A stretch of 64,000 nt of DNA from an uncultured Methanosarcinales archaeon (GTDB lineage Archaea; Nanobdellota; Nanobdellia; Woesearchaeales; GW2011-AR9). Shown one piece after another: positions 1 through 64,000 of this stretch. The stretch spans positions 25,794 through 89,793 of the forward strand of contig CAZKIP010000004.1 in the NCBI GenBank assembly GCA_964552945.1, in the 5' to 3' direction. The notes under the pieces were generated by a model. The model was not told the origin of the DNA. It made no database searches and was given only the letters and a program-made list of their open reading frames with translations. Numbering within the stretch: position 1 is the first letter of the stretch; every line of letters starts with the position of its first letter. Position numbers and translations under genes: made by a program.

Positions 1-707
1 TGATTAAGGTGGAGAATTCAGCTTTGAATTTTGCTAAAAAAGAAATGAGTGGAAAATGGGTTAAGATAGTCAATGGTGACAAATCTATCTGGGCTTCAAA
101 GAACTTTTCTCAAGAATGGGGAGAAAATGGAGAAAATTATTTTTCTTTGATTGAGAGAATTGATGAGGTTAGTTCTTTAACGGAAATTATTCCTTTGAAA
201 GTTGGAAATAAATGGAAATATGATGTTTTTTTATATGGGAGGAAGGTTGAAGAAGTTTCAACTGCTGTTAAATGCACTCGTAATGGTTACTTTTTATATG
301 GTCGAGAGGTTGTTAAGAATACTGGCGAAGGATTAGTTTCTGTTGGTCGTTCTAATAATTGTAAAAGTTTGAAAAAAGGAGATATTGAGGAGAGGGGCTG
401 TTTAGAATGGAGGAAAACTTATGCTGGTAAGGTTAGTACTGGAAAAGCTTGTGTTAGGTCAAAACCAGGTCTTCTTTACAGATATCCAGGGAAAGTTGGA
501 GAGGTTTATGATAATGGGAAATCTTTTTCTAAAATTGTTTCTGTTGCTGGGGTTTTTGGAGATAGAAAAGGTTGTTATGTTTATGAAGAAGGTGTGGGGA
601 AGGGTGGTCCTTTTGATTGTCCGGTTACTATTTGTCCCGGTTTAGGGCTGGTTAAGAGCAGTTGTGTGGATAAAAAATCTGTTTTAAAGAGTACTAATGT
701 TCGGTAA
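1..707 (+). CDS. C-terminal part of a Cys-containing secreted protein. The ORF is open to the window edge, so the 5' end is truncated.
   Basis: ORF in frame from position 3 with no upstream stop. Gly/Lys/Cys-rich with no TM. Lies directly upstream of the surface-protein island. Confidence 0.35.
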   Translation, partial: IKVENSALNFAKKEMSGKWVKIVNGDKSIWASKNFSQEWGENGENYFSLIERIDEVSSLTEIIPLKVGNKWKYDVFLYGRKVEEVSTAVKCTRNGYFLYGREVVKNTGEGLVSVGRSNNCKSLKKGDIEERGCLEWRKTYAGKVSTGKACVRSKPGLLYRYPGKVGEVYDNGKSFSKIVSVAGVFGDRKGCYVYEEGVGKGGPFDCPVTICPGLGLVKSSCVDKKSVLKSTNVR

Positions 708-720
708 TTTTATAAATATA
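705..720 (+). promoter_or_regulatory. Candidate archaeal TATA box/BRE upstream of the giant gene
   Basis: The string attttataaatata lies ~25-30 nt upstream of ATG 742. Confidence 0.35.
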
Positions 721-741
721 GAGTGATTGTTTTTCTTTATT

Positions 742-3700
742 ATGAAAAGAGGTGTGTTTTTAGTAGTTTTAGTTGTATTTCTCTTAGTTGGAAGTTTGAG
801 TGTTGTTGGTGGTACTGATGGGTTTGGTTGGAAAGTATATGATATGATGTATGCCCGGTATGATGGAGATGGTTGTGATGAAAATCAAATCGCTAAGGCA
901 AAACCTGTTGATGGTTTTGCCCATGGTGAAGGAATTGAAAAATGTTTTTTTAAGAAGGAGAGCGCAATAACTCCCTCGAAGCATGGATGTGTGGTTGGAG
1001 TTTCTGATGATTATGCGAATGGTAATGATTATTGTGCGGGAGGTTATAAGACTGAGGGGGCTTCTTTTGTCACTTCACCTACAAAAATAAAAAATTTTGC
1101 AGGATCAAAATTTTGGGAAGGAAGCGATTTTGGTGATAGTGATGCAAAAACATGTAGTGAGACTTTAATTCACCACCCGGATCCTTACCTATGTCAAAAT
1201 TCTAAATGGACATTGTGTGATTTTGGACAAAGAAATGAATATGTTACTTTGAAGAGTCTTAAAGATGGAGCATTACAATATTACTTCTGTGTTCAGGATA
1301 TTAATGGAGAAATGTCTTGGCAAAAAAAAGAACAATTGAGTAACTTTGATTCTGATGGAGATGGCGTTGCAGATCCTTTTGATTGTAGACCCAATAATAA
1401 AGAAATTTATGGAAAATTTCCTACAGGATGTGATCCTAGTGCTACTACTGGACCAAAAGTTTGTTTAAGTACATCCTCTGCCAAAGAAGTATGTAATAAC
1501 AATGGTCAAGATGATGATTGTGATGCCACAACTAATGATGATTGCGATAAAGATAAAGAAATTTGCCAAGCCTCACCAAATAAATTTTCTTGGATTGATG
1601 GTATTTCTGATAATAACAAGTGTTGCGGTAACAATGGACTTGATGATTTAGGAACTATTTCTTTAGATGGAACAACTCAAGAAAATATCTGTGTAGGCAA
1701 AGATCATGTTGGTGTTGCAAATGATAAAGGAGTAAAGGAAACAATGGGAACAGCATGGACTTCATCATGTGCTGGAGATTGGTGTTGGTTAAAAACAAGT
1801 GGAACTCCTGCTTTCAAAATAATGACCATTAGAACCCCTGAAGAAGACTATGATGTTGTCTCAAATACAAATAAATGGATAGAATGTAGGAAAAACAATC
1901 CTGATCAGAAAGTTCTTCCAACTAGTTTTTTAAATGAACAAAAGAATATAATGAATGCAAATAGATTTTATTGTTATGAAGAGGGAAATAGATGGAGCTG
2001 GGCAGATTGTAGAACTGAAGATATTCCAGATAGTGGAACCAACAATGGGGTAAAAAATAGATTTGAAGGAGATGGGCTGTTTTCTTTACATATTGACGAG
2101 GGGTATTCTACTGATTCTCAAAAGATTATTTTGGTTGAAAATAATCAAGGATTAAAAAATTATTATGGAGAGGGAAGATTATCTTTTGGAGATTATAATG
2201 TTTTAGAATTACACTTGAGATTTACTTCAATTGATTTGTTTAAAAAACCTGAAGTAACATTTGAGATTAGTGCAAAAGATAAACCATATTTGAAAGGAAA
2301 TGCGTTGAGTTATGCTGTTGGAAATTCACAAATAGAAGAAGGAAGGTGGATGAAAATTAGAATTCCTGTATCTGCTTACCCTAAAGTTGAAGCAATTTCT
2401 TTTAGTACTTTACCAAAACATGTTATTGAAGTAAGAAATGTTCGTTTAACAAAAGAAGATAATAGTGACAAAGCAGTTTGTTCAGGACAAGAGAGTGTTT
2501 CTAAAAAAGAAAGTTCTTGGTTGGAAAAAGGATTAGACACAATAAATGGAGAAATTAGTGGAGAAAACATTTGTAATGTCTTGTATGACCCAAATTATAA
2601 ACCTGCAGATTCTGATAAAAAGGTTGACTCTGTCGGAAACGCTTGGCTAGGAGGGGACAATTTTAACAATTTGGGAAAGAACCTTTGTTGTGGAAATACC
2701 GATGAAGAATATTATGCGGGAATGTCTAAGAACGAATATGGTTGTTGGAATTCTGTACCGGTAGAAAATAATCAACCAGTTACAAATGTTGGATATGAAG
2801 TTTCTTATATGAAAAAAGAGAGAGATGATATTAACGTTGGAACTGCAGAAATTACCTCAACAGTATATTTTACAACAAAAGAATACGTTGGATCAAAATA
2901 TCTCTTTTTTTGCTATCCTTCGGTTAATTTCCTGAACCTTGATGGGGACTCAGATAGTTTTGATTGTTCAATAATAAGTTCAAAAATGACCATCTCTAAA
3001 AACACACAGAATACTAATAATGAGGTGTTTAAAATTTCTGAAAAGGAAATTAATGAAAATTCCCTTATGGGGCATTTTGGAGGTTTTGTAAAAAAGATAA
3101 ATATTTATGCAGAAGCAGAAGACGAAACACACCCTGCCCAAATTCATATCAAATATGATATTTATAGTAATGTAGAGGCATTAAAAGATAATGATAAGGT
3201 TCACATAATTAATTATGCATTTCCACTTTCTGATTTGAGCCAGACACACCTATATGAAATAGATCTTGAAAAAAAAATTCTTAATGATAACCCCGAGGAT
3301 AAAAAGATAAAAGTGAAAGAATTTAAGATTACTTCCCAACTCAACCCTCAAGAACATAGTACATTTGGTAATCCTTTAGAAATTAAGGGAGTTCTTTTTT
3401 TTGAAAGTCCTCCTCCTAGTAATCAAGGACAATCTAGTGGAATATATAAAACACAAGTCAATTTTAAGAACAAAGAAAATATAATTCACAAGTTTGGAAA
3501 AAATGAACTTTCTAACCTAAAAGATGTAAAAACAACCAATCCAACAGTTAGTCTTACCGACGCTCCTTCTAATGCACAAATAAACGTAATAAAAACTTAT
3601 TTTTGGAATCCTCTTGGAAAAGATATCAAAAAAAGAGATTTAGGTAAGGAATTTAACCCTTTAAATATTGGAAATTATGATGAGATTCATTTGATTGCAG

Positions 3701-6060
3701 ATATAAATCCTAACGAAGAATTAAATTTGATTACAACAACTCCAAAAAAACCACTAGAAGTAAATAACAAGAAAATAATTAAACCATGCATGTCGGAAAC
3801 TTGTACCTACCCTCTCCCAGGAGAACCACCATATACAATAACTTATGAAGATACAGAGATGTATGATTTATTTTTCGTTGATGAAGAAGGAGAACATAAA
3901 TTAGGAAGAAAAATTACAATTGACCCCAATGTCCCGAATATGGCAGGTAATGCGCCAGGGATTCCTGCACTTCCTCCAACAGATGATGATGCAGGCACAG
4001 GCAAAGGAAAGACTGGAGGGTCATATCAACCAGGAGTACAAAAAATTGAGTCAGGGCCTTTCAACAATCATGGAGTTATTGTAGCAAAAAAGGTTCCTTT
4101 GTCCACAGTTAGAATATATGAAGATAAAGAGAAGGCATTCTATGGGTGTCAAGCACCAGATTATATCACCAATAATGCTTTGGTTAAACCCCATTTTAAA
4201 CAAGCAAACTTCTGCGATTTCCAAGGAGACAAATATTGTTCATATTCTGACAACGGATTAGGTAGCGAATGGAGTACTGAACCCTTAACTAAAGTGGGAT
4301 ACGACCTAAATAAAGGAGATGCTTCCTTCAAAAAAGACGAAAAAGGAAGTCTTATTTTTCCAGTTTTTGACCTTCTAGATTTGAAAGATAAACCATTCCT
4401 TCCAAAAGACAGAGTCCACACAACTTCCGTCCTCCCCGCAAGAAATTTCCTTTCAACAATTCAACCAGCTAAGGAATTGAAAAATTGGGAATTGTTAGGG
4501 GCGCAACCAGGTGCAGTAATATACTCTGATGCAGACGGAACTATAAACCTGTTAGATAAAAATCATTTGAAATCTAATAAAATTCCAGTACCTCAGAAAG
4601 TAGAGTTACATTTTTCTCATGAAGGAACTTGTAAGTCAAAAATAGTTCTTTATAATAAAGATGGAAAAGGTGTAATCAAAACAACTGATAAATTCAATAC
4701 AGGTGATTTTTCTTTATTAACGATTGAATTTTTTAAAGGACCCTGCACAATTAAAAATCCCTTTCTCCAATTAGTGGAAAAAGATGAGGAACCAGTAAAA
4801 TATGAAGAGTTCCAAGAACTGGAAACAGATAGAGCAGGTATCGCCTGCTGTCCAAAAGATTATTGCTGGAATGGATACGCATGTACAGCACCAATGGGAG
4901 AACATACCTTCCTTGCAGAAAAAACAAGTAATGGAAAAACATATCGTTGCTTAGCAGGAGAATGGACAATATCTACCCCTAAAAAAGATTGGAATGAAAA
5001 AGAATTTGGTTTCTGTGAAAAAATAGAGCAATGTTATGTGATGGGTTCCAATGATCCAAATAAAGGAGACTTCCAAGCATGTTTAGATAATAATGGCTAT
5101 GTGGCAGACCATTTCTGTGCAGCGGGTAACTGGACCAGTAGAACTAAATTTTTAGCATCAGCATTACTTGATGCGGTTGATAAAGAGGATTACACTATTT
5201 ATTGTACAGATCCAATCTCTGCTTTCAACATTGTTAAAGATGAAAATAAACCTTTCATCCTTGGAACAGAAAAAACTGTTTCAACTGGTGGAAAAGCTCC
5301 TCTACCTGGTCAAACACCAACCCCACCAAAAAAGATTCACACTTGCTCAAAACAAAGACATCCAAAAATTTCAGAAGAAGAAGACACTTGTATAAACAAT
5401 GTGTGTGTTGTTAGGTATGGTGAAAAAGATGAATTCTCAACAGCTTTTGCCACTACTATGAACAAACCTGGTAATTCAACTGGTTCTTTTTTAACACTTC
5501 TAAAAATTAATCCAACTGATTTAAATGACCTTTGTCAAGGAGAGGATAAAGGATTTGTTAAATGTAAATTGAAAGGGACAGAATTTTGGTACGATCAAAG
5601 AGTAGATGCAATTATTTACAGCGAAGACGGAATTTCTATCAAGAAAGATACTTTAGAAAAGATGTGGGATACTGTTAAAAATTTCTTTGCAAACTTCTTT
5701 GGACAAGGAAATAAGCCTTCCAAAACATCAAAAGAATTTCTTTTGAAAGCGCAGAACTTTAATGAGATATATCTTGCAAAGCAAGGGAAGCAGGAAGTAA
5801 GGGCAGTTAAAGAAGTATTGAACGAGTTAGAGGGAGGAATTACCGTTGAGTATGAGGGCTTTAAAACGCCTCTCTGTCAATATTATGATAAAACAAGGAT
5901 TAAGCATCCTTCTTTCAAAAGTAAAGGCGTTTTTAATACAAAAGATTTCGATTTCAGATGTGTTGATACAAACAAATTAACTACAATACAGGCTAAAACA
6001 AATTTAGATTATATCTTCCCAAATATCACTGCAAATTTGAGAGTGGCCCTAGAAGACTAA
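742..6060 (+). CDS. Giant secreted Cys-rich adhesin-like protein (~1772 aa) with a class III (prepilin-like) N-terminus
   Basis: The tracked ORF starts at TTG 727. The first ATG gives MKRGVFLVVLVVFLLVGSL, i.e. KRG followed by a hydrophobic helix. There are many Cys residues, repeated CCGN motifs, and DSDGDGVADPFDC, a thrombospondin type 3-like Ca-binding motif. No internal TM. Confidence 0.6.
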   Translation: MKRGVFLVVLVVFLLVGSLSVVGGTDGFGWKVYDMMYARYDGDGCDENQIAKAKPVDGFAHGEGIEKCFFKKESAITPSKHGCVVGVSDDYANGNDYCAGGYKTEGASFVTSPTKIKNFAGSKFWEGSDFGDSDAKTCSETLIHHPDPYLCQNSKWTLCDFGQRNEYVTLKSLKDGALQYYFCVQDINGEMSWQKKEQLSNFDSDGDGVADPFDCRPNNKEIYGKFPTGCDPSATTGPKVCLSTSSAKEVCNNNGQDDDCDATTNDDCDKDKEICQASPNKFSWIDGISDNNKCCGNNGLDDLGTISLDGTTQENICVGKDHVGVANDKGVKETMGTAWTSSCAGDWCWLKTSGTPAFKIMTIRTPEEDYDVVSNTNKWIECRKNNPDQKVLPTSFLNEQKNIMNANRFYCYEEGNRWSWADCRTEDIPDSGTNNGVKNRFEGDGLFSLHIDEGYSTDSQKIILVENNQGLKNYYGEGRLSFGDYNVLELHLRFTSIDLFKKPEVTFEISAKDKPYLKGNALSYAVGNSQIEEGRWMKIRIPVSAYPKVEAISFSTLPKHVIEVRNVRLTKEDNSDKAVCSGQESVSKKESSWLEKGLDTINGEISGENICNVLYDPNYKPADSDKKVDSVGNAWLGGDNFNNLGKNLCCGNTDEEYYAGMSKNEYGCWNSVPVENNQPVTNVGYEVSYMKKERDDINVGTAEITSTVYFTTKEYVGSKYLFFCYPSVNFLNLDGDSDSFDCSIISSKMTISKNTQNTNNEVFKISEKEINENSLMGHFGGFVKKINIYAEAEDETHPAQIHIKYDIYSNVEALKDNDKVHIINYAFPLSDLSQTHLYEIDLEKKILNDNPEDKKIKVKEFKITSQLNPQEHSTFGNPLEIKGVLFFESPPPSNQGQSSGIYKTQVNFKNKENIIHKFGKNELSNLKDVKTTNPTVSLTDAPSNAQINVIKTYFWNPLGKDIKKRDLGKEFNPLNIGNYDEIHLIADINPNEELNLITTTPKKPLEVNNKKIIKPCMSETCTYPLPGEPPYTITYEDTEMYDLFFVDEEGEHKLGRKITIDPNVPNMAGNAPGIPALPPTDDDAGTGKGKTGGSYQPGVQKIESGPFNNHGVIVAKKVPLSTVRIYEDKEKAFYGCQAPDYITNNALVKPHFKQANFCDFQGDKYCSYSDNGLGSEWSTEPLTKVGYDLNKGDASFKKDEKGSLIFPVFDLLDLKDKPFLPKDRVHTTSVLPARNFLSTIQPAKELKNWELLGAQPGAVIYSDADGTINLLDKNHLKSNKIPVPQKVELHFSHEGTCKSKIVLYNKDGKGVIKTTDKFNTGDFSLLTIEFFKGPCTIKNPFLQLVEKDEEPVKYEEFQELETDRAGIACCPKDYCWNGYACTAPMGEHTFLAEKTSNGKTYRCLAGEWTISTPKKDWNEKEFGFCEKIEQCYVMGSNDPNKGDFQACLDNNGYVADHFCAAGNWTSRTKFLASALLDAVDKEDYTIYCTDPISAFNIVKDENKPFILGTEKTVSTGGKAPLPGQTPTPPKKIHTCSKQRHPKISEEEDTCINNVCVVRYGEKDEFSTAFATTMNKPGNSTGSFLTLLKINPTDLNDLCQGEDKGFVKCKLKGTEFWYDQRVDAIIYSEDGISIKKDTLEKMWDTVKNFFANFFGQGNKPSKTSKEFLLKAQNFNEIYLAKQGKQEVRAVKEVLNELEGGITVEYEGFKTPLCQYYDKTRIKHPSFKSKGVFNTKDFDFRCVDTNKLTTIQAKTNLDYIFPNITANLRVALED

Positions 6061-6484
6061 ATCCTTCTTTCTTAATGTCTTCTATAAGATAATGCATATT
6101 AAAAGAAACTACTGCGTAATTCTTTTCAAGCAACTCTAAAAAAGTGTCTAGCTCTTTGATATTCTTACAAACCACCTCAGCTATGAAATCCCATCCATTG
6201 TTTGTTTTCTGTAAGGTATTTACATTATTGTGATGTTGCAAAAATAGAAGTAATCTATTTTTGTTTTCATTATCAACTTTCAAAAATACTTGAGCTCTGG
6301 CCCTGTAACCCATTTCATCGAAATTTAAAACAACCGTGTTTTTCTTAATTACACTATTTTGCAGCCCTTTCAGTAAATCGAAGAGGGTTGAAATTGGTAT
6401 GTGCGTTTTTTTGCTGATGGAAGTTAGTTTTGCGCGTGAATTTCTTCGCAAACATTCCAACAATAGCAAGGATTTTTCTTTCAT
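6026..6484 (-). CDS. Lrp/AsnC family transcriptional regulator
   Basis: 152 aa with an N-terminal HTH (LLLLECLRRNSRAKLTSISKKTHIPISTLFDLLKGLQ) and a C-terminal RAM-like domain. Its 3' end overlaps the giant gene convergently. Confidence 0.7.
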   Translation of the reverse strand: MKEKSLLLLECLRRNSRAKLTSISKKTHIPISTLFDLLKGLQNSVIKKNTVVLNFDEMGYRARAQVFLKVDNENKNRLLLFLQHHNNVNTLQKTNNGWDFIAEVVCKNIKELDTFLELLEKNYAVVSFNMHYLIEDIKKEGFSLLGPLSNLQ

Positions 6485-6581
6485 TTCTTTACCTTGCAGG
6501 AGTAACTATAAAAAGAAATATTTAAAAGTTCCGGCCACTTTTTTGAACAAAAAGCAACAACCTTCCTTAATTTATTACAAT

Positions 6582-7550
6582 ATGTTCAAGATAGACAAAT
6601 ATGATAGGAAAATCCTGTACGAACTAGATAAAAATGGCCGTGCTACCCTTACAGAGATAGCAAAAAAAATCAATAAGTCAAAATCCTTTGTTCTTTATCG
6701 TATTGATAAGATGAAAGAAAGCGGTTTCTACTTGCATGACATAGTTATTTACGACGTTTCTAAGTTAGGATATCAAACATATTATCTGTATCTAAGGGTG
6801 GTGGATCATACTGCTAAAAAGGAAGCCGAATTAATCAATTATCTTAAGAGTAAGCCAGAGGTTTATAGTATTCAGAGAATTATTGGAAAATATCAACTTT
6901 ATATCTCTATAATTGCTGAAGATGTCCTTTTGCTTGAAAGTATACTTCTGGAATTGGTAGAAAATTTTGAAAAGGTGGTTGTTGGATATCGGATTTTGCT
7001 TCTTTATAGTGCCAATTCCCCTTCCCATCATTACTTGTTTAAAGATTATCCCTGGATAGATAAAGATACTTCTATTTATGGAGCCGACCCTATTCCTGTA
7101 CTTCCAAAAGAAAGAGAATTTCTAAAAGTTCTTTCTGAGCACCCAAGGGGGTCTTTTAGTATGATTGCCAAAGAAATGGGAAGCAGTTTACCTAAAGTAA
7201 GAGACATGTATAAAGACTTGGTTAAAAGAAAAATTATTATTGCAATTCGTCCTTCATTGGAACCAAGGGTGATTGGTTTTTTGGATAAACATATCACCAT
7301 AAAAATGAAGTTTAAAGGATTGTTGAAATTGAAGGAGATTAAGAATTATCTAATGGGGTTGAAATCTACAAAATTTATTTCTTATACTTTTGGAAATTAT
7401 GATTTAACGGGAGCATTTGTTTTTGAAGACTTAGAAGAATTTAAGAATTTTCAAAGCGGCGTATTCAATCATTTTGGAGATTCGATAAATTTTATTGATT
7501 TCCACGATTACTTTGAAGAAATTAAATATCACCACTTTAAACGAGAGTAA
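6582..7550 (+). CDS. Tandem Lrp/AsnC-type HTH regulator with two AsnC-like modules
   Basis: The tracked ORF starts at 6336, but its first 82 codons overlap the opposite-strand Lrp gene. The in-frame ATG at 6582 gives MFKIDKYDRKILYELDKNGRATLTEIAKKINKSKSFVLYRIDKMKESG, a classic AsnC HTH. A second HTH-like segment is EREFLKVLSEHPRGSFSMIAKEMGSSLPKVRDMYKDLVKRKII. Confidence 0.6.
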   Translation: MFKIDKYDRKILYELDKNGRATLTEIAKKINKSKSFVLYRIDKMKESGFYLHDIVIYDVSKLGYQTYYLYLRVVDHTAKKEAELINYLKSKPEVYSIQRIIGKYQLYISIIAEDVLLLESILLELVENFEKVVVGYRILLLYSANSPSHHYLFKDYPWIDKDTSIYGADPIPVLPKEREFLKVLSEHPRGSFSMIAKEMGSSLPKVRDMYKDLVKRKIIIAIRPSLEPRVIGFLDKHITIKMKFKGLLKLKEIKNYLMGLKSTKFISYTFGNYDLTGAFVFEDLEEFKNFQSGVFNHFGDSINFIDFHDYFEEIKYHHFKRE

Positions 7551-7559
7551 ATTTATAAG
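7550..7559 (+). promoter_or_regulatory. Candidate TATA box
   Basis: aatttataag lies ~25-30 nt upstream of ATG 7583. Confidence 0.35.
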
Positions 7560-7582
7560 GTAGTATTGTTTTATTCCTTACA

Positions 7583-9937
7583 ATGAAAAAAAGAGGACAA
7601 ATTACCATCTTCATAATTTTAGGTGCAACGATTTTTCTAGTTTCCATTTTTTTACTATCTTTCACAAAAGAAGTTACCGAATCTTCTTTAAGTGATGAAC
7701 AAGATAGGTTTTATACTGAACTTTTACAAAGGGAAGGGTTGAGACTATTTGTAGAAGATTGCTTAGAGGATCCTTTGGATGAAGCATTGGAACTTATTGG
7801 TAAGCAAGGGAGATTATGGGCAGACCAACCAGGAGGGATTGTGGCTTTCTCGAAAGATTTAGGAGTAAGAGTTGCTGGAGAAGAAGATGTTAAAGGAGCC
7901 AGGGTTTTTTTTGGAATAAGAAATGAATTAAGGTCTTCCGATAATGTATATCCTTGTAATTCTGTTGATGCTCCTCCAGATTTATGTACCTATTCTTTTC
8001 CAAACACAACAATTGGTTTTGGAGATAGAGAAAGAATTCTTAATGTAATAGAGGGAGATTTAGAAAGATATTTACAAGAAGAAACTAAAAGGTGTGTTAA
8101 ACAGTTTGTTAATGAAGAAATCTCTAACGATGCAGTTATCAGTGAAACTGAGTTTACGATGGATGTAGAATTGAAAGCAGAAGCACTCCATGTTGATGTG
8201 GAATATCCACTACGTTTTGTTGTTAGAGGGAAGGAATTTTTTACAAATTCAAAATTTAATATGGTTGTAAAAACTAGATTTAAGAGATTTTTAGATTCCG
8301 TAGTTTCCCTTGCTTTAAGATGGGATGAGAAATATGCTGATTTCGAATTTACTTCTGATACTTTGAAGAAAAATTCTTTTTCTTATCAAAGTGAGAAAGA
8401 CATTTCTAATTGTGAAGGAATAGGTCCTTATACTTGTGAGTTATCTCTAACAGCGATGCAAACTTTTGATGTGGAAATGGAGAGACAGAGTGTCGATGGG
8501 CACGACCTTTTTATTTTCAAAGGGCCTGATTTTTTTTATAGGGTTGCTAGACAGAACAGGCCACCTGCTTTAGATTATGTTAATCGGAAAGCTTGTCCAG
8601 TTAGTTATGATTATTTGGTAATTAAGGAAGACCCCACTTTGAAAGATGTGGATATAACTCTTAACGCAGTTGATCCGGATGAGGAGAGTAAAGAGGTAAA
8701 ATATTTCTTTGAAGGATTGCCTACCGGATGGGACCAGTTTGTTAAAGGAAATAAGATGGTAATTCCTCCTCCTGAATTAACTTTGGAGAAATATGAATTT
8801 AAGGTAAGGGTAGAAGACGAACATGGTTTATCGGATTGGCAGAATGTTAGAATTGCCGTGGATAAACCTCTTGATTCCGAGATCTCTTTCAACCTTCCTT
8901 ACAAAGTTCTTGATAATAATGTCTTGGTTGATTACAAAGTTTATTCACAGAATTTAGGCACTTATATGGTTAGTAAAGAAGACCCTCTATTTTTGGAATT
9001 TAGATATCCTTCAGTTAATTTACAAGGACAGGAAGTAAATGCTAGAATAACAAAGAATGGAAACGAAATCCCAATTGTTACTGCGTTATCTAAGGGAAGT
9101 AATTTGTTTTGCATCCCTTCTGGAACGAGTTGTTTGATAGACGATTATAAGGATATTAATGATTTTGGAAAAATAGATTATAAAGATGGCGATAAGCTAA
9201 AGTTGGATGTTGATGTTAATTTCTGTGGAGGGTATAAAGATGAGAAGCAGCAGGAATTAGAAGTTAGAATGGTTGAGTGTATACCTCATCGAAATGAAGA
9301 GTATCCTTTTGCAGCTCCTTATAATGATTGGAAAAATGAAAAGGGAAAGATTGTTAGGGTTCAGACTCCAATAAATCCTTTCTTGGCTACTCATAGTTGT
9401 TGTGCTGACGATTTTAAAATTAAGAATAGTGGAGATTGTTTTGTAAATCCGGAGAAGACTTGCGGTGGAAATGTTGGCAAAATTGATTATATTTTGGAAG
9501 AGCAATATGCAACTTGTGATAAAGGAAGGGGAAATCTTTGTGGGGATCCAAAGTATCGCGAAGTTAAAGATGCCAATGGAAAAATTATTTGTCCAGACCC
9601 CGCAATACATACAACTTGTAGTAAGGTGGCTTCTGAATGTTCTGGTAGGGAGCAGTATTCTTTAGAACAGAAGAAGGATGGCTTTTGGTGTAATGGTCCC
9701 GCGGGTTGTGGTTTGGATAAGAAGGCTTGTGAGAGTGAGATTGTTTATACTGTTGATACCCCTAGTAATATTTTTCAGAATAATGTCGCTGTTGGAAAGG
9801 ATTTTAATAAGTATCAATGTGGATGTGATTCCACCAGTGCTAAAGATAAAAAAGTTTGTTATGATTTTGTTTCTGGAAAGCCAGGGGTTTGTGAAGACAT
9901 TGGTACCACCAGCTCAGTTTACAAATGTGTCACTTAA
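7583..9937 (+). CDS. Large secreted protein (784 aa) with a class III (pilin-like) signal and a Cys-rich C-terminal region
   Basis: N-terminus MKKRGQITIFIILGATIFLVSIFLLSF has the KRG-Q + hydrophobic-helix pattern of archaeal prepilins. The C-terminal third is Cys-rich (CCADDFKIKNSGDCF...). Confidence 0.6.
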   Translation: MKKRGQITIFIILGATIFLVSIFLLSFTKEVTESSLSDEQDRFYTELLQREGLRLFVEDCLEDPLDEALELIGKQGRLWADQPGGIVAFSKDLGVRVAGEEDVKGARVFFGIRNELRSSDNVYPCNSVDAPPDLCTYSFPNTTIGFGDRERILNVIEGDLERYLQEETKRCVKQFVNEEISNDAVISETEFTMDVELKAEALHVDVEYPLRFVVRGKEFFTNSKFNMVVKTRFKRFLDSVVSLALRWDEKYADFEFTSDTLKKNSFSYQSEKDISNCEGIGPYTCELSLTAMQTFDVEMERQSVDGHDLFIFKGPDFFYRVARQNRPPALDYVNRKACPVSYDYLVIKEDPTLKDVDITLNAVDPDEESKEVKYFFEGLPTGWDQFVKGNKMVIPPPELTLEKYEFKVRVEDEHGLSDWQNVRIAVDKPLDSEISFNLPYKVLDNNVLVDYKVYSQNLGTYMVSKEDPLFLEFRYPSVNLQGQEVNARITKNGNEIPIVTALSKGSNLFCIPSGTSCLIDDYKDINDFGKIDYKDGDKLKLDVDVNFCGGYKDEKQQELEVRMVECIPHRNEEYPFAAPYNDWKNEKGKIVRVQTPINPFLATHSCCADDFKIKNSGDCFVNPEKTCGGNVGKIDYILEEQYATCDKGRGNLCGDPKYREVKDANGKIICPDPAIHTTCSKVASECSGREQYSLEQKKDGFWCNGPAGCGLDKKACESEIVYTVDTPSNIFQNNVAVGKDFNKYQCGCDSTSAKDKKVCYDFVSGKPGVCEDIGTTSSVYKCVT

Positions 9938-11245
9938 TTATTCTTTTTCTAATTTGACATAATCAAAAGTACACTTAGAATTAGAATTACTTTGACAGGT
10001 AAGGTGGACTTTTGTAGGGATCTCTTTTGGAATACACTTTGTTTCAAATCCTTTTGAAGAATTATCAACAAAATAAGTAACTAAAGAACCTTTTTCAACT
10101 CTGAATTTAGTAGTTTGATATTTTGTTAAAGGACCCTCACACCCATTCACTATTTTTTCGCAAGTCTCATTTGAATTTCCGCAAAAGAATGTTTCTGATT
10201 TTGGAATGTAACCAAATGAAACTCCACCTTTGTCACTTGCAACACCTACTCTTACTTTTACTCCTTTATTACTATCAACTTTCCATCTAGCTTCGAATAC
10301 ATAAGTACCATTGCCCAATGTAACTTGTTTTTTGCTTTCTAAGAAACAAGAACCTTTACCATTAACAATTAAGTTTAATTTACCTTCTTCAAAATCATAA
10401 CCTGCTTTACTTCCACATGGTTTCTCTTCCCACCTACCATCCAACTCCTCGCCACTAAAGTCATCGCAAAACAACTCGTCCCCAGAACAACTAAATACCT
10501 CGTCCTTAATCTCTTTACAATTTGCATTCAAAGCATCGTAAGTGTCTTCATCAAAAATGTTCTTAGCCAAACCTCTCTGAACCAACAAAGGCATACCCAA
10601 AGGATTCGCAGGTGTTAACGAAAACCATTTCTTATTTGCAGGCAAATCATCCAATAATCCATGCTCCATCAACCAATCAATTTTATCATAAAAATATTTT
10701 ATCTTCCCCGTTGGATCAAAATAAGAAATTAACTCTACACTTAACTCGCGACCTTTAATTAAAGTTTCAGTAGTATAAATCCCATTACAAATATATTCGT
10801 TCCCAGAAGTCCATTTTAACAAATCATAAACAACTCCTTGAGAATCTTGGTCAAACAAAGTTACTCCCGGAGATGCTTGAACTACCAACTTCTTCTTCCC
10901 AGTTAAAGGAAAAGCCATTACATTATCATACTTTTTAGCAAGAGGAAAAACGGCCATGCCTCCTTTTTCAGAAAGATAAATATCTCCTTTCCTCCATTGA
11001 TATAAAGTTACATCAACACCGGCTTGAGGAGTTCCAGAATCATCAACAACTTCAAGTTCCTGCTCTCCAGAAAAAACTAAACCAGCGGAATCTGTTGTTC
11101 CTTGCAAAATTTTCATCTCTAAATTTTGTTCAACTTCTACAGAAGCATCTGGTTCAACGAACTCATCGGGTTCAGAAGTACCGCAAGCTGGCAAAGCTAC
11201 GCATAATGATAAAAGTCCTCTGAGTAATTTACTTTCCAAACCCAT
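9938..11245 (-). CDS. Secreted protein / putative lipoprotein, function unknown
   Basis: 435 aa. N-terminus MGLESKLLRGLLSLCVALPACG, a signal peptide with a lipobox-like Cys. Lies on the opposite strand inside the surface island. Confidence 0.5.
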   Translation of the reverse strand: MGLESKLLRGLLSLCVALPACGTSEPDEFVEPDASVEVEQNLEMKILQGTTDSAGLVFSGEQELEVVDDSGTPQAGVDVTLYQWRKGDIYLSEKGGMAVFPLAKKYDNVMAFPLTGKKKLVVQASPGVTLFDQDSQGVVYDLLKWTSGNEYICNGIYTTETLIKGRELSVELISYFDPTGKIKYFYDKIDWLMEHGLLDDLPANKKWFSLTPANPLGMPLLVQRGLAKNIFDEDTYDALNANCKEIKDEVFSCSGDELFCDDFSGEELDGRWEEKPCGSKAGYDFEEGKLNLIVNGKGSCFLESKKQVTLGNGTYVFEARWKVDSNKGVKVRVGVASDKGGVSFGYIPKSETFFCGNSNETCEKIVNGCEGPLTKYQTTKFRVEKGSLVTYFVDNSSKGFETKCIPKEIPTKVHLTCQSNSNSKCTFDYVKLEKE

Positions 11246-11319
11246 GGAGAGATAAAAAGGGCCATTTTTTAAAAGACTATCTAAGAAAAGTTTTTATATC
11301 TCGGCAACTTGATTTTAAT

Positions 11320-11997
11320 ATGAAAAAAATAATGGTGTTAGTGTTCTTCCTATTAGCAACCTCAGTAGTAGCACAAGTTTGCTTCTTAGAAAATGAAAGT
11401 TCTTATTATTGTCAAGAAATGGACAAAACTAAAGCCCAATCGATTTGTGAAGACGAATGCCAAATAAAAGAAACTCATTGCTCAACACTTCCAGAATGTC
11501 AACCTGTCTTTTGTCAAGATAATTGTAAAATCACTTTCAAAGGAGTCTGTGCAAAAGAAGTTCCTGCGGGAGAAGAAGCCAATTGTGTTGCACCAATAAA
11601 ACAAGAAGTTAAAGAAGTAAAAGAAGATTCATCAAACTCAGGACTATATTTCGTCATTTTTTTACTAGCGTTAATGGGGGGCATTTTCTGGTTTTTCAAA
11701 AAGCATCATGGAAATAGGACTGCTCAACAACCTCAAGGAGATAGCTGGGCTTCAACAATTATTCCAGAGTCAGAAGAAAGGCTTAATTGGTTAAAAAAAC
11801 AATTTGGAAAAAAGATGAAAAAGAAAAAAAGAGGACAAATTCTTTTCGAATTGGGGATTCCTTTGGACAACAAAACCCATGTTTCAAAATTAAGTAGGAT
11901 GATTAGGGCTCACGAGAATAAAAAGGATAAGAAAAAAGGAAAAACTTTTCATAATTTGGAAAAAATGGCTAGAGACAAATATTTTGGCAAAAAATAG
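11320..11997 (+). CDS. Membrane-anchored Cys-rich protein, paralogous to the N-terminal module of the 2140-aa giant
   Basis: Sec-type signal MKKIMVLVFFLLATSVVAQ. The Cys module CFLENESSYYCQEMDK...ECQ...PECQPVFCQDNCK aligns with CFLYKKASKGVYC...ECKDDC...PECKQVFCDLDC of the next gene. One TM (LYFVIFLLALMGGIFWFF) and a basic cytoplasmic tail. Confidence 0.55.
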   Translation: MKKIMVLVFFLLATSVVAQVCFLENESSYYCQEMDKTKAQSICEDECQIKETHCSTLPECQPVFCQDNCKITFKGVCAKEVPAGEEANCVAPIKQEVKEVKEDSSNSGLYFVIFLLALMGGIFWFFKKHHGNRTAQQPQGDSWASTIIPESEERLNWLKKQFGKKMKKKKRGQILFELGIPLDNKTHVSKLSRMIRAHENKKDKKKGKTFHNLEKMARDKYFGKK

Positions 11998-12015
11998 TAC
12001 TTTCTCTTCGTCGGA

Positions 12016-12027
12016 ATATTTATAAAC
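12016..12027 (+). promoter_or_regulatory. Candidate TATA box
   Basis: atatttataaac lies ~28 nt upstream of ATG 12054. Confidence 0.35.
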
Positions 12028-12053
12028 GTTAAAGGTTTCTTTTAAGGCTGTAG

Positions 12054-15000
12054 ATGAATAAACAAAAAAGAGGGATGTTTATAGTAGTTTTTAGTATATT
12101 TTTATTAGTTCTAGCTATATCAGTTTCTGCGGAAGAAAGTGGATGTTTTCTTTACAAAAAGGCCAGCAAAGGAGTGTATTGTACTTCCGGTATTTTGAAA
12201 TCTGTGGCTGTGAAGGAATGTAAAGATGATTGTGATATTACTAAAGATTTCCAAGAAGGAAAATTATGTAACCTCTTTCCAGAATGTAAACAAGTTTTCT
12301 GTGATTTAGATTGTCTTGAGAAACCCTTGGGTCTTTGTCAAGAAGAAGGAGGTAAAGAACTTTCAGATGACCAATACCAAAGTCAATGTGAAGCGGTTTG
12401 TTGTGTAGAAAAATATCCTAATGTGGACCAACTTGTGTGTAATTATCCTATGACAGAACAGGCATGTAAGGATAAAATAAAAATAAAACCAGGGATTTAT
12501 ACCCCCTACCATATTGCGGGAGGAAGTGAGGAAGATAAAGCAGCCAAATGTCAAATTGATTATTGTAAGGAAAAATTGGCTGAGGGTTCTCTCGAAGGAG
12601 TAATCAAGGATGTAGATGGGCCAGTTTCAGCAACAATTTCTTTAATTGGGAAAGATAAAACAGATTCTTTAGCAGATGGAAAATATTCCTTTCCAAAACT
12701 TGATCCAGGAACATATCCTGTTGAGGTTAGCAAGGAAGGTTATCAAACTGCTCAAGCAACAATTTCTATAGGGATTGGGGAAAAAAAGTCTTACGATTTT
12801 ACTTTAAATAAATTAATTATTGGTGCCATAGTTTCTGGAGTGGTTAAAGATGCTCAAGGACAACTTGTTGATGGTGCTACAGTTCTTTGGAAAGGGACTT
12901 CAATTACAGGGTCAACAACCACTTCTGCAGGAGGTAAGTTTTCTGCAAATTTACCAGAAGGGAAGTTTACTTTTACGGCTAATAAAGTTGGTTTTGAACA
13001 AGGTAGCAAGGAACTTGCGGTAATAAAAGGCACAAATAAAATAGAATTGATTTTAACGGGAACTCCAAAAACAATTTTGTCAGGAACGGCATTTTTAGAT
13101 AAGAATTCTGATAACAATTTGGATGCAAATGAAAAAACACCGGCGGTACAAATTTTTATTGATGGGAAACTTAGAGCAAGTTCACAATATGAACCTTTGG
13201 CAACTTATAGCATCGTTATGGATTTACAGAAAGATGAAGAACAACATTCCATTTCAGCAACTTATCTGAATGGTGAGTATGTTTTTGGACCAAAATCTTT
13301 TAAAATTACTAAAGCAGGTTTACAATATGATGTTCTTCTAAAAAAACTTGTAGGAGTATGTACGGCCGATGGTACCGATCCACAAAAAAAGGTTGATACT
13401 CTTAATTTAAATCATCTCCCTGGAGAGATAGGAGTTAAGCTTTCTTGGATAAAACCTTGTCCAGAAGTTGAAGGGTATGAAGTTGAAAGGAAAGGAGCAG
13501 AGGGGAAAACTAAAAAATTCATCTTTAATGGAGCAGAGAACTCTTATGTTGATAAGGAAGGATTAGAGTGGTTAGAAACTTATGAATATAAAATAAGGGC
13601 AGTTTACAAAGATGGAGGAATAAAATATTCAGATTATTCTCCTTCAAAATCAATCAAATTGGGTCAAAAGGAATGTGAAGGAAGGTACCTAAAAGATTGG
13701 GAAACTTTTTGTGAACCACATGCTCCTTACCAAGCAAATCAAATTTATACTTGTAGTAACAACAACGTTATTATTCCTGCTAAAAACTGTCCTCCGGGAT
13801 TGTTATGTGCACCATCAAACGATCCAAGAAAAGCAACTTGTATGGGCACAGATGCCTGTTTTGCTGACTTAGGACTTTTTGGACTACAAAGTACTGCCAA
13901 TCAATGTTATGGGATTAAAGATAAAGGAGATTCTCCTAAAAACTTCTGTTACTATGACCAAACTCATACGATTGTAGACTCTTGTAAAGTATGTTTAGAA
14001 TTGGAAAGTTGTTTTGATTACAAGAGTAAGGGGGCGTGTGAAATAAACAATTGTTTAACAAAACCTTGTGAATGGGTAGATGCAGCTTCAAACAAAGAAG
14101 TTCTTGACTATAGTCAAATTTTCAAAGGCTATGATAAAGATTCTTTGCTAACTACTAAGGAAACGGGCGCAGGGTATTGTATCGAAGAAAAATACGATAA
14201 CGATGATAAATGTTCTTTATGTAGTTCTTCAGCATCTCTTTTGGAAAATTTTTATTGTACTGCTGAAGTATGTACTGGTTTAGGAAGATGTTTCTCTAAT
14301 CCTCCTTATTTGGGAAAAGGGGCTTTATCTTCATGTAATGAATGTGGAGAAAGTCCTGCGAAAAATACAAATTGTTATACTTATGGAAGTAAATTGGAAT
14401 GTGAAGGAGAATCTCCTGTAAACATGGATATTAAGGGAAAGATTATTCCTTCTGCTGACAATTGTAATTGGGGAACTTGCAGATGGATAGGTAACAATAA
14501 AGATGGAAAGTGTGTTAAGGATGCGGATGTTGACAAACAAGTTACCGATGATTGTCAAGGTTTTAAAGGAGCAGACAAGGATTTATGTAAGAGCGACAAC
14601 ACTCCTCCAAAAACTTCCATTGTGGGAGATTTTACTTTTACGGTTTCTTCTGTGAACACCAATGTAACTTTAGAAGGAGATGAAAGTATTAACAAAAAGG
14701 GATGGCAAGGAAATCATTTGGGAGTGGCAGGAATTTGTTTAACCAGTGCTAGTTCTGACAAATGTTTGATGGAAAATTTTGTTAAAAAGCCTTATCCTGG
14801 TTTAAAATTTAAGGAAGAAGTTACTTTAAATCTTTATGAACAGTTGAAAGATAAAAAAATAGATGGAGAAATTTATCTCTTAAAATATTTCTCACAAGAC
14901 AGGTATTTCAACCAAGAAAATGTTCAAGAAGCGCAGATTTATGTTGATAACGTCCCTCCAGAATTTACAATTAAATCCACAAAAAAGACCCTTGGTGATA

Positions 15001-18000
15001 CGACTGATTTAAGTGTGTTTTTAGAAGATCTTAGCGAAGCAATGTCTTGTGACTTTGAACTAACTCCTCTACTGCCTTTGGGAACTAAAGTGAATAAAGC
15101 TGTTTCCATTACTGAACAAAAAATGGTTTCATTCCCTGGGTTAAAAGTGGTTAGGGCGGATGTAAAGGTTACTTGTAAAGATTCTTTGGGTAATGAAAAT
15201 AGTAAAAATAAAACATTTGTTTTTGATTTAGAAAAGAGAATAGAAATCTTATCACCAGAACTTGAGAGCATTCTTAGTAAAACCACTTTAACATTTGAAG
15301 TTAAGACCACTATAGATGCAACTTGTTCTTTATTCAATCAAGCTAAGAATCAGAAAGTTGCTGATTTCAAAGCTTCTTCAGATTTAAAAATTCACAAAAC
15401 AGATGCAATCCCTGGTTTCATTGAAGGTGATTATTCCGCTTCTCACAAAGTAATTTGCACAGACGTTGTTACTCAAGGAACTATGGAAGATTTCTTTAAT
15501 TTTAGGGTTGATTTCACTCCACCAAACACAGAAATTATTTTGAAAGAGGGTAAAAGGGTTGAGAAACCAGTGAAGTATGGATGGGAAGAATTTTTTGTTA
15601 AAGATGTGGAAGTAACCCTCTCTTGTAAGGCAGATGGCTTTTCTTGTGAAAAAAGATTTTATTGTTTAGGAAAAGGATGTGGACTAAAGTCCACGGGGAA
15701 ATTCGTAGAGTATACCGCTCCCTTTAAAGTAGATAAAACAACGAGTATCTGCTATTTCTCAAAAGATAAATCGGGGAATGAAGTTGTTCAGCCCTTCTGT
15801 GGAAAAATTATTGTTGAAGGTTATGGTTTAATTTTGGAAAGTCCTCCAATTAAAATGTTCGAAGATGAAATATGGGGAATAAGTAACAAACCACAATTTG
15901 AATTAAGGTTTACAACAAAAGTTTCTTCAAAAATATGTAAGTTAGGGTTGAGTGAAGGGTTTGATTACGATAAAGTTGATTTAGATAGAGTTTTGGAAGG
16001 GAAGGGAGGAAAATATATTTTTCCCAATTTCCCTAGCGGTTCCCTTGGTGCTTACCCCGAAAAAGGAGGAGTAAAAACCTTATATGTTGTTTGCGAAGCA
16101 GGTGATGGAGGGCTTAGTCCTGAACATGTCGTTCATATAGAGTATGACCCCTCTGCGCCAGAAATAATTGATCAAGGAGCTGAACCAAATAAAATTTTGA
16201 AAGAAAAAACAACTCGTTTATTTGCAACTACTGATGATAAAACCTTTTGCAGATATAGTGATAATTCTGCTGGAGATGGAAGTAGCGATTATTTAACAAT
16301 GGAATATTCGTTTCCAGGACAAGATAAAAATACTTTGTTCAAGAAACATGAGCAACATTACTCTATTTCATTTGTAGGTCTGAAGAAAGATTATTTGTTT
16401 AATGTTCAATGTAAAAATGGGGCAGACGATTTTTCAAAAGTTGAAGAGATTAAATTCGAAGTTGATTACACGGAAGAAAGTAAAAATGATGAAAAAAATG
16501 ATGATGGGACAGATAAAGTTACTGAAGGTTTTATCCTTAAAGCATCTCCTCAAGGAGGATATCTTCAAGGAACTTCCGCAAACTTATTTGTAGAAACCAG
16601 TAAAAATGCAATTTGTAGATATAAGCTAGGTAGCGAATACCAAAACTTTAATGTTACCGGAGAAAAAATTCATACTTCCACTTTGTTAAGCTTACCAGAT
16701 AAGGATTATCTAATCCCAGTAAGTTGCATAATGGGAAAGAAGACCGCTACAGCTTTACTTTCTTTTACCATAGACACAACTGCTCCAAGTGTGATCTCAG
16801 TAGAGGATGGGAATTATACTTGTGGAAGTAAGGAATGGTCAGTGATGGTGGAAACAAGCGATAACAATATTTCTGGTTATTATTACGAAATTTATGATAA
16901 TGGATTAATTCCTAGCGTTGCTTACAAAAAGATTTATGGTGAACAAAAATCAACTCAACTTGGAAGCGGGTATACGGGATACTATTCAATTTATGAAACT
17001 TTTTCAGAAAAGAATTATTCAAAGTTTTTAACAAATAAAAGTAAAGAAATTCAGAAGGGGGTCGTTTACAACAAATCTGTTGGTCCAACTTTGCCCTTAT
17101 CTATTCCAGTTTCAGAATTTAAAGAAGACCACATTTATTATACTAAAGTTTGGACATGGGATGCGGTCAAAAACCAAGGAAATCCTAAAGAGAGTGATGG
17201 TATTGCGGTTGTGCAAGAAAACTCTTCATTTTGTGTAACCACGAAAGAAAATAATGTGGCTCCAAAAGTAGATTATGTGGTTAATGATTCAAGTTGTTTG
17301 AAAACGGTAGTTAAATTGAAATGTTCTAGTCCAACTGGATGTAAGAGTATTGAGTATGGCATTTCTACTGCTTCATCAGAATGTCAAGCAAATAAATCTT
17401 ACAATGGAAAAAATTTGCTTATTAAAGGAAAGAAATGGGTTTGTTACACTGCTTCTGATTATACGGGAATTAATGTGAGTGGCAAAAAGTTGTTTACTTA
17501 TGTTGATCAGGATGGAGACAGTGTTAGAGACAAAAAAACTTGTGATCTTTGTTTAAAGACACCTGCTGGAAAAATAGTTGGTAACGATGGTTGTTCATTA
17601 GAACAGTTGACAGATGAAGAAGCTGGAAAAGACGAAGATAAAGATGGTTTGCCAGATTCTTGGGAAAAATTAAGATCTCGAGAAGGGTGCTTGTTAAGTC
17701 CGTTCAGTAAAGATTCAGATGGTGACGGAGTAGATGATGCAACTCAAGATTATGATGATGATGGAAGGAGTAATCTGCAAGAATACTACGCTGGTACAGA
17801 TCCTTGTGTAAAAGACGATGACTTTTTCAGTGATGATCTTTACAAATTTGATGAAGAAGAAGATGAAAAGAAAGTTGATGACAAAAAGAAGGACGATAAG
17901 AAAAAACCAACTACGGGAGTTTCAACTACAAAAGAAAAGGAAGAAGAATCTATCCTAGCTTTAATATTGATGTTAATAGGTCTTCTACTTATCCTTGGTG

Positions 18001-18476
18001 GAACTGGTTATTTAGTTTATTATTACTTATATTCTCCGCAGTCTAAAAAAGGAGAAACAGGGTTTGTAAGAACGGAACCAACAAAACAAGCGGTACAAAA
18101 ACCAGCAACTTTCAAAGAGAAATTCTTCGCTTGGAAGAAAAAAGACACTATTGAGAAATCTAAAGAGAAAAAGAGAAAATCGTTGTTTGGACAATTTTCA
18201 AAGTCTTCTTCAAGCATTCCTCCATTAGAAAAAGCTTTGAAGGGGAAAGGTTCTGACTTATCTCGTTTAGGTAACTTAGCACAACATTATTCCGAACATA
18301 AGGAGGAAATTAGGCCTGGGTTAAGGAAAGAAGAGAAAAATGTTTTTTCTAAATTGGACAAGATAGCTGGAAAAACAAAGGATAAAAAAATCCATGAAGT
18401 TGTTAGTAAGGATGAAGCAAAAGATATTTTTGGAAAGTTGAAAGATATCAGCAAAAAGAGAAAGAAAAGAAAATGA
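12054..18476 (+). CDS. Giant cell-surface protein (2140 aa) with a class III-like N-terminus, CarboxypepD_reg-like and FN3-like repeats, Ca-binding DxDxDG motifs, and a C-terminal TM plus Lys-rich tail
   Basis: N-terminus MNKQKRGMFIVVFSIFLLVLAISVSA. Two GVIKDVDGP...GKYSF...GTYPVEV-type repeats, and FN3-like LSWIKPCPEVEGYEVERK...YEYKIRAVY. DSDGDGVDDATQDYDDDG near the C-terminus. TM ILALILMLIGLLLILGGTGYLVYYYLY is followed by a ~170-aa K-rich tail. Confidence 0.65.
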   Translation: MNKQKRGMFIVVFSIFLLVLAISVSAEESGCFLYKKASKGVYCTSGILKSVAVKECKDDCDITKDFQEGKLCNLFPECKQVFCDLDCLEKPLGLCQEEGGKELSDDQYQSQCEAVCCVEKYPNVDQLVCNYPMTEQACKDKIKIKPGIYTPYHIAGGSEEDKAAKCQIDYCKEKLAEGSLEGVIKDVDGPVSATISLIGKDKTDSLADGKYSFPKLDPGTYPVEVSKEGYQTAQATISIGIGEKKSYDFTLNKLIIGAIVSGVVKDAQGQLVDGATVLWKGTSITGSTTTSAGGKFSANLPEGKFTFTANKVGFEQGSKELAVIKGTNKIELILTGTPKTILSGTAFLDKNSDNNLDANEKTPAVQIFIDGKLRASSQYEPLATYSIVMDLQKDEEQHSISATYLNGEYVFGPKSFKITKAGLQYDVLLKKLVGVCTADGTDPQKKVDTLNLNHLPGEIGVKLSWIKPCPEVEGYEVERKGAEGKTKKFIFNGAENSYVDKEGLEWLETYEYKIRAVYKDGGIKYSDYSPSKSIKLGQKECEGRYLKDWETFCEPHAPYQANQIYTCSNNNVIIPAKNCPPGLLCAPSNDPRKATCMGTDACFADLGLFGLQSTANQCYGIKDKGDSPKNFCYYDQTHTIVDSCKVCLELESCFDYKSKGACEINNCLTKPCEWVDAASNKEVLDYSQIFKGYDKDSLLTTKETGAGYCIEEKYDNDDKCSLCSSSASLLENFYCTAEVCTGLGRCFSNPPYLGKGALSSCNECGESPAKNTNCYTYGSKLECEGESPVNMDIKGKIIPSADNCNWGTCRWIGNNKDGKCVKDADVDKQVTDDCQGFKGADKDLCKSDNTPPKTSIVGDFTFTVSSVNTNVTLEGDESINKKGWQGNHLGVAGICLTSASSDKCLMENFVKKPYPGLKFKEEVTLNLYEQLKDKKIDGEIYLLKYFSQDRYFNQENVQEAQIYVDNVPPEFTIKSTKKTLGDTTDLSVFLEDLSEAMSCDFELTPLLPLGTKVNKAVSITEQKMVSFPGLKVVRADVKVTCKDSLGNENSKNKTFVFDLEKRIEILSPELESILSKTTLTFEVKTTIDATCSLFNQAKNQKVADFKASSDLKIHKTDAIPGFIEGDYSASHKVICTDVVTQGTMEDFFNFRVDFTPPNTEIILKEGKRVEKPVKYGWEEFFVKDVEVTLSCKADGFSCEKRFYCLGKGCGLKSTGKFVEYTAPFKVDKTTSICYFSKDKSGNEVVQPFCGKIIVEGYGLILESPPIKMFEDEIWGISNKPQFELRFTTKVSSKICKLGLSEGFDYDKVDLDRVLEGKGGKYIFPNFPSGSLGAYPEKGGVKTLYVVCEAGDGGLSPEHVVHIEYDPSAPEIIDQGAEPNKILKEKTTRLFATTDDKTFCRYSDNSAGDGSSDYLTMEYSFPGQDKNTLFKKHEQHYSISFVGLKKDYLFNVQCKNGADDFSKVEEIKFEVDYTEESKNDEKNDDGTDKVTEGFILKASPQGGYLQGTSANLFVETSKNAICRYKLGSEYQNFNVTGEKIHTSTLLSLPDKDYLIPVSCIMGKKTATALLSFTIDTTAPSVISVEDGNYTCGSKEWSVMVETSDNNISGYYYEIYDNGLIPSVAYKKIYGEQKSTQLGSGYTGYYSIYETFSEKNYSKFLTNKSKEIQKGVVYNKSVGPTLPLSIPVSEFKEDHIYYTKVWTWDAVKNQGNPKESDGIAVVQENSSFCVTTKENNVAPKVDYVVNDSSCLKTVVKLKCSSPTGCKSIEYGISTASSECQANKSYNGKNLLIKGKKWVCYTASDYTGINVSGKKLFTYVDQDGDSVRDKKTCDLCLKTPAGKIVGNDGCSLEQLTDEEAGKDEDKDGLPDSWEKLRSREGCLLSPFSKDSDGDGVDDATQDYDDDGRSNLQEYYAGTDPCVKDDDFFSDDLYKFDEEEDEKKVDDKKKDDKKKPTTGVSTTKEKEEESILALILMLIGLLLILGGTGYLVYYYLYSPQSKKGETGFVRTEPTKQAVQKPATFKEKFFAWKKKDTIEKSKEKKRKSLFGQFSKSSSSIPPLEKALKGKGSDLSRLGNLAQHYSEHKEEIRPGLRKEEKNVFSKLDKIAGKTKDKKIHEVVSKDEAKDIFGKLKDISKKRKKRK

Positions 18477-19021
18477 TGTTTGGAAAAAAAGGGATGGGTA
18501 TTGCACAGGCTTTTATTTTTATAGTTGTAGCTTTGACTTTCGCATTAATTATGATTTTTGGGTTTAAAGCAGTACAAGATTTTTTGGATAAAGGAGAAAA
18601 GGTAGTCTTTTTACAATTTAAAAATGATTTGGAAACTTCAGTGAAACAAATCTACACCAACTATGGGGCCGTAAGAATTAAAGATTTCCGAGCACCTGGC
18701 CAATATGAAAAGATTTGTTTTGTTAACATGGACATTAAACCCACTGAAGAGGATTTAGATGAACTCTTTCAGGAAGATTTCTATGCTAGTGAAGTATGGA
18801 GAGAAGCTTGGAGTAGAGACGATGTTACGGGAATTAAGGCTGTGGAAGAAAATGTTTTCCTTTCACCTAAAGTAGATACTATTCAAATGAAGATTCACAA
18901 AATCAAAATTTATGGAGAAAAGAATGAAGGATTTCTTTGTACAAAAATTGAAAAAGGATCTTTTCGTCTAGTCCTTGAAGGTAAAGGGGATAGTACGGAA
19001 TTATCCCTTCCCGAGCCTTGA
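18473..19021 (+). CDS. Pilin-like protein (class III signal)
   Basis: MMFGKKGMGIAQAFIFIVVALTFALIMIFG. Overlaps the upstream giant gene as ATGA. Confidence 0.5.
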   Translation: MMFGKKGMGIAQAFIFIVVALTFALIMIFGFKAVQDFLDKGEKVVFLQFKNDLETSVKQIYTNYGAVRIKDFRAPGQYEKICFVNMDIKPTEEDLDELFQEDFYASEVWREAWSRDDVTGIKAVEENVFLSPKVDTIQMKIHKIKIYGEKNEGFLCTKIEKGSFRLVLEGKGDSTELSLPEP

Positions 19022-19023
19022 TA

Positions 19024-20082
19024 ATGTTTAAAAAAGCCCAGATGCAGATTGGATTTAATTGGATTTTTGTTTTGATAGCTGGGGCGGTAATTTTACTTTT
19101 TTTTGTAGGTATTGTGGTTAAACAGCAACAAGTTTCTGAAGAAAATTTAGCAAGAGATATTGTAGGAACGATGGATTCAATATTTACTGCAGCTAGAGTT
19201 TCGGATAAAACTAAGAATGTAATTCCACTAAGAGGGTTAGAGAAAGAAATTTTATTGTTTAGTTGTGAGGATAGTGTTACCGAATTCTCGTTAAAAGACC
19301 AACCATTTAGGGAGCAGAATAATATTGACCCCCTTTTTTCGCCAAATGAAATAAAATCTTCAGAATTATTTTTAATAAGTTTGCCTTACAATTTACCCTA
19401 TAAAACTCTTGATTTTTTAATGCTAACTTCTCCAAGTGTGAAATATGTTTTGATTGGTAAAAAGGACTTGCCTTTTGTAGAAGAATTTCTTAATCAAACG
19501 GAAGGATTTAATGTAAAATATTTGCCAGAAGCCAAGTATGCTAAGTTGGACATAACTAGGGAGCTTCAGTTAAAAATTATTGATTTAGAAGGAGGCTTGA
19601 TTGTGGAAGGAGCCAAAGTTCCAGGAATTTTCGATGTGCTTGCAGATAAAAATGTTCGAGCAGTTTCTTTTTCAGGAAACCAGATTACTTATTATCAGAG
19701 GGAAGGAGATAGTTGGGCTTCTATGCATCAAGAACCTTTGCCTTTAATCTCTGTGGGAGGAGAGAGAGATGCCGCCAAATATGCCGCTATATTTGCTCAT
19801 GATGATTTGAATTATTGGTGTAACATGCAGAAGGCTTTCAACAGAATTTCTTTTGTTGATGAAATTTATCGTCAAAAAATAAAAGAGATGCTTCTGTATT
19901 ATGATAAAACAAAAAGTTCTTCCTGTGCTTCTGATACAAAATCTCTTTCTAAATCCTTAGAGGTTCATCAGGGACAAGCAGATATTTGTGAAAGGGATTC
20001 CTGTTCCGGATTTGTTGAAGAATCTAAGAAAATAAGAGAAACTAACCAGTTTTTGAAAGAATGTGAGATTCAATTATATTAA
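19024..20082 (+). CDS. Pilin-like protein (class III signal), 352 aa
   Basis: The tracked ORF starts at TTG 19018. The ATG at 19024 gives MFKKAQMQIGFNWIFVLIAGAVILLFFVG. Confidence 0.55.
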   Translation: MFKKAQMQIGFNWIFVLIAGAVILLFFVGIVVKQQQVSEENLARDIVGTMDSIFTAARVSDKTKNVIPLRGLEKEILLFSCEDSVTEFSLKDQPFREQNNIDPLFSPNEIKSSELFLISLPYNLPYKTLDFLMLTSPSVKYVLIGKKDLPFVEEFLNQTEGFNVKYLPEAKYAKLDITRELQLKIIDLEGGLIVEGAKVPGIFDVLADKNVRAVSFSGNQITYYQREGDSWASMHQEPLPLISVGGERDAAKYAAIFAHDDLNYWCNMQKAFNRISFVDEIYRQKIKEMLLYYDKTKSSSCASDTKSLSKSLEVHQGQADICERDSCSGFVEESKKIRETNQFLKECEIQLY

Positions 20083-20088
20083 ATAAAA

Positions 20089-20583
20089 ATGAAATTAAGC
20101 AAGAAAGCTCAAATAAGGATGACTGAAACAGTCTCGGTCTTATTCATTTTTTTTATTTTGGTAGCTTTTGGGATGCTTTTTTATGGGAAATATCAGGAAG
20201 GTGCAGTACTTGAGAAGGAAGAAGAGTTATTTGTTAAAAAAGCTCAAGATATTACCACTAAGCTGATTTATCTTCCCGAAATTGCTTGCACTAGAGGAGA
20301 TTCAGAGGCGGAAGCATTTTGTTTTGATTTGATGAAGTTAAGATCTGCCGGACAGGTGTTAGAAGATGATTACTATTTTGACATATTTTCATTTGCAAGA
20401 ATTACAATTAACCAAACTTATCCTAAAAAAGAGGAAGACATAATTATTTATGAAAGGCTTCCCAATGAAATTAAGAAAATCACCCCTTCAAGGTTTATAG
20501 TAGCTTTGAAAGATCAAAGTGAAGGAATTAATGGTGTTTCTTCATACCATTTTGGATTTGTTAAGGTGGAGGTTTTTTCATGA
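20089..20583 (+). CDS. Pilin-like protein (class III signal)
   Basis: MKLSKKAQIRMTETVSVLFIFFILVAFGMLFYG. Confidence 0.55.
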   Translation: MKLSKKAQIRMTETVSVLFIFFILVAFGMLFYGKYQEGAVLEKEEELFVKKAQDITTKLIYLPEIACTRGDSEAEAFCFDLMKLRSAGQVLEDDYYFDIFSFARITINQTYPKKEEDIIIYERLPNEIKKITPSRFIVALKDQSEGINGVSSYHFGFVKVEVFS

Positions 20584-21107
20584 ATCTCTTCTTTAAAAAA
20601 GGCCAGATGGAGATGGTTGGTTTGGTAGTTATCGTTATTCTTATTACGTTAGGGTTACTTTTTATGACCATTTTTGCTTTACAAAACGATGATAAGAAGG
20701 TTTTTACTCAGAAAGGGATAGCTGCTAGTACGATGGCTGCTTTAATGAAAACCACCATTTATGATTGTAATCAACCTAAACTTTCGTTAGAAAAAAAACT
20801 TCTTGATGATTGTGCAAAAAATCACGGGTTGCCAGAAGATTTATTTGAGTTTCATTGCGATGCTAAAAATAGTTGTGATTATTTAGAAGGGAAAATAACC
20901 GCTTTACTGAACGAAAGTTTGGGAAGGTGGGGTTTTCGTTACCAATATGAATCTACAGTTGTCCAAGGAGACGCGATTATTGGACCAATCGTTTCTTCCA
21001 GAGGAGGATGCGCTGCTAAAAAGATAGGGAGGGAAACCTCTAATCCATTCTTTCTTTCAGATGGGAAGGGAAGGTTGGTTAGAAGCGAATTATTCATCTG
21101 TGGATAG
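20580..21107 (+). CDS. Pilin-like protein (class III signal)
   Basis: MNLFFKKGQMEMVGLVVIVILITLGLLFM. ATGA overlap with the upstream gene. Confidence 0.6.
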   Translation: MNLFFKKGQMEMVGLVVIVILITLGLLFMTIFALQNDDKKVFTQKGIAASTMAALMKTTIYDCNQPKLSLEKKLLDDCAKNHGLPEDLFEFHCDAKNSCDYLEGKITALLNESLGRWGFRYQYESTVVQGDAIIGPIVSSRGGCAAKKIGRETSNPFFLSDGKGRLVRSELFICG

Positions 21108-21186
21108 TTGAAGATTTAGCAAAATTTATATAGGTTTATCTCTTTTTAAAAGGTAAATCGATATTTAAAAAACGAGGTGTAAAATT

Positions 21187-21537
21187 ATGTTTTCGAAAAA
21201 AGGTCAAGGTCTTTCATTAAATGTGATAATTATCGCGGCTTTAGCTCTGATAGTTCTGGTTGTTTTAGCAGCAGTTTTTATTGGTAGAATCACACCGGTA
21301 GGAGAAGATGTTGAAAGAGTAGGCAACACTGAATTGGTTAAAATGAAGCTTAAATATGGGACTTGCCATCCTAACGACGCAGAAGCGAACTCTTTTGTAA
21401 GTTCTTTTGGTCTAGCAGGATCTCCTGAAGATGGAGAGAAAGTTAAAGTTGAATTTAGTAATAAAATAAGTGATTGTAAAGAATTCAATGATGATCAGAA
21501 AAGTTGTGAAGCTTCTGGTGGATGTAGCTGGAAATAA
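21187..21537 (+). CDS. Pilin-like protein (class III signal), 116 aa; possible major subunit
   Basis: MFSKKGQGLSLNVIIIAALALIVLVVLAAVFIG. Has its own upstream AT-rich promoter-like region and a GAGGTG SD. Confidence 0.6.
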   Translation: MFSKKGQGLSLNVIIIAALALIVLVVLAAVFIGRITPVGEDVERVGNTELVKMKLKYGTCHPNDAEANSFVSSFGLAGSPEDGEKVKVEFSNKISDCKEFNDDQKSCEASGGCSWK

Positions 21538-21539
21538 AG

Positions 21540-21851
21540 ATGAATAAATCTTTTTTTTCTTTCCTTTTTGGGAAGAAAGCCTTAGCGAACATTTGGTGGA
21601 TTATTATTGGTGCAGTTCTGGCTTTAGTGGTTTTGATAGTTATATTACTTATTTTTACAGGAAAAACGACTCCCTTAGAACAAGGGTTACTTGATTGTGA
21701 AAGCAAAGGTGGACAATGTTTAAAGAAAGACGATTGTCTTAGCAAAAAGTACGATGGAACTGTCTCTTCAGCATTCGAATGCAGCGAGGGGAATGTTTGT
21801 TGTTTCACTCTTTTCAAAGAGACAGATAAAAAAGATTCGGATAATAAATGA
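21540..21851 (+). CDS. Pilin-like protein with a Cys-containing C-terminus
   Basis: MNKSFFSFLFGKKALANIWWIIIGAVLALVVLIVILLIF. C-terminus CESKGGQCLKKDDCLSKK...CSEGNVCCF. Confidence 0.5.
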   Translation: MNKSFFSFLFGKKALANIWWIIIGAVLALVVLIVILLIFTGKTTPLEQGLLDCESKGGQCLKKDDCLSKKYDGTVSSAFECSEGNVCCFTLFKETDKKDSDNK

Positions 21852-21870
21852 AAATATCAATAATAAAAAG

Positions 21871-21996
21871 ATGGTTTTTTCCAAGAAAGCACAGCTGATT
21901 ACCAAGGAAGCACTTTTGATTACTTTAGCGATTATTCTTTTTTTGTTGGTTTTTTATTTAGTGGTTGTTGAACCATTTATTTCAATAGGGATTTAA
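21871..21996 (+). CDS. Mini pilin-like protein (41 aa: signal plus helix only)
   Basis: MVFSKKAQLITKEALLITLAIILFLLVFYLVVV. In-frame ATG inside tracked ORF 21754..21996. Confidence 0.4.
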   Translation: MVFSKKAQLITKEALLITLAIILFLLVFYLVVVEPFISIGI

Positions 21997-22031
21997 AGAT
22001 GATAAATAGATGTTTATGTAATAAAAAGGGA

Positions 22032-22157
22032 ATGGCAAGATGGTTCTTAGCTTTTCTAATCCTTGCTTTAGTATTTTTAATTATGATGACGGTTTGGTTT
22101 GTTGCTTTGAAGGGGAATTTGGATTTTTTTTTTGATAAAATATTGGATTGGTTTTAA
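22032..22157 (+). CDS. Possible small single-TM protein (41 aa)
   Basis: MARWFLAFLILALVFLIMMTVWFVALKGNLDFFFDKILDWF. Not in the ORF track because it is under 60 aa. Fills the gap within the operon. Confidence 0.25.
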   Translation: MARWFLAFLILALVFLIMMTVWFVALKGNLDFFFDKILDWF

Positions 22158-23396
22158 ATGGGATTTGCATGGAGAAGATTGGGAGCAATACTTTTAGTGG
22201 TTATAGTGGTAGCTGTCGTTCTCACAATTGATAGTTCTACGTGGGGTGGAATTAAGGATGCTTTTGCTGATGCTGTGCTTAATAATAGTTTAAAGGTTGG
22301 CGGAAAGGACATAAAAGGAGTGAAACCAAAAGTCCCTCCAGACCACAAAGTTGCAATAGACTTATTGGTAGGGAGGATGAAAGACATGGCCAAATTGGAA
22401 GGCAATTATTGTTTTGCACAATATCAGAAACTTCCCCTCCTAAAGCAAACTACTTTACTTTTTGAAATGGACGGAGATAAAACACTTCTTCGTGTACTTG
22501 GTGGTGTTGGTGGTTTACAAGAAACAAATCTTAATTATGAACTTCCGCTAAAACTATGTGTTGTGGGGGGAGAACAAAACGGCGTTATTGTCTCTGAAGA
22601 CTTTTACAATACTTTTTTGGAACCAGATGGAGAAGCCCATAGCAATTTTTTTAAATCCGTAAACATTATTAAAATTGCCGGGGCCGATAATTCTAATAGG
22701 TTTAGTTATCTAGGGGTAGAAAATAAACTTGAAGATGGTGCTTGGTTATTCAAAGCTTCAGACAATCAAGTCTGCTTTTTCCCTGCCAGTTCAGACGAGG
22801 ATGAAGGAATTGATAGCGATTATTTAGTTGATAAGGAAGAAGAGAAAAGTATTTTTAACCAACTTAACAGAAATTCTTTGAAATGCCCCTCTTCTGAAGA
22901 TGATTGGCAGAAATATGAATCAATTGAAGTTACTGGTCTAAAATCAACTTCTGTTTCTCACGCAATCTCTCAGGGGTGTGAAGGATTGGTTGGAGAAGAT
23001 TGTCTTTCTGAAAGTGGCTGCAATGGAAAATATCCTGATATCTCTGGATTCAAGGAAGGTTGTGCCGTTTTTTCTACACGTGTTCATCTACCTTACGATG
23101 ATTGTGGAGCAGGAAAATCTCCCGAAGGACAAATTTTGTACCCCTATGGGAAGAATGTTCTTCAAAATAATGGCAATTTAAAATTGGTGCCTTATACATT
23201 TAAGGGTTTTGCTAGAACTAAAGAAATTGTTGAAAGTAACCTTTGGAAATCTTTTGACACTAAATCTTTAATTTGTGCAAAAAACGAATGGGTTGTATGT
23301 GATAGATTTCATTTAGATCAGGAATTTGTTGGTAAGGAAAAAACTTATCTTTGTAAGGAAGACAATGGGGTCATACTTTGGGAGGAAAAGACATGA
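22158..23396 (+). CDS. Secreted/membrane-anchored Cys-containing protein within the pilin operon
   Basis: MGFAWRRLGAILLVVIVVAVVLTI, an N-terminal TM. 412 aa with several Cys. ATGA overlap with the next gene. Confidence 0.45.
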   Translation: MGFAWRRLGAILLVVIVVAVVLTIDSSTWGGIKDAFADAVLNNSLKVGGKDIKGVKPKVPPDHKVAIDLLVGRMKDMAKLEGNYCFAQYQKLPLLKQTTLLFEMDGDKTLLRVLGGVGGLQETNLNYELPLKLCVVGGEQNGVIVSEDFYNTFLEPDGEAHSNFFKSVNIIKIAGADNSNRFSYLGVENKLEDGAWLFKASDNQVCFFPASSDEDEGIDSDYLVDKEEEKSIFNQLNRNSLKCPSSEDDWQKYESIEVTGLKSTSVSHAISQGCEGLVGEDCLSESGCNGKYPDISGFKEGCAVFSTRVHLPYDDCGAGKSPEGQILYPYGKNVLQNNGNLKLVPYTFKGFARTKEIVESNLWKSFDTKSLICAKNEWVVCDRFHLDQEFVGKEKTYLCKEDNGVILWEEKT

Positions 23397-24394
23397 AACG
23401 GCGCTTAAAAAGGTTTCTTAAAAGTAAGAGAGGAGTAGTTATGACTACTACTTTGGTTAAGATAACCGTTTTATTGATTTCCTTTATGTTAATAGGGGGA
23501 AGTATTGCGAGGTTTGCTTCTAAAGCAGGGGAGAAGGATACTGAAGCCATTTGTAGAACAAGTATAGATGCTAGAGTTGCTTCCATAACCAATGCTAAAC
23601 TTTTAGGAATTGAAGTGGAAGGAGTAAAATCTGTTCCAATGCTTTGTACTACTATCGATAAAAAACTTTCTGGCGAAAAGGAAGAGATAATGGATGATAT
23701 GGCGGAAATGATTTCTAGATGTTGGTGGATGTTCCGTTTGGGTAAAACCGCAGACTTGTTTAAATCCATCCCTGGAGTTGAAGGAGGAAATAAAGGGAAG
23801 ATTTGTTACACCGCTTTGATTAAAGACATCAAGGACGCAGATTATATTACTGGCCAAGAATTTTTTCAATATCTTTCCAAGAAACCTCATCCGGATATGG
23901 GTCCCGAAGAAACCTATACTGATTACGTTCAATATGCCGGTGGCCCAGGAAGAATTTTACTATTATTAAACCAGAAAAAAGGTGAAGCAACTGTAAAAAA
24001 AGATGCAGATTTACTCTCTCTCTTAAATGACGGGATCTCTGAAGGAGGAGTTTTCCAAGAAAATAATGCTTATGAGATTGCTTTCATAGAAAAAAGAGGT
24101 AATGAAAACGATTGGATTTCCTCCTCTTTAGTTGGAGGCGGTTCTGCGGCTGCAATAGGTGGTGGATTAGCAATTTGGGCGGGAGTAGCTACCGGCGGAA
24201 TTGGTTTGATTGTTTATGGTGTTGGTGCACTTGCTATAGGGGCTTATTCATTAGCTGAAGGAGCAGTGATTGAATTAGAAGATTTGTTTGCTCAAGAAGA
24301 TGTAAGCACAATAATTGTTGTTGATGTTTCAGACAAACAATTACAGAGAAAATTACATAAAAATGTTTTGCTTGACGATTCTGCAGGCAAGTAA
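23393..24394 (+). CDS. Pilin-like protein with a Gly-rich C-terminal TM segment
   Basis: The tracked ORF starts at TTG 23378. The ATG at 23393 gives MKRRLKRFLKSKRGVVMTTTLVKITVLLISFMLIGG. C-terminus GGGSAAAIGGGLAIWAGVATGGIGLIVYGVGALAIGAY is glycine-zipper-like. Confidence 0.45.
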   Translation: MKRRLKRFLKSKRGVVMTTTLVKITVLLISFMLIGGSIARFASKAGEKDTEAICRTSIDARVASITNAKLLGIEVEGVKSVPMLCTTIDKKLSGEKEEIMDDMAEMISRCWWMFRLGKTADLFKSIPGVEGGNKGKICYTALIKDIKDADYITGQEFFQYLSKKPHPDMGPEETYTDYVQYAGGPGRILLLLNQKKGEATVKKDADLLSLLNDGISEGGVFQENNAYEIAFIEKRGNENDWISSSLVGGGSAAAIGGGLAIWAGVATGGIGLIVYGVGALAIGAYSLAEGAVIELEDLFAQEDVSTIIVVDVSDKQLQRKLHKNVLLDDSAGK

Positions 24395-24406
24395 AAGGTG
24401 ATAAAG

Positions 24407-24676
24407 ATGAAAAATAAAAAAGGAGCCCTCTCTTGGGAGTATATTATAGTAGGCGTACTCGTTTTAGTAGTTCTAATTGTTGTTTTAATGATTTTTTCAA
24501 AAGGAGCGGAGAAAGGCGGAGATAGTTTGCTTGAAAAAATTGAAGGAACTAAACACGATACTGATAAAGATGGTGTGGCTAATTATTTAGACAAATGTCC
24601 TTGTGATCCTGAAGTGGGAGGAGAATGGACAGAAGATAAAGGTAGCATAGATAAGTGTACTCCTTGTACGGAATGA
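24407..24676 (+). CDS. Small pilin-like protein with a TSP3-like Ca-binding, Cys-containing C-terminus
   Basis: The tracked ORF starts at GTG 24398. The ATG at 24407 gives MKNKKGALSWEYIIVGVLVLVVLIVVLMIF, with Glu at +4 after the predicted cleavage. C-terminus DTDKDGVANYLDKCPCDPEVGG. Confidence 0.6.
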   Translation: MKNKKGALSWEYIIVGVLVLVVLIVVLMIFSKGAEKGGDSLLEKIEGTKHDTDKDGVANYLDKCPCDPEVGGEWTEDKGSIDKCTPCTE

Positions 24677-25314
24677 TTATAATGGTAAACAAAAGAGGAT
24701 TGATGTTAAATTTTTTAACTTCTCTACTCATAGCTATTTTTCTTTTTGGAACCGCTTTTGGAATTGTTTCAAAAGTTTTTAGGACAAGTTCGCAAGCAAA
24801 AGAAAGTTTTATAGAATTTTTGGAAGATATTGAAGATTTTTCAAATGGTGGTAAAGAGTTAGATAGTTCTTTATTGATTATGGATGAAGAAAGTTTAGTC
24901 ATACTTTTTAAAAATAAAGAGAGGAAATTGATTTTATCTCAGAGTAAAGCAGATTTTGATGCTAGTGTCACTTCATCATTTTTGGCACCAGATCCTGAAG
25001 AAATAAAAAAAAGGATTGATTGGAAATACAATTTTTATTTCTCATATCCTGCAAATTATTGCACTAAAGAGGAATGTGCTTGTTTATGTGATTCGTTTAG
25101 GATAGGACAGGCAAAATCTTATAATACCGATATTAAAAACGAGTTAATAGAACTTAGTGTTCCTTGTAAGAATTTATTTTGCAGAGAATTGGACGTTTCT
25201 TTGGAAGAAACTTGGTCCATTGACAGACAGAAAAAAGATAATAACATCTTCCGTCGCAGTTTGATTGAATTTACTAAGAATAGCAAAGGAGAAATAATTC
25301 TGGAGCAAAAATGA
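24673..25314 (+). CDS. Pilin-like protein
   Basis: MIIMVNKRGLMLNFLTSLLIAIFLFGTAFG. Alternative ATG at 24682. Cys-containing C-terminal part. Confidence 0.5.
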   Translation: MIIMVNKRGLMLNFLTSLLIAIFLFGTAFGIVSKVFRTSSQAKESFIEFLEDIEDFSNGGKELDSSLLIMDEESLVILFKNKERKLILSQSKADFDASVTSSFLAPDPEEIKKRIDWKYNFYFSYPANYCTKEECACLCDSFRIGQAKSYNTDIKNELIELSVPCKNLFCRELDVSLEETWSIDRQKKDNNIFRRSLIEFTKNSKGEIILEQK

Positions 25315-25718
25315 ATAAGAAAGGTGCAGGATTAATTGTGTTTATTTTAGAAATTGTTTTGGTAGTTTCCCTTATTTCCGTGTCTTCTTTTGCAGCAGTT
25401 AAATTATCTAGTGACGAAACTCTCGTGCAAATGAACCTAGCTAACGACATTAAAATGATGGTGGACGTTTTTATAGCTCTACCAGGAGATGCAGTAGTCG
25501 AAATTCCTTACAATACAGAGAAATATGTTGTTACACTACGACAGAAGGGAGTTGAAGTGAGGATAGGGGAAGAACTTTCTATTAAAAAAAGTTATTCTCT
25601 TCCTTTAGAATTTAGAGCAGCTAAGAAGTTGGAAAATGTTAAAACAATCTGTTTAGTTAAGAAAGAAAATATTATTACAATGAAAGAATGTGGAAAAGAT
25701 GAAAGGAGAACTTCATAA
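25311..25718 (+). CDS. Pilin-like protein
   Basis: MNKKGAGLIVFILEIVLVVSLISV. ATGA overlap. Confidence 0.6.
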   Translation: MNKKGAGLIVFILEIVLVVSLISVSSFAAVKLSSDETLVQMNLANDIKMMVDVFIALPGDAVVEIPYNTEKYVVTLRQKGVEVRIGEELSIKKSYSLPLEFRAAKKLENVKTICLVKKENIITMKECGKDERRTS

Positions 25719-26191
25719 TGAATAAGAAAGGTGTATCAGCATTTGATTTGGCTGGAAAATCAGTTTACTGGACCATTTCGGTGGTAGTTCTCACGGGAGT
25801 TATTTTAGCATTTATTGGAATGTTGGCAAGTTATTCAGCAGATTTAAGAAAAGTTCCAGAAGGTTTAGAGGTAGAATTGATTTCTTTACGTTTTACAAAT
25901 AGTCCAGATTGTTTCACTTACCAAGATGAAAAAAATGGGAGAATTTATCCTTTGGTGATTGATTTATCTAAATTTACCCAAAAGAGAATGGGCAATTGTT
26001 ATGCCACAAGCGAAGACCCAAAAATTGGATTTAAACAATTTAATTTTGCTTTGGAACTTTCTGGAAAAGAAGTTTTTAGTAACAATTTTGGTGGTAAGGA
26101 AGATTTCGTTTTGAAGAAAATTGTTTATCTTAAAAAAGAAAATGGTTTGGAAAAAGCTATTTTAAAAATTAAAGTACAGGAGAAAATCTAA
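25718..26191 (+). CDS. Pilin-like protein
   Basis: MNKKGVSAFDLAGKSVYWTISVVVLTGVILAFIG. TAATG overlap. Confidence 0.55.
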   Translation: MNKKGVSAFDLAGKSVYWTISVVVLTGVILAFIGMLASYSADLRKVPEGLEVELISLRFTNSPDCFTYQDEKNGRIYPLVIDLSKFTQKRMGNCYATSEDPKIGFKQFNFALELSGKEVFSNNFGGKEDFVLKKIVYLKKENGLEKAILKIKVQEKI

Positions 26192-26787
26192 TGTTTAATA
26201 AAAAAGGAGCTATGGTGGATGATGTCTTCGATTTCCTATTTTTAACTCTGGCCGCTTTTTTAACTTTATTTTTCTTTTATGGTTCTTTGCAAGATGGAAT
26301 CTCTCAATCAGAACTTCAAAGTTTACAAAATATGGAAGATTGGACTGCAAGAAGAGATTTTACTACTTTTTTATTTAGTCCTATGCAAGTTGAAGGAGCA
26401 ACAATTTCAACATCTCAGCTAATTTCTCAAGCAGATTTGGAAGAGTATAAGCAAGAAAGAATCAATTCTTTTCAAGAGAGTGCCGATAACTTTTTTACTG
26501 AAAAATATTCTTTTAAAAAGGAATATTGGTTAGATGAACCTACGGGAAATTTTCCTTGGTGGATTGAAATTTATTCAGAGAACGACCTTTCAGAAGAGCA
26601 AAAGTTGAAAGGAGACACTTTTAAAAGTACTCTTGCTCCGGTAGAAGGTTTCACTTATAATGCTGGATTTTGTGAACCAATTCGTACAGAATCGTTTATG
26701 TCTTTTAAAAAATCAATAGTCAAAAAAGGCCCAAGAAATTTTATCTTGTCTTTTTGTAGTGGGAGGGAGTATGTTGTTAAGGATTAA
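26191..26787 (+). CDS. Pilin-like protein
   Basis: MFNKKGAMVDDVFDFLFLTLAAFLTLFFFYG. Confidence 0.55.
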   Translation: MFNKKGAMVDDVFDFLFLTLAAFLTLFFFYGSLQDGISQSELQSLQNMEDWTARRDFTTFLFSPMQVEGATISTSQLISQADLEEYKQERINSFQESADNFFTEKYSFKKEYWLDEPTGNFPWWIEIYSENDLSEEQKLKGDTFKSTLAPVEGFTYNAGFCEPIRTESFMSFKKSIVKKGPRNFILSFCSGREYVVKD

Positions 26788-27919
26788 TAAAAAAGGAGCA
26801 TTGTTTCATTGGATTGTCCTAGGCTTGTTACTAGCTACAGGCCTCTTTTTTATGAATTTTGGTGAAGTAAATAAAGATGCAATTAAAGGAGAATGGCAAA
26901 TTTCTTTTTTGAACAATGTTTTTTTACCAGCGGAACATAATCTTCTTTCAAATGATGATCAAATTAGAATCATTTCACAACAAACATTGCTTGATTTAGG
27001 AGCCAAAGGTTGTGGAGAGGAAATATATCCTTTATGGGATGATAAAGATTGTTTAGATAGTGTCAAAGCAGATGATGTTTTTTCAGCTGAAATAAAGAAA
27101 CGACTTTCTCAAACATTTCCAGAAAGGTCTTATCATGATATTGAAGTAAAAAAGAATCAAGTTTCTGGAGAGGGCAATAGGGGAGAAGTAATAAACAAAA
27201 AAGGTTTCTTTGCTAATTATAGTTACGATACAGACTTTTCTGTTGATTTAGGTTACGATTTTGATGAGTTTAGGCAAGTTTTATTCGATTCAGAAGAGAT
27301 AGTATCAAAATGTAAAAATTCGCCTAATATGGAGGGATGCTTAAATAAAGAATTTTCCAAGAAGGAAATCAACTGGGGAGAGAATTTGTGTAAAAACGAT
27401 GACAAATTATTTTATGGTTTATATCTGGAATATCAAAGATGTTTAGAAACTTCTGATGATAATTGTTTATGTAGTTTGAACTTGGTAGAACATAATCTTG
27501 AAGATTATTTGCTTGAATTTAACCAGAAAAATGATAAATTAGAAATAACAAATGGGAAAGAAAGTTACCAGATTGAGCTAGGAAATAAGTTCCACATAAC
27601 TCCTTCAACTTTAAAAATTTCTGGGAAAGAAGCTGAATTGTTTTTTCCAAATAAAGGTGGTCAGCAAAGAGATTACACTTTGGTTATAAAAAATAATTTG
27701 GTTCTTCTTAAGAGAGGAGGCAAATTGGATTTTGTAAATTTGAAGAATAACGAAATTAGGTTATGGAATAACAAAATTGAGAGATTAAACAATCCTTTTG
27801 TTTGTTCACAAAAAAACCCTTCAGAGAAAAATTTATGCGTAGAATCGAACACAAAAGTTTTCGATATGAGAGGAAATTTGTTACCAATCAGATATAGATT
27901 TGCTCTAAATTTTGGATAA
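26771..27919 (+). CDS. Pilin-like protein, ~382 aa; last gene of the array
   Basis: The tracked ORF starts at GTG 26759. The ATG at 26771 gives MLLRINKKGALFHWIVLGLLLATGLFFMNF. Cys-containing globular domain. Confidence 0.55.
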   Translation: MLLRINKKGALFHWIVLGLLLATGLFFMNFGEVNKDAIKGEWQISFLNNVFLPAEHNLLSNDDQIRIISQQTLLDLGAKGCGEEIYPLWDDKDCLDSVKADDVFSAEIKKRLSQTFPERSYHDIEVKKNQVSGEGNRGEVINKKGFFANYSYDTDFSVDLGYDFDEFRQVLFDSEEIVSKCKNSPNMEGCLNKEFSKKEINWGENLCKNDDKLFYGLYLEYQRCLETSDDNCLCSLNLVEHNLEDYLLEFNQKNDKLEITNGKESYQIELGNKFHITPSTLKISGKEAELFFPNKGGQQRDYTLVIKNNLVLLKRGGKLDFVNLKNNEIRLWNNKIERLNNPFVCSQKNPSEKNLCVESNTKVFDMRGNLLPIRYRFALNFG

Positions 27920-27942
27920 AGTAGCGGTTGAATACCTAAATG

Positions 27943-27952
27943 TATATAAATA
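27943..27952 (+). promoter_or_regulatory. Candidate TATA box
   Basis: tatataaata lies ~32 nt upstream of ATG 27984. Confidence 0.4.
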
Positions 27953-27983
27953 ATTTTTATTGCCATTGTAAAGGGTGGTTTTA

Positions 27984-28973
27984 ATGTTCAAAATTCCAAT
28001 AGCTGAAATTAAAGAAAAAATTGTTGCAAGCGGAAAGATTTCTGCAGAAGATTTAGAAAATAAAATAAAGTTTAAGATAAATGAATTGTCTGGATTGATT
28101 AGTGAAGAAGGGGCTGCGCACATCCTTGCCAACGAATTAGGTGTTGAGATTATTTCTAAAGAACAAGGAAAATTGAAAATCAAGGAAATATATAGCGGAA
28201 TGAAATCTGTAAATACTGTAGGAAAGGTAGTTACAAAATATGATGTAAGGGAGTTTTCAAAGGGAGATAAGCAAGGAAAAGTATGTTCGTTGGTTCTTGG
28301 AGATGAAACAGGGGTTGTAAGAGTAGTTTTTTGGAATGAACAGGTTGATCTTCTTAAAGATGTAAATGAAGGAGACATTATTTTAGTGAACGACGCTTAT
28401 GCTAGAGAGAATAATAATAATAGAGAAGTTCATTTGGGTCAAAGAGGAAGTATTGAAATTAACCCAGAAGGAGAAATTGTTGGAAATGTTAGACAATCTA
28501 CTGAGTTTGAAAGAAAAAATATCGGTGAATTGAAAGGTGGAGAATCAGCTGTAGAAGTTCTTGGAACAGTTGTCCAAGTTTTTGATCCTCGTTTTTTCTA
28601 TTTATGTCCTCAATGTAACAAGAGAGCTAATGAAGCAGAAGGTGGTTTTAAGTGTGATACACACGGAGTTGTTGAACCGGCACTTTCTTACGTATTAAAT
28701 TTAATAATGGATGATGGTTCGGCGAATATAAGAACTGTTTTCTGGAAAAAGCAAACCAATCATCTTTTGGATACGAATGAAGAAAAGATGGCCAAATATA
28801 AAGAAGATTTGGGTGGGTTTGACAATTTAAAAAACGATTTGTTAGGAGAACAATTCAAATTGTTGGGGAAGGTTGTTCAAAACCAGATGTTTGAAAGGTT
28901 AGAATTCAGTGTTCAGATGGTTGAAAAAGCTAAAGCTGAAGATGAGATTGCTAAGTTAGAAAAAACGGAATAG
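27984..28973 (+). CDS. rpa: Replication protein A / single-stranded DNA-binding protein (OB fold plus zinc ribbon)
   Basis: N-terminus IAEIKEKIVASGKISAEDLENKIKFKINELSGLISEEGAAHILANELGV is typical of archaeal RPA. CPQCNKRANEAEGGFKCDTHG is a C4 zinc ribbon. The tracked ORF starts at GTG 27975. Confidence 0.75.
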   Translation: MFKIPIAEIKEKIVASGKISAEDLENKIKFKINELSGLISEEGAAHILANELGVEIISKEQGKLKIKEIYSGMKSVNTVGKVVTKYDVREFSKGDKQGKVCSLVLGDETGVVRVVFWNEQVDLLKDVNEGDIILVNDAYARENNNNREVHLGQRGSIEINPEGEIVGNVRQSTEFERKNIGELKGGESAVEVLGTVVQVFDPRFFYLCPQCNKRANEAEGGFKCDTHGVVEPALSYVLNLIMDDGSANIRTVFWKKQTNHLLDTNEEKMAKYKEDLGGFDNLKNDLLGEQFKLLGKVVQNQMFERLEFSVQMVEKAKAEDEIAKLEKTE

Positions 28974-29004
28974 ATTTATAAATTCATTTTTTATTTCTTA
29001 AATA

Positions 29005-29460
29005 ATGTTATTTCATACACATATTTTGTTGGGAGTAGTAGTTTTTTTGCTAATAAAAGATTTTTTTCATGGAGGAAATCAAATTATTTTTTTCTTTTTA
29101 GTTCTGCTTGGGAGCATCCTTCCAGATATTGATGAAAGAAAAAGTAAAATTAATAGGTGGAGTGGAATTTTAGGGATAGTAATTGCTTTTTTCTTTAAGC
29201 ACAGAGGATTGTTCCATTCTATTTTGTTTCATTTGGGAATTTTTTTCATTATTTATCATTTTTTTAATTTATATTATGCGTCAGGTCTGTTTATTGGATA
29301 CTTGGCGCATGTTTTGGGAGATGGTGTAACTTTAATGGGGCTATCTTTGTTTTATCCCTTTTCAAATTTTAAAGTTAAGGGGCCGATTAAAGTAGGCGGA
29401 TTTCTTGAAAGCATTATCTTAGTTGTTCTTTTTGTTTTAATAGTTTGGCAATTTGTTTAA
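29005..29460 (+). CDS. Membrane-bound metal-dependent hydrolase family protein (DUF457/YdjM-like)
   Basis: 151 aa, multi-TM, with conserved His/Asp (LPDIDE, GLFHS, HVLGDG). Confidence 0.5.
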   Translation: MLFHTHILLGVVVFLLIKDFFHGGNQIIFFFLVLLGSILPDIDERKSKINRWSGILGIVIAFFFKHRGLFHSILFHLGIFFIIYHFFNLYYASGLFIGYLAHVLGDGVTLMGLSLFYPFSNFKVKGPIKVGGFLESIILVVLFVLIVWQFV

Positions 29461-29580
29461 TATCACCTAAAGATTTATATACAAGGATTTTCTCTGAAAG
29501 CTAGTTAATCTAAATAATACGAGGACGGAAAATGCCTAAATAATTCGCATTTTTGGTATTGCTTAGAAAGGAGGAATAAA

Positions 29581-29991
29581 ATGGAAGGAACAGTAAGATG
29601 GTTTAATATTAGGAAAGGATATGGTTTTGTTAAAGGAGACGACGAACAAGATTATTTTGTTCATTACACCGCAGTACCTGAAGGTAAAACTTTACGTGAA
29701 AATGATCGTGTAAGTTTTGAAGCGTCAGATACTGAACGTGGTAAGCAAGCTCAGAACATTCAACTTTTAGGTAAGAGTGCACCTGCAGAAGAAACTCCAG
29801 CTGAAGAAGCACCTGCAGAGGAAGCTCCAGCAGAAGAGGCACCTGCAGAGGAAGCTCCAGCTGAAGAGGCACCTGCAGAAGAGGCACCAGCAGAAGAGGC
29901 ACCTGCAGAGGAAACTCCAGCAGAGGAAACTCCAGCAGAAGAAGCTCCAGCAGAAGAACCTGCCGCTGAAGAGGAGAAAAAAGAAGAATAA
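29581..29991 (+). CDS. csp: Cold-shock domain protein with a C-terminal (E-E-A-P-A) tandem-repeat tail
   Basis: MEGTVRWFNIRKGYGFVKGDDEQDYFVHYTAV matches the CspA RNP1/RNP2 motifs (KGYGFI, VFVHF). ~15 x APAEE repeats. Upstream GGAGG SD with a long leader. Confidence 0.8.
   Translation: MEGTVRWFNIRKGYGFVKGDDEQDYFVHYTAVPEGKTLRENDRVSFEASDTERGKQAQNIQLLGKSAPAEETPAEEAPAEEAPAEEAPAEEAPAEEAPAEEAPAEEAPAEETPAEETPAEEAPAEEPAAEEEKKEE
29780..29960 (+). repeat. 15-bp in-frame tandem repeat (gaagcacctgcagag variants, ~12 copies) encoding the (EEAPA)n tail
   Basis: Repeat is directly visible in the sequence. It generates spurious ORFs in the other frames (29630..29902 minus, 29777..30061 plus). Confidence 0.85.
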
Positions 29992-30015
29992 TTTTTCTTT
30001 CTTTATTTTTTATTT
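29992..30015. terminator. T-rich intergenic stretch between the convergent csp and trmB-like genes; candidate oligo-T archaeal terminator
   Basis: tttttctttctttattttttatttttatttc. Confidence 0.3.
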
Positions 30016-30744
30016 TTATTTCTTAGAGAATTCCCAAATGAAGTTGAACATCTGTCGATAAGTGTCTGCCAGGACCTTGTTTTCTATAACTATTGCCATG
30101 ATATTGCCTTCTAGAGGTAGAAGGTTAACTACCAAATTTCCACAGATGTCAATCATTCCTATGGTTTTAAATTTGTCTGGGATAAACCTTATTTGAGTTG
30201 TTTTATCTTGCCATCGCTTTAATTTGTCTTTTCTTGTAAATTCATAATACAAGACTTTCATCTTAATCTTTTGTTTTAATCTTTCCTTATTCCAAAGCTG
30301 ATGTCGGTGTTTGAGATATTTTCTATTTAGCCCAGATCCACCAAGCCCATAAACCACTGCTTTTTGTTCTAACATCATAAAATAAGCCCTCATAACTCCT
30401 TCTGGACCAAAGAATTGGTAAACCTGTTGTTTTTCTTTTTTGAGATTAAATTCCTGATTAAGTTGGGGCATTACTTGGTTCAAGACTTCTGCTTTTTGTT
30501 CTAATAATTTACTCAATTGATGAGGGTTAGCAACACGAAAGATCTTTTTAGTACCTTCCATAATGGAACTAATTAATCCTTTCTCTCTCAATCTTTCTAA
30601 TACATCATATACATTAACTCTGTGAACTCTTGATTTACGTGAGAGTTCTACTGCGGTAGCTTGATGTAGTTCTAATAAAGCGAGGTAAACTTTACTTTCG
30701 TTCTTAGTTAGCCCAGATTGGATGAGTGCTTCTTCTTTTTTCAT
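30016..30744 (-). CDS. TrmB family transcriptional regulator
   Basis: QSGLTKNESKVYLALLELHQATAVELSRKSRVHRVNVYDVLERLREKGLIS is the TrmB N-terminal HTH. The C-terminal region resembles the TrmB effector domain. Confidence 0.7.
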   Translation of the reverse strand: MKKEEALIQSGLTKNESKVYLALLELHQATAVELSRKSRVHRVNVYDVLERLREKGLISSIMEGTKKIFRVANPHQLSKLLEQKAEVLNQVMPQLNQEFNLKKEKQQVYQFFGPEGVMRAYFMMLEQKAVVYGLGGSGLNRKYLKHRHQLWNKERLKQKIKMKVLYYEFTRKDKLKRWQDKTTQIRFIPDKFKTIGMIDICGNLVVNLLPLEGNIMAIVIENKVLADTYRQMFNFIWEFSKK

Positions 30745-30958
30745 ATTGTTGTTAATTGTTAGGGGATATTTAAGTCTTTCTTTTTGTAGTAATAGATGTT
30801 ACTACATTTATTTAAGTACTCTCTGGTGTATTGACTAACTAGTAGTGATTTGGAGAACTGCAATTGGATTATCCATTACTTGAAATAGCAAATTATCAAA
30901 AAAGGGATAAGTATTGGAATGAACAGAAATTAGATAAAAATATGATGGAGAATAAAGA

Positions 30959-31225
30959 ATGAAAATAAACAAGAAAACGATAGCAACATTGGCTCTTGCT
31001 TTGATAGTAGGATGTGGAAATTCAAATAAAATTGCTGGAGAAATTACAGAATGCCAAAAAACACCTGAGCATTACATTAGTACAATGGTAACAAAAGGTT
31101 ATAATGGAATCAAAGTCCAAAGACCTGGAAAAGTTATAAAGATTCAAAGCGAAAATCCTTTAAAATTGGGAAATCAAAAGGTATATTGTAGTAAATTAAC
31201 TGAGGATTATTGTCTGAAAAAATAG
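30959..31225 (+). CDS. Small secreted protein / putative lipoprotein
   Basis: MKINKKTIATLALALIVGCGNS has a lipobox-like IVGC. Confidence 0.45.
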   Translation: MKINKKTIATLALALIVGCGNSNKIAGEITECQKTPEHYISTMVTKGYNGIKVQRPGKVIKIQSENPLKLGNQKVYCSKLTEDYCLKK

Positions 31226-31260
31226 ATAAGAAATAAAAAGACCAAAGCATTCATAATGCT

Positions 31261-32730
31261 ATGGAGCTTGATTCAAAACTTATTCAAAAAAAACTTTCTA
31301 AGATAAAAGGGTTCACTTTTTACAAACAGCGATTTGACGCATGTCCACATTTCATGTTTTTTTTGGGTGATGCGCATGCTTCAGATACAAATAAAAGCAA
31401 GTATCCCCTTGGACAAAGAATAACATGCGCCTATTTCTTACAAAATAAAGCTGATTGGCTTCACCCATACAGCGAATTAGAATATACTTCTAAAAAGATT
31501 CAACATTTGGCTAAATCAAACTCAAACATAGCAGAAAAGATGATTAAAGAGTTTAAACCATGGGAGATTAAATTCTATGAATTATGTAAAAAAATAGATA
31601 AAACTAACCTAAAAAAATTAGATAACAATAGGTTAATTGAGTTATATAAAGGGTTAGCAGAGATATATCTCAAAAAACTAAACCCTTCTCCATTAATCGA
31701 TGGTTTTGCTTTATCTACGGATATAGTATTGGCTAGTAAGTTAGAACTATTTTTAAAAAAGAGAGGAGAATTAAATAGATTTGTGCCATATTTTGAAACT
31801 CTTACTTCTCCAACTTTTCTTTCTTTTCTACAACAGGAAGAAGCTGATTTTTTCAAATTGATTACCAAAGGATCAAAAATCAACTCATTAAAGAAACATC
31901 AGCAGAAATATTTTTGGATTCAAAACAATTATGTTAAGGATAAAGTATTAAGTTTGAGTTTCTTTAATTCAAAATTGAAGAAGTATAAAAAAATTGATTC
32001 TCGGAAAAGGATTAAAGAATTAAAAGAGTTAGCTAGCAGAAATAAGAAGAAGAAAAACAGATTAATTAAGAAAATAGGTTTAACAAAAGAAATAATCACT
32101 CTTCTTAAAATAACTGATAAATTTAGTTATTGGCAAGATGAGCGGAAGAAAGGAACGTTCTGGGCAACACATTATTTTAGTTTATTATTAAGAGAGATTT
32201 CTAAAAGAACTAAATATACCTTAAGTGAGTTAAAATATGCAATTCCTCCTGAAATGAGTATGGTAATGGAAAATAAAATTGAAAAAAAAACATTACAGAA
32301 AAGATACAAGGGCTGTTTAATAATCTGGCAAAAAGACAAATTTGACATTACTACAAATCAGAGAGTCATAAAATCTATTCTAAACAAAAAAAGCGAGCCA
32401 ATAGAAAAAGAAATCAGAGGAATGAGTGTTTCTTTAGGGAAGGCTACTGGTCCAGTAAAAATTGTGAAAAGTGTTGAAGAAATTTCTAAAGTAAAAAAGG
32501 GAGATATCCTAGTGGCTATAATGACAAGACCTGATTATGTAATGGCGATGGAGAAAGCCGTTGGTTTTATTACTGAAGAAGGTGGTTTAACATGCCATGC
32601 TGCAATAGTTGCACGCGAATTAGGAGTTCCTTGTATTGTTGGTACGAGAATCGCTACACAAGTTTTGAAAGATGGAGATATTGTGGAATTAGATGCGAAT
32701 CATGGAGTTATTAGAAAAATAAAATCTTAA
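31261..32730 (+). CDS. Protein with a C-terminal PEP-utilising-enzyme mobile (phosphohistidine swivel) domain and an uncharacterised Lys-rich N-terminal region
   Basis: C-terminus GKATGPVKIVKSVEEISKVKKGDILVAIMTRPDYVMAMEKAVGFITEEGGLTCHAAIVARELGVPCIVGT is highly similar to the same segment of PpsA (37984..40284), including the catalytic TCHAAIV. Confidence 0.6.
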   Translation: MELDSKLIQKKLSKIKGFTFYKQRFDACPHFMFFLGDAHASDTNKSKYPLGQRITCAYFLQNKADWLHPYSELEYTSKKIQHLAKSNSNIAEKMIKEFKPWEIKFYELCKKIDKTNLKKLDNNRLIELYKGLAEIYLKKLNPSPLIDGFALSTDIVLASKLELFLKKRGELNRFVPYFETLTSPTFLSFLQQEEADFFKLITKGSKINSLKKHQQKYFWIQNNYVKDKVLSLSFFNSKLKKYKKIDSRKRIKELKELASRNKKKKNRLIKKIGLTKEIITLLKITDKFSYWQDERKKGTFWATHYFSLLLREISKRTKYTLSELKYAIPPEMSMVMENKIEKKTLQKRYKGCLIIWQKDKFDITTNQRVIKSILNKKSEPIEKEIRGMSVSLGKATGPVKIVKSVEEISKVKKGDILVAIMTRPDYVMAMEKAVGFITEEGGLTCHAAIVARELGVPCIVGTRIATQVLKDGDIVELDANHGVIRKIKS

Positions 32731-32927
32731 TCACCCACTGGACACCTATTTTTTAAGCCTATTTTCTCATAAAAAAGAAGCCACTCCCGCACTGGTCAAC
32801 CACGGATAGCGCTTATAAATCGCTTCTTCTATTATACAATTGTGGTTGAAAACGGCCACGTGCCTCTCAAGCGGCCAATTTTTTGTTGCTTGATGAAATA
32901 AAAAGCGAAAAGCAAGAGGTGATATAT

Positions 32928-33233
32928 ATGGCACAAAAAGTAGTAACAAAAATGAAGGAGATTCCTGAAGAGATTTTAGGAAACTTCCCTGAAAAAAAGT
33001 TTAGAGCAGGAGCGATTTCTGCTACGGTATGGTTGAATAAAGGCCATAAAGCAAATGGTGAGGAAACCGAGTATAAAACTATTTCTTTAGAAAGAAGTTA
33101 TACAGATAAGGAGGGAAAGTGGCATAGTACCAACTCTTTTCGAATAAATGATTTGCCAAAAGCGAATGTGGTCTTGAAAAAGGCTTACGAATATCTTGTT
33201 TTAAATCAACAAGATTTGTTTAGTGGTGCGTAA
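32928..33233 (+). CDS. Hypothetical protein (101 aa)
   Basis: The tracked ORF starts at TTG 32883. The ATG at 32928 is preceded by a gaggtga SD. No recognisable domain. Confidence 0.4.
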   Translation: MAQKVVTKMKEIPEEILGNFPEKKFRAGAISATVWLNKGHKANGEETEYKTISLERSYTDKEGKWHSTNSFRINDLPKANVVLKKAYEYLVLNQQDLFSGA

Positions 33234-33281
33234 GCACCCTTTTTTTAATACACAAAAAATAAAAACATAGAGGTAAATAAA

Positions 33282-34328
33282 ATGACTGAAGCAGAATTAC
33301 AATTGGAAGTTAAGATGGAAGAACCAACAAAAAAAAATCAAGAAGTAAAACAAAAAGCTAAGGAAGTAGTTTCTGAACCAAAGCAGAAAGAAACAAAGCA
33401 AAAAATTCAAGACCTTCCTGGGGTTGGAGCAGCAACTGCAGAGAAATTAGAAGGGGCAGGTTATCATGACATGATGTCTATAGCTGTGGCTACAATTGGA
33501 GAATTATGTGAAACTGCAGGAGTTTCTGAATCTGTGGCAAGAAAAATGATCAATGCGGCTCGTGACAACATGAAAATGGGTTTCGAATCCGGAATGGATA
33601 TTTTACGTAAGAGACAATTGGTAAATAAGATTTCCACCACCAGCGAAAATTTTAACAACTTAATGGGCGGAGGATTTGAAACAGGTGCTTTAACTGAATG
33701 TTTTGGAGAGTTTGGTTCCGGTAAGACCCAAATTGGCCATTTCTTAGCTGTAAGTGTATTGAAAGATTATCCTTCTTCAGTAATGGTTTATATTGATACT
33801 GAAAATACTTTCCGTCCTGAGAGAATTCGACAAATTGCAGAAGGAGCGGACCTAGATGCTGACGAAATTTTAAGTAGAATAATGGTAGCAAAGGTTTACA
33901 ACACAGACCATCAAATGTTGTTAGCGGAGAAAGTTGAAAGTTTAATAACCCAAGATAATAAAGATGTTAAATTGGTTGTAGTTGATTCTTTGACTTCTCA
34001 TTTTAGAGCAGAATTCATTGGAAGAGGAACTTTAGCAGAAAGGCAGCAGAAATTAAACCGGCATATGCACACTCTTTCTAAAATTGCTAACACCCACAAT
34101 GTTTGTGTTTATGTAACAAATCAAGTTATGGCTAAGCCTGACCAATTTTTTGGTGATCCTACAACTTCTATAGGCGGACATATCGTGGCACACGCATCTA
34201 CTTTTAGAATTTATCTTAGAAAAGGTCGGAAAGGAACAAGGGTTGCTAAGCTGATAGATGCTCCAAATCTTGCGGATGGAGAATGTTGCTTTGAAGTTAC
34301 TGAAACCAATTTAAAGGATATCAATTAA
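33282..34328 (+). CDS. radA: DNA repair and recombination protein RadA
   Basis: N-terminal HhH (DLPGVGAATAEKLEGAGY). Walker A GEFGSGKTQ. RecA/Rad51-core motifs (VVVDSLTSHFRAEF, GGHIVAHAST). Confidence 0.9.
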   Translation: MTEAELQLEVKMEEPTKKNQEVKQKAKEVVSEPKQKETKQKIQDLPGVGAATAEKLEGAGYHDMMSIAVATIGELCETAGVSESVARKMINAARDNMKMGFESGMDILRKRQLVNKISTTSENFNNLMGGGFETGALTECFGEFGSGKTQIGHFLAVSVLKDYPSSVMVYIDTENTFRPERIRQIAEGADLDADEILSRIMVAKVYNTDHQMLLAEKVESLITQDNKDVKLVVVDSLTSHFRAEFIGRGTLAERQQKLNRHMHTLSKIANTHNVCVYVTNQVMAKPDQFFGDPTTSIGGHIVAHASTFRIYLRKGRKGTRVAKLIDAPNLADGECCFEVTETNLKDIN

Positions 34329-34372
34329 CTTTTTTCTTTATTTTTTTCTTATTTTTCTTTTTTTTCCATAAC
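34329..34372 (+). terminator. Long T-rich tract downstream of radA; candidate archaeal terminator
   Basis: cttttttctttatttttttcttatttttcttttttttcc. Confidence 0.35.
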
Positions 34373-34403
34373 CTTTTAATAAAATAAGCCTAATTTTATA
34401 TTA

Positions 34404-35402
34404 ATGGCTTTATATTCTAAAGCAGATTTTGAACAAGCAAAAGAAGAAGGAAGACTGGTAATAGAAAATGGTTTAGACTTTGGTGCGTTTTCTTTAGATC
34501 TTAGAGTTGGAAAATTGTTTAGGAAAATCAGAGGCAGAGATGGAAACCATCAAATGAGTACTGAAGAGTTCTTGGCAAAATGTGCTGAAGAAGTATCCCT
34601 TGAAGGAGATGGAGCAGTGTTACCTCCAGGAGCGTTGTTCTATTGGCAAGCAATGGAAAGAATAAAAACCCAGGGATTACAAGGAGAAATTACATCTAGA
34701 AGTGGCTGGGCAAGGTTATCAACAAGATCAGAATCGATTGAAGATAGCTTTCGTCAACGAGGAGATTATGAGGGAAATCCACTAAGTGTCATTCTTTCTA
34801 GAGGAGCTCAAGTTAGAGTTAAAAAAGGAGATGCAGTTGCTCAACTATTTCTTCAAGATGATGCATATCCCTTTACTATACCAGGTGAAATAAATTTATT
34901 ATTAGATAAAAGAGAATTAATTGTTGAAAGGAGTGGCGAACCATCGGCAGATATTGTATATGACGAAATTCCTTTAACAATGGGCCCAGAAATTTGGATT
35001 TATGAGGGTGGAGTTTTAGAACCAGGAAAATCCTGGGAACAAAGTTTTAGAAAAGTTTCTTTAGAATCTGGAAAAATGTATTTACCGGAAGGGACTTTTT
35101 TTATCTCTTCAAGTGCAGAAATAGTTAGTATTCCTCCCGGATATGTTGGACATGTAAACGAATCTGCTTATCGAGGAGATTCTATCTTTACTACACATGC
35201 CAATGCGCCTTATGTTGGACCAAAAACTGTTTTTAATGGAAAAATAACTTTTGAAAATACAATGATGAATGGTGGAGGTAATGTAGGAGTAGGAGTAGAA
35301 CAATCAAGATTATCTTTGCGAAGACTAAAAACTCCTATTATAAAAGGAAAAAAATCCAGTTATGATGGTCAAAAAGGAGCCACTTTAAGCAGGTTATCTT
35401 AA
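34404..35402 (+). CDS. dcd: dCTP deaminase/dUTPase-superfamily protein with a ~140-aa C-terminal extension
   Basis: FSLDLRVGKLF and LPPGALFYWQAMERIK...GEITSRSGWARL match the dcd motifs SxDLRLG and GRSSLARLG. 332 aa, versus ~190 typical. Confidence 0.55.
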   Translation: MALYSKADFEQAKEEGRLVIENGLDFGAFSLDLRVGKLFRKIRGRDGNHQMSTEEFLAKCAEEVSLEGDGAVLPPGALFYWQAMERIKTQGLQGEITSRSGWARLSTRSESIEDSFRQRGDYEGNPLSVILSRGAQVRVKKGDAVAQLFLQDDAYPFTIPGEINLLLDKRELIVERSGEPSADIVYDEIPLTMGPEIWIYEGGVLEPGKSWEQSFRKVSLESGKMYLPEGTFFISSSAEIVSIPPGYVGHVNESAYRGDSIFTTHANAPYVGPKTVFNGKITFENTMMNGGGNVGVGVEQSRLSLRRLKTPIIKGKKSSYDGQKGATLSRLS

Positions 35403-35523
35403 TACTATATGCAAAACATTTAAATATAATATCCACATATTTAAAGTAAAGTTAATGATTAAAAAAACCTATGAAAAAATCTAATTCTTGTTTAAACGTA
35501 GAACTACTTGGAGGTATAAATAA

Positions 35524-35850
35524 ATGAATGAAGAAGCACCAGTAAAAATGGGAGAAACGCATGACGTATTTATTAATGCAGTTGGTGGAAAAGGTGACGG
35601 AATTGCTAAAGTTAAAGGTTTTGTTTTGTTTGTCCCAAATGTTAAAAAGGGAGATTATGTAAAAGTAAGAATAACTAAAGTTTTACCAAAAGTTGGTTTT
35701 GCAGAAGTGGTTGAAAAACTAGAGAAACCGGCAAGAAAGTCAAAATTTGCATCCATTTCTAAAGAAGAATTGGATAAGATGCATGAAGAACCTGAAGAAC
35801 ACCATGACGATACAGATGATTTTGGTGCAGATTTAGATGATGAAGACTAA
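35524..35850 (+). CDS. TRAM-domain RNA-binding protein with an acidic tail
   Basis: GETHDVFINAVGGKGDGIAKVKGFVLFVPNVKKGDYVKVRITKVLPKVGFAEVVE fits a TRAM domain. Upstream SD is ggaggt. Confidence 0.65.
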   Translation: MNEEAPVKMGETHDVFINAVGGKGDGIAKVKGFVLFVPNVKKGDYVKVRITKVLPKVGFAEVVEKLEKPARKSKFASISKEELDKMHEEPEEHHDDTDDFGADLDDED

Positions 35851-36382
35851 AAGGATATTTGTAGGAATACCCCTCACCTCAGAAGTTAAAGAGGGGATTA
35901 AATTTATTTATGATGAAATTCTAGATACTGAAGGAGATTTTTCTTTTGTTCCTCTAAAAGGCCTTCATTTCACACTAAAATTTTTGGGAGATGTTGAAAA
36001 AGAAAAAATTACTGAAATAAAACAAACATTATCTTCTGTTAAATTAAATAAATTTTTTGTGAATTTATCTGGCATGGGCGCGTTCCCTTCTTTAGAACAT
36101 ATTAAAGTAATTTGGATTGGTTGCGAGAAGTTAACGGAGCTAATGAAAGAAATAAATTCTCTTCTATCTTATGTAAAAAAGAATGATTATGAAGAAAAAC
36201 CTCACCTAACTTTAGCTAGAGTAAAATCGGCAAAAAATAAAGAATTAATCAAGAAACTTATTGAAAATTACAAAAATAAAGACTTTGGTAATATGGAAAT
36301 AAATAAGATTGTTCTTTATGAAAGTATCCTTACTTCTGAAGGACCAATATATTCTGTATTAGAAGAGTTTCCTCTTAGTTAA
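35837..36382 (+). CDS. thpR: RNA 2',3'-cyclic phosphodiesterase / 2'-5' RNA ligase (2H phosphoesterase, ThpR/LigT)
   Basis: Two H-x-T-x motifs: HFTLKFLG and HLTLARV. Confidence 0.7.
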   Translation: MMKTKRIFVGIPLTSEVKEGIKFIYDEILDTEGDFSFVPLKGLHFTLKFLGDVEKEKITEIKQTLSSVKLNKFFVNLSGMGAFPSLEHIKVIWIGCEKLTELMKEINSLLSYVKKNDYEEKPHLTLARVKSAKNKELIKKLIENYKNKDFGNMEINKIVLYESILTSEGPIYSVLEEFPLS

Positions 36383-36383
36383 T

Positions 36384-37844
36384 TTATTGATAGGGAACCA
36401 TGTTCCCCCTATTTAACCTAAAATTTGGATCCAATACTTTTTTTACATTGGCAATTTCTTCTAATCCTTCTTCTCCATACATTTGAAATAAATAAGGTTT
36501 CCCAGAAATTTGTTTTTTCCCAACTCCATGTTCTGCAGAAACAGTTCCTCCCAAAGAAACAATTTCTTGAAAAAGTTGTTTATGGATTTCAATAGCAGCT
36601 TCCAACTCTCCTTGATTTCGAGGGATTAAGTTTAGATGAAGATGGTAATCTCCAAGATGTCCAAATAAAGCAGAATTAATTTTTCCATTTCCACAGAAGG
36701 AGTCAAATTCTTCTTGAACTCTTTTGTAAGCAGCAAAAGATTCACTAAATTTTTCTGGAGAAGTGGCAAAATCTGTTGCTATTTTTCTAGTTTGATGTTG
36801 TTTAATTGTTCTGTTAATAGCTTCTGGAACAGAATGTCTTAACATTTTAATTCGCGAATCTTCCCAACCATCAATTGCTCCAGAGATTTCATAAAAATGA
36901 AGTAATAAGGAGGGAGTAAAAGAATCATCTTCAAAATATTCATACATCACTGCAGAGTTTGCACCATTTGGAATAGTTGAAGTGTTAGCTAGTGAGAGGG
37001 CTCTTTGATCAAAATATTCTAATGATAAAATGCCCTTTTCTCCATTATATCTTAAATCTCTTGCTGCATTAGCAAAGTTCATTCCGTCATTAGGGAAAAA
37101 AAACATTCCTGTAGAAATATCTCTTTTTTCATATGCTTTTAACCCTACTTCGGAGATTACTCCCAAGATTCCTTCACTGCCAATGAACAAATCGATAAGA
37201 TCTAAATCTTCTCCAGTATGAAGTCCGGCAGCATTTTTTCCTTCAAACATACGATATTTTGGAAGGGATACAGAATATTTTGTTCCAGAATCTGAAGAAA
37301 AGTCTAATTTGTAATCTTTAGCAAACACTTCTCCTCGATTAATTGAAAGAGTATCTCCATTTGCTAAAATAACTTTAAGATAAGTTACGTGGTTTCTAGT
37401 AGGGCCAAAGGAAAAAGTTCTTGATCCAGAAGCATTGGTGGCAATGGTTCCTCCTATCTGAGCAGAAAGTTCTGTAGGGTTTGGTTGATACCATAAACCA
37501 AGAGTAGAGAGGGTTCTTTCTAAGGAAGATAAAGTAAGACCGGAAGGAACAATGATTTCGTTGTCCTTTCTTAGAATTTTTCCTTCTCTTTCAAAACCGG
37601 GTCGATTTGGAAGGGAGAGGTAATTTTGCAAATTAATTATTAGGCCACCAGAAATAGGTACGGCTGCACCAGTTAAACCGCTTTGGGCACCTTGAATGGT
37701 TACCAATTCTCCCATTTCATGTGCTTCCTGTAAAATTTCTACTAAACAGGATTCATCTTTAGGAAACAAAACTCCTGTTATATTGTCAGGAGAAGCTTTT
37801 AGATTACTTTCATCTGTGAGAAAATCGGGATTAATTTCTTCCAT
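36384..37844 (-). CDS. FAD-binding oxidase (GlcD/D-lactate dehydrogenase-like, PCMH-type FAD domain)
   Basis: 486 aa. GAQSGLTGAAVPISGGLIINL is a FAD-binding motif. C-terminal FAD-linked oxidase domain. Confidence 0.6.
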   Translation of the reverse strand: MEEINPDFLTDESNLKASPDNITGVLFPKDESCLVEILQEAHEMGELVTIQGAQSGLTGAAVPISGGLIINLQNYLSLPNRPGFEREGKILRKDNEIIVPSGLTLSSLERTLSTLGLWYQPNPTELSAQIGGTIATNASGSRTFSFGPTRNHVTYLKVILANGDTLSINRGEVFAKDYKLDFSSDSGTKYSVSLPKYRMFEGKNAAGLHTGEDLDLIDLFIGSEGILGVISEVGLKAYEKRDISTGMFFFPNDGMNFANAARDLRYNGEKGILSLEYFDQRALSLANTSTIPNGANSAVMYEYFEDDSFTPSLLLHFYEISGAIDGWEDSRIKMLRHSVPEAINRTIKQHQTRKIATDFATSPEKFSESFAAYKRVQEEFDSFCGNGKINSALFGHLGDYHLHLNLIPRNQGELEAAIEIHKQLFQEIVSLGGTVSAEHGVGKKQISGKPYLFQMYGEEGLEEIANVKKVLDPNFRLNRGNMVPYQ

Positions 37845-37983
37845 AATTAGGATTATTTTTGATGGCTTTTAAATTATATGAATCATAATTTTTAGATATA
37901 TTAAGCAGAATAAGAAATGATTTAAAAATTTAAAACAAACTTTTAAATATTCCTTAATATAAAGATAGGTAAGAGGTGTTATA

Positions 37984-40284
37984 ATGTCATATGTTGCTTG
38001 GTTTAAAGATTTAAATAAAGATTCTATCGCTGTAGCCGGTGGGAAAGGTGCCAATTTAGGAGAGATGTTTAATTTAGGCCTTCCTATTCCAGGGGGATTT
38101 TCTGTTACCGCTCAAACATATAAAGAATTTATTGAGAAAACTGGTATTAAAAGTAAGATTGAAGAACTTTTAAAAGGACTCAATATCGAAGATACGAAAG
38201 TATTACAAGAAGTTGCTAAAAAAATTCAAGAATTAATTATTTCTATTCCAGTTCCTGAAGAAATGAAAGAGGAAATTCAAGATAGTTATGAACTTTTGGG
38301 AGCGGAAAAGGAAGCCCATGATTTGGTTGAAGCTAAAGAAGTTTTTGTAGCTGTAAGAAGTAGTGCAACTGCTGAAGATCTTCCCGAAGCTAGTTTTGCA
38401 GGACAGCAGGCAACCTTTCTAAATGTTAAAGGAAAAGATAATGTGGTTAAAGCGGTTAGGGCTTGTTGGGCATCTTTGTTTACAGCAAGAGCAATCTATT
38501 ACAGAGAAAAAAATGATTTTGATCATAGTAAAGTTTTAATTTCAGCAATAGTTCAGAAAATGGTTAATTCTGAGAAAGCAGGAATTATGTTTACCATTAA
38601 TCCCGCTACTAACAATGGAAAAGAAATTGTTATTGAGGCGGTGTATGGTTTAGGAGAATATATTGTTGGTGGCCAAGTAAACCCCGATTTATACATTGTT
38701 GACAAGGATAATAAAGAGATTAAGAAAAGAGAAATTAAGAAACAAGAAGTCGGTTTGTTTAGGGGAGAGACGGGAGAAAATGAAAAGCAAGAAATTCCTA
38801 AAGAAATACAAGAGCGTCAAATTGTTGTTGATTCAGATGTCTTAGAACTAGCAAGATTAGGAAGAAAAATCGAGGAACATTATGGGAAACCTCAAGATAT
38901 AGAGTGGGCCATTGAAGGTAATGATATTTTTATTGTTCAATCTAGAGCTGTAACAACTTACAAACCAAAAGAATGTAAAGATGAAAAAGAAGTTTGTGAA
39001 GAAGAAGGAAAAATTCTTTTGAAAGGGGAAACGGCTTCTTCGGGAGTATATTCTGGAAAAGTAAAATTAATCTCGGATCCATCGGAACTTGATAAAATTG
39101 AGAAGGGAGATGTTCTTGTTACGAGTATGACCACTCCGGATATGGTTCCTGCTATGCAAAGAGCAGGCGCAATAGTAACAAATGAAGGAGGAATGACTTG
39201 TCATGCCGCAATTGTTTCTAGAGAGATGGGTATTCCTTGTATTGTGGGTACGGACCATGCTACTGAAGTTTTGAAAGAAAATCAAATCATAACGGTTCAC
39301 GCTTCTAGAGGAATTGTTTATGAAGGTAAAATTGCGATAAAAAAGGAAGAGCAAGTTGAGAAAGTTGTTACTCAAGCTGCAGATATTATTACCGCAACAG
39401 AAGTTAAAGTGATAATGGATATCCCTGATTTTGCTGGAAGAGCAGCAGCTACTGGTGCCGATGGCGTTGGGTTGGTTAGGTTAGAGATAATGATTGCCAA
39501 TGGAGGAATTCATCCAGCGGAGTATATTAGAGAAGGTAATGAGAAGGCTTACATTGAATTACTCAAAAAAGGAATTGGAACAATTGCAAAATCTTTTGAT
39601 GGTAAAACTGTTTGGGTGAGATGTTCAGATATGAGGACTGACGAATATCGAAATTTGAAAGGCGGGGACCAAGAACCTAAAGAAACTGACCCAATGATTG
39701 GTTGGCATGCAATTAGAAGGTTATTGGATGAGGAAAAAATCTTACGTGCAGAATTTCAAGCAATAAGGGAGCTACATTATGAGGGACATAAGAATGTTGG
39801 AGTAATGATTCCTTTTGTGATTAATGTTGATGAAGTTAAGAAAGCTAAGGAAATAATGAGGGATGTTGGCTTAGAACCATGCAAGGCAATTGATTTTGGA
39901 GTAATGATTGAAACACCTGCTTCATGTTGGATTATTGAAGATTTGTGTAAGGAAGGAATTAGTTTTATTTCTTTTGGAACTAATGATTTAACTCAGCTAA
40001 CTTTGGGAATAGATAGAAACAATCAAAGAATCCAAAAATCGTTTGATGAAATGCATCCTGCGGTGTTGGGAGAAATGGCTAAAGTGATTAAAGTTTGCAA
40101 AACTTATGGGGTGAAGACTTCCATTTGTGGTCAAGCTGGTTCAAGACCAGAGATGGCCGAATTTTTAGTTCATCAAGGGATTGATTCCATCTCTGCGAAT
40201 GCGGATGCCGTTGATGAGATAAGGCATACCGTAGCTAGAGTTGAGAAGAAGCTGTTGTTGGATCATGAAAGAGAAAGGGAATAA
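37984..40284 (+). CDS. ppsA: Phosphoenolpyruvate synthase (pyruvate, water dikinase)
   Basis: 766 aa. N-terminal ATP-grasp-like PPDK_N. Swivel domain with GGMTCHAAIVSREMGIPCIVGT. C-terminal PEP-utilising TIM barrel. Confidence 0.9.
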   Translation: MSYVAWFKDLNKDSIAVAGGKGANLGEMFNLGLPIPGGFSVTAQTYKEFIEKTGIKSKIEELLKGLNIEDTKVLQEVAKKIQELIISIPVPEEMKEEIQDSYELLGAEKEAHDLVEAKEVFVAVRSSATAEDLPEASFAGQQATFLNVKGKDNVVKAVRACWASLFTARAIYYREKNDFDHSKVLISAIVQKMVNSEKAGIMFTINPATNNGKEIVIEAVYGLGEYIVGGQVNPDLYIVDKDNKEIKKREIKKQEVGLFRGETGENEKQEIPKEIQERQIVVDSDVLELARLGRKIEEHYGKPQDIEWAIEGNDIFIVQSRAVTTYKPKECKDEKEVCEEEGKILLKGETASSGVYSGKVKLISDPSELDKIEKGDVLVTSMTTPDMVPAMQRAGAIVTNEGGMTCHAAIVSREMGIPCIVGTDHATEVLKENQIITVHASRGIVYEGKIAIKKEEQVEKVVTQAADIITATEVKVIMDIPDFAGRAAATGADGVGLVRLEIMIANGGIHPAEYIREGNEKAYIELLKKGIGTIAKSFDGKTVWVRCSDMRTDEYRNLKGGDQEPKETDPMIGWHAIRRLLDEEKILRAEFQAIRELHYEGHKNVGVMIPFVINVDEVKKAKEIMRDVGLEPCKAIDFGVMIETPASCWIIEDLCKEGISFISFGTNDLTQLTLGIDRNNQRIQKSFDEMHPAVLGEMAKVIKVCKTYGVKTSICGQAGSRPEMAEFLVHQGIDSISANADAVDEIRHTVARVEKKLLLDHERERE

Positions 40285-40291
40285 TTTTATT

Positions 40292-40630
40292 TTATTTTTT
40301 AATTTTTTTTGAAATAGTTGTTTTAGAACTCTTCATAGGAATTCTTGTAAACTTCTTACATTCAAAACAGGAAATAACTACCTTACCTTCTCTAGTTCTG
40401 ACACGGCCATTCGAACCAGAGCGGATATACTTATAACAATGTTTACAATATTTCCTCTTATATTCCCGTGGCATTCTCAACTTAACTTTCATTGCTATTT
40501 TACGAGCCAAAGTAACGTATCTGTTTGCCAAAGGGGAAGGAAATGCGTCATCCGCTTTAGAAAAAAGAGTTTTTATTCTCTCTTTTGCAATATCCTTCTG
40601 TTTCTTTTTTGGAATTAATGGTTTACTCAT
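40292..40630 (-). CDS. rnp4: RNase P protein component 4 (Rpp21/Rpr2)
   Basis: ANRYVTLARKIAMKVKLRMPREYKRKYCKHCYKYIR...SCFECKKF. Rpr2 fold with a C-x2-C...C-x2-C zinc ribbon. Confidence 0.75.
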   Translation of the reverse strand: MSKPLIPKKKQKDIAKERIKTLFSKADDAFPSPLANRYVTLARKIAMKVKLRMPREYKRKYCKHCYKYIRSGSNGRVRTREGKVVISCFECKKFTRIPMKSSKTTISKKIKK

Positions 40631-40683
40631 ATCCTTTAAAGATAGGGAAACTTTATAAATTATTTTCTTTATTGTAAATAAAT

Positions 40684-41043
40684 ATGGTTAGAGGAAGGCC
40701 AACAAAAAGTATCATCCGGCAGAATATAATAGAAATTCTTAATGTTATAAACCAAGGTTATGGTTATCAGATAGCTAAAGTTTATAATGAGATTTTTCCT
40801 CCGGTGTCACAAAGAAGCATTTATTATCATTTAAGGAAAGGAGTTTTTACTAAGGAAATAGCGGTTCATAAAATTGAAGAGGAAAGAGGAGACTTTTCTT
40901 GGGGAAGTGTGGTTGAAAAAATTTATTACACTCTTGATAATAAAGCGAGCCCAAAGGGAGAGGAGAGAGTTAAAGATTTTTTTAAAAATAAAAAATCACT
41001 TAAGAAAGGTTTAAAAAATATATTTGGAAAATTTAAAAAATGA
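40684..41043 (+). CDS. PadR-like winged-helix transcriptional regulator
   Basis: IRQNIIEILNVINQGYGYQIAKVYNEIFPPVSQRSIYYHLRKGV. Confidence 0.55.
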   Translation: MVRGRPTKSIIRQNIIEILNVINQGYGYQIAKVYNEIFPPVSQRSIYYHLRKGVFTKEIAVHKIEEERGDFSWGSVVEKIYYTLDNKASPKGEERVKDFFKNKKSLKKGLKNIFGKFKK

Positions 41044-41729
41044 GCAAAATAAATAATTTTAAAGCAAAAATTGTTAAAAAAGAAGATTTGGCAGACTCAA
41101 TTATTCTCATTTCTCTATCAGCTCCAGAGGGATTTGAATTTGAAGCAGGACAATTTGTTACTTTGGTTATTAATAAAGAGGGGGAGAAAAAACCAAGGTC
41201 TTATTCAATCTTAAACCCACCTTCTAAGAAAGGAAAAATTGATTTATGCATTAAGATAGTTGAGGGAGGTTTTGCTTCAGAAATTTTTAGAAACCTAAAG
41301 ATTGGCGATGAATTTGAAGTTAAGGGGCCCTTTGGCCATTTTAAGTTTGAAGATGATGAGAATGAAGAAGCTTGGCTTTTATGTGCTGGTACAGGAGTAG
41401 TTCCATTTTATAGTATTTTAAAAGAGCATTTAGAAAAATCAAGCAAAAAGTTTGTTCTTTTATTTGGAGCTAGGACACAAAATGAGTTGTGTTTTAATAA
41501 GGAATTTCTTGAACTTGAAAAGAGCTATGAACGATTTACTTACAAACCAGTTATAAGTAGGGAAGATTGGGATGGATTAAAAGGGCATGTTCAAGATCAT
41601 TTACCAGAAAATTTGAAAAACAAAACTTTTTATATTTGTGGTTTGAAAGAACTGGTACTAGAAACAAAGGAGAAATTGTCTTCTTCTGGAGTTGATCCAA
41701 AATATATTAAATCTGAAAGATATTCGTAG
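41040..41729 (+). CDS. FNR-like FAD/NAD(P)-binding oxidoreductase (PyrK/sulfide dehydrogenase-like electron-transfer subunit)
   Basis: RSYSILN (RxYS FAD motif) and LLCAGTGVVPFYSIL (GTGxxP NAD motif). Confidence 0.6.
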   Translation: MSKINNFKAKIVKKEDLADSIILISLSAPEGFEFEAGQFVTLVINKEGEKKPRSYSILNPPSKKGKIDLCIKIVEGGFASEIFRNLKIGDEFEVKGPFGHFKFEDDENEEAWLLCAGTGVVPFYSILKEHLEKSSKKFVLLFGARTQNELCFNKEFLELEKSYERFTYKPVISREDWDGLKGHVQDHLPENLKNKTFYICGLKELVLETKEKLSSSGVDPKYIKSERYS

Positions 41730-43196
41730 GTGATTAAGGTGAAAATTGATATAAAAAATAAGTTAGATTCAAAGCAAGACGTTCTCATTGTTGGTAGGTT
41801 TGAGAAAGGAAAAATTGGAATGAATGTTTTGGATAAAGAATTATTATCTGAGAAAAGTTTTTCTGGAAAATGGGGGGACCAATATGTAACGACTCTTCCT
41901 TCTTACAAGAAAGTTTTAGTTCTTGGATTGGGAGATGAAAAAAAGTTAACTTTAGAAAAAGTTCGCAGATTAATGGGTAAGGCTGTATCTTTCACTAAAT
42001 CTTCTAAAAACAATGGTTTTACTACAGATATTTTACAGAAACTAAACTTTGATGCCGTTTTACTTGGAAGAGCTGTAACAGAAGGCTTAATTCTTGCCGA
42101 TTATGGATTTACAAAATATTTAGCTAAAGAAAAAAGGGATAAAAAGAAACCTCTTCAAGGAGTTTCAGTAGTTTTTTCATCAAACAAATCTTTTTCAAAA
42201 GGCCTAAATCAAGGGAAGATTATTGCTGAGTCTACAAATCTTGTAAGAGATTTAGTTAATGAACCGGCAAATGTAATTAATTCAATTTCTATTGAAAGAG
42301 TTGCTAAGAAAATAGTTGCTGGTTCAAAAAAATTAAAGTTGAAAGTTTTAAATCAACCAGAGTTAAAAAGGCTGGGGATGGGGGCTCTTCTTGGAGTTAA
42401 TGCTGGAAGTAGAAATCCTCCAAAGTTAATTATTTTAGAATATAATGGCGCTAAAAGCAAAGGAAAACCAACTGCTATAGTGGGAAAAGGAATTACTTTT
42501 GATTCTGGAGGTTACAACATAAAACCTACTGGTTATATAGAATCCATGAAAACTGATATGGGTGGAGCTGGCGCAGTTCTTGGGACTATGAAAGCTGCTG
42601 CTGCTCTTAACATAAATAAAAATTTGATTGGTGTATTGGCCGTTTGTGAGAATATGGTTGATGGTCAAGCGCAAAGACCAGGAGATATTATTAAAGCTTA
42701 CAATGGAAAAACAATTGAGATAGGTAATACAGATGCCGAGGGAAGGTTAGTTTTAGCAGATGCTCTTGCTTACACTGAAGAAAGATATAAACCAGAAATA
42801 ATGATAGATCTAGCCACTTTAACCGGTGCATGCGTAGTTGCATTAGGTTATTATGCTGCTGCATTGGTTGGTAATGATGATAAATTAATTGAAAAAATCA
42901 AAGAAGCAGGATCAAGTAGTGGAGATAGAGTTTGGCCTTTACCTTTTTTTGAAGATTACCATGATTGGATGGATGGCTCTATTTCTGATTTAAACAATAT
43001 GGCTCAGAAAGGAAAGGGATGGGAAGGCGGTTCAATTACTGCCGGAGTATTTTTGAGTAAATTTGTGAGTAAGGCAAAATGGGCTCATTTAGATATTGCT
43101 GGATCGGCTAGGTTACAAGTTGGAAACGATTACTTAAACAAAGGAGTTTCTGGTTCAGGAGTGAGGGTGTTAAGTTATTATTTGTTGAGGGAATGA
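41730..43196 (+). CDS. pepA: Leucyl aminopeptidase (M17)
   Basis: NTDAEGRLVLADALAY is the M17 signature. GTG start in the track; an alternative GTG at 41739 is preceded by aggtga. Confidence 0.85.
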   Translation: MIKVKIDIKNKLDSKQDVLIVGRFEKGKIGMNVLDKELLSEKSFSGKWGDQYVTTLPSYKKVLVLGLGDEKKLTLEKVRRLMGKAVSFTKSSKNNGFTTDILQKLNFDAVLLGRAVTEGLILADYGFTKYLAKEKRDKKKPLQGVSVVFSSNKSFSKGLNQGKIIAESTNLVRDLVNEPANVINSISIERVAKKIVAGSKKLKLKVLNQPELKRLGMGALLGVNAGSRNPPKLIILEYNGAKSKGKPTAIVGKGITFDSGGYNIKPTGYIESMKTDMGGAGAVLGTMKAAAALNINKNLIGVLAVCENMVDGQAQRPGDIIKAYNGKTIEIGNTDAEGRLVLADALAYTEERYKPEIMIDLATLTGACVVALGYYAAALVGNDDKLIEKIKEAGSSSGDRVWPLPFFEDYHDWMDGSISDLNNMAQKGKGWEGGSITAGVFLSKFVSKAKWAHLDIAGSARLQVGNDYLNKGVSGSGVRVLSYYLLRE

Positions 43197-44116
43197 ATAT
43201 GGAAAAAGTTGTTATTTTAGGTACTGGAATTGCTGGATGTACAGCGGGAATTTATGCTGCTCGTGCAAATTTGTCACCGCTTCTAATCTCTGGTGAGAAA
43301 GATGGCGGCCAATTGATGTTAACTACAGACGTGGAAAATTTTCCCGGTTTTCCTGAAGGAGTTCAGGGACCGGAGTTGGTTGAAAAGGCAAAAAAGCAGG
43401 CGGAAAAGTTTGGTGCCAAATTTAAGATTGATATTGCTCAATCGTTTGAGGAAATTGCAGGTGGTTTTGAAGTTGCTCTAATGGGTGGTGAAAAAGTGCA
43501 GACTGAAACACTTATCATCGCCACTGGGGCTTCTGCAAGATGGCTTGGCATTCCTTCGGAAGAGAAGTATAGGGGAAGAGGAGTTACCACTTGTGCTACT
43601 TGCGATGGGGCTTTCTTTAAAGATAAGGAAGTCATTGTAATAGGTGGCGGAGATTCGGCTATGGAAGAATCTTTATTTTTAACAAAATTCTGTTCTAAAG
43701 TTACTGTAGTACATAGAAGAGATGAGTTGAGGGCATCTAAAATAATGCAAGATAAAGCTAAAAAAAATCCAAAAATAAATTTTATTTGGGATTCAGTAAT
43801 AGAAGAAATTTATGGAGAGAAAGTTGTTCAAGGAGTGAAGTTAAAGAATTTAAAAACAAATGAAGTAAATGATTTCAAAACTGATGGAGTTTTTCTAGCA
43901 ATTGGCCACATTCCAAATACAAAATTTTTGGTGGGAAAATTAGAATTGGATGATCATGGCTATTTGAAAGCAAGTAAGGAGATGCATACTTCTATGAAAG
44001 GGGTTTTTGCAGCTGGAGATGTTCAGGATGTTAGATTTAGGCAGGCGATAACTGCAGCAGGTTCAGGATGTATGGCTGCAATGGAAGCTGAGAAATATTT
44101 AGCCGAGAAGGAATGA
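43193..44116 (+). CDS. trxB: Thioredoxin-disulfide reductase
   Basis: GTGIAGCTAGIYAARA (FAD binding), CATCDG redox-active site, GGGDSAMEE (NADPH binding). Confidence 0.9.
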   Translation: MNMEKVVILGTGIAGCTAGIYAARANLSPLLISGEKDGGQLMLTTDVENFPGFPEGVQGPELVEKAKKQAEKFGAKFKIDIAQSFEEIAGGFEVALMGGEKVQTETLIIATGASARWLGIPSEEKYRGRGVTTCATCDGAFFKDKEVIVIGGGDSAMEESLFLTKFCSKVTVVHRRDELRASKIMQDKAKKNPKINFIWDSVIEEIYGEKVVQGVKLKNLKTNEVNDFKTDGVFLAIGHIPNTKFLVGKLELDDHGYLKASKEMHTSMKGVFAAGDVQDVRFRQAITAAGSGCMAAMEAEKYLAEKE

Positions 44117-45406
44117 ACTTGGTTTTTTATAAATTGGAAAATCTCTACATAACAAATTTACATCGTTTCTTATTTTTTCTTTCATTTCTTTATTATCCAT
44201 ATTTTTAATAACTTTAGAAATCCATTCTCCAACCAATTGCATCTCTGACTCTTTCATCCCTTGAGTGGTTAGAGAAGGAGTACCTATCCTAACTCCAGAT
44301 GGTTTAAATGGTGTAGAAGGGTCGAAAGGAACGGTGTTACAATTGGTACAAATTCCTGCTTCTTCTAAAGAAATGGCGGCAGGTTTTCCTAAACCAATTC
44401 CAAAATTTCTTAGATCAATTAGGATCAAATGGTTATCGGTTCCATTTGTAACTAATTTAATCTCGTTTTCCATTAAAGTATTGGCAAGAACTTTTGCATT
44501 CTTAATAATTTGATGAGCGTAATTTTGAAATTCTGGTTGCGATGCTTCTTGGAAAGCGATTGCTTTAGCAGCGATAACATTTTCATGAGGCCCTCCTTGT
44601 AATCCTGGGAAAACTGCTCTGTCAATTTTTGCGGCAAGATTTTTTTTTCTTTTCGCCTTTTTTTCATCCAATCCTTCTACATTGGCTAACCTATCTTCTT
44701 TCTTAGAAAAAATCATTGCCCCTCTTGGTCCTCTGAGAGTTTTATGGGTAGTTGTCATAACTACATCTGTGAATGGAAAAGGTGAAGGGTGGGCGTTCCC
44801 AGCGATTAAACCGGCAATATGTGAAACATCGGCAAAAGAGTAAGCACCAACTTCTTCTGCAATTTCGTGAAATGCTTTGAAATCAATTTTACGAGGGTAA
44901 GCTGTAGCTCCCGAAACTAATATTTTTGGTCTTTCAATGAGGGCTTGTTTTCTAATAATATCCAAATCTAGAAGTTCTGTTTCTTTATCTACTCCATATT
45001 GTATTGCTTGGAAATATCTTGATGTTGCACTCACAGCATGGCCATGTGTTAAATGTCCTCCCATATCTAATCTCATTCCTAATATCTTTTCTCCTGGTTT
45101 GAGAAGTGCATGATATATAGCCAAGTTAGCTGGACTTCCCGAATAAGGTTGAACGTTTACATGTTCTGCATTAAACAATTTCTTTGCTCTTTCAATTGCT
45201 AGCATTTCAACAGAATCTACAAATTCATTTCCTTGATAATACCTTTTTTGTGGGTAACCTTCGGCATACTTGTTTGTAAGAACACTACCTGTTGCTTCTA
45301 GAACGGCTGAAGAAACAAAATTTTCTGAAGGAATCATATTTAGAGTAGTTTGTTGTCTTTGCAATTCCTTTTTAATCATCTCTTTAACTTGGAAATCCAT
45401 TTTCAT
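44099..45406 (-). CDS. glyA: Serine hydroxymethyltransferase
   Basis: TTTHKTLRGPRGAMIF is the PLP-lysine motif. 435 aa. Confidence 0.9.
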   Translation of the reverse strand: MKMDFQVKEMIKKELQRQQTTLNMIPSENFVSSAVLEATGSVLTNKYAEGYPQKRYYQGNEFVDSVEMLAIERAKKLFNAEHVNVQPYSGSPANLAIYHALLKPGEKILGMRLDMGGHLTHGHAVSATSRYFQAIQYGVDKETELLDLDIIRKQALIERPKILVSGATAYPRKIDFKAFHEIAEEVGAYSFADVSHIAGLIAGNAHPSPFPFTDVVMTTTHKTLRGPRGAMIFSKKEDRLANVEGLDEKKAKRKKNLAAKIDRAVFPGLQGGPHENVIAAKAIAFQEASQPEFQNYAHQIIKNAKVLANTLMENEIKLVTNGTDNHLILIDLRNFGIGLGKPAAISLEEAGICTNCNTVPFDPSTPFKPSGVRIGTPSLTTQGMKESEMQLVGEWISKVIKNMDNKEMKEKIRNDVNLLCRDFPIYKKPSSFLLG

Positions 45407-45887
45407 TTTTCTCTATGTTCTTATCTTTTCTCTTGTAAACTACAAATTCAAATTTTTCATGGTCCTCTTTTTTTTCTACTTCCCACTCCTCTTCATTCCA
45501 ATCGGGGAAGTAAGTGTCGCCTTCATAATCTTCTTTTATGAATGAAAGGTACATTTTGTCAACTAAAGGAATTGCCATATTATAAATTTGAGTTCCTCCT
45601 ATTACAAAAATGTTTTTTTCATGTTTTTTTGCTTTTTCTAAAGCCTGTTCCATGCTTGTTGCCCACTCAACTCGAGAATCTTCAAAACGAGGTGTTCTGC
45701 TAATAATGATGTTATTCCTTTTGGGCAATGGTCTACCAACAGAATCATATGTCTTACGTCCCATAATAACTGTGGAATTGGAAGTTAGTTTTCTAAACAT
45801 AGCTAGCTCTTCTGGAATTTCCCAAGGGAGCCAATTATTTTTACCTATAATCTTGTTCTTAGTCATTGCGGAAATTATTATTATCAT
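45384..45887 (-). CDS. folA: Dihydrofolate reductase
   Basis: MIIIISAMTKNKIIGKNNWLPW...VIMGRKTYDS...FVIGGTQIY. The tracked ORF extends to TTG 45899. The ATG at 45887 sits 1 nt from the thyA stop. Confidence 0.85.
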   Translation of the reverse strand: MIIIISAMTKNKIIGKNNWLPWEIPEELAMFRKLTSNSTVIMGRKTYDSVGRPLPKRNNIIISRTPRFEDSRVEWATSMEQALEKAKKHEKNIFVIGGTQIYNMAIPLVDKMYLSFIKEDYEGDTYFPDWNEEEWEVEKKEDHEKFEFVVYKRKDKNIEKNENGFPS

Positions 45888-45888
45888 C

Positions 45889-46785
45889 TTATACAGCAAT
45901 TGGTGCTTTTATCCTTGGATGGGGGTCATAATTTTCTAAAGTGAAATCATCAATCTTAAAATCAAAAATGTTTTTAATTTCTGGATTTAATTTCATTGTT
46001 GGTAGATCTCTTATATCCCTACTTAGTTGTTCTTTTACTTGATCAAGATGATTCAGGTAAATGTGAGTGTCTCCACCGGTCCAGACAAAATCTCCCAATT
46101 CAAGATTACAAACTTGTGCAATCATCATAGTTAATAATGCATAGGATGCAATGTTAAATGGGACTCCTAAAAAGACATCACAACTTCTTTGGTAAAGTTG
46201 GCAAGAAAGTTTATTATCACTAACGTAGAATTGGAATAATAAATGGCAAGGAGGTAAAGCCATTTTTTCAACTTCTGAAGGATTCCAAGCAACTACAATA
46301 TGTCTTCTACTATGGGGTTTATTTTTTATTTGCTCAATAACTTGAGTAATTTGATCAACTCCACCAAAGTTCCTCCATTGTCTTCCATATACAGGACCAA
46401 GGTTTCCCCATTTTTCTGCAAAAGAAGAATTTATTTTTATTTCTTCAACAAATTTTTTCATCTGTTCTTTCCACTCGTGGGAGTACTTAGGATATTTCTC
46501 TTCTAAATTCATCTCTTTTAGAAATTTCTGGAATGGCCACTCGTTCCAAATTTTAACATTATTGTCAACAAGATATTTAACATTAGTTTCACCTTTTAGA
46601 AACCATAACAATTCGTGTGTAATACCTCGCATGAACGTCTTTTTTGTTGTAAGAAGGGGGAATCCTTCTGCAAGATTGAAACGCATTTGGTGACCAAATA
46701 CTGCAATCGTTCCAGTCCCAGTTCGGTCTTCTTTTTTCACCCCTTTTTCAAGAATGTGTTTAAGTAAGTCTAGGTATTGTTTCAA
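45889..46785 (-). CDS. thyA: Thymidylate synthase (ThyA, bacterial type)
   Basis: [26 protein letters not shown]...[11 protein letters not shown]. The N-terminus is nearly identical to E. coli ThyA. TTG start codon. Confidence 0.9.
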
Positions 46786-46880
46786 TTTACCACCCCACTT
46801 TTTAGGATTAAAGGTTGTTTAAATAGATTGTTGTGATGGGGGAGAGATTTTTTAAATAAAAAGGATTTTTTTGTCTCAAA

Positions 46881-48068
46881 ATGCAAGAAACTTTAGATTA
46901 CCTTTACAACCTAAAAGTCTTTGGAAGTAAACTAGGTTTAGAAAACATGCGCCAGTTAATGGAAGCACTAAATTTTCCTTATAGAAAGTTCCCAGCAGTA
47001 CACATAGCGGGAACAAATGGTAAAGGAAGTACCTGTGCCTTTCTATCTTTAATCTTAAGAGAAGCAGGATATAAAGTAGGCCTTTATACAAGCCCCCATT
47101 TGATAAAGTTTAATGAGCGAATAAGAATAAATGGAAAAGAAATAACTGATGAGGAATTAGTTAATCTCACAAAACAAATTAAAAAAGTAATTGAAACCAA
47201 TAAAATTAGTACAACTTTCTTTGAATTTACAACGGCCTTAGCATTCCTTTATTTTGCTCAAGAAAATGTTGACATAGCTATAATAGAAGTTGGCTTGGGA
47301 GGAAAGTTGGACGCTACCAATGTTATTATTCCTGAAGTTGCAGGTATAACAAACATCAGTTTTGATCATACAAAAATTCTTGGTGAAACTAAAAAAGAGA
47401 TAGCTTATGAGAAAGCAGGAATTATAAAATCAGGTGTCCCAGTAGTGTGTGGAGAAGAGGATTCTGAAATATTTGATTATTTACAAAGTTTGGCTAATGA
47501 AAGAGGTTCAACCTTTGTTGCTTCTGAAAAAGAACCTCTTTTTGAAATTGGTTTAGAAGGAGAGCATCAAAAGAAAAATGCTTCTTTAGCTCTTACAATT
47601 CTAAACATTTTGGAAAAGAAAGGTTTTCCTGTAAAAAATAAGGATAAGAAGAATGGTTTGTTAAAAGTAGAATGGGCAGGAAGATTGCAAAAACTTTCAG
47701 AGAACGTTTTAATTGATGGTGCTCATAATGAAGCAGGAATGAAATCTTTGGTTTCTTATGTTAAAAAATTAGAAAATAGAAAAGTTTTAGTTTTGGCTTT
47801 TGCTAAAGATAAAGAATTTGCAAAAATGGTCCCAATGATCGTACCATTATTTGAAAGAATAATCATTACTAAGGGAAGTTTTAAACCAGAAGAAACAGCA
47901 GTTATTTCTAAAGAAGTGAGAAAATATACGAAAAATGTGCAGGAAATACCTTTAATTACAGAAGCAATTGAAAAAGCAACCAACATTTCTGAAGGAGGTT
48001 TAATCTTATTTACAGGTTCATTATATATGGCAGGAGATGTTTTGAAGTCTCGAAATTTATTTAAATAA
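46881..48068 (+). CDS. folC: Folylpolyglutamate synthase / dihydrofolate synthase
   Basis: HIAGTNGKGST is the Mur-ligase P-loop. 395 aa. Confidence 0.8.
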   Translation: MQETLDYLYNLKVFGSKLGLENMRQLMEALNFPYRKFPAVHIAGTNGKGSTCAFLSLILREAGYKVGLYTSPHLIKFNERIRINGKEITDEELVNLTKQIKKVIETNKISTTFFEFTTALAFLYFAQENVDIAIIEVGLGGKLDATNVIIPEVAGITNISFDHTKILGETKKEIAYEKAGIIKSGVPVVCGEEDSEIFDYLQSLANERGSTFVASEKEPLFEIGLEGEHQKKNASLALTILNILEKKGFPVKNKDKKNGLLKVEWAGRLQKLSENVLIDGAHNEAGMKSLVSYVKKLENRKVLVLAFAKDKEFAKMVPMIVPLFERIIITKGSFKPEETAVISKEVRKYTKNVQEIPLITEAIEKATNISEGGLILFTGSLYMAGDVLKSRNLFK

Positions 48069-48086
48069 TCCTTCTATGTAGATATT

Positions 48087-48818
48087 ATGAAGTTTAAGAG
48101 ATTATTTTCAAATCGTTCCATTTTCTTTATGTTGATATTTTTTATTTTAACATTAATTTCTAAGAACATCAATTTTTCTTCCTTGATAGGGGAAGCAAAC
48201 CAGTTTTTTACACTCTTCCAATTCTTTGGTCCAACAGCTGGTGCATTTCTTGGTCCATGGGTAGGAGGGGTAGCAGTATTATTTTCTCAATTGGCAGATT
48301 TTCTCTTAATGGGGAAAGAGATGAGTTTAGTAAGCATTTTGAGATTTTTACCAATGCTTTTTGCAGTTTATTATTTTGGGAGTAAAAGAAAAATTACAAG
48401 TTCTCTAATTTGTTTAGTCAGTATTTTTTTGTTTGTAATTCATCCGGTAGGAAGGGAAGTGTGGTTTCTTTCATTTTTTTGGCTAATCCCTATACTAGGG
48501 AAGGTTCTTCCTGATAAAATGAAAGGAGCTTTGCTATTAAGAAGCTTTGGAGCTACATTTACGGCTCATGCGGTTGGATCTGCAATTTGGATTTATACCG
48601 TTCCTATGACTGCTGGTCAATGGGTTTCGTTAGTTCCAATAATTGCTTATGAAAGATTTTTGTTTGGTTTAGGTATTGCTGGTTCTTATATTATATTTAA
48701 CACAGTATTGGACTTCTTAATTTGTAAACTGAAACTTAAAGTTCCTACAAGTGTTTTGTTTCTTGAAAAAAAATATACTCTTTCTAAACTTTCTAAAACT
48801 ATTAACTTATCAAAATAA
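48087..48818 (+). CDS. Multi-TM membrane protein, function unknown (possible small-molecule transporter S-component)
   Basis: 243 aa, ~6 TM. Adjacent to folC. Confidence 0.4.
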   Translation: MKFKRLFSNRSIFFMLIFFILTLISKNINFSSLIGEANQFFTLFQFFGPTAGAFLGPWVGGVAVLFSQLADFLLMGKEMSLVSILRFLPMLFAVYYFGSKRKITSSLICLVSIFLFVIHPVGREVWFLSFFWLIPILGKVLPDKMKGALLLRSFGATFTAHAVGSAIWIYTVPMTAGQWVSLVPIIAYERFLFGLGIAGSYIIFNTVLDFLICKLKLKVPTSVLFLEKKYTLSKLSKTINLSK

Positions 48819-49985
48819 GCCACTTAAGAAAGGGTAAACTAAGTTTAGAAGTAAGACAATTAGAAAGAATATGCTTACCTTAGCATAATATCTGTCTCCT
48901 TTTTCTTTCCCCTTTAACCTCTGAAGGAATACTTGGGCCATTCTTCCACCATCAACAATAGGTAGAGGAAGCAAGTTGAAAATTCCAATACCTAAACTTA
49001 ATAGGAATAACCATCTTAAAAAACCGGTGAACCAAGTTATAAAACTATGAATAAAAGTCCAAAATGAAGATTGATATTTCTCTTTAATTTCGTACTCATT
49101 TTTAATTTCTTTAATTCCCAAGAACCCTCTCTTAGGAAAATCTGGATTTTGTGCTAGAGTGATAGTGTAATCTTCTATTTCGGTATTAATTGTTATTTTT
49201 TCTCCAGGCCTATAAACTCTCAACTCTTCACTAAATTCTTCAAACTTAGTAATCCCTTGTCCGTTAATTCCATTAACTATTGTTCCAGGAAGTATTCCTG
49301 CTTTAGCAAAAGGCAAATCTTCACTTACATAGCTATCAAAAGTAAAACCATCTCCTGTAGCCATTCCAGATAGGGCAGGGGCTATTAAAGTTAGGAGTAG
49401 TAATGCTAAGACTGCTAGAACAATGTTAGAGAATGAGCCTGCAGCAAGAACGGAATATTGTACAATGTCCTCTTTTTTTCTTAATTGATTTTCATCAGGT
49501 TCAACAAATGCTCCCAATATTGGACCAAGTAAAACAATTCCCGTATTTTTTACTTTTAATTTGTGAGCCATTGCTACAATTCCGTGAGAGAACTCATGAA
49601 CAACGGCAATAATAAAAATGGCTATAATCCAATCCCAAAAAGGAAGAATCCCTAGTCCAGGAACGGTCATTCCAGGGTAAACTAAAGAAGCCGAGGAAAC
49701 AATTTCTTCAACTGTAAAGTATTCAATTAATGTTCTAACTAAATAATATGAGATGAAAACTAAACCTACAAAACCAACTCCTACTCCAGTATAACCAAGA
49801 AGAATAACCCATTCACGGAACTTTTTAGAATATTTGTCCATCCATTTAATTCCCCATTGCATACGATAGAGAAAAATTACTTTTGCCTGAACATCAACTT
49901 TCTTTCTTTTTAGATAAAGGAAGAGAATTATTAGTAAATAGAATAAAAAAATAAATTTGTATTTTAAAAAAATTTCTACAAGCAT
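48810..49985 (-). CDS. Site-2 protease (M50 family intramembrane metalloprotease) with a PDZ domain
   Basis: HEFSHGIVA is the HExxH motif within a TM. The tracked ORF extends to TTG 50003. The first ATG is at 49985 (MLVEIFL...). Confidence 0.75.
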   Translation of the reverse strand: MLVEIFLKYKFIFLFYLLIILFLYLKRKKVDVQAKVIFLYRMQWGIKWMDKYSKKFREWVILLGYTGVGVGFVGLVFISYYLVRTLIEYFTVEEIVSSASLVYPGMTVPGLGILPFWDWIIAIFIIAVVHEFSHGIVAMAHKLKVKNTGIVLLGPILGAFVEPDENQLRKKEDIVQYSVLAAGSFSNIVLAVLALLLLTLIAPALSGMATGDGFTFDSYVSEDLPFAKAGILPGTIVNGINGQGITKFEEFSEELRVYRPGEKITINTEIEDYTITLAQNPDFPKRGFLGIKEIKNEYEIKEKYQSSFWTFIHSFITWFTGFLRWLFLLSLGIGIFNLLPLPIVDGGRMAQVFLQRLKGKEKGDRYYAKVSIFFLIVLLLNLVYPFLSGLF

Positions 49986-50009
49986 AGTTAAAAGAAAAAA
50001 CAAGAGTAT

Positions 50010-50174
50010 TTATTTCTTTCTCTTTGGTCTAAGCTTTTTAGTGGCACCTTTTCCCCTTCCTCTGATCTTACCAGCTTGTACTTTAAGAGGGTTTGCCCTA
50101 ATCTTACGCTTTGTTTTTCGATCTACGAAAATGTTCTTAAACAGGCGCTTTTCAGCTTCTTCAAATTTAGCCAT
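50010..50174 (-). CDS. rpl40e: Ribosomal protein L40e-like small basic protein lacking the Zn-ribbon cysteines
   Basis: MAKFEEAEKRLFKNIFVDRKTKRKIRANPLKVQAGKIRGRGKGATKKLRPKRKK (54 aa). Not in the ORF track. Matches archaeal L40e at MAxFxEAExRL...NP...LRPK, but has no Cys. Confidence 0.45.
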   Translation of the reverse strand: MAKFEEAEKRLFKNIFVDRKTKRKIRANPLKVQAGKIRGRGKGATKKLRPKRKK

Positions 50175-50185
50175 TCTTTATATCC

Positions 50186-50584
50186 TCATTTAACTTGCTT
50201 CATTATCTTTGATCCCATTATTGTCCAGTAAAGGACTTCTTTACCTTCTGCTACTTGATCTTTAAGTTCTTCAGGGATATCAAGATCCATTGTTTCATAA
50301 CTTTCTAAGTCCATCACACTGGCAGTGTTTCCAGAAACTGATAACACTTGTGCGGTTTTCTTTTCAATTATTGGGGCTTCAACTTTATCGTGCCCCGGCA
50401 TGGTTAGTTGTCTTTTTTTACCATCTATAAGGCCAACTGCCATTAAATTTACTTTTGCGTGACCATGTTTTCCTGGTCGTGATGTTGAGGTATCAATAAT
50501 TTTACATGCGACACCATCAATAATGATTGTTTCTCCTTTCTTTAATGAACCTACACTGATTGTTTTCTTTTCATAATCACTCAT
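50186..50584 (-). CDS. eif5a: Translation initiation factor 5A (aIF-5A)
   Basis: MSDYEKKTISVGSLKKGETIIIDGVACKIIDTSTSRPGKHGHAKVNLMAVGLIDGKKR. The hypusine-site loop GKHGHAK is present. The tracked ORF starts at GTG 50593. Confidence 0.85.
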   Translation of the reverse strand: MSDYEKKTISVGSLKKGETIIIDGVACKIIDTSTSRPGKHGHAKVNLMAVGLIDGKKRQLTMPGHDKVEAPIIEKKTAQVLSVSGNTASVMDLESYETMDLDIPEELKDQVAEGKEVLYWTIMGSKIMKQVK

Positions 50585-50595
50585 GATAACCACCT

Positions 50596-50805
50596 TTATT
50601 TAATTGCTAACAAAATATCTTTTTCAGTTATTGTTTTTCTGCCAGCGTGCTCAGCAAATTTCTTCGCTTCATTTGAAATTTCTAGAGCCTTTTTCTCAAG
50701 AGCTTCAGCCAATGCCGCTTTTGCATCATCTGAAACACGTAATCCCCCTGCCTCACGCATAATTTTATCCATTGCGTTATGAGAGAGAAATCTCTTTTTT
50801 GTCAT
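50596..50805 (-). CDS. Archaeal histone (HMf family)
   Basis: 69 aa histone fold: AMDKIMREAGGLRVSDDAKAALAEALEKKALEISNEAKKFAEHAGRKTITEKDILLAIK. Confidence 0.8.
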   Translation of the reverse strand: MTKKRFLSHNAMDKIMREAGGLRVSDDAKAALAEALEKKALEISNEAKKFAEHAGRKTITEKDILLAIK

Positions 50806-50877
50806 GAATAAGCAGAATAATGTACCATTTTTAAAGTTATCGATACATTTTTGCTTTATTTACCCAAAAATCCTTAT

Positions 50878-51546
50878 TTAAGGCTTGAAATAATCCCATA
50901 TTTTTCTCGGTTTTTTACTTCTAAGGAGGCCGTTTATTTCTTTTTCAACTTCTTTCATATTGGGATATTGAAGTTCTGCTCTCTTAAAATCTGGAGAATG
51001 ATATGAACTTCGCCCATTTTTGTGGTTAAATTTGAAATGTTTATGCAAAAGTTCGTGATACATTAAATAATCAAGAATGTGTGTTGGAGCGTCTTTAAAG
51101 AGGGTAGAAATTGTTACTGTATCATCATGGAAGTTATAACAAGCTAATTTTCTTCGCGAATCTGTCCCCCACTTTATGTTAGGTTTTTCCATTTCATTTT
51201 GGAAAAAAAGTTCATTAATTCGATTGAAAGAATGATCTAAATAGGGTTCATTTTCTTTTTTCGGAGTTAAAATGTGGATATTTTTAATGAAATTGTGATA
51301 AAGTTCAATATTTGGAGTGTTTTTTTTATTTTTGAGAATTTTTCCCAGTAGGTGTTGGATTAACCCTATTTTGATTTCTTCATCTATATCCTTCCATTGC
51401 AAGTTTAGATGTACTTTTATCAAGTTTCTATGGAGGGTAATGTTAGCATTGAATGAAGAAAGTCGACGATTGTATTCTAGGTATGTTTGATATAGGAACT
51501 CTTTGTTTGGAAAAAGTCTTTGATAGGATTCTTGGATGAGATTCAT
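50878..51546 (-). CDS. SprT-like/DUF45 zinc metallohydrolase
   Basis: YLMYHELLHKHFKFNHKNGRSSYHSPDF has HExxH followed by NH and a distal His. Confidence 0.5.
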   Translation of the reverse strand: MNLIQESYQRLFPNKEFLYQTYLEYNRRLSSFNANITLHRNLIKVHLNLQWKDIDEEIKIGLIQHLLGKILKNKKNTPNIELYHNFIKNIHILTPKKENEPYLDHSFNRINELFFQNEMEKPNIKWGTDSRRKLACYNFHDDTVTISTLFKDAPTHILDYLMYHELLHKHFKFNHKNGRSSYHSPDFKRAELQYPNMKEVEKEINGLLRSKKPRKIWDYFKP

Positions 51547-51570
51547 TTTATTATTCTAATTACACTGTAA

Positions 51571-52680
51571 CTACCCTATCTCAAATCTCAAAATAGCAGC
51601 AATTCCACCTAAATCTTTCAGCTGAACACCTTCTCTAGTTTCTGTAGAAATAATCTTTACTTCTGAACCACCAGCTTGAGCTTTCTCTTCTAAATCAAAA
51701 ATCTTGTCTTCAGGAAGTGTTTCTGATAGAAATAAAGTAGCAATAGCGTTCATATCAAGGGCTTTAAGGATTTCTTTTTCTCCATAAGCTGCCTTGTTTG
51801 GATTATCTCTAAAAACTGCAAAAAAGGATTGCATAGCCTCTTTCTCTTGAGCAACTTCTTCCTCCGCTAGAAGATCAGAAGATTTATCCAGCAATTCTTG
51901 TAAGCCAAAATCTCCGGTATAAGAAAGGTCTTTGGTTCCGATAATCTTCTTCTTTAGGTCACCTGTCAAATAATCTTTATTTATGAAATCTTGTATGGTT
52001 GTTCCAGGACCACCAATAATTATTCCTTTCAAATTGTTTCCTAAATGAAGAAGTTGTTCTTTCATATGCTCTGAAATCTTTTTGAAATGGTCTTTGTATG
52101 CACCTTCTCTTTGTCTTGCAAACCTTTGTGCTGATTGCCCACCCGCTTTAAATTTTCCAGGAACTTCTGAATGTGTTTTCTTTAATGGAACAATGGTTTT
52201 CCCTTTTAGTAAAGCAATCACAGCATCTCTTCTATCCAATACAACAAGGCCATATACGTTATGTTCTACTAACATCTCATTGAGGATGTCGGTAACAAAC
52301 ATCTTGTCACAACGATAGATTCTGGTGTTTAATGGAACAGCTGGTTCAAAACTCCATACTTTGATGTCTAATTTACCTTCTCCGGCTGCAACATTTCCTG
52401 AGAATACTGCTAAACCATTTGGTGGAGTTCTTCCAATAGTTTTCAGATGTTGAATCATTTTTTCTAGAGCCATCTGAACATTTTTTCTGGTAGAAGCAGA
52501 TTTAATATTTGCAGCAGTTCCATATTCTTCTTGTAAGTGCTGTTGAATTTTGATTAAATCATATCCTGCAGGTACATAGACAGTAACAAATTCCGTGTGA
52601 GGAGCGCGGTAGCTAACTAACTCTTTGATTAACCTTTTTAGTTTCAATCTTTCTTGTGCAGTTAAGCTTGCCATATTCAT
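51571..52680 (-). CDS. prf1: Peptide chain release factor aRF1
   Basis: TAANIKSAS (NIKS motif) and GGQSAQRFAR (GGQ motif). 369 aa. Confidence 0.85.
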   Translation of the reverse strand: MNMASLTAQERLKLKRLIKELVSYRAPHTEFVTVYVPAGYDLIKIQQHLQEEYGTAANIKSASTRKNVQMALEKMIQHLKTIGRTPPNGLAVFSGNVAAGEGKLDIKVWSFEPAVPLNTRIYRCDKMFVTDILNEMLVEHNVYGLVVLDRRDAVIALLKGKTIVPLKKTHSEVPGKFKAGGQSAQRFARQREGAYKDHFKKISEHMKEQLLHLGNNLKGIIIGGPGTTIQDFINKDYLTGDLKKKIIGTKDLSYTGDFGLQELLDKSSDLLAEEEVAQEKEAMQSFFAVFRDNPNKAAYGEKEILKALDMNAIATLFLSETLPEDKIFDLEEKAQAGGSEVKIISTETREGVQLKDLGGIAAILRFEIG

Positions 52681-52724
52681 ATATTATAGAAGATTGTTTA
52701 TAAAGATAACTGCTCTTAATCCTA

Positions 52725-52800
52725 TTCAAGAATATAATTCTTGTATACTAGGGCACGGCGCCATTATGAGCTTCATGCCTTCAGCCCATCGCCTCCTTGG
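52725..52800 (-). ncRNA. Candidate small structured RNA: GC-rich core closed by a perfect 9-bp inverted repeat (gtatactag...ctagtatac)
   Basis: ~55-60 % GC island within AT-rich intergenic DNA, between the AK-like gene and aRF1. A T-run (gggttttttg on the minus strand) precedes it. Strand and class unresolved. Confidence 0.25.
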
Positions 52801-52819
52801 CGCTAGTATACAAAAAACC

Positions 52820-53302
52820 CTATAAGGCTTTAGAAATCTTAGAAATAAATTCTTTCTGAGTAATTTTCTTAGAAGTATCAAACACAACAACTTTGTGCCC
52901 CCTTTCCTTGGATTCCATTAAACATATTTGAAATATCTCTGCATCCAAGTTCTCCCTTATTTTTTTCTTACTATATTTTCGTTCTTGCAACCTTTTTTCC
53001 AGTTTCTTTAAGTTTGAACAAATTAAAATAATGGATAACTTAACCATGCTTTTTGGAAGAAGATGGGATATATGAGAATCCAAAATAAGATTGCCCTCTT
53101 TCAATTTTGATTTAACAAATTTCTCTAACTTTTTGATATCGATATCATAACATTTTTTTGATTTGTCATATCCTGTAGAAATCTCTTTATAATGGTCATG
53201 CAAATTGATTCTTTTGTAATTTAATTTTTTTTCTAATAAAAGAGCTAAAGTAGATTTACCTGTCCCAGGAGAACCAGAAATTGTGATTAGATTAAACTTC
53301 AT
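52820..53302 (-). CDS. Adenylate-kinase-like P-loop NTPase (Fap7/AK6-like)
   Basis: MKFNLITISGSPGTGKSTLALLL. 160 aa. Confidence 0.55.
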   Translation of the reverse strand: MKFNLITISGSPGTGKSTLALLLEKKLNYKRINLHDHYKEISTGYDKSKKCYDIDIKKLEKFVKSKLKEGNLILDSHISHLLPKSMVKLSIILICSNLKKLEKRLQERKYSKKKIRENLDAEIFQICLMESKERGHKVVVFDTSKKITQKEFISKISKAL

Positions 53303-55029
53303 TTGGATTTCTTTTTCTTATCCTTTTGTCTATGCCTAATATGATGATGTCTCATGAATCTATGTACAAGATGTTGGTGGAAAACCGATTCAATTAATAA
53401 TATTATTAAGAATAAAACTACAACATATCCAACAATGATCCCCAAATCTATCCAGACATCTTTTAGAGTTGATCCGAAAAGAAATAATTCTCTAACTAAA
53501 CTTTCTGAGAGAACAAATGGATTAAACAAGGCAATGTTACGGATTACTGCAGAAACACTTTCCAAAGGAAGGATTAAACCAGAGAATAGAAGAAATAAGC
53601 TGCCTAAGGAAATTGTTGCTAATACACCGGTTTCTTCAGATTTGAAAAGATAACCAACAATCATTCCTAAAAAAGTAAATACGGATGAAGAGATTAATAA
53701 CACTAAAGCGACAGCAGGAATCTTCTCCAATGCACCTTCCAGGAAAATTAAGGAAATTCCCAAGATAATGGTTATTTGAACTATGTTTAAAATTAGATTT
53801 GTTAAATAAATAGAACTTATGAAAGTTATTTTTCTAACTGGAAGGAAAAAGTTTCTTTGGAAAGCCGGACTATTTTTTTCCATCATTACTAAAGTTGTTC
53901 CCAGTACTAAGGAACTAAACATAATTACTAAAATAAGTAAACTTGAGAAAAGATAGTTTAAGTAAGTGCTTTCTTCATTAACAGTTTCAATTTTTGTAGT
54001 AATTGGCGAAGTAATTGTATCCACTTGGGTAACTTTAACTCCATCGACTTTCTTTTTCAATTCATCAACCTTACTTTGAACATTTTCTAAAGAAGCTAAA
54101 CTTTCTTTAAGATTGGCATTTACGCTACTTAAATCATTGTTACTTGAACTTATTTTTTCAGTTGCTGTTTTTAATTTTGTACTAATAGAATTTAATTCTA
54201 TATTCATATCTGTTACGATACTATCTAAGTTAGGAGAAGTGTTTCCTTTTAATCTTGAAATGGCATTATCTAATTCTTTCTCTGCATTTCCAATTAAGAC
54301 AAGTATGGGGGTTTTAGAAGCATTGCTTAATGAAGACACGCTTACCTTGGATTGTGCATCTTTTAAGAGTGTTCTTCCTTTTTTAACATCGGCATCTATG
54401 GTGTCTATTATACTCACATCATACCCCGAGGAATAAACTTTTAGGTCTAAACCTCCTAAGTTTGAGGTGGCAGATTCAGCTGATGTAGAAGCCCCACTTG
54501 TTTTATCTTTAATTGCATTAATTACTGGTTGGTTTTCAGATAAGAAATTTTTTGTATCTGCCAATTTAGAAACAAGGTTTTGGGTAAGTCCTTGAGAGAT
54601 TTCTTGAGATTTAATATTAAATTTATTCTTAACAGTTTCTTGAATCATCCAAACTAAATTAATTCGGCTTCTGTCAAGATAGAAAGTAACTTCTCTAGCT
54701 TCATTACTTTCAACGCTTAGACTTTCGGGTAAAGATAAACAAACATGGATGCTTCCTTTTTTAATTTGTTTTAAGCAATCATCTAACGATTCTTCATATT
54801 TAGTTATGGTAAATTCTTCATCTTGTAATATATTGATGAACTCGTTAACATCATCGGTAAAAGAAGTACTATGTACTCCAATGTTAAGCTCATATTGAGC
54901 AGAATTATTGAACGATAAACCAATAATAAACATTAATAATAGTGGAGCGAAAATTACGATAAGGGCGGAACCTTTCGCTCTAATTAACAAACGAAGGTTT
55001 TTCTTAGTAAGTAACCACAACTTTTTCAT
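53299..55029 (-). CDS. ABC-2 type transporter permease with a large extracytoplasmic coiled-coil domain (YhgE/Pip-like)
   Basis: One N-terminal TM, ~330 aa of Ser/Thr/Leu-rich helical ectodomain, then 5 C-terminal TMs. ATGA-overlaps the ABC ATPase gene. Confidence 0.55.
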   Translation of the reverse strand: MKKLWLLTKKNLRLLIRAKGSALIVIFAPLLLMFIIGLSFNNSAQYELNIGVHSTSFTDDVNEFINILQDEEFTITKYEESLDDCLKQIKKGSIHVCLSLPESLSVESNEAREVTFYLDRSRINLVWMIQETVKNKFNIKSQEISQGLTQNLVSKLADTKNFLSENQPVINAIKDKTSGASTSAESATSNLGGLDLKVYSSGYDVSIIDTIDADVKKGRTLLKDAQSKVSVSSLSNASKTPILVLIGNAEKELDNAISRLKGNTSPNLDSIVTDMNIELNSISTKLKTATEKISSSNNDLSSVNANLKESLASLENVQSKVDELKKKVDGVKVTQVDTITSPITTKIETVNEESTYLNYLFSSLLILVIMFSSLVLGTTLVMMEKNSPAFQRNFFLPVRKITFISSIYLTNLILNIVQITIILGISLIFLEGALEKIPAVALVLLISSSVFTFLGMIVGYLFKSEETGVLATISLGSLFLLFSGLILPLESVSAVIRNIALFNPFVLSESLVRELFLFGSTLKDVWIDLGIIVGYVVVLFLIILLIESVFHQHLVHRFMRHHHIRHRQKDKKKKSK

Positions 55030-55031
55030 TT

Positions 55032-55976
55032 TTATGCCTCAAGCACAATATCTTCAAATATTTCGTTAAGTGAAGGTTTACGTAAATCCATGTTATGTAA
55101 ATAAAGTCCTTCTTCTTGAATCGTGCTTAGAAGACTATTAACAGTCTTACCAACATGTTCAGGATAAATAATTAAACTATGTCCCTTGTCTACAATTTTC
55201 TTTATAGGATATTGTTTGAATTTCTCAATTAATTCTTCTTTGTTTTGTTGAGAGTGAACGCTTATCGTGAAATGGTCTCTTAAGTAAGGCTTTTTGATTT
55301 CTTCCATTAAACCATGGGTGTGTACTTTCCCTTTGTGAACAATTGCAACTTTGTTACAAATTTTTTCAATGCTTTCTAAATGATGAGAAGCTATAACTAT
55401 TGTAATTCCTTGTTCATTAACATCTTGAATAAGGTGAAGAATTTCTTTTTGTAAGATTGGATCTAAATCTGCTGTTGGTTCGTCAAGGATAAGTGTTTTA
55501 GGTTTATGTACTAAACTGCAAGAGATATCTAACCTCTTCTGCATTCCTCCGGAAAGATGTTCTGCAAGTTTATGTTTGTGATCATATAATCCTGTAATTT
55601 TGAGTAGGTTTTTGATGTTAATTACTAAAATGTCTTTCTTCATACCATATAATAATCCGAAATGTAACATATTTTCAGCAACGGTCAATTTTGGATAGAA
55701 TGAATTATGTTGGGGAGTGAAACCAATGCTTTTTTTCAATTTGTGAAGATTCTCATTTAAATCTCTTTCTTCATTGTTAACATTAGAAAATACAACTATC
55801 TCTCCTTCGGAAGGTTCTAAGAATCCAGCTACAAGATTTAGGAGGGTAGTTTTTCCACTTCCAGATTGACCAATTACACCTAAAATGTCTCCTTTCTCAA
55901 TAGTTAAATTTACTTTACTAAGTACTGGAGCCTTTCCATAACTCTTACTAACCTCTTTTAATTTGATTAAATCCAC
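55032..55976 (-). CDS. ABC transporter ATP-binding protein
   Basis: GQSGSGKTTL (Walker A), LSGGMQKRLDISCSL (signature), LILDEPT (Walker B). GTG start. Confidence 0.85.
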   Translation of the reverse strand: MDLIKLKEVSKSYGKAPVLSKVNLTIEKGDILGVIGQSGSGKTTLLNLVAGFLEPSEGEIVVFSNVNNEERDLNENLHKLKKSIGFTPQHNSFYPKLTVAENMLHFGLLYGMKKDILVINIKNLLKITGLYDHKHKLAEHLSGGMQKRLDISCSLVHKPKTLILDEPTADLDPILQKEILHLIQDVNEQGITIVIASHHLESIEKICNKVAIVHKGKVHTHGLMEEIKKPYLRDHFTISVHSQQNKEELIEKFKQYPIKKIVDKGHSLIIYPEHVGKTVNSLLSTIQEEGLYLHNMDLRKPSLNEIFEDIVLEA

Positions 55977-56124
55977 AAAAGGATGAATTAATAGAGATAT
56001 ATAAACTTTTTGGGGAGTCTCCTATTAATTATTTACAATATTTACTTTTAGAAATCATGATGAATTCGTCATCAACCGGTTGTGGGGAAGATTCTTAAAT
56101 TGTAACTTTGCTTCTTTATCTAAA

Positions 56125-57849
56125 ATGAGTGACATCTTAAGGGAAGTTTCTAAAAAAACTGAAGAAAATGAATTTTTCAACTCCGTACCCGAAAATTATG
56201 TTCAAGGAAAAACAAAATTTGTAGTTGTTTCTGGAACAGTTATGTCAGGTTTAGGAAAAGGTATTTTTGCTTCTTCCTTAGCTAAACTATTGCAATTGAA
56301 AGGATTGAATGTAACATTGATGAAATTTGATGGGTACCTTAACGTTGATGCAGGAACTTTGAATCCTTTTAGACATGGAGAGGTTTTTGTTCTTGATGAT
56401 GGTACCGAGAGTGATATGGATATAGGAACTTATGAACGTTTCTTGGGTAAAAATTTGACCAAGAACAATTATTTAACTGGAGGAAAACTATTTTCTAAAA
56501 TTCTTAGTCAAGAAAGAAAAGGAGATTATTTAGGAAGAGATGTCCAATTTATTCCTCATGTAACGGGAGAAATAAAAAATTTTGTTCGTAGTTTAGCTAT
56601 GAACTCTGGAGCAGACGTGGTATTTGTAGAGATAGGTGGAACCGTTGGAGATGTTGAAAACAATTATTTTATTGAAGCTATGCGTGAATTGAGTTATGAG
56701 GAAGGTAGGCAAAATGTTTGTCAAGTTGCTTTAACCTACGTTCTTTCTCCTGCTTTTTTAGGTGAACAAAAAAGTAAGGCAGCACAATTGGGTTTAAAAC
56801 AACTATTAGCCTTGGGGGTTCAACCGGACATTATTGCTTGTAGATGTGAGAATGTTGTTACAGATAAAGTTAGGGAAAAAATTAGTATGGCTGCCAATGT
56901 TCCTTTCTCAAGAGTTGTAAGTGTGCATGATTCTGAGAGTATTTATTTAATTCCAAAATTGCTTGAGAAAAGTAAATTAGATGAACAAACAATTGATTTA
57001 TTAGGAATTAGGGATCGTGTAAATCCTGACTATGAAGCACGTGAAAAATGGGAAAACTATGTTTTTAAAACCCAACATTCTGAAAGAAGAGAACTTGTTA
57101 TTGGGGTTACGGGGAAATATACCTCTTTAAGAGATTCTTATGCTTCAATAATTAAGGCTCTAGAACATGCAGCAACCACTGAAGGGGTTAAAACAAAATT
57201 AAAATGGATTGATACTTCTGATTTAAATGAGCAAGAAGTTGCAAAAGAGTTGTCCGATGTAGATGGAATAATTGTTCCTGGTGCGTTTGGTTCAAGAGGT
57301 GCCGAAGGAAAAATTAATTGTATCAAATTTGCTCGTGAAAATAAAATTCCTTATTTAGGATTATGCTATGGCTTTCAAATGGCTGTAATTGAATTTGCAA
57401 GAAATGTTTGTGGGTTATCTTCAGCGAATACAACCGAAATTGAAGCTAATTGTCAAGAACCAGTGATTGATATTCTTCCTGAACAAAAACAAATTTCTTC
57501 TTTAGGAGGAAATATGCGCCTGGGTGGCCAAGATGTGGAAATAAAACCCGGAACTAGGGCAGAAGAGTTGTATGGTAAATTATCTGTAAGGGAAAGGTTT
57601 AGACATCGTTGGGAATGTAATCCCGATTATTTAAGTAAACTTCAAGATAATGGTTTAATATATTCAGGAAGAGCTCCAGGGAGAGAGATAATGCAGATCC
57701 TAGAACTTCCTAAAACCATTCATCCGTTTTTTGTTGGTACCCAATATCATCCAGAGTATCTTTCAAGGCCTTTGGAACCCCATCCACTATATATTGGTTT
57801 TATCAGAGCTATCCTAACAATTTTTGCCGAAAAGGATAAAAATCTTTAA
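56125..57849 (+). CDS. pyrG: CTP synthase
   Basis: KFVVVSGTVMSGLGKG in the N-terminal synthetase domain. C-terminal GATase with LGLCYGFQ (catalytic Cys) and a conserved His. The tracked ORF starts at TTG 56080; the first ATG is at 56125. Confidence 0.9.
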   Translation: MSDILREVSKKTEENEFFNSVPENYVQGKTKFVVVSGTVMSGLGKGIFASSLAKLLQLKGLNVTLMKFDGYLNVDAGTLNPFRHGEVFVLDDGTESDMDIGTYERFLGKNLTKNNYLTGGKLFSKILSQERKGDYLGRDVQFIPHVTGEIKNFVRSLAMNSGADVVFVEIGGTVGDVENNYFIEAMRELSYEEGRQNVCQVALTYVLSPAFLGEQKSKAAQLGLKQLLALGVQPDIIACRCENVVTDKVREKISMAANVPFSRVVSVHDSESIYLIPKLLEKSKLDEQTIDLLGIRDRVNPDYEAREKWENYVFKTQHSERRELVIGVTGKYTSLRDSYASIIKALEHAATTEGVKTKLKWIDTSDLNEQEVAKELSDVDGIIVPGAFGSRGAEGKINCIKFARENKIPYLGLCYGFQMAVIEFARNVCGLSSANTTEIEANCQEPVIDILPEQKQISSLGGNMRLGGQDVEIKPGTRAEELYGKLSVRERFRHRWECNPDYLSKLQDNGLIYSGRAPGREIMQILELPKTIHPFFVGTQYHPEYLSRPLEPHPLYIGFIRAILTIFAEKDKNL

Positions 57850-57873
57850 GCCGAACATAATATTTATAAATTG

Positions 57874-58773
57874 ATGACTATCTTGGAGAAAGTAATGAAC
57901 AAACTTAAGCAGCTTTATGAAACTAAGTACAAACTTCTTTTGTTAATTCCTACACTTCTTTTAGTTTTTGCAGTGGTTCAAATTGGACTGCAATATTCCC
58001 TGACAGGGGATTTTGTTAATAGAGGAGTTAGTTTAAGTGGTGGTTCAACCATTACAATCATAGATGGTTCAATAGTTTCAGAAGAAGCATTACTTAATTT
58101 TCTCAATAAAAAGTTTCCTCAGAAGGAAATATCAATCAGAACTCTTGGTTCTGCAGGAAGTTCAATTAGTTTAGCAATAGATTCAGAACTTCAAGATGCA
58201 AAGGACATCACTGCTTTAAGAAATGTTTTGATTAAGGAATTAAAGTTAAAAGAAGGAGATTATACTGTAGAGGTAATGGGTTCATCTCTTGGAGAAAGAT
58301 TTTTTACTCAGACTATTTATGCACTTCTTGTTGCTTTCTTATTAATGGGAATAGTTGTTTTCATATATTTTAGATCTATTGCTCCTAGTCTGGCGGTAAT
58401 TTTGGCAGCATTTTCTGATATAATTGTGACTTTATCAATTTTTAATCTTACGGGAATTAAGTTAAGTACCGCAGGAATTGCAGCTTTCTTAATGTTGATT
58501 GGTTATTCTGTTGATACAGACATTTTGCTTAGTTCTAGGGTTTTGAAAAGAAAGGTAGGGACTATTATGGAAAGAGTATACGGAGCAATGAAAACTGGTT
58601 TAACTATGAGTTCTACCACTTTAACTGCAGTTTTTGTAGCTTTTATTTTTGTAAAAAGTGATGTAATTAAACAAATCATGATTATTTTATTCATTGGGTT
58701 ATTAGTAGATTTAATAATGACTTGGATTCAGAATGTAGGAATTTTGAGAATTTATTTGGAGAAGAAAAAATGA
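57874..58773 (+). CDS. secF: Protein-export membrane protein SecF
   Basis: ~300 aa, 6 TM, with a periplasmic loop after TM1. ATGA overlap with secD. The secF-secD order is typical of archaea. Confidence 0.7.
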   Translation: MTILEKVMNKLKQLYETKYKLLLLIPTLLLVFAVVQIGLQYSLTGDFVNRGVSLSGGSTITIIDGSIVSEEALLNFLNKKFPQKEISIRTLGSAGSSISLAIDSELQDAKDITALRNVLIKELKLKEGDYTVEVMGSSLGERFFTQTIYALLVAFLLMGIVVFIYFRSIAPSLAVILAAFSDIIVTLSIFNLTGIKLSTAGIAAFLMLIGYSVDTDILLSSRVLKRKVGTIMERVYGAMKTGLTMSSTTLTAVFVAFIFVKSDVIKQIMIILFIGLLVDLIMTWIQNVGILRIYLEKKK

Positions 58774-60356
58774 AAGATAATTTGAAAAAAATATTTACTC
58801 ATTGGAAAATCCTTCTCCTACTCTTTTTTGTGATTTTAGCAGTAGTAGCAATAAGACCACAATTTTTAGGTGCAGAAGGAGTTACAATAAGAAGTATCTA
58901 TCAAAACTCTTCAGCTGCTAATGCAGGAATGATTAATCCCTCTGATAAAGATATGCCTTTAGATAAAGAGCAGATTGTTTCCATAGATGGAGAAAAAATT
59001 TTATCTGAAGAAAGTTATTATAATATAGAAGGAAAACTTAAGAAAAACAGAACAGTAAGGGTTAAAACTAACAGACAAAGTTATACATTATTAACTAAAG
59101 AAAATCCTGAAGGTATCGTTGATTTAGGTTTAAAGATATACAATGCTCCTTCTAGCAATCTTCGTAAAGGTCTTGATTTGGAAGGTGGTACGAGAGTTCT
59201 TCTATCACCAGCTGAGAAAGTAAGTGATGAAATTTTTGATTTAACCATTGATAATTTGAAAGAAAGGTTGAATGTTTATGGTTTAAGTGATATTGTTGTT
59301 AGAAAAGCTGCAGATTTATCTGGAGATAATTTTATTTTAATTGAAATGGCAGGAGTTACGGAAGATGAAGTAAGAGAGCTTCTGTCTAAGCAGGGAAAAT
59401 TTGAAGCAGTTATAGTTAATGAAACTGTTTTTTTTGGTGGTAAGAAAGATATCACTTATGTTTGTAGGAGTGCAGAATGTTCAGGGATAGACCCAAATAG
59501 AGGATGTTCAAAATCAGGATCTGGTTACGCTTGCGGATTTTTCTTTTCTATTACTCTAAGCCCAGTAGCGGCTCAAAGACAAGCCGATGCTACTGCAACT
59601 TTGAAGAGAGTAAGTGAAGGTGGCCAGTGTTATTTAAGTGATAGTATTAAATTATTTCTTGATGATAAGGAAGTAGATAGTTTACGTATTGGGTGTGAGT
59701 TGCAAGGAAGAGCAACAACTCAAATTCAAATTTCTGGTTCAGGTCTTGGAAGAACTGAACAAGAAGCGGTCACAAATACTTTACAAGATATGAAGAAATT
59801 ACAGACGGTTATTATGACTGGAAGTTTGCCGGTTAAATTAGACGTTGTTAAGATGGATAGAGTTTCTCCAACATTGGGAGAAGAATTTTTAAATAATGTT
59901 TTATTGGTTGGTTTACTAGTAATTCTTGCAGTTGTTACAGTTGTTTTTATTAGATATAGGAGAATAAAAATAGTTCTTCCGATGATTTTAACATTAATCT
60001 CAGAAATAGTTCTTATTTTAGGGTTTGCTGCATCCTTCCGTTGGAACTTAGATTTGGCGGCTATTGCGGGAATAATTATTGTTGTAGGAACGGGAGTGGA
60101 TCATTTAATTGTAATTACCGATGAAACTTTGAGAGGAGAGGAGACCTCCAGTTGGAAAGCAAGAATTAAACAGGCTATGTTCATTGTAATGGGGGCTTAC
60201 TTAACTACGGTTGTGGGAATGCTTCCACTTTATTGGGCAGGTGCAGGTTTGTTGAAAGGTTTCGCTCTAACTACCATTGCAGGTATTTCTTTCGGAGTTT
60301 TAATTGCTCGACCTGCTTTTGCTGCTGCAATAGAAATATTGATTGGTGATGAATAA
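58770..60356 (+). CDS. secD: Protein-export membrane protein SecD
   Basis: N-terminal TM, ~370-aa periplasmic domain, C-terminal 5-TM SSD-like domain. The tracked ORF starts at TTG 58722. Confidence 0.7.
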   Translation: MKDNLKKIFTHWKILLLLFFVILAVVAIRPQFLGAEGVTIRSIYQNSSAANAGMINPSDKDMPLDKEQIVSIDGEKILSEESYYNIEGKLKKNRTVRVKTNRQSYTLLTKENPEGIVDLGLKIYNAPSSNLRKGLDLEGGTRVLLSPAEKVSDEIFDLTIDNLKERLNVYGLSDIVVRKAADLSGDNFILIEMAGVTEDEVRELLSKQGKFEAVIVNETVFFGGKKDITYVCRSAECSGIDPNRGCSKSGSGYACGFFFSITLSPVAAQRQADATATLKRVSEGGQCYLSDSIKLFLDDKEVDSLRIGCELQGRATTQIQISGSGLGRTEQEAVTNTLQDMKKLQTVIMTGSLPVKLDVVKMDRVSPTLGEEFLNNVLLVGLLVILAVVTVVFIRYRRIKIVLPMILTLISEIVLILGFAASFRWNLDLAAIAGIIIVVGTGVDHLIVITDETLRGEETSSWKARIKQAMFIVMGAYLTTVVGMLPLYWAGAGLLKGFALTTIAGISFGVLIARPAFAAAIEILIGDE

Positions 60357-60391
60357 AATTTTTTTAGAGTTTTTTAATTATAATTATTTAC

Positions 60392-60892
60392 TTATCTATT
60401 TTTTATGTGTATCCTTAGTTGATCAATAAGATAAGGTAGAATGAAAGCTACTGCAAAAATAATGCTTATTACCCAAGGATTGTGAGGATTGTTTTGTATT
60501 TCTAATTCAGAAATAAATCTGTTGGATATTATAACGACTACCACCATATTAACTAGAGTTAGCAAAGGAACAATTATACTGGCAAACAAATGATGTTTTT
60601 TTTCTAAATGTCCAATGTCTGTAATTAAAAAATTGTATGTGAACCCAATTGTTGCAGCTAAGATTGTGACAAAAGTATAGAGGACAGCTTTACTGAAAAC
60701 AATAAGAAAAGGAACCATCACAAGAGAAACTGCCAGGTTGGCTAAGATAATAACCACTAAGGCGGTTCCAAAAACAATTTTTGATAAGAAGACATCTTTC
60801 TTTTCTTCTTTTTCTAAAATGTTTTCTGCATTAATTATATCTTCATCGCTCCATCCTTTATTTTGAAGCTCAAGTTTTCTTGTTTTTCTCAT
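60392..60892 (-). CDS. Membrane protein (4 TM), function unknown; in an operon with the MinD-like ATPase
   Basis: 166 aa. ATGA-type overlap with the upstream gene. Confidence 0.45.
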   Translation of the reverse strand: MRKTRKLELQNKGWSDEDIINAENILEKEEKKDVFLSKIVFGTALVVIILANLAVSLVMVPFLIVFSKAVLYTFVTILAATIGFTYNFLITDIGHLEKKHHLFASIIVPLLTLVNMVVVVIISNRFISELEIQNNPHNPWVISIIFAVAFILPYLIDQLRIHIKNR

Positions 60893-61608
60893 TTTATTTT
60901 TTGTTCAAAAGCTAAGTGTTCAGCAACTTTGTTAAATTCTTTAGCGGAACGAGAACGAGGATAAAGATAGTTTAAAGGAAGTTGTTTATGTAGCGATTTC
61001 CTTATTTTGCGATCGTGTTTAACATTTCCAAGTAAAGGGTATCCTAGAATTTCAGAAATTTCTTTGGAAGAAAGTTCATGTCTTCCACCATTGCTCATGT
61101 TAAGAACTATCCCAGAAACAAGAGTTTCATGAGTTTTAGCCAACTTAATTGTTTTCAAAGCGTCCATAACTGAACTTAAATTAGGGTTGACAACAATAAG
61201 AACTTCATCACAATTTTTAATCACTTGGCTAACTTCATAACCAAGGCCGCTAGGAGAATCTACTAAAACAAAATCTGAAGATTGATGAAGATGATTAAAC
61301 ACTTTTGAAATATTTTGAACATTTGTTTTTAGAAATTCTTTGTAAGAAGGGGAAGAAGGTACAAACGAAAGACCACTTTCATGAAGATAAGTTATGTCCT
61401 TGATACTTTTTTCTTTTCTTAAGAATTGATTTAAAGTGTTTTGTGGATTCATTAAACCAAGTTGAATTGCTAAATTTGGAGTTACAAGGTTTGCGTCAAC
61501 CAAAACAACTTTTTTTCCAAGATTTACTAGAGCTTGGCCTAAATTCAAAGTGGTGGTAGTTTTTCCAACGCCTCCTTTTCCAGATGCTAAAGCAATAAAC
61601 TTAGTCAT
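60889..61608 (-). CDS. MinD/ParA-family P-loop ATPase
   Basis: ALASGKGGVGKTTTTLNLG is the deviant Walker A. 239 aa. Confidence 0.8.
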   Translation of the reverse strand: MTKFIALASGKGGVGKTTTTLNLGQALVNLGKKVVLVDANLVTPNLAIQLGLMNPQNTLNQFLRKEKSIKDITYLHESGLSFVPSSPSYKEFLKTNVQNISKVFNHLHQSSDFVLVDSPSGLGYEVSQVIKNCDEVLIVVNPNLSSVMDALKTIKLAKTHETLVSGIVLNMSNGGRHELSSKEISEILGYPLLGNVKHDRKIRKSLHKQLPLNYLYPRSRSAKEFNKVAEHLAFEQKIK

Positions 61609-61724
61609 TATGTATCCCTCTTTTAACTTTATTTAAAATTAATAGTTTAAAACAAAGAGAAGAAGTATTTAATATTTTTGCTCTCTCATCATCTAAGATT
61701 TAAAAATTATCCATAAATAATTGT

Positions 61725-62198
61725 TCATAAATCATCTTCTTCTGGTTTTCCTACAAGGGTTTCCCAAGCATAATTGAAAAATTTATGGATATACCTTTCA
61801 CTATTCAAAAGATTATCAATTGTTAATTCAGCAGTGCTATCCTCCAATTTGACAATAAGTGTTACATGCCTACGGAACTCTTCTCTTCTTTCATATGGTT
61901 GATTTAGGATATTTTTTAGAAAATGATAGAAAACCATATATTTTTCTAATTCCTTGTCTTCTGGTAACATTTCTAAGAGCCTTTTTGCCCTTAAAGCTGG
62001 ACTTTTAGGTAATGCTCCCATTTTTCCTTCTTCTTTACCTTTCTCTAGAAATGCTTCAATTATTAAATCGTATGTGCCTACTATTCTTCTCAAAGCGTTA
62101 AGAATTACGTCAACTGTCCGAGTATATTTCAAGCTCACATAAATGATGTGTTCAAGCCTCTTCAATTCTTCTCTTGCTTCTAAAATATAATCTTCCAT
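61725..62198 (-). CDS. Hypothetical alpha-helical protein
   Basis: 157 aa. No recognisable motif. Confidence 0.4.
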   Translation of the reverse strand: MEDYILEAREELKRLEHIIYVSLKYTRTVDVILNALRRIVGTYDLIIEAFLEKGKEEGKMGALPKSPALRAKRLLEMLPEDKELEKYMVFYHFLKNILNQPYERREEFRRHVTLIVKLEDSTAELTIDNLLNSERYIHKFFNYAWETLVGKPEEDDL

Positions 62199-62228
62199 TT
62201 GTTTGGGAAGAGATAATGAGTGCTTCTC

Positions 62229-62720
62229 CTATTTATTCTTTTCTGTTAAATTTTCAGTAATGATTTTTTCCATGAAGGAAAGGAATTCTTTATTTTTTTG
62301 CAAATGTCCTTTCAATTCTCTAAGTGTGATTGTTTTTAAGTCATAATCTCCTGTACAAATAACAAACTTTTTTTTTCTAGAGAAATCTATTGGGCTCTTT
62401 TTCTGGGCATCTATGATATCTTTAAGTGACAATATTAAGTCTAAATAATCTTGTGATAAATTGTGTCTTGAAGCAACTTTATGGATAAATACGTTCATTT
62501 TACCTTGAAAATTGTCATTGAAAGGAGGAATTAAATTTAATGAACGTTCATATTTTAAGATGGTTTCAATCGCTGCTTCATATGAATTTAGAATGTTTTG
62601 AGTTATCCCAAGAAGAAGTTTTGGATCTTTTATAAGGGGAAAAGTAACGTGAATAAGGTGGAATGCCACATCATGTTGCATATGGGCCTCCTTTCTCGAA
62701 GAAAGATGGTCAGAGGACAT
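62229..62720 (-). CDS. Hypothetical protein
   Basis: 163 aa. No recognisable motif. Confidence 0.4.
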   Translation of the reverse strand: MSSDHLSSRKEAHMQHDVAFHLIHVTFPLIKDPKLLLGITQNILNSYEAAIETILKYERSLNLIPPFNDNFQGKMNVFIHKVASRHNLSQDYLDLILSLKDIIDAQKKSPIDFSRKKKFVICTGDYDLKTITLRELKGHLQKNKEFLSFMEKIITENLTEKNK

Positions 62721-62791
62721 AATTTGCTCATAAGTTAAAGAACTATAAAAATTTATTGAGCAGAATTGAGAAAATTAGAATAATTTCTGGT

Positions 62792-63139
62792 TTATTCACT
62801 TTGGTTGGTAAGGCTGATAATCGCTTCGGCTAAATCGCCATTAGCTTCTTCAACGGCTTTCTTAGCAGTTTCTTCATCAACACTGGCTTGTTCCATAACC
62901 GTTTGAATATCTTCTTCAGATATCTCAGGAGTTGTGGAAAGTTCTCTCTCTGAGACTTCTCCAGAAATTTGGTAATTATCTTTTCCCATCATGTTAACTT
63001 TTGCTACAGAAGGGTTTGAAATAATTATCTCTTTATCGTCCGTTTTTATGATGACTTCAGTTGCAGGAATATCTACTTGTTGAATTCCCATCTGCTTCAT
63101 CATTTGCTGCATCTTTCTAGGATTGATTCCAGGGAACAT
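62792..63139 (-). CDS. nac: Nascent polypeptide-associated complex alpha subunit (NAC domain plus UBA)
   Basis: MFPGINPRKMQQMMKQMGIQ...EVIIKTDDKEIII (NAC). C-terminus EETAKKAVEEANGDLAEAIISL (UBA). Confidence 0.8.
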   Translation of the reverse strand: MFPGINPRKMQQMMKQMGIQQVDIPATEVIIKTDDKEIIISNPSVAKVNMMGKDNYQISGEVSERELSTTPEISEEDIQTVMEQASVDEETAKKAVEEANGDLAEAIISLTNQSE

Positions 63140-63145
63140 TTTTAG

Positions 63146-63315
63146 TTAAAAAAAAGCCCTCCAAATTGATGTAGGATTATTACAATAATCATAATAATGA
63201 TGCTTAGAACGATAATTGATCCTGGAGAAAGTTCGATTTTAGAAGTGGATTCTTCAAAATACCTTGTTAATCCTCCTTGTCCAGAAGGCATATTTATTCT
63301 GTTGTCTTTTCCCAT
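63146..63315 (-). CDS. secG: Preprotein translocase subunit Sec61-beta (SecG)
   Basis: Not in the ORF track. MGKDNRINMPSGQGGLTRYFEESTSKIELSPGSIIVLSIIIMIIVIILHQFGGLFF (56 aa). PSGxGGLxRYF plus a C-terminal TM is the Sec61-beta hallmark. Confidence 0.6.
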
Positions 63316-63339
63316 ATAAATCTTACAAAGTTCCCTGAG

Positions 63340-63450
63340 CGAAAAATGATATTTCGCTTGGGCGCCAGCAAAGTCGTTGCTTTGCTGTGCGTATCATCCG
63401 ATGAGATGCCACGTTCGCTTGCGCTCAGTGCCATGCGGAGATAAAAATTG
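63340..63450 (+). ncRNA. Candidate structured ncRNA (GC-rich with nested inverted repeats), class unknown
   Basis: ccctgagcg...cgctcag is a terminal IR. aatgata...tatcatt is an inner IR. cagcaaag-tcgttg-ctttgctg is a perfect 8-bp hairpin. Followed by cctcgttttttctc. ~55 % GC against a ~33 % background. Strand uncertain. Confidence 0.35.
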
Positions 63451-63528
63451 TCCTCGTTTTTTCTCTAGATTATTTATGTTTTATAAGGTTTTTGTTAATA
63501 ATGATATTTTGACCTTTTTAAAAAAGAG

Positions 63529-63867
63529 GGTAGAGTGACATAAGCCGCCTTCTGTCAACCTTCGAATCGAACAGGTTGTGGAAGCATTTTACTAAGCGTG
63601 CTAAGCACTTGCACCGGCAAGGATTCGCCGTTTCATCGATCCCATGTCCAACGTCATTGGGTTAACTCACTTGTTTCGCAACAAGCTTCGCCATAACAAA
63701 AACCCAGGGTTTTTGAGAGTTCCTAGGAACAAATCATTCTAAGACATGGACGTGTCGTTTCTGAGCCAGAGCCATGAATTTCTCCATCTCATGAAGTTGC
63801 CTTTTATGGTGGGCGGACTTTCCTCACAAACATCAATTGTTAGCGTGAGCTTCCTGCCACTACTACC
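63529..63867 (-). ncRNA. rnpB: RNase P RNA (archaeal type A-like)
   Basis: Minus-strand reading contains GUGAGGAAAGUCCGCCCACC (CR-I/P4 5' strand) and GACAGAAGGCGGCUUAUG (CR-V/P4 3' strand). The compensatory CCGCC/GGCGG pair replaces the usual CCGGG/CCCGG. A P3 hairpin CUCACgcuaacaauugauguuuGUGAG precedes CR-I. P1 pairs GGUAGUAGUG with CACUCUACC. Confidence 0.75.
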
Positions 63868-63929
63868 ATTAGTCTTTGGGAAGTAGTTACTATATAAATG
63901 TTTCCTATTATGAAGAATTAAGAACAAAT

Positions 63930-64000
63930 TTACCTTACAACTTCTACTTTTAGTAACAATTCCCTCATTCCTTCTTCATGGCCAGCTCCAACAATTGCTA
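63930..64000 (-). CDS. 3' end (C-terminus) of a minus-strand gene that continues beyond the window
   Basis: In-frame ...AIVGAGHEEGMRELLLKVEVVR* ending at the stop at 63930-63932. Identity unknown. Confidence 0.25.
   Translation of the reverse strand, partial: AIVGAGHEEGMRELLLKVEVVR

What the first reader, a model, noticed from the sequence alone, without database searches (positions are those of the whole stretch)
742..18476. Three giant Cys-rich, Ca-binding adhesin-like proteins, each with a pilin-like N-terminus, directly upstream of the pilin array
The proteins at 742..6060 (~1772 aa), 7583..9937 (784 aa) and 12054..18476 (2140 aa) all start with a KRG/KKRGQ + hydrophobic-helix N-terminus (MKRGVFLVVLVVFLLVG, MKKRGQITIFIILGATIFLV, MNKQKRGMFIVVFSIFLLVLAIS). 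They may therefore be processed like prepilins and incorporated into, or displayed on, the same filament as tip or side adhesins. They contain thrombospondin-type-3-like DxDxDG Ca-binding motifs (DSDGDGVADPFDC, DSDGDGVDD...DYDDDG), recurring CCGN[NT] Cys motifs, FN3-like repeats and carboxypeptidase-regulatory-like repeats. Together with the pilin array this forms a ~27-kb surface-appendage island. In a small-genome, AT-rich archaeon this is a plausible host- or substrate-attachment apparatus.
Basis: partly seen in the sequence, partly recalled or inferred. Interest (0 to 1): 0.85.

Follow-up and report, generated by a model that had tools for sequence, protein, structure and literature searches.

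The report
Conserved DPANN surface cluster; one giant pilin
Three giant cysteine-rich surface proteins do sit next to a pilin array, in a gene order kept across dozens of Woesearchaeota-type genomes, but only the 784-aa protein is clearly pilin-like. The other two look like an ordinary secreted protein and a membrane-anchored protein.

Summary
ORFs 742-6060 (P1, 1772 aa), 7583-9937 (P2, 784 aa) and 12054-18476 (P3, 2140 aa) are real, and they carry 54, 28 and 78 Cys. They lie upstream of 14 pilin-like ORFs (18473-27919). The order P1-P2-(small Cys-rich TM protein)-P3-pilin1..6 recurs in about 40 species-level Woesearchaeota/Nanoarchaeota genomes. The claim of a pilin-like N-terminus in all three holds only for P2. 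About 170 P2 homologues examined (120 database hits plus 53 locus ORFs, overlapping sets) keep a near-invariant [G/A/S]-Q-I-T-I-F start after a leader of 3 to about 50 residues, apart from N-terminally truncated entries and one locus ORF containing Ns. Its AlphaFold model (pLDDT 88) has a 73-residue N-terminal helix followed by Ig/cadherin-like domains. P1 and P3 keep K-R-G only in closer relatives; distant orthologues lose the Gly, and three P1 orthologues have lipoboxes instead. P3's signal region aligns with that of a paralogue carrying a plain Sec signal. P3 also has a conserved C-terminal TM helix and a cytoplasmic tail of about 150 aa, so it is a type I membrane protein, not a filament subunit. 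TSP_3 membership is not supported by Pfam; the DxDxDG motifs are conserved; CarboxypepD_reg is solid. No assembly ATPase, platform protein or peptidase lies in the window. I read this as a new variant of archaeal type-IV-filament loci with large accessory proteins. Function remains inferred.

The parts
742..6060 (+). P1: 1772-aa secreted Cys-rich giant protein of a dark-matter family. It has a Sec-like signal (MKRG + 13 hydrophobic + SLSVVGG), one DxDxDG motif, two CCGN motifs and a conserved C-terminal motif (..FWPQLTGKLRV in orthologues).
   Evidence: ORF. No Pfam or NCBIfam hit in the protein or in 12 family members, and no PDB sequence hit. The family has 717 representatives at 50% identity, of which 134 score E<=1e-30, mostly 1300-1900 aa with the match at the C-terminus. 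N- and C-terminal conservation. Structure prediction of the C-terminal 833 aa failed (pLDDT 46).
6026..6484 (-). Lrp/AsnC-type regulator, inserted between P1 and P2 in this genome
   Evidence: Pfam AsnC_trans_reg and HTH_IclR. Absent from most related loci, where P1 and P2 are adjacent.
6582..7550 (+). AsnC-type HTH regulator (322-324 aa; Pfam shows HTH_24/HTH_AsnC-type at residues 6-51 plus only weak HTH matches near 183-221)
   Evidence: Pfam HTH_24 1.6e-15 and HTH_AsnC-type 3.7e-13. Gene call in L001/L002. One other locus (L020) has a homologue after P2.
7583..9937 (+). P2: 784-aa modular pilin-like protein. It has a class III signal (MKKRG|QITIFIILG), an N-terminal helix, an alpha/beta head, tandem Ig/cadherin-like domains and a C-terminal domain with 22 Cys.
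9938..11245 (-). 435-aa Cys-rich exported protein with a lipobox-like LPAC|G, on the opposite strand; a recurrent neighbour of P2
   Evidence: Sequence; 14 Cys. Homologues follow P2 on the minus strand in L018, L019, L029, L035, L039, L048 and L050.
11320..11997 (+). sCys: 225-aa paralogue of the two ends of P3. It has a plain Sec signal, the GCF... Cys-rich module, a TM helix and a Lys-rich cytoplasmic tail.
   Evidence: BLASTP to the P3 N-terminus: 36% over 89 aa, E 3e-7, with signal regions in register. TM at 108-126. Orthologues (189-436 aa, mostly 16 Cys) sit between P2 and P3 in many loci.
12054..18476 (+). P3: 2140-aa type I membrane giant protein. It has a Sec-like signal (..AISVSA|EESGCF), an N-terminal Cys-rich module, 3 CarboxypepD_reg-like repeats, an fn3-like domain, a Cys-rich region, repeated beta-sandwich modules, an invariant DxDxDG cluster, a TM helix at 1967-1985 and a 155-aa cytoplasmic tail ending DIFGKLKDISKKRKKRK.
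   Evidence: Pfam; hhalign repeats; TM. 22-sequence alignment with 44% mean column identity and most Cys invariant. Cys count 78-80, TM and tail conserved in nearly all of 31 orthologues, all but the most divergent few. PDB profile hits only NOMO2/carboxypeptidase TTR-like domains. The stop codon overlaps the start of the next gene (ATGA).
18473..27919 (+). Array of 14 pilin-like ORFs (92-412 aa), each with K-K/R-G/A plus a 20-27 residue hydrophobic N-terminus, tightly packed or overlapping. There is also a possible 41-codon mini-pilin ORF at 21871-21996.
   Evidence: Translations; motif enrichment 15/22 inside against 1/39 outside. pl1-pl6 have one-to-one orthologues in the same order in related loci, and pl6-pl14 in L078. 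No Pfam pilin family hits. Mini-ORF.

Best explanation
The block 742-27919 is a conserved surface-appendage module of Woesearchaeales-type DPANN archaea, associated with a type IV filament (TFF). The three giant proteins play three different roles. (1) P2 is a true class III signal (prepilin-type) protein, a modular pilin. After cleavage at G|Q, its hydrophobic N-terminal helix would insert into the filament core alongside the 14 smaller pilin-like proteins. Its bulky ectodomain of about 700 aa (alpha/beta head, Ig/cadherin-like domains, disulfide-rich end domain) would be displayed, most plausibly at the tip, because so large a head is hard to fit in a filament shaft. (2) P1 is exported by Sec (as a lipoprotein in some lineages). 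It is a non-pilin partner that could dock onto the pilin complex or the envelope, in a PilY1-like logic but without detectable homology. (3) P3 is a type I membrane protein, translationally coupled to the first pilin gene. It has a giant disulfide-rich ectodomain with DxDxDG (Ca2+-type) motifs next to the membrane, and a conserved cytoplasmic tail that it shares with the small paralogue sCys. It most likely forms an envelope-anchored or S-layer-like scaffold at or around the filament base. Shown: gene order, family conservation, the signal-type evidence, the P2 fold, and P3 topology from sequence. Inferred: filament incorporation, tip location, Ca binding, adhesion or host attachment, and any physical contact between P1 or P3 and the filament.
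For: Synteny: P1-P2-(sCys)-P3-pl1..pl6 recur in the same order and strand in 5 metagenome contigs and in about 40 GTDB species genomes. The P3 stop overlaps the pl1 start. P2 class III signal: [GAS]-Q-[IV]-T-[IV]-F is present in all N-terminally complete entries among 120 database homologues and in 52/53 locus ORFs, after leaders of 3 to about 50 aa. pl2-pl4 use the same G/A|Q junction. P2 model: pLDDT 88.4, helix 3-75, then beta-rich domains; Ig/cadherin/SiiE-like matches. P1 and P3 as Sec substrates: [KR][GA] is present in only 17/26 and 25/32 orthologues; lipoboxes occur in L038, L041 and L062 P1; the uncharged run has a median of about 20 residues against 26 (P2) and 24 (pl1). The P3 and sCys signal regions and GC[FY] modules align. 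P3 topology: the C-terminal TM, a tail of about 150 aa ending EAKDIFSKLKxISKKRK, and 78-80 Cys are conserved in nearly all of 31 orthologues, all but the most divergent few. Precedent: Makarova et al. 2016 (PMC4858521) predicted the same combination for Thermoproteales T4P loci, namely a large C-terminal-TM S-layer-like protein, a large signal-peptide adhesin, many minor pilins and conserved cysteines. A 2026 preprint reports large Ig-rich adhesin-like proteins in several archaeal TFF systems.
Against: No TFF ATPase, platform protein or prepilin peptidase lies in the 64-kb window or in the flanks of related loci, so the link to an assembly machine is assumed. None of the 15 pilin-like proteins hits a Pfam or NCBIfam pilin model. 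K-R-G is kept in most P1 and P3 orthologues but is rare in sCys (3/18). That is more conservation than a Sec n-region normally needs, so prepilin-peptidase recognition of P1 or P3 in this sub-clade is not excluded. My simple (-3,-1) rule did not separate the families. I had no dedicated signal-peptide predictor. The P1 structure prediction failed, so the PilY1-like role rests on analogy only.
Confidence: 0.6

Rival explanations
1. One reading: all three giant proteins are prepilins cleaved after KRG and incorporated into, or displayed on, the same filament as tip or side adhesins.
For: All three window proteins start with K-R-G plus a hydrophobic stretch. KRG is kept in most P1 and P3 orthologues (17/26 and 25/32) but is rare in the neighbouring Sec-type sCys family (3/18). 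Array pilins tolerate hydrophobic +1 residues, for example pl1, pl6 and pl10.
Against: The Gly is lost in distant orthologues of both families, and three P1 orthologues carry lipoboxes. P3 has a conserved C-terminal TM and cytoplasmic tail. The P3 signal aligns with a plain Sec signal of a paralogue, and the conserved domain begins 2-6 aa after the hydrophobic stretch, which leaves no pilin-type amphipathic helix. The hydrophobic runs are shorter than in the true pilins.
Confidence: 0.1
2. P1 and P3 are general cell-envelope proteins (S-layer or sheath) of these archaea. They are co-located and co-regulated with the pilin genes but are not physically part of the appendage. Only P2 and the array belong to the filament.
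For: P3 has an S-layer-like layout: signal peptide, long beta-sandwich ectodomain and a C-terminal TM anchor. It gives a partial hit to an S-layer glycoprotein model (NF052345, 40 bits). The Cys pattern is highly conserved, as expected of a structural lattice. P1, P2, sCys and P3 each have their own TATA-like box. Makarova 2016 calls the analogous large TM protein 'S-layer-like'.
Against: The NCBIfam hit is far below its cutoff (1400 bits) and covers only the TTR-like repeats. A conserved 150-aa cytoplasmic tail shared with sCys is unusual for S-layer proteins. The P3 stop overlaps the first pilin's start, and the fixed gene order across about 40 species argues for a functional unit.
Confidence: 0.22
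3. The pilin-like array does not build an external pilus. It builds a short pseudopilus or bindosome-like envelope structure whose job is to export, anchor or present P1 and other Cys-rich proteins.
For: The array has 14 different, individually orthologous pilin-like proteins with no obvious tandemly duplicated major pilin. No Pfam pilin family matches. Class III signals on non-filament proteins are known in archaea (Szabo 2007, cited in PMC4858521).
Against: No secretion-specific components were identified. Short candidates for a major pilin exist: pl5 (116 aa), pl6 (103 aa), pl9 (92 aa) and a 41-codon ORF. This cannot be discriminated with the tools I had.
Confidence: 0.08

Closest known systems
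Thermoproteales (Pyrobaculum/Thermoproteus) type IV pilus loci of ATPase clade 4G, as predicted by Makarova, Koonin & Albers 2016 (PMC4858521)
   Same: Two large proteins, one with a C-terminal TM ('S-layer-like') and one with a signal peptide ('adhesin or minor pilin'). Many diverse small minor pilins. Conserved cysteines in almost all components. The 2026 TFF census also notes large Ig-rich adhesin-like proteins there.
   Different: No detectable sequence relationship was shown. The cluster here lacks an adjacent ATPase, platform protein or MinD. It adds a third large protein that is itself a pilin (P2), and a small paralogue of P3. It occurs in DPANN rather than Thermoproteota.
Bacterial modular type IV pilins (e.g. 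Streptococcus sanguinis PilB/PilC) and large tip minor (pseudo)pilins such as GspK (from my own knowledge, not tested here)
   Same: A pilin N-terminal module (class III signal plus a hydrophobic helix) is fused to large extra domains that are displayed on the filament. P2 has exactly this layout.
   Different: P2 is archaeal and much larger (784-1100 aa). It has no E5 and has unrelated Ig-like and Cys-rich domains. No homology was shown, and filament incorporation has not been tested.
PilY1 with the minor-pilin tip complex of bacterial T4aP, and the DUF2341 'PilY-like' large proteins of the Methanococcus Epd / archaeal system 1 loci
   Same: A large non-pilin, Sec-exported protein with a Ca-type motif is encoded beside a set of minor pilins. 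P1 fits this logic. An 11-gene Epd cluster with several essential minor pilins parallels the 14-gene array.
   Different: P1 has no Pfam hit of any kind, including PilY1 and DUF2341 models. The beta-propeller fold could not be assessed because the model failed.
NOMO/carboxypeptidase-regulatory (transthyretin-like) repeat surface proteins
   Same: P3 residues 178-440 are three CarboxypepD_reg-like repeats.
   Different: This covers only about 12% of P3. The remaining 1700 aa or so have no relatives in Pfam or PDB beyond weak Ig-like hits.

Membership tests
Archaeal type IV pilin-like proteins (class III signal peptide substrates) | A basic leader ending in G/A at -1, directly followed by a hydrophobic segment of about 20 or more residues, with the junction conserved among orthologues | tested here: met
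   P2 only. [GAS]-Q-[IV]-T-[IV]-F is present in all N-terminally complete entries among 120 homologues and in 52/53 locus ORFs, despite leaders of 3 to about 50 aa. The median uncharged run is 26 residues.
Archaeal type IV pilin-like proteins (class III signal peptide substrates) | The same junction conserved in the P1 and P3 families | tested here: not met
   [KR][GA] is present in 17/26 P1 and 25/32 P3 orthologues. Distant members have KK-F, KR-S, KR-V or KR-D, or lipoboxes (SGC, SSC, HSC). The window proteins themselves do carry KRG.
Archaeal type IV pilin-like proteins (class III signal peptide substrates) | A long N-terminal alpha-helix leading into a globular domain, with no other membrane anchor | tested here: met
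   P2: AF2 helix 3-75 at pLDDT 88 overall, and a single N-terminal hydrophobic segment. P3 fails this feature because it has a C-terminal TM at 1967-1985 plus a tail. P1 was not assessable.
Archaeal type IV pilin-like proteins (class III signal peptide substrates) | Cleavage by a prepilin peptidase (PibD/FlaK/EppA) and assembly by a TFF ATPase and platform protein | not testable with these tools
   No peptidase, ATPase or platform gene lies in the window or in the fetched flanks. The rest of the genome was not available.
Archaeal type IV pilin-like proteins (class III signal peptide substrates) | A match to curated pilin/archaellin models (Pfam, NCBIfam) | tested here: not met
   No pilin family hit for P1, P2, P3 or any array ORF.
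Thrombospondin type 3 repeat (Pfam TSP_3 / TSP3_bac) Ca-binding repeats | A significant match to the repeat HMM | tested here: not met
   No hit in P1 or P3, either whole or as excised D-rich segments at E<=1. TSP3_bac hits in 2/22 P3 orthologues at E 0.005. Only the small pilin at 24398-24676 hits TSP_3 (E 9e-5, 22.5 bits, below the 25-bit cutoff).
Thrombospondin type 3 repeat (Pfam TSP_3 / TSP3_bac) Ca-binding repeats | Conserved DxDxDG-type acidic loops | tested here: met
   P3 D1818/1820/1822, D1860/1862/1864/1868, D1887/1895 and D1899/1901/1903 are invariant in 22 orthologues. The cluster lies about 100 aa before the TM in nearly all orthologues. P1 has one conserved motif. Ca binding itself is untested.
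CarboxypepD_reg (PF13620) transthyretin-like domain | An HMM match above the gathering score | tested here: met
   P3: 82.5 bits against a cutoff of 32.3, with 2 stretches; 22/22 orthologues; a third divergent repeat by hhalign at 95-97% probability.
Fibronectin type III (PF00041) | An HMM match above the gathering score | tested here: inconclusive
   P3 461-529: 17.5 bits against a cutoff of 25. 8/22 orthologues hit, best E 2e-6. PDB FN3con E 0.0012.
PilY1 / DUF2341-type pilus tip adhesins | Sequence or fold similarity to the PilY1 C-terminal propeller or to DUF2341 | tested here: not met
   No Pfam hit in P1 or in 12 family members. The fold is not assessable (pLDDT 46).
S-layer glycoproteins | A match to a curated S-layer model above its cutoff, and high abundance | tested here: not met
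   P3 against NF052345: 40 bits, cutoff 1400, over the TTR-like repeats only. Abundance cannot be tested here.

The most novel reading that the evidence does not exclude
The cluster encodes a previously undescribed, order-wide DPANN attachment organelle. In this reading, a filament built from more than 14 dedicated pilin-like proteins carries an 800-aa modular tip pilin (P2). It works together with a 1700-aa secreted dark-matter protein (P1) and a 2100-aa membrane-spanning protein (P3) whose conserved cytoplasmic tail, shared with sCys, couples the outside structure to a cytoplasmic partner. Together these would form the host-contact apparatus of Woesearchaeales.
Probability: 0.3. Interest if true: 0.8.

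Novelty: new variant of a known kind. Interest (0 to 1): 0.55.

Why it matters
Woesearchaeales-type DPANN archaea are abundant, uncultivated and presumed to depend on hosts, and how they attach to anything is unknown. This work defines a cluster of about 27 kb, roughly 20 genes, that keeps its order across dozens of species. It also sorts the three giant proteins into testable roles: one modular pilin, one secreted partner and one membrane-anchored scaffold with a cytoplasmic tail. All three families (P1, P2 and most of P3) lack any curated annotation, even though P1 alone has about 700 cluster representatives. They are concrete targets for cryo-ET, metaproteomics and AF-multimer work on DPANN-host contact. 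The result also corrects an over-reading: a KRG-plus-hydrophobic N-terminus alone does not identify a prepilin.

Tried and rejected
1. AlphaFold of the conserved C-terminal 833 aa of P1 with 12 sequences gave pLDDT 46. I judged it unusable and did not send it to fold search. 2. The Foldseek afdb50 library was unavailable. 3. Pfam on excised segments of P1, P2 and P3 at E<=1 added only a weak Big_3_3 hit. TSP_3 membership is rejected. 4. PDB sequence and profile searches found only TTR-like and fn3 pieces of P3, and nothing for P1. 5. The sigma-70 promoter and terminator scan equals the shuffled expectation and does not apply to archaea. 6. My crude (-3,-1) SPase I rule did not discriminate families: it fired on 41/54 P2 sequences too. 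I do not use it as evidence. 7. A FlaFind-type pattern recalled from memory would pass P2 but fail several obvious array pilins, so I did not rely on it. 8. A regex search for the 41-codon mini-pilin in other loci found nothing, but most loci end before that position. 9. BLASTP of P2's Cys-rich end domain against P1 found no significant shared module. 10. Four literature searches found no description of this Woesearchaeales cluster.

Full report
**Context.** The window is archaeal: it has an archaeal RNase P RNA at 63529-63867. It has about 34% GC. Its proteins find relatives only in MAGs labelled Woesearchaeota, Nanoarchaeota or Nanoarchaeia. The same sequence occurs in several public assemblies.

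**1. Observation.**
- The three ORFs exist as described.
- P1's ORF opens at TTG 727. ATG 742 (MKRG...) agrees with all orthologue starts and lies 26-33 nt downstream of a TTTATAAATA box.
- Cys counts are 54, 28 and 78. Every extracytoplasmic protein of the block has an even Cys count.
- The quoted DxDxDG and CCGN motifs are present.
- Pfam supports CarboxypepD_reg strongly in P3 (E 2.8e-23) and fn3 weakly (E 0.005). It gives no significant match for P1 or P2; the only P2 hits are chance-level (E about 0.07-0.1, far below cutoff).
- TSP_3 is not detected in P1 or P3, even on excised segments.
- Downstream, 14 consecutive ORFs (18473-27919) carry K-K/R-G/A followed by 20-27 hydrophobic residues.
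- The motif is found in 15/22 ORFs of the block, against 1/39 elsewhere in the window.

**2. Conservation of the locus.**
- Five further metagenomic contigs that encode P2 homologues show the same order. A protein of 1600-1800 aa comes first, then the P2 homologue, a small Cys-rich TM protein, a CarboxypepD_reg protein of 2000-2130 aa, and then ORFs of about 180, 370, 160 and 170-195 aa.
- BLASTP shows these are one-to-one orthologues of P1, P2, sCys (11320-11997), P3 and pl1-pl4.
- A scan of one genome per GTDB species with the P2 profile returned 80 loci.
- Wherever the contig is long enough (about 40 loci), the order P1-P2-(sCys)-P3-pl1...pl6 holds. L078 shows pl6-pl14.
- The P3 stop overlaps the pl1 start (ATGA at 18473-18476).
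- The two Lrp/AsnC regulators between P1 and P2 are specific to this genome.
The block is a conserved unit, not a variable island.

**3. Which proteins are pilin-like?**

*P2.*
- All N-terminally complete entries among 120 database homologues, and 52/53 locus ORFs, have [G/A/S]-Q-[I/V]-T-[I/V]-F-[I/M]-I-[L/V]-G after a basic leader of 3 to about 50 residues.
- That is the pattern expected of a class III signal: the leader is free to vary while the cleavage junction and mature N-terminus are fixed.
- pl2-pl4 share the G/A|Q junction.
- The AF2 model built from 73 sequences has pLDDT 88.4 and pTM 0.70.
- It shows a helix over residues 3-75, an alpha/beta region to about 330, beta-sandwich domains over about 340-565, and a C-terminal domain with 22 Cys.

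*P3.*
- KKRG is present in 25/32 orthologues but absent from distant ones (KK-F, KR-S, KK-T, KR-D).
- The hydrophobic run is followed within 2-6 residues by the conserved module GC[Y/F]xY.
- That module, and the signal region in front of it, align with the small paralogue sCys (36% over 89 aa, E 3e-7). The signals of sCys orthologues are plain Sec type: only 3/18 have [KR][GA].
- P3 also has a C-terminal TM helix (1967-1985) and a tail of about 150 aa ending EAKDIFSKLKxISKKRK. Both are conserved in nearly all of 31 orthologues, all but the most divergent few, and 78-80 Cys are kept in most of them.
- P3 is therefore a type I membrane protein.

*P1.*
- KKRG is present in 17/26 orthologues. Others have no Gly, and three have lipoboxes.
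- The family keeps a C-terminal ..FWPQLTGKLRV motif and has no TM.
- P1 is best read as Sec-exported.

*Caveat.* KRG is much better conserved in P1 and P3 than in sCys. I cannot exclude that the class III peptidase also recognises them in this sub-clade. No signal-peptide predictor was available, and my simple (-3,-1) rule was not discriminating.

**4. Other anatomy.**
- P3 has three TTR-like repeats at 178-440, and the modules at 966-1153 and 1366-1574 are related to each other (hhalign).
- Orthologues add fn3, Big_3_3 and Big_13 hits.
- Four DxDxD(G) loops just outside the membrane are invariant.
- A PDB profile search recognises only the TTR-like part (NOMO2, 1.2e-17).
- P1 is complete dark matter: no Pfam hit in 12 members and no PDB hit.
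- The P1 family is nonetheless large. It has 717 representatives at 50% identity with E<=1e-3, of which 134 score E<=1e-30. Architecture is uniform.
- The P1 structure prediction failed (pLDDT 46).
- No TFF ATPase, platform protein or peptidase is present in the window.

**5. Mechanism (inferred).**
- P2 is a modular pilin that displays a large adhesin-like ectodomain on a filament built from the array pilins, probably at the tip.
- P1 is a secreted, non-pilin partner.
- P3, with sCys, is an envelope-anchored scaffold co-expressed with the pilins. It has Ca-type loops near the membrane and a conserved cytoplasmic tail.
- Rivals are listed with confidences. The main one is that P1 and P3 are general envelope or S-layer proteins.

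**6. Comparison and novelty.**
- Makarova et al. 2016 predicted the same combination in Thermoproteales clade 4G loci: a large C-terminal-TM 'S-layer-like' protein, a large signal-peptide 'adhesin or minor pilin', many minor pilins and conserved cysteines. They also predicted PilY-like large proteins in the Methanococcus-type system.
- A 2026 preprint generalises large Ig-rich adhesin-like proteins to several archaeal TFF systems.
- I found no description of this Woesearchaeales cluster or of the P1, P2 and P3 families.
- It is therefore a new variant of a known kind.
- It is interesting as a well-defined, order-wide target in DPANN biology, but it is not categorically new, and its function is untested.

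Noticed in passing
window 21871-21996 (+): A 41-codon ORF, MVFSKKAQLITKEALLITLAIILFLLVFYLVVVEPFISIGI, lies between pilin-like ORFs 6 and 7. It consists of a class III-type junction (KKA|Q) and a hydrophobic helix only, so it may be a mini-pilin. Standard gene calling would miss it.
   Followed up: partly
window 18012-18476 (P3 tail) and 11700-11997 (sCys tail): P3 and its small paralogue share a Lys-rich cytoplasmic tail that ends in a conserved [DN][IV]F[SEG]KL[KR]x[IL]SKKRK-type motif, present twice in P3. The tail is conserved in nearly all P3 orthologues (26 of 31), which suggests an unknown cytoplasmic binding partner or membrane-binding amphipathic helix.
   Followed up: partly
window 9938-11245 (-): A 435-aa Cys-rich protein has a lipobox-like N-terminus (LPAC|G). 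Homologues recur on the opposite strand right after P2 in at least seven other genomes. It gives no Pfam hit.
   Followed up: partly
window 24398-24676 (+): A 92-aa pilin-like protein has a tiny ectodomain carrying the only (sub-threshold) Pfam TSP_3 hit of the locus (DTDKDGVANYLDKCPCD; E 9e-5, 22.5 bits against a 25-bit cutoff).
   Followed up: no
loci L008-L087 (record titles): Many GTDB-representative MAGs that carry this typically Woesearchaeota/Nanoarchaeota cluster are titled 'uncultured Methanosarcinales archaeon' in their TPA records. This is probably a placeholder or a taxonomic mislabel.
   Followed up: no
window 29581-29991 (+): A cold-shock-domain protein has a long C-terminal (P/E/A)-rich tandem repeat (AEEAP/AEETP, about 14 copies).
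   Followed up: no
window 46881-48068 (+): A Mur ligase family protein (Mur_ligase_M and Mur_ligase_C) is encoded in an archaeon. This is of interest for cell-wall (pseudomurein-like or other) chemistry in DPANN.
   Followed up: no
window 709-716, 7552-7558, 11291-11299, 12018-12024: TTTATAA-type boxes lie 22-36 nt upstream of the ATGs of P1, P2, sCys and P3. This is compatible with separate promoters and leaderless or short-leader mRNAs. In a genome with 66% AT it could be chance.
   Followed up: no

What the first reader, a model, noticed from the sequence alone, without database searches (positions are those of the whole stretch)
11320..12300. Small membrane protein shares a Cys-rich N-terminal module with the adjacent 2140-aa giant
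Protein 11320..11997 (CFLENESSYYCQEMDK..EDECQIKETHC..LPECQPVFCQDNCK) aligns motif-for-motif with the N-terminal module of the giant (CFLYKKASKGVYC..KECKDDCDITKDF..FPECKQVFCDLDCLEK). The module has been duplicated onto a short single-TM protein with a basic cytoplasmic tail. The small protein could be a membrane receptor, an anchor, a chaperone or a decoy for the same ligand.
Basis: seen in the sequence. Interest (0 to 1): 0.55.

Follow-up and report, generated by a model that had tools for sequence, protein, structure and literature searches.

The report
Mini and giant surface-protein paralogue pair
A 225-residue membrane protein and the 2140-residue surface protein next to it are an ancient paralogue pair found side by side in Woesearchaeota-type (DPANN) archaea, sharing an undescribed cysteine-rich outer domain, a membrane anchor and a cytoplasmic tail, so the small one is a stalk-less version of the giant.

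Summary
With signal peptides removed, the two N-terminal modules align with every cysteine matched (score 92; shuffles 35.8±6.6; 0 of 2000 reach it).

An exhaustive profile search found 72 proteins, all carrying the module at the N-terminus. They fall into two classes:
- Giants of 2006–2142 aa.
- Small proteins, mostly 290–440 aa.

The full module has about 140 residues and 16 conserved cysteines. AlphaFold2 models it confidently (pLDDT 89.8). It has no Pfam, NCBIfam or PDB match.

The window's small protein is a trimmed form that keeps Cys 1–10.

Both classes also share a C-terminal membrane helix and a homologous Lys/Arg-rich cytoplasmic tail (hhalign E 1.5e-15; shuffled controls score nothing).

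Small sits directly upstream of giant in six deeply diverged lineages, and two genes away in a seventh. The duplication is ancient, not local. The pair lies in a conserved ~27-kb surface locus with about 13 prepilin-like genes.

Function is inferred only. My best reading is one disulfide-rich binding head shown at two heights and tied to one cytoplasmic partner, probably for cell attachment.

The parts
11320..11376 (+). Small protein: Sec-type signal peptide (aa 1-19, MKKIMVLVFFLLATSVVAQ). It has no KKG/KRG prepilin-like motif.
   Evidence: Read directly from the sequence. Hydropathy and an AF2 helix at aa 2-22 agree.
11377..11592 (+). Small protein: trimmed Cys-rich head domain (aa 20-91). 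Its 10 Cys lie at 21, 31, 43, 47, 54, 60, 65, 69, 77 and 89, matching Cys 1-10 of the 16-Cys family module.
   Evidence: The small-class HMM built without window sequences scores it 50.5 bits, E 1.4e-17.
11635..11703 (+). Small protein: single transmembrane helix (aa ~106-128, NSGLYFVIFLLALMGGIFWFFKK).
   Evidence: Kyte-Doolittle window. AF2 helix at 107-130, pLDDT 80-86.
11704..11997 (+). Small protein: Lys/Arg-rich cytoplasmic tail (aa 129-225) ending in ..TFHNLEKMARDKYFGKK, plus the stop codon.
   Evidence: The small-class tail HMM built without window sequences gives E 6e-13. The tail is 28% K/R.
12054..12131 (+). Giant: N-terminal signal (aa 1-26, MNKQKRGMFIVVFSIFLLVLAISVSA). It contains the K-R-G motif conserved in all giants, followed by an AxA-type site.
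12141..12566 (+). Giant: complete 16-Cys head domain (aa 30-171; Cys at 31, 43, 56, 60, 72, 78, 83, 87, 95, 112, 116, 117, 129, 138, 166, 171).
   Evidence: The giant-class HMM without window sequences scores it 101 bits. The AF2 model of aa 27-181 has pLDDT 89.8 and pTM 0.72.
12567..17951 (+). Giant: ~1800-aa extracellular stalk. It contains two CarboxypepD_reg/PEGA-type beta-sandwich domains (aa ~183-330), an fn3-like domain (aa ~460-529), a Cys-dense region (aa ~540-850), further beta-rich repeats, and Asp-rich DxDxDG-type stretches (aa ~1830-1910).
   Evidence: Pfam PF13620 at E 2.8e-23, with weak PEGA and fn3 hits. PDB FN3con at E 0.0012. The rest is read from the sequence.
17952..18029 (+). 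Giant: C-terminal transmembrane helix (aa 1967-1992, ILALILMLIGLLLILGGTGYLVYYYL).
18030..18476 (+). Giant: 148-aa Lys/Arg-rich cytoplasmic tail ending in ..EAKDIFGKLKDISKKRKKRK, plus the stop codon. It is homologous to the small-class tail.
   Evidence: hhalign of small-class against giant-class tails gives Prob 98.5, E 1.5e-15, with negative controls. The small-class tail HMM hits aa 2028-2136 at E 2.4e-9.
727..9937 (+). Conserved upstream partners in the locus: a 1777-aa protein (727..6060) and a 784-aa Cys-rich protein with a prepilin-like N-terminus (7583..9937). A lineage-specific AsnC/Lrp-type regulator gene (6336..7550) lies between them.
   Evidence: Orthologues occupy the same positions in L004, L005, L007, L009 and L014. 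BLASTP gives 28-34% identity. Pfam identifies the regulator.
18473..27919 (+). Downstream run of about 13 ORFs with class-III (prepilin-like) N-termini, of the form M..KKG/KRG/KKA followed by a hydrophobic stretch. It ends before an RPA-like gene at 27975.
   Evidence: N-termini read from the sequence. ORFs of the same sizes follow the giant in every related locus. Pfam identifies the RPA-like gene.

Best explanation
Shown:
- The 225-aa and 2140-aa genes are an ancient, syntenic paralogue pair of type-I membrane proteins of Woesearchaeota/Nanoarchaeia (DPANN) archaea.
- Both have a signal peptide, an undescribed Cys-rich N-terminal 'head' domain, one C-terminal membrane helix, and a homologous Lys/Arg-rich cytoplasmic tail of about 100-155 aa that ends in a [ILVF]-F-x-x-L-x-x-[ILMV]-x-K-K-type motif.
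- The full head has 16 Cys in ~140 aa. The window's small protein keeps only Cys 1-10.
- The giant carries ~1800 aa of beta-sandwich, fn3-like, Cys-dense and Asp-rich repeats between head and anchor. The small protein has only a short linker. It is a stalk-less mini-version of the giant.

Inferred:
- The head is a disulfide-bonded extracellular binding domain. Cys counts are always even (10, 16, 74-80), and the domain follows a secretion signal.
- The giant holds the head at the tip of a long stalk. The small protein holds it at the membrane surface.
- The shared tail ties both proteins to the same cytoplasmic partner or membrane site.
- The pair probably works within the conserved ~27-kb surface locus (two more large secreted proteins and ~13 prepilin-like proteins). 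The most likely role is cell-cell or cell-surface attachment by these presumed symbionts. The small protein would act as a membrane-proximal co-receptor or partner of the giant.
For: Homology of the heads:
- (SW 92 vs 35.8 ± 6.6; 0 of 2000 shuffles).
- (72 hits, all N-terminal, in two length classes).
- (all 16 Cys columns shared by both classes).

Homology of the tails:
- (hhalign score 90, E 1.5e-15; reversed alignment scores 20; 20 column shuffles score at most 12.4).
- (small-class tail HMM hits only the two window proteins).

Ancient paralogy:
-. The window small scores 50.5 bits to the small-class HMM and 22.6 to the giant-class HMM. The window giant scores 101 and 53.8. In a neighbour-joining tree the giants form one clade.

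Synteny:
- Small lies directly upstream of giant in the window/L001/L002, L005, L007/8, L009-11, L012/13 and L014. It lies two genes away in L004.
- Orthologues between these lineages are only ~24-35% identical.

Fold and topology:
- AF2 pLDDT 89.8 for the head.
- Membrane helices and basic tails.
- Even Cys counts.
- Stalk domains.
- Prepilin-like neighbours.

Taxonomy.
Against: - No experimental or expression data exist for any member.
- The binding role of the head and the docking role of the tail are inferences from architecture.
- Disulfide bonding was not verified. Metal binding by some cysteines is not excluded.
- Direct pairwise similarity of the two window tails is not significant (p ~0.01-0.1). 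Their homology rests on family profiles.
- In one locus (L006) no small gene lies in the 2.2 kb available upstream of the giant.
- No pilus ATPase, platform protein or prepilin peptidase gene was found in the window.
Confidence: 0.6

Rival explanations
1. Homotypic docking. The two heads bind each other. The membrane-proximal head of the small protein would capture the distal head of the giant, either on the same cell (stowing or looping the long stalk, or helping its folding and export) or between sister cells. The small protein would then be a receptor or chaperone for the giant rather than a co-receptor for an external ligand.
For: - The same domain is kept in both proteins, in strict gene adjacency, over deep divergence.
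- Only these two proteins in the window carry the head or the tail.
- Two unrelated lineages kept Cys 1-10 and lost the Cys 11-16 half (window small and P0060). This suggests the first half is the part that matters for the small protein.
Against: No co-folding or interface prediction could be run. Nothing in the sequences points specifically to self-association.
Confidence: 0.2
2. Regulator or decoy. The small protein competes with the giant for the shared cytoplasmic partner (through the tail) or for the external ligand (through the head), and so tunes the giant's activity instead of cooperating with it.
For: Shared tail and shared head. Each gene has its own AT-rich TATA-like upstream element, so separate expression is possible.
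Against: A pure decoy would not be expected to be kept next to the giant in every lineage examined. There is no evidence of differential regulation.
Confidence: 0.1
3. The cysteines of the head coordinate metal ions or Fe-S clusters instead of forming disulfides. The head would then be a redox or metal-binding module (for example for extracellular electron or metal handling), not an adhesion domain.
For: - CxxxC and CxxxxC spacings are present.
- The habitat is probably anoxic.
- Homologues of the neighbouring 784-aa gene carry Pfam Cu-binding_MopE motif hits.
Against: - The domain lies behind a secretion signal.
- Cys counts are strictly even in all classes, and the trimmed variants keep an even number.
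- No His or Asp co-ligand pattern is conserved.
- There is no similarity to any metal-binding family in Pfam or the PDB.
Confidence: 0.08
4. The small ORF is a decaying remnant of a recent local duplication of the giant's 5' end, or the similarity is chance among Cys-rich sequences.
For: The window's small protein is shorter than its family (225 aa vs ~290-440 aa) and lacks Cys 11-16.
Against: - Shuffle statistics.
- 72 family members.
- The window small groups with the small class, not with its own giant.
- The ORF is intact, with signal peptide, an even Cys count, a membrane helix and a family-type tail.
- An identical gene occurs in two independent assemblies.
- A similarly trimmed variant, P0060, is found on 11 contigs next to a giant.
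Confidence: 0.02

Closest known systems
Giant repeat-stalk adhesins of bacteria (for example RTX/Bap-type adhesins such as LapA, SiiE, MpIBP). This comparison is from general knowledge and was not tested here.
   Same: Very long extracellular proteins built from tandem Ig-like/beta-sandwich repeats with Asp-rich Ca-binding-like stretches. A distinct domain sits at the end far from the cell anchor. The presumed role is attachment.
   Different: - No sequence relationship beyond generic CarboxypepD_reg/fn3 folds.
- The window protein is anchored by a C-terminal membrane helix with a long cytoplasmic tail, not by an outer-membrane T1SS plug.
- It has ~78 cysteines.
- It has a co-conserved stalk-less paralogue, which those systems lack.
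Two-component archaeal S-layers (SlaA/SlaB of Sulfolobales; see the title and abstract of PMC6911244)
   Same: Two adjacent genes encode a large outer surface protein and a smaller membrane-anchored partner.
   Different: - SlaA and SlaB are not paralogues, and only SlaB is membrane-anchored. Here both proteins are anchored and share head and tail.
- The only S-layer model hit (NCBIfam NF052345) scores 40 bits against a cut-off of 1400 and covers just the beta-sandwich domains.
Archaeal type IV pilin-like proteins (class III signal peptides) and the DPANN pilin islands noted by Makarova et al. 2019 (PMC6393860)
   Same: The pair sits in a locus with ~13 ORFs that have prepilin-like N-termini. 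That paper reports dark-matter islands of diverse predicted pilins in DPANN genomes.
   Different: - The small protein has an ordinary Sec-type signal, and both proteins are anchored at the C-terminus, unlike pilins.
- The giant's K-R-G motif is prepilin-like but is followed by an AxA site, so its status is unresolved.
- No pilus ATPase or platform gene lies in the window.
SPEARE giant surface proteins of Nanohaloarchaeota (from memory: Hamm et al. 2019; not retrieved here)
   Same: Giant surface proteins of DPANN archaea proposed to mediate host contact.
   Different: As I recall, their domain content is different (protease, adhesion, nuclease). They have no 16-Cys head, no shared-tail mini-paralogue, and come from a different lineage. 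No sequence comparison was made.

Membership tests
Any curated Cys-rich or other domain family (Pfam-A, NCBIfam) for the head domain | A score above the family's gathering threshold | tested here: not met
   - The small protein has 0 Pfam and 0 NCBIfam families.
- 27 head domains scanned at E<=1 gave only scattered single hits, the best at E 0.012.
Any solved structure (PDB) for the head domain | Sequence-profile or fold similarity to a PDB chain | tested here: not met
   - hmmsearch with profile A3 against PDB sequences gave 0 hits at E<=1.
- Foldseek of the pLDDT-89.8 model against the PDB gave a best E of 2.0 and TM <=0.21.
- Against BFVD the best E was 0.31.
CarboxypepD_reg (PF13620) beta-sandwich domain, in the giant's stalk | Pfam score above the gathering cut-off of 32.3 bits | tested here: met
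   82.5 bits, E 2.8e-23, in two stretches. The same family is recorded for the orthologous giants.
Archaeal type IV pilin / class III signal peptide protein | A short basic N-terminus ending in [KR]-G/A, directly followed by a ~20-residue hydrophobic helix that stays in the mature protein | tested here: inconclusive
   - Small protein: motif absent (MKKIMVLVFF..VVAQ), so not met.
- Giant: K-R-G plus a hydrophobic stretch is conserved in nearly all giants, but an AxA signal-peptidase-I-type site follows.
- No dedicated predictor was available.
Kustd1514-type S-layer glycoprotein (NCBIfam NF052345) | Whole-protein score of at least 1400 bits | tested here: not met
   40.2 bits, covering only aa 259-403.
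PGF-CTERM / archaeosortase-anchored surface protein | A membrane helix at the extreme C-terminus followed by only a few basic residues | tested here: not met
   The membrane helix is followed by 97 aa in the small protein and 148 aa in the giant. No PGF motif is seen in the sequence.
The new 'mini/giant' family defined here | (a) An N-terminal head with the conserved Cys pattern. (b) A single C-terminal membrane helix. (c) A homologous basic tail with the terminal F-x-x-L-x-x-[ILMV]..KK motif. (d) Location next to the other class in the conserved locus. | tested here: met
   - (a). The window small meets this only for Cys 1-10.
- (b).
- (c). The strict motif is in 14 of 14 giants and 17 of 34 complete smalls. 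The relaxed form is in 31 of 34 smalls.
- (d).

The most novel reading that the evidence does not exclude
The pair is the membrane-spanning core of a so far undescribed attachment apparatus of Woesearchaeota-type DPANN archaea. A new disulfide-rich fold is displayed at two fixed distances from the membrane, with the short form docking or gauging the long form by head-head contact. Both are coupled through a new conserved cytoplasmic tail module to an intracellular partner, which would link surface contact with a host to the symbiont's interior. The co-encoded set of ~13 pilin-like proteins would build the surrounding structure.
Probability: 0.2. Interest if true: 0.7.

Novelty: new variant of a known kind. 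Interest (0 to 1): 0.55.

Why it matters
- How Woesearchaeota and related DPANN archaea contact hosts or surfaces is largely unknown, and nearly all their surface proteins are annotated 'hypothetical'.
- This analysis defines a conserved two-gene unit inside a conserved ~27-kb surface locus.
- It defines a new, confidently modelled 16-Cys extracellular domain with no Pfam or PDB counterpart.
- It also defines a new cytoplasmic tail module shared by the two proteins.
- These give concrete handles for metaproteomics, cryo-ET labelling and recombinant binding studies: antibody or peptide targets, profile HMMs and an AF2 model.
- The mini/giant design gives a clear test of whether stalk length matters for function.

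Tried and rejected
- Word-indexed homology searches with the small protein, the giant's first 199 aa and the head-domain profile found only self or 2 hits. The index is too coarse for this divergent family. The exhaustive HMMER search was what worked.
- The search for related loci in genome contigs returned one spurious 10-residue match in a Tannerellaceae MAG, which I discarded as chance.
- A single-sequence AF2 model of the small protein was uninformative for the head (pLDDT 31-44 there).
- Direct pairwise alignment of the two window tails was not significant, so I used profile methods instead.
- Literature searches on DPANN or Woesearchaeota with Cys-rich, giant surface proteins or pili found no description of this pair.
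- Rejected readings: chance Cys spacing, recent local duplication or pseudogene, PGF-CTERM anchoring, and S-layer family membership.
Full report
**1. What is there**

The ORF listing confirms a 225-aa ORF at 11320..11997 (+). A 2140-aa ORF follows at 12054..18476 (+) after a 56-bp gap.

The window is archaeal. It holds an archaeal RNase P RNA at 63529-63867 (-) and a RadA gene, and its G+C is ~34%. Close relatives of the two proteins are deposited as 'hypothetical protein' from Candidatus Woesearchaeota and Candidatus Nanoarchaeia MAGs, so this is a DPANN lineage.

**2. Is the similarity real?**

BLASTP gives 36% identity over 89 aa, E 3e-7. That alignment includes the signal peptides, so I removed them and re-aligned.
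- Smith-Waterman scores 92, with all nine module cysteines of the small protein matched.
- 2000 composition-preserving shuffles average 35.8 ± 6.6 (maximum 66). The same holds against the whole mature giant.
- phmmer on its own is lukewarm.
- No third copy of the module exists in the window.

**3. The family**

A profile of the two modules was searched with HMMER against 1.84 billion representative proteins. It found 72 proteins at E<=1e-3, every one with the match at residues ~20-110. They fall into two classes:
- 13 full-length giants of 2006-2142 aa, plus contig-truncated giant N-termini.
- About 45 small proteins, mostly 290-440 aa.

It has about 140 residues and 16 invariant or near-invariant cysteines, following the pattern GC[FY]...YC...A..EC...C...C...EC..[IV].C...C...G.C...WC.PGCC...C...C...C...C. 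All 16 columns are shared by both classes.

The window's giant has all 16 (Cys31-Cys171). The window's small protein stops after Cys10. A second small protein, P0060 (255 aa, Nanoarchaeia), is trimmed at the same point but is not its sister in the tree.

Cys counts are even throughout: 10 or 16 in complete small proteins (a few have 17 or 18) and 74-80 in mature giants, with 78 in 13 of 14 once signal peptides are excluded. Together with the secretion signal, this argues for disulfides. It also suggests two subdomains, Cys1-10 and Cys11-16. Both points are inference.

**4. Structure of the head**

I ran AlphaFold2 on window giant aa 27-181 with a 58-sequence alignment. Mean pLDDT is 89.8 and pTM 0.72, with a mixed alpha/beta fold.

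Nothing known matches it:
- Foldseek finds nothing in the PDB (best E 2.0) or in BFVD.
- A sequence profile finds nothing in PDB sequences.
- Pfam and NCBIfam have no model for it.

**5. The homology extends to the other end**

Both classes have one membrane helix near the C-terminus. It is followed by a Lys/Arg-rich tail of 95-190 aa in small proteins and ~155 aa in giants.

Profile-profile comparison of 40 small-class tails with 14 giant-class tails gives probability 98.5% and E 1.5e-15 over 138 columns. Reversing the giant alignment gives a score of 20, and 20 column shuffles give at most 12.4, against 90 for the real one.

The extreme C-terminus is the same in both classes:
- Giants: ..EAKDIF.KLK.ISKKRK.
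- Small proteins: ..d.fe.Lrki.kKk.
- Window small protein..TFHNLEKMARDKYFGKK.

A small-class tail HMM built without the window sequences hits the window small tail (E 6e-13) and the window giant tail (aa 2028-2136, E 2.4e-9). It hits nothing else in the window. The two window tails compared directly are not significantly similar. The tail profile has no Pfam or PDB counterpart, only weak coiled-coil-like hits.

The small protein is therefore paralogous to both ends of the giant. It lacks the ~1800-aa stalk, which holds CarboxypepD_reg beta-sandwiches, an fn3-like domain, a Cys-dense region and Asp-rich stretches.

**6. Age of the duplication**

I built class-specific head HMMs without the window sequences.
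- The window small protein scores 50.5 bits to the small class and 22.6 to the giant class.
- The window giant scores 101 and 53.8.
- In a neighbour-joining tree the giants form one clade, and the window small protein sits among the small proteins.

The duplication predates the divergence of these lineages. It is not a local event.

**7. Synteny**

| Locus (call numbers) | Arrangement |
|---|---|
| Window = L001/L002 (10, 36) | small directly upstream of giant |
| L005 (40, 43) | small directly upstream of giant |
| L007/L008 (42, 43) | small directly upstream of giant |
| L009-L011 (70, 73) | trimmed P0060 directly upstream of a 2109-aa giant |
| L012/L013 (71, 73) | small directly upstream of giant |
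| L014 (72, 73) | small directly upstream of the giant's start; also shares the window's minus-strand 434/435-aa gene just before the small gene |
| L004, Woesearchaeota GCA_018664115.1 (32, 36) | small two genes upstream of giant |
| L006 (41, 43) | only 2.2 kb upstream available; no small gene seen there |

Orthologues between these loci are only ~24-35% identical, so the adjacency has been kept over deep divergence.

The wider order is conserved too. A ~1600-1800-aa protein comes first, then a ~780-870-aa protein, the small protein and the giant. Four ORFs of ~183-210, ~354-440, ~156-172 and ~175-202 aa follow, and then more small ORFs.

In the window this locus runs from 727 to 27919 and ends at an RPA-like gene, as it does in L007. 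About 13 of the downstream ORFs, and the 784-aa protein, start with class-III (prepilin-like) signals of the form M..KKG/KRG/KKA plus a hydrophobic stretch. Makarova et al. noted islands of divergent predicted pilins in DPANN genomes (PMC6393860). No pilus ATPase, platform protein or prepilin peptidase gene lies in the window.

**8. How it most likely works**

Shown: a conserved pair of type-I membrane proteins with the same extracellular head, the same anchor and tail, and very different stalk lengths, encoded in a conserved surface locus.

Inferred:
- The head is a disulfide-stabilised binding domain.
- The giant presents it far from the cell, and the small protein presents it at the membrane.
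- The common tail couples both to one cytoplasmic partner or site.
- The locus serves attachment.

Three readings of the small protein cannot be separated with these tools:
- It co-binds an external ligand alongside the giant.
- It docks the giant's head.
- It competes with the giant.

I favour cooperation (co-receptor or partner) because the adjacency is so strictly kept.

**9. Novelty**

Members of the family are annotated only as hypothetical proteins. Neither head nor tail matches any curated family or solved structure. I found no paper describing the pair.

In kind it is a cell-surface, adhesin-like system, which is a known kind. The new elements are the head fold, the tail module and the conserved mini/giant paralogue design.

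Noticed in passing
window 18473-27919 (+): About 13 consecutive ORFs begin with prepilin-like class-III signals. Examples are MMFGKKGMGIAQAFIFIVV, MNLFFKKGQMEMVGLVVIV, MFSKKGQGLSLNVIIIAAL and MFNKKGAMVDD... None has a Pfam or NCBIfam match. ORFs of the same sizes follow the giant in every related locus.
   Followed up: partly
window 12054-12131 and all giant homologues: Nearly all giants start M-x(1-3)-[KQE]-K-R-G followed by a hydrophobic stretch and then an AxA-type site. The K-R-G is far more conserved than an ordinary Sec n-region and resembles the prepilin-peptidase motif of the neighbouring genes. The small class lacks it. Which peptidase processes the giant is open.
   Followed up: partly
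window 9938-11245 (-): A 435-aa minus-strand gene with a lipobox-like N-terminus (..LSLCVALPACGTSEP) and 14 Cys is wedged between the 784-aa gene and the small gene. A 434-aa homologue (24% identity) sits at the same place and on the same strand in L014. It is absent from the other related loci. It has no family match.
   Followed up: partly
window 6336-7550 (+) and 6026-6484 (-): An AsnC/Lrp-type HTH regulator gene lies between the 1777-aa and 784-aa genes, as it does in L001. In L005, L007 and L009 those two genes are adjacent. The regulator may be a lineage-specific regulator of the locus. The listed GTG start probably over-extends the ORF, since the gene call in L001 is 322 aa.
   Followed up: no
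giant homologues P0003-P0072; window 12054-18476: Mature giants keep almost exactly 78 cysteines (range 74-80, always even) despite only ~30-40% sequence identity. This implies a fully conserved disulfide (or metal) framework along the whole 2000-aa ectodomain.
   Followed up: partly
L009-L011 (gene at L009 10001-10768): P0060 from a Nanoarchaeia MAG is a second small protein trimmed after Cys10, like the window's. It does not group with the window's small protein in the tree. The Cys11-16 half therefore seems to have been lost twice independently.
   Followed up: partly
L004 6359-7567; L009 8309-9961: In L009-L011 a 550-aa homologue of the N-terminal part of the window's 784-aa protein carries Pfam PF11617 (Cu-binding_MopE motif) hits. 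A 402-aa cluster gene in L004 carries them too. The window protein itself gave no Pfam hit.
   Followed up: no
L005 103-884; L007 1-967: MNT (NTP_transf_2/Polbeta) and HEPN (HepT-like) gene pairs sit directly upstream of the surface locus in two related lineages. Makarova et al. 2019 list MNT-HEPN as a DPANN-typical gene found in housekeeping contexts. They are not present at that position in the window.
   Followed up: no
window 63529-63867 (-): Archaeal RNase P RNA (Rfam RF00373, 138.9 bits, full length). No tRNA genes were detected in the 64 kb.
   Followed up: no
window 31261-32730 (+) and 37984-40284 (+): There are two PEP-utilising-enzyme genes. One is a complete PEP synthase/PPDK-type protein of 766 aa. 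The other is a 489-aa protein in which only the C-terminal mobile (phosphohistidine) domain matches Pfam, and its N-terminal ~400 aa are unassigned.
   Followed up: no

What the first reader, a model, noticed from the sequence alone, without database searches (positions are those of the whole stretch)
12054..18476. The 2140-aa giant combines a prepilin-like N-terminus with a C-terminal TM anchor and a ~170-aa lysine-rich cytoplasmic tail
Prepilin-like proteins are normally anchored only by their N-terminal helix. Here a second TM (ILALILMLIGLLLILGGTGYLVYYYLY) near residue ~1960 is followed by a long, highly basic, low-complexity tail (KKVDDKKKDDKKK...KKRKKRK). That implies either a bitopic topology with both ends anchored, or proteolytic release of the ectodomain. 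The basic tail could interact with nucleic acid, with an intracellular partner, or with the negatively charged membrane surface.
Basis: seen in the sequence. Interest (0 to 1): 0.6.

Follow-up and report, generated by a model that had tools for sequence, protein, structure and literature searches.

The report
Membrane-anchored giant archaeal surface protein
This is a real, widely conserved 2,140-residue surface protein of Woesearchaeota (tiny DPANN archaea), held in the membrane by one C-terminal helix, and its lysine-rich "tail" is a conserved, folded domain inside the cell that is also found in the small neighbouring gene.

Summary
The ORF (12054-18476, +) is real. It has two membrane-grade hydrophobic segments, at residues 8-26 and 1967-1993, and a basic C-terminal tail of 147 aa (net +23).

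Three details in the finding are wrong:
- The tail is 147 aa, not about 170.
- The quoted KKVDDKKKDDKKK lies before the TM, on the outside.
- The tail is not low-complexity. It is conserved in 66 of 152 family representatives and in 54 long ORFs among 58 Woesearchaeota/Nanoarchaeota loci. AlphaFold2 models it confidently as a linker, a basic helix and a helical domain (pLDDT 90-97). It has no Pfam or PDB match.

The tail domain is also found in the adjacent 225-aa mini-paralogue (hhalign E 4.9e-13).

The N-terminus carries a strictly conserved K-R-G (43 of 45 genomes). In other respects it behaves like a cleavable Sec signal:
- An AxA-type site lies just before the conserved Cys-rich domain.
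- The paralogue has a plain Sec signal.
- The hydrophobic region is less conserved than the mature protein, the opposite of seven pilin-like neighbours.

Best reading: a type I membrane protein that couples a ~1,940-aa ectodomain to a cytoplasmic docking domain. It sits in a collinear ~27-kb cluster of pilin-like genes. Anchoring at both ends is less likely, and an assembly artefact is excluded.

The parts
12054..18476 (+). Gene for the 2140-aa giant surface protein (stop codon included)
   Evidence: ORF list and translation. An identical protein is in public collections on 2-4 contigs, including an independent Logan assembly. The family has 511 representatives at E<=1e-3.
12054..12074 (+). 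Signal-peptide n-region MNKQKRG carrying the family-conserved K-R-G motif
   Evidence: KRG is present in 62 of 91 family representatives and in 43 of 45 GTDB genome loci. It occurs in about 1 of 26 members of the paralogous ORF225 family (Fisher p 9e-16).
12075..12131 (+). Hydrophobic h/c-region MFIVVFSIFLLVLAISVSA, ending in the predicted SPase I site VSA|EE
   Evidence: KD peak 2.80. An AxA-like site lies 0-8 aa before the conserved G-C-[YFC] across the family. The region is less conserved than the mature protein (0.29 against 0.40), unlike the pilin-like neighbours. Cleavage itself is inferred, not shown.
12132..12578 (+). N-terminal Cys-rich domain (starts EESGCFLY...), the distal tip if the protein is type I
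   Evidence: Homologous to the ectodomain of ORF 11320-11997 (BLASTP E 5e-7). The GC[FY]xYPxSxxLYC start is conserved in both families.
12579..13058 (+). Two CarboxypepD_reg (Ig-like beta-sandwich) domains
   Evidence: Pfam PF13620, E 2.8e-23, two stretches; also PF13715.
13671..17453 (+). Family-defining ectodomain core: Cys-rich region followed by beta-rich repeats bounded by D-x-[TS]-[PA]-P motifs. No Pfam assignment.
   Evidence: All 78 Cys align with the 78 Cys of orthologue P0002. The profile of residues 540-1600 retrieves 138 representatives at E<1e-30. The repeat nature is read from the sequence only.
17496..17828 (+). Acidic DxDxDG-type (thrombospondin-type-3-like) putative Ca-binding repeats ending ...NLQEYYAGTDPC
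   Evidence: Seen in the sequence and conserved in P0002 and family members. Pfam TSP_3 was not detected at E<=0.1, so the label is an inference.
17829..17951 (+).
   Evidence: Lies before the TM. In the family this linker is 18-93 aa, rich in D/E/P/S/T, and has no conserved motif.
17952..18032 (+). C-terminal transmembrane helix ILALILMLIGLLLILGGTGYLVYYYLY with the conserved GGxGYLxYYY motif
   Evidence: KD peak 2.62. G, Y, L, Y and Y are invariant in 30 diverse members. AF2 helix with pLDDT about 95. The motif was used to find 58 genome loci.
18033..18110 (+). Cytoplasmic flexible linker (residues 1994-2019)
   Evidence: Variable in alignments A3 and A4. AF2 pLDDT 52-58.
18111..18188 (+). 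Conserved basic helix (FKEKFFAWKKKDTIEKSKEKKRKSLF) ending in the invariant LFGxF motif
   Evidence: F88 and F91 are invariant and R84 nearly so. AF2 helix at fragment residues 63-88, pLDDT 83-88. Retained even in the truncated orthologue P0002.
18219..18473 (+). Conserved C-terminal all-alpha cytoplasmic domain (IPxL...HKEEIxPGL...EKxIFxKLxxIA...SKDEAKDIFxKLKxISKKRK)
   Evidence: Found in 66 of 152 family representatives, always at the extreme C-terminus, and in 54 long ORFs in GTDB loci. AF2 pLDDT 90-97 with a 30-sequence alignment. No Pfam or PDB match.
11320..11997 (+). ORF225 mini-paralogue: plain Sec signal, the same Cys-rich domain, a TM and a homologous cytoplasmic tail
   Evidence: Orthologues lie upstream of the giant in 27 of 58 loci. 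Tail-profile comparison by hhalign gives probability 97.9%, E 4.9e-13.
18473..21851 (+). Six downstream co-oriented genes with class-III-like N-termini (KKG/KKA + Q/M + long conserved hydrophobic helix): 18473-19021, 19018-20082, 20089-20583, 20580-21107, 21187-21537, 21540-21851
   Evidence: Translations. The same order is present in 43-55 of 58 loci. N-terminal helices are more conserved than the rest of each protein. The first gene overlaps the giant's stop codon (ATGA).
727..27919 (+). The whole conserved collinear cluster: 1777-aa protein, 784-aa class-III-like protein, (minus-strand ORF), ORF225, the giant, then about 14 pilin-like or membrane proteins
   Evidence: ORF census. tblastn synteny table over 58 Woesearchaeota/Nanoarchaeota loci.

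Best explanation
The ORF encodes a genuine, lineage-wide giant cell-surface protein of Woesearchaeota (DPANN archaea) with type I membrane topology.

Proposed path, step by step:
1. A Sec-type signal peptide takes the N-terminus across the membrane. It is unusual in carrying a strictly conserved K-R-G in its n-region. It is most likely removed by signal peptidase I at VSA|EE (inferred).
2. About 1,940 residues lie outside the cell (shown by composition and by conservation of all 78 Cys). In order, these are a Cys-rich tip domain, two CarboxypepD_reg domains, Cys-rich and beta-rich repeats, acidic DxDxDG repeats and a variable charged stalk.
3. One sequence-conserved helix (GGxGYLxYYY) anchors the protein in the membrane.
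4. The last 147 residues are cytoplasmic. They form a structured module: a flexible linker, a conserved basic helix ending in LFGxF, and a helical domain of about 85 aa.

The same cytoplasmic module sits on the small paralogue encoded just upstream, which displays only the tip domain. The tail therefore most likely acts as an intracellular docking or organising domain. It would tie the two co-encoded surface proteins to a cytoplasmic or membrane-proximal partner, positioning or regulating the surface apparatus specified by the surrounding ~27-kb cluster of pilin-like genes. The partner and its effect are inferred and not identified.

The conserved KRG may be a targeting or processing mark inside a Sec signal. 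It is functionally comparable to the YSIRK-G/S motif of Gram-positive surface proteins. This is an analogy from general knowledge only.
For: Anatomy: there are two and only two TM-grade segments, and the charges fit the positive-inside rule.

Archaeal origin: archaeal RNase P RNA, RadA, eRF1 and RPA are in the window. The 58 related loci are all Woesearchaeota/Nanoarchaeota MAGs.

Evidence that the N-terminus is a Sec signal:
- An AxA-type site lies 0-8 aa before the conserved G-C-[YFC] in essentially all 91 full-length representatives.
- 24 of the 91 lack any G/A after the basic residues yet keep the same c-region and the same mature start.
- The paralogous ORF225 family (26 members) has plain Sec signals followed by AxA|x-GCF, and its domain is homologous to the giant's first domain.
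- The (-3,-1) rule is met just before the first polar residue in 43 of 93 giants against 3 of 21 pilin-like neighbours (p 0.007).
- The span from G+1 to the AxA site is mostly 17-25 aa (range 16-35; 19 in this protein), against 24-28 hydrophobic residues in the neighbours.
- The h-region identity is 0.29, below the 0.40 of the mature part. In seven pilin-like neighbours it is above (ratios 1.17-1.86).

Evidence on the tail:
- Fragments P0013-P0019 share 41-64% identity over the whole tail.
- The tail HMM hits 66 of 152 representatives, always at the C-terminus.
- The 30-sequence alignment has 17 invariant positions.
- AF2 gives mean pLDDT 86, and 90-97 over the distal domain.
- Homology with the ORF225-family tails is supported by hhalign at 97.9% probability, E 4.9e-13 and by HMM hits down to E 7.7e-6.

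Context: collinear synteny in up to 55 of 58 species.

Literature: a Sec signal plus a C-terminal TM anchor preceded by a stalk is an established archaeal surface-protein topology (PMC3387779, PMC6098224).
Against: - K-R-G at the n/h boundary is conserved in 43 of 45 genomes. That is stricter than the equivalent motif in the neighbouring pilin-like genes and about 25-fold more frequent than in the paralogue. A plain Sec signal does not explain this.
- The gene lies in a cluster in which almost every other exported protein has a class-III-like N-terminus.
- No signal-peptide predictor (SignalP, DeepTMHMM) could be run, and no cleavage has been observed.
- Two orthologues (P0002, P0030) lack the distal tail domain, so it is dispensable in some lineages.
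- No type-IV-filament ATPase, platform or prepilin peptidase gene lies in the window. The link between this protein and a filament machine therefore rests on gene order alone.
Confidence: 0.6

Rival explanations
1. The protein is a true class III (prepilin-type) substrate. A prepilin peptidase cuts after K-R-G, and the N-terminal helix is retained. It either stays in the membrane, so both ends are anchored and the ectodomain forms a giant loop, or it is inserted into a pilus-like fibre built from the downstream pilin-like proteins while the C-terminus tethers that fibre to the cell.
For: - KRG is conserved in 43 of 45 genomes and 62 of 91 representatives.
- It is far more frequent than in the paralogue (p 9e-16).
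- Gene order with at least six pilin-like genes directly downstream is conserved in 43-55 of 58 species.
- N-in/C-in is topologically self-consistent.
- Large adhesin-like proteins, and non-pilin proteins with class III signals, are known in archaeal type-IV-filament loci (bioRxiv 10.64898/2026.04.22.720090; PMC3387779).
Against: - The helix after KRG is the least conserved part of the protein, the opposite of seven neighbouring pilin-like proteins.
- The hydrophobic span is only 19 aa and is followed at once by an AxA site and a disulfide-rich domain. There is no amphipathic helix extension.
- The +1 residue is variable and hydrophobic, whereas Q/M is conserved in the neighbours.
- 24 of 91 family members and nearly all paralogues lack the G/A altogether.
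- No pilin or class III model in Pfam or NCBIfam matches. This is weak evidence, because the neighbours do not match either.
Confidence: 0.22
2. The C-terminal TM is only a temporary anchor. The ectodomain is released by proteolysis in the stalk or within the membrane. The TM-plus-tail stub then remains as a signalling or regulatory fragment, in the manner of regulated intramembrane proteolysis.
For: - The TM contains a conserved helix-weakening GGxG motif.
- An M50/S2P-type peptidase is encoded in the window at 48810-50003.
- Partial release of a C-terminally anchored archaeal enzyme by an unknown mechanism is documented (PMC3387779).
Against: - There is no conserved motif in the stalk, which varies in length from 18 to 93 aa and in sequence.
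- No PGF-CTERM, LPXTG or other sorting-signal model matches, and a 147-aa tail is incompatible with sortase or archaeosortase tripartite signals (PMC6098224).
- M50 peptidases are ubiquitous housekeeping genes, and this one is not linked to the cluster.
- This reading is compatible with the best explanation rather than opposed to it.
Confidence: 0.1
3. The tail is a non-specific polycationic appendage. It would be low-complexity and disordered, sticking to anionic lipids or nucleic acid simply through charge.
For: - The tail is 24% Lys with net charge +23 and ends KKRKKRK.
- The proximal linker is poorly conserved and is modelled with low confidence.
Against: - 17 positions are invariant and 15 nearly invariant. 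Many of them are hydrophobic or Pro/Gly/His rather than basic.
- AF2 gives pLDDT 90-97 over a multi-helix domain.
- Homology is retained in a second protein family at E 4.9e-13.
- The distal tail shows in-frame coding bias.
Confidence: 0.05
4. The tail, or the whole C-terminal extension, is a frameshift or assembly artefact.
For: - One ENA contig (L003) does show a frameshift inside the TM region.
- One orthologue (P0002) ends 84 aa earlier.
Against: - An identical protein appears in an independent assembly.
- The reading frame is supported by codon bias, with stops in the other frames.
- The same C-terminal domain occurs in-frame in 54 long genomic ORFs and 66 family representatives.
- In L003 the tail is intact in the shifted frame, so that contig, not the window, carries the error.
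Confidence: 0.01

Closest known systems
Sec-dependent archaeal surface proteins anchored by a C-terminal transmembrane segment (Sulfolobales S-layer subunit SlaB; oligopeptide-binding proteins and alpha-amylase of Saccharolobus solfataricus)
   Same: An N-terminal signal peptide with an SPase-I-type site, a large extracellular part, a stalk or linker before a single C-terminal TM helix, and basic residues inside (PMC3387779 and PMC6098224).
   Different: - No sequence homology was detected.
- Those anchors are followed by only a few residues. This one is followed by a 147-aa conserved, folded cytoplasmic domain.
- The TM sequence here is itself conserved.
- The signal peptide carries a conserved KRG.
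- The protein is 2-4 times larger and contains 78 conserved Cys.
Archaeal class III (type IV prepilin-like) signal-peptide proteins, including non-pilin substrates such as the Saccharolobus bindosome sugar-binding proteins, and bacterial modular pilins
   Same: A short basic leader ending in [KR]-G directly before a hydrophobic stretch, and a genomic location among many pilin-like genes.
   Different: - The hydrophobic stretch is short and poorly conserved, and it ends in an AxA site.
- A second TM anchor with a cytoplasmic domain is present. To my knowledge this has not been described for any pilin-like protein.
- No pilin model matches.
Large adhesin-like, Ig-fold-rich proteins encoded in archaeal type-IV-filament (TFF) loci (bioRxiv 10.64898/2026.04.22.720090)
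   Same: A very large, beta-sandwich-rich extracellular protein co-encoded with several pilin-like proteins. The presumed role is in adhesion, recognition or envelope organisation.
   Different: - Those loci contain the ATPase and platform genes. This cluster and the 64-kb window do not.
- The paper does not describe a C-terminal TM with a conserved cytoplasmic domain.
- Membership of any of its arCOGs was not tested.
YSIRK-G/S motif signal peptides of Gram-positive surface proteins (general knowledge, not checked in the library)
   Same: A short, strictly conserved motif embedded in an otherwise ordinary cleavable Sec signal peptide of large surface proteins, thought to direct where or how the protein is secreted.
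   Different: A different motif, a different domain of life and no homology. It serves only as an analogy for how a conserved KRG could coexist with SPase I cleavage.
Eukaryotic type I adhesion receptors (integrin or cadherin type), a functional analogy only
   Same: A modular Ca-binding/Ig-like ectodomain, a single TM, and a structured cytoplasmic tail that docks intracellular partners.
   Different: No homology. No evidence here for a cytoskeletal or signalling partner.

Membership tests
Archaeal type IV pilin-like / class III signal-peptide proteins | Short basic leader ending in [KR]-[GA] immediately before the hydrophobic segment | tested here: met
   MNKQKRG|MFIVV. KRG is present in 43 of 45 genome orthologues and 62 of 91 representatives.
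Archaeal type IV pilin-like / class III signal-peptide proteins | A retained N-terminal hydrophobic helix that is the best-conserved part of the protein and continues into a long alpha-1 helix | tested here: not met
   Identity over the 20 aa after KRG is 0.29, against 0.40 for the next 150 aa (ratio 0.73). Seven neighbouring pilin-like families give ratios of 1.17-1.86. The hydrophobic span is 19 aa, followed by VSA|EESGC.
Archaeal type IV pilin-like / class III signal-peptide proteins | No other membrane anchor, so the subunit can be extracted into a filament | tested here: not met
   A conserved C-terminal TM at residues 1967-1993 with a cytoplasmic domain.
Archaeal type IV pilin-like / class III signal-peptide proteins | Match to a curated pilin, archaellin or class III signal model | tested here: inconclusive
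   No Pfam or NCBIfam hit for the N-terminus. The obviously pilin-like neighbours give no hit either, so the test has no power here.
Archaeal type IV pilin-like / class III signal-peptide proteins | Cleavage by a prepilin peptidase (PibD/ArlK/EppA type) | not testable with these tools
   This needs biochemistry or proteomics. No peptidase A24 gene is in the window.
Sec/SPase I type I membrane (C-terminally TM-anchored) archaeal surface proteins | Tripartite signal peptide with small residues at -3/-1 just before the mature domain | tested here: met
   VSA|EE in this protein. An AxA-like site lies 0-8 aa before the conserved GC[YFC] in all 91 representatives examined. Such sites are enriched relative to the pilin-like neighbours. 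The paralogue family has the same c-region behind plain Sec n-regions. No dedicated predictor was run.
Sec/SPase I type I membrane (C-terminally TM-anchored) archaeal surface proteins | A single C-terminal TM preceded by a stalk, with the positive charge on the C-terminal side | tested here: met
   KD peak 2.62. The 120 aa before the TM have net charge -22 and the tail +23. The stalk is variable and rich in D/E/P/S/T.
Sortase / archaeosortase / exosortase C-terminal sorting signals (LPXTG, PGF-CTERM, PEP-CTERM and others) | Signature motif + TM + a short basic cluster at the very C-terminus | tested here: not met
   No NCBIfam sorting-signal model matches the last 340 aa. There is no conserved motif before the TM. 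The TM is followed by 147 aa and not by a few residues.
CarboxypepD_reg-containing large repetitive surface proteins | Pfam PF13620/PF13715 domains above the gathering threshold | tested here: met
   82.5 bits against a cutoff of 32.3, two stretches at about residues 180-330. This covers under 8% of the protein and does not define its family.
The Woesearchaeota giant-protein family defined here (no public name found) | Ectodomain core (profile A2), GGxGYLxYYY TM, C-terminal tail domain (profile A4), and a position upstream of the p182-p354-p164-p175 genes | tested here: met

The most novel reading that the evidence does not exclude
The giant and its mini-paralogue are the transmembrane coupling elements of an undescribed surface apparatus found across Woesearchaeota. 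The apparatus is encoded by one collinear ~27-kb cluster of two giant proteins plus at least 12 pilin-like proteins, with no dedicated ATPase nearby. In this reading the conserved KRG really is a prepilin-peptidase site. The giant is then both processed like a pilin and tethered through its C-terminal TM. Its new cytoplasmic helical domain transmits information or force between a host-contacting fibre and the inside of the DPANN cell. This would be an archaeal counterpart of an adhesion receptor with inside-out or outside-in coupling.
Probability: 0.15. Interest if true: 0.85.

Novelty: new variant of a known kind. Interest (0 to 1): 0.6.

Why it matters
Woesearchaeota are abundant, uncultured, small-genome DPANN archaea presumed to live attached to other cells. 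How they build their surface and contact partners is unknown.

This work turns one odd-looking ORF into a defined family:
- There are hundreds of representatives.
- 58 GTDB species genomes gave a locus (one each in this scan).
- Gene context is fixed.
- The membrane helix is conserved.
- The protein carries a new, confidently modelled cytoplasmic domain that it shares with a second co-encoded surface protein.

Prokaryotic surface proteins anchored by a C-terminal helix normally have almost nothing on the inside. A conserved folded tail implies specific coupling between the outside and the cytoplasm, and this is directly testable by pull-downs, AF-multimer screens and cryo-ET of enrichments.

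The family also poses a clear question in signal-peptide biology: why is a K-R-G, the prepilin-peptidase motif, nearly invariant in what otherwise behaves as a cleavable Sec signal?

Tried and rejected
1. The word-index homology search with the full protein found only one true orthologue and suggested an orphan. The exhaustive HMMER search showed this was a sensitivity artefact.
2. The first profile job failed because the profile exceeded 1,200 positions. It was repeated with a shorter region.
3. A direct BLAST or HMM comparison of the window's ORF225 tail with the giant's tail was not significant (E 1.7; E 0.29). Homology became clear only at the profile-profile level.
4. Pfam, NCBIfam and PDB-sequence searches of the tail, the N-terminus and the neighbours found nothing meaningful.
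6. The FlaFind-type regular expression for class III signals, recalled from memory, was considered and dropped. The source paper was not held, and the evidently pilin-like neighbours would fail the pattern too.
7. Literature searches for a description of this cluster or family in Woesearchaeota/DPANN found none. Absence from the open-access library is not proof of novelty.
8. My automatic SPase-site picker often chose the G of the G-C motif rather than the upstream AxA. Its site-to-Cys distances should therefore not be over-read. The listed sequences themselves show the AxA sites.
9. Sortase or archaeosortase processing, a low-complexity tail and an assembly artefact were each considered and rejected. 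See the rival explanations.

Full report
OBSERVATION

The ORF at 12054..18476 (+) is present and encodes 2,140 aa. A Kyte-Doolittle scan with a 19-residue window finds only two membrane-grade segments. These are residues 8-26 (MFIVVFSIFLLVLAISVSA, 2.80) and 1967-1993 (ILALILMLIGLLLILGGTGYLVYYYLY, 2.62). The next best window scores 1.32.

The N-terminus reads MNKQKRG followed by the hydrophobic stretch. The sequence after the second segment is 147 aa with 36 K and 7 R (net +23, 24% Lys against 12% overall). It ends KKRKKRK.

Three details of the finding need correcting:
- The tail is 147 aa, not about 170.
- The quoted KKVDDKKKDDKKK lies before the TM (about residues 1940-1955), in the external stalk.
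- As shown below, the tail is not low-complexity.

ORGANISM AND CONTEXT

The window is archaeal. It contains archaeal RNase P RNA, RadA with an HHH domain, eRF1 and RPA. GC content is about 34%.

Almost every ORF between 7.5 and 28 kb starts with K-[KR]-[GA] followed by a long hydrophobic stretch. This is the hallmark of archaeal class III (prepilin-like) signal peptides. It applies to 7583, 18473, 19018, 20089, 20580, 21187, 21540, 24398, 24655, 25311, 25718, 26191 and 26759.

No type-IV-filament ATPase, platform protein or prepilin peptidase gene is found anywhere in the 64 kb.

Just upstream, ORF 11320-11997 (225 aa) is a miniature of the giant. It has a plain Sec signal (MKKIMVLVFFLLATSVVA|Q) and a Cys-rich domain homologous to the giant's residues 27-98 (E 5e-7). 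These are followed by a TM and a basic tail.

THE FAMILY

The word-index search found one full-length orthologue, P0002 (34% identity, 96% coverage). All 78 cysteines of the two proteins align, as expected for a disulfide-rich extracellular protein.

An exhaustive HMMER search was run with a two-sequence profile of residues 540-1600. It returned 511 cluster representatives at E<=1e-3 and 138 at E<1e-30. More than 50 of them are full-length proteins of 2,000-2,300 aa with the same layout.

A scan of one genome per GTDB species used the conserved TM motif [GS]GxGYL[VI]Y[YF]Y. It gave 58 confirmed loci, all from Candidatus Woesearchaeota, Nanoarchaeota or Nanoarchaeia MAGs. Some carry the evidently wrong label 'uncultured Methanosarcinales'.

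A tblastn synteny table shows one collinear cluster: big1777, g784, (ORF225), giant, p182, p354, p164, p175, p116, p103, x412, x338, (p92), p219, p135, p157, (p198), p386. For example, p182 follows the giant in 55 of 58 loci, p354 in 54, p164 in 52 and p175 in 49. ORF225 precedes it in 27. The giant is therefore a core component of a conserved ~27-kb surface-protein cluster (window 727-27919).

THE C-TERMINAL TM AND TAIL

A search with the TM plus tail alone found seven short ENA fragments (P0013-P0019). They are 41-64% identical over the whole tail, including the distal 85 aa.

An HMM of five tails hits 66 of 152 family representatives, always ending within 0-4 residues of the C-terminus in close members. 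An HMM built from giants only hits 54 long ORFs in the genome loci.

The exceptions are instructive:
- P0002 ends just after the basic helix (..FGKSK*), with only 71 nt before the next gene.
- P0030 is similarly truncated.
- ENA contig L003 has a frameshift inside the TM region, but its tail is intact in the shifted frame.

A 30-sequence alignment (A4) shows invariant G19, Y29, L30, Y32 and Y34 in the TM (GGxGYLxYYY). In the tail, F88, F91, S95, I98, P99, L133, E137, F141, L144, F169, L172 and R179 are invariant. Many of these are hydrophobic or Pro and not Lys.

AlphaFold2 with this alignment gives mean pLDDT 86. Its elements are:
- a TM helix (protein residues about 1960-1993, pLDDT about 95);
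- a poorly defined linker (52-58);
- a 26-residue basic helix (2020-2045, 83-88);
- a compact multi-helix domain (2056-2138, 90-97).

The earlier 6-sequence model agreed in outline.

Codon-usage scoring supports the annotated frame over the distal tail (+0.36 against -0.5, with stops in the other frames). An independent Logan assembly carries the identical protein. The frameshift or assembly hypothesis is excluded.

The external segment between the last DxDxDG repeat (..GTDPC) and the TM is 18-93 aa long. It is acidic, rich in Pro/Ser/Thr, and has no conserved motif. No sortase, archaeosortase or exosortase signal is detected, and a 147-aa tail is incompatible with such tripartite signals (PMC6098224).

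A SHARED CYTOPLASMIC MODULE

The window's own ORF225 tail is not significantly similar to the giant's. However, ORF225 orthologues in other genomes are hit by the giant-only tail HMM (best E 7.7e-6). A profile-profile comparison of 25 ORF225-family tails with the giant tails gives 97.9% probability and E 4.9e-13 over 112 columns.

Two adjacent genes therefore share both the outermost Cys-rich domain and the cytoplasmic tail domain. The giant differs by about 1,800 inserted extracellular residues and by its conserved TM sequence.

IS THE N-TERMINUS PREPILIN-LIKE?

For:
- K-R-G sits at the n/h boundary in 62 of 91 full-length representatives and in 43 of 45 genome loci.
- It occurs in only about 1 of 26 members of the ORF225 family (p 9e-16).
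- The genomic neighbourhood is pilin-like.

Against:
1. Essentially every family member has an AxA-type site (VSA|E, ISA|Q, LRA|E, VFA|E and so on) at the end of the hydrophobic stretch. It lies 0-8 residues before the conserved G-C-[YFC] that opens the mature domain.
2. 24 of 91 members have no G/A after the basic residues but keep the same c-region and the same mature start.
3. The paralogue family uses plain Sec signals in front of the same domain.
4. The span from G+1 to the AxA site is mostly 17-25 aa (19 in this protein). The neighbours have 24-28 hydrophobic residues that run on into an amphipathic helix.
5. The (-3,-1) rule is met immediately before the first polar residue in 43 of 93 giants against 3 of 21 neighbours (p 0.007).
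6. The +1 residue is variable and hydrophobic, whereas the neighbours keep Q or M.
7. Most tellingly, the 20 residues after [KR][GA] are less conserved than the following 150 residues in the giant (0.29 against 0.40). In all seven pilin-like neighbour families they are more conserved (0.55-0.77 against 0.38-0.52). That is the signature of a disposable signal peptide in the giant and of a retained structural helix in the neighbours.

I conclude that the N-terminus is most likely a cleavable Sec signal with an unexplained, specifically conserved KRG. Class III processing is not excluded (about 0.2).

MECHANISM (shown against inferred)

Shown:
- the domain order;
- the two hydrophobic segments;
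- the charge asymmetry;
- conservation of the Cys residues, the TM and the tail;
- homology of the tail with the paralogue;
- the conserved gene order.

Inferred:
- Sec export and SPase I cleavage at A26|E27;
- type I topology, with the Cys-rich tip distal and the DxDxDG repeats and stalk proximal;
- the conserved TM engaging in specific intramembrane contacts;
- the tail acting as a cytoplasmic docking or organising domain common to the giant and its mini-paralogue. This would link the surface apparatus encoded by the cluster to an unidentified intracellular or inner-leaflet partner.

The basic helix next to the membrane could bind anionic lipids or nucleic acid. The folded distal domain argues for a protein partner.

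COMPARISON WITH KNOWN SYSTEMS

The overall topology matches Sec-dependent, C-terminally TM-anchored archaeal surface proteins such as SlaB, oligopeptide-binding proteins and an alpha-amylase (PMC3387779, PMC6098224). Those proteins lack a cytoplasmic domain.

Large adhesin-like proteins in archaeal type-IV-filament loci are known (bioRxiv 10.64898/2026.04.22.720090). That paper does not report this architecture, and those loci include the assembly ATPase.

The protein fails two tested defining features of pilin-like proteins: a conserved retained helix and the absence of a second anchor. I therefore do not file it as a pilin.

No paper describing this family or cluster was found.

VERDICT

- The 'prepilin-like' label is probably misleading.
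- The 'low-complexity tail' is a new conserved cytoplasmic domain.
- The gene belongs to a conserved Woesearchaeota surface-apparatus cluster.

Novelty: a new variant of a known kind (a type I anchored archaeal surface protein). Interest: 0.6.

Noticed in passing
window 727-27919 (+), and loci L006-L063: A collinear cluster of about 27 kb and about 20 genes is conserved in order and strand across 58 Woesearchaeota/Nanoarchaeota species genomes. It holds two giant proteins, one 784-aa class-III-like protein, the ORF225 mini-paralogue and about 14 small pilin-like or membrane proteins. No filament ATPase, platform or prepilin peptidase lies nearby in this window. I found no description of it in the literature library.
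   Followed up: partly
window 727-6060 (+): A second giant ORF of 1777 aa (likely start MKRGVFLVVLVV... a few codons downstream of the listed TTG). It has a KRG-type N-terminus, no C-terminal TM and no Pfam hit. Homologues sit at the upstream edge of the cluster in at least 21 loci.
   Followed up: partly
window 21187-21537 and 21540-21851 (+): Two very small pilin-like proteins (116 and 103 aa). Their N-terminal helices are extremely conserved across species (KKGQGLSLNVIIVAALALIVLVVL; [KR][GA]-x-ANMWWIIIGAVIALVVM). Identity after the cleavage motif is 0.77 and 0.64. They are candidates for the major fibre subunits.
   Followed up: partly
L003 about 2380-2900 (ENA contig k141_386279): The orthologous giant is split by a frameshift inside the TM-coding region. 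The complete tail domain continues in another frame and was called as a separate 81-aa gene (P0018). This is most likely a sequencing or assembly indel in that contig.
   Followed up: yes
L001 9880-10063 (P0002, Logan SRR22387810): This orthologue ends right after the basic helix (..FGKSK*) and lacks the about 85-aa distal tail domain. Only 71 nt separate it from the next gene. P0030 is similarly truncated. The distal domain is therefore dispensable in some lineages.
   Followed up: partly
loci L006, L009-L011, L023, L026, L027 and others: Many TPA MAGs titled 'uncultured Methanosarcinales archaeon' carry this Woesearchaeota-type cluster. Their taxonomic labels are probably placeholders or errors.
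   Followed up: no
window 29581-29991 (+): A 136-aa ORF whose N-terminal half reads like a cold-shock/OB-type domain (by eye; it was not scanned against Pfam). It is followed by a long acidic tandem repeat, (PAEEA/PAEET) in about 12 copies.
   Followed up: no
window 9938-11245 (-): The only minus-strand gene inside the cluster region (435 aa). It starts with a lipobox-like ...LSLCVALPAC|G, has no Pfam hit and is not conserved in the 58 related loci (0 tblastn hits). It may be a lineage-specific insertion between g784 and ORF225.
   Followed up: partly
window 63529-63867 (-): Archaeal RNase P RNA (Rfam RF00373, 138.9 bits). No tRNA genes were detected in the 64 kb.
   Followed up: yes
window 31261-32730 and 37984-40284 (+): Two PEP-utilising proteins lie 5 kb apart. 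One is a full PPDK/PEP-synthase-like enzyme of 766 aa. The other is a 489-aa protein in which only the C-terminal mobile domain is recognised.
   Followed up: no
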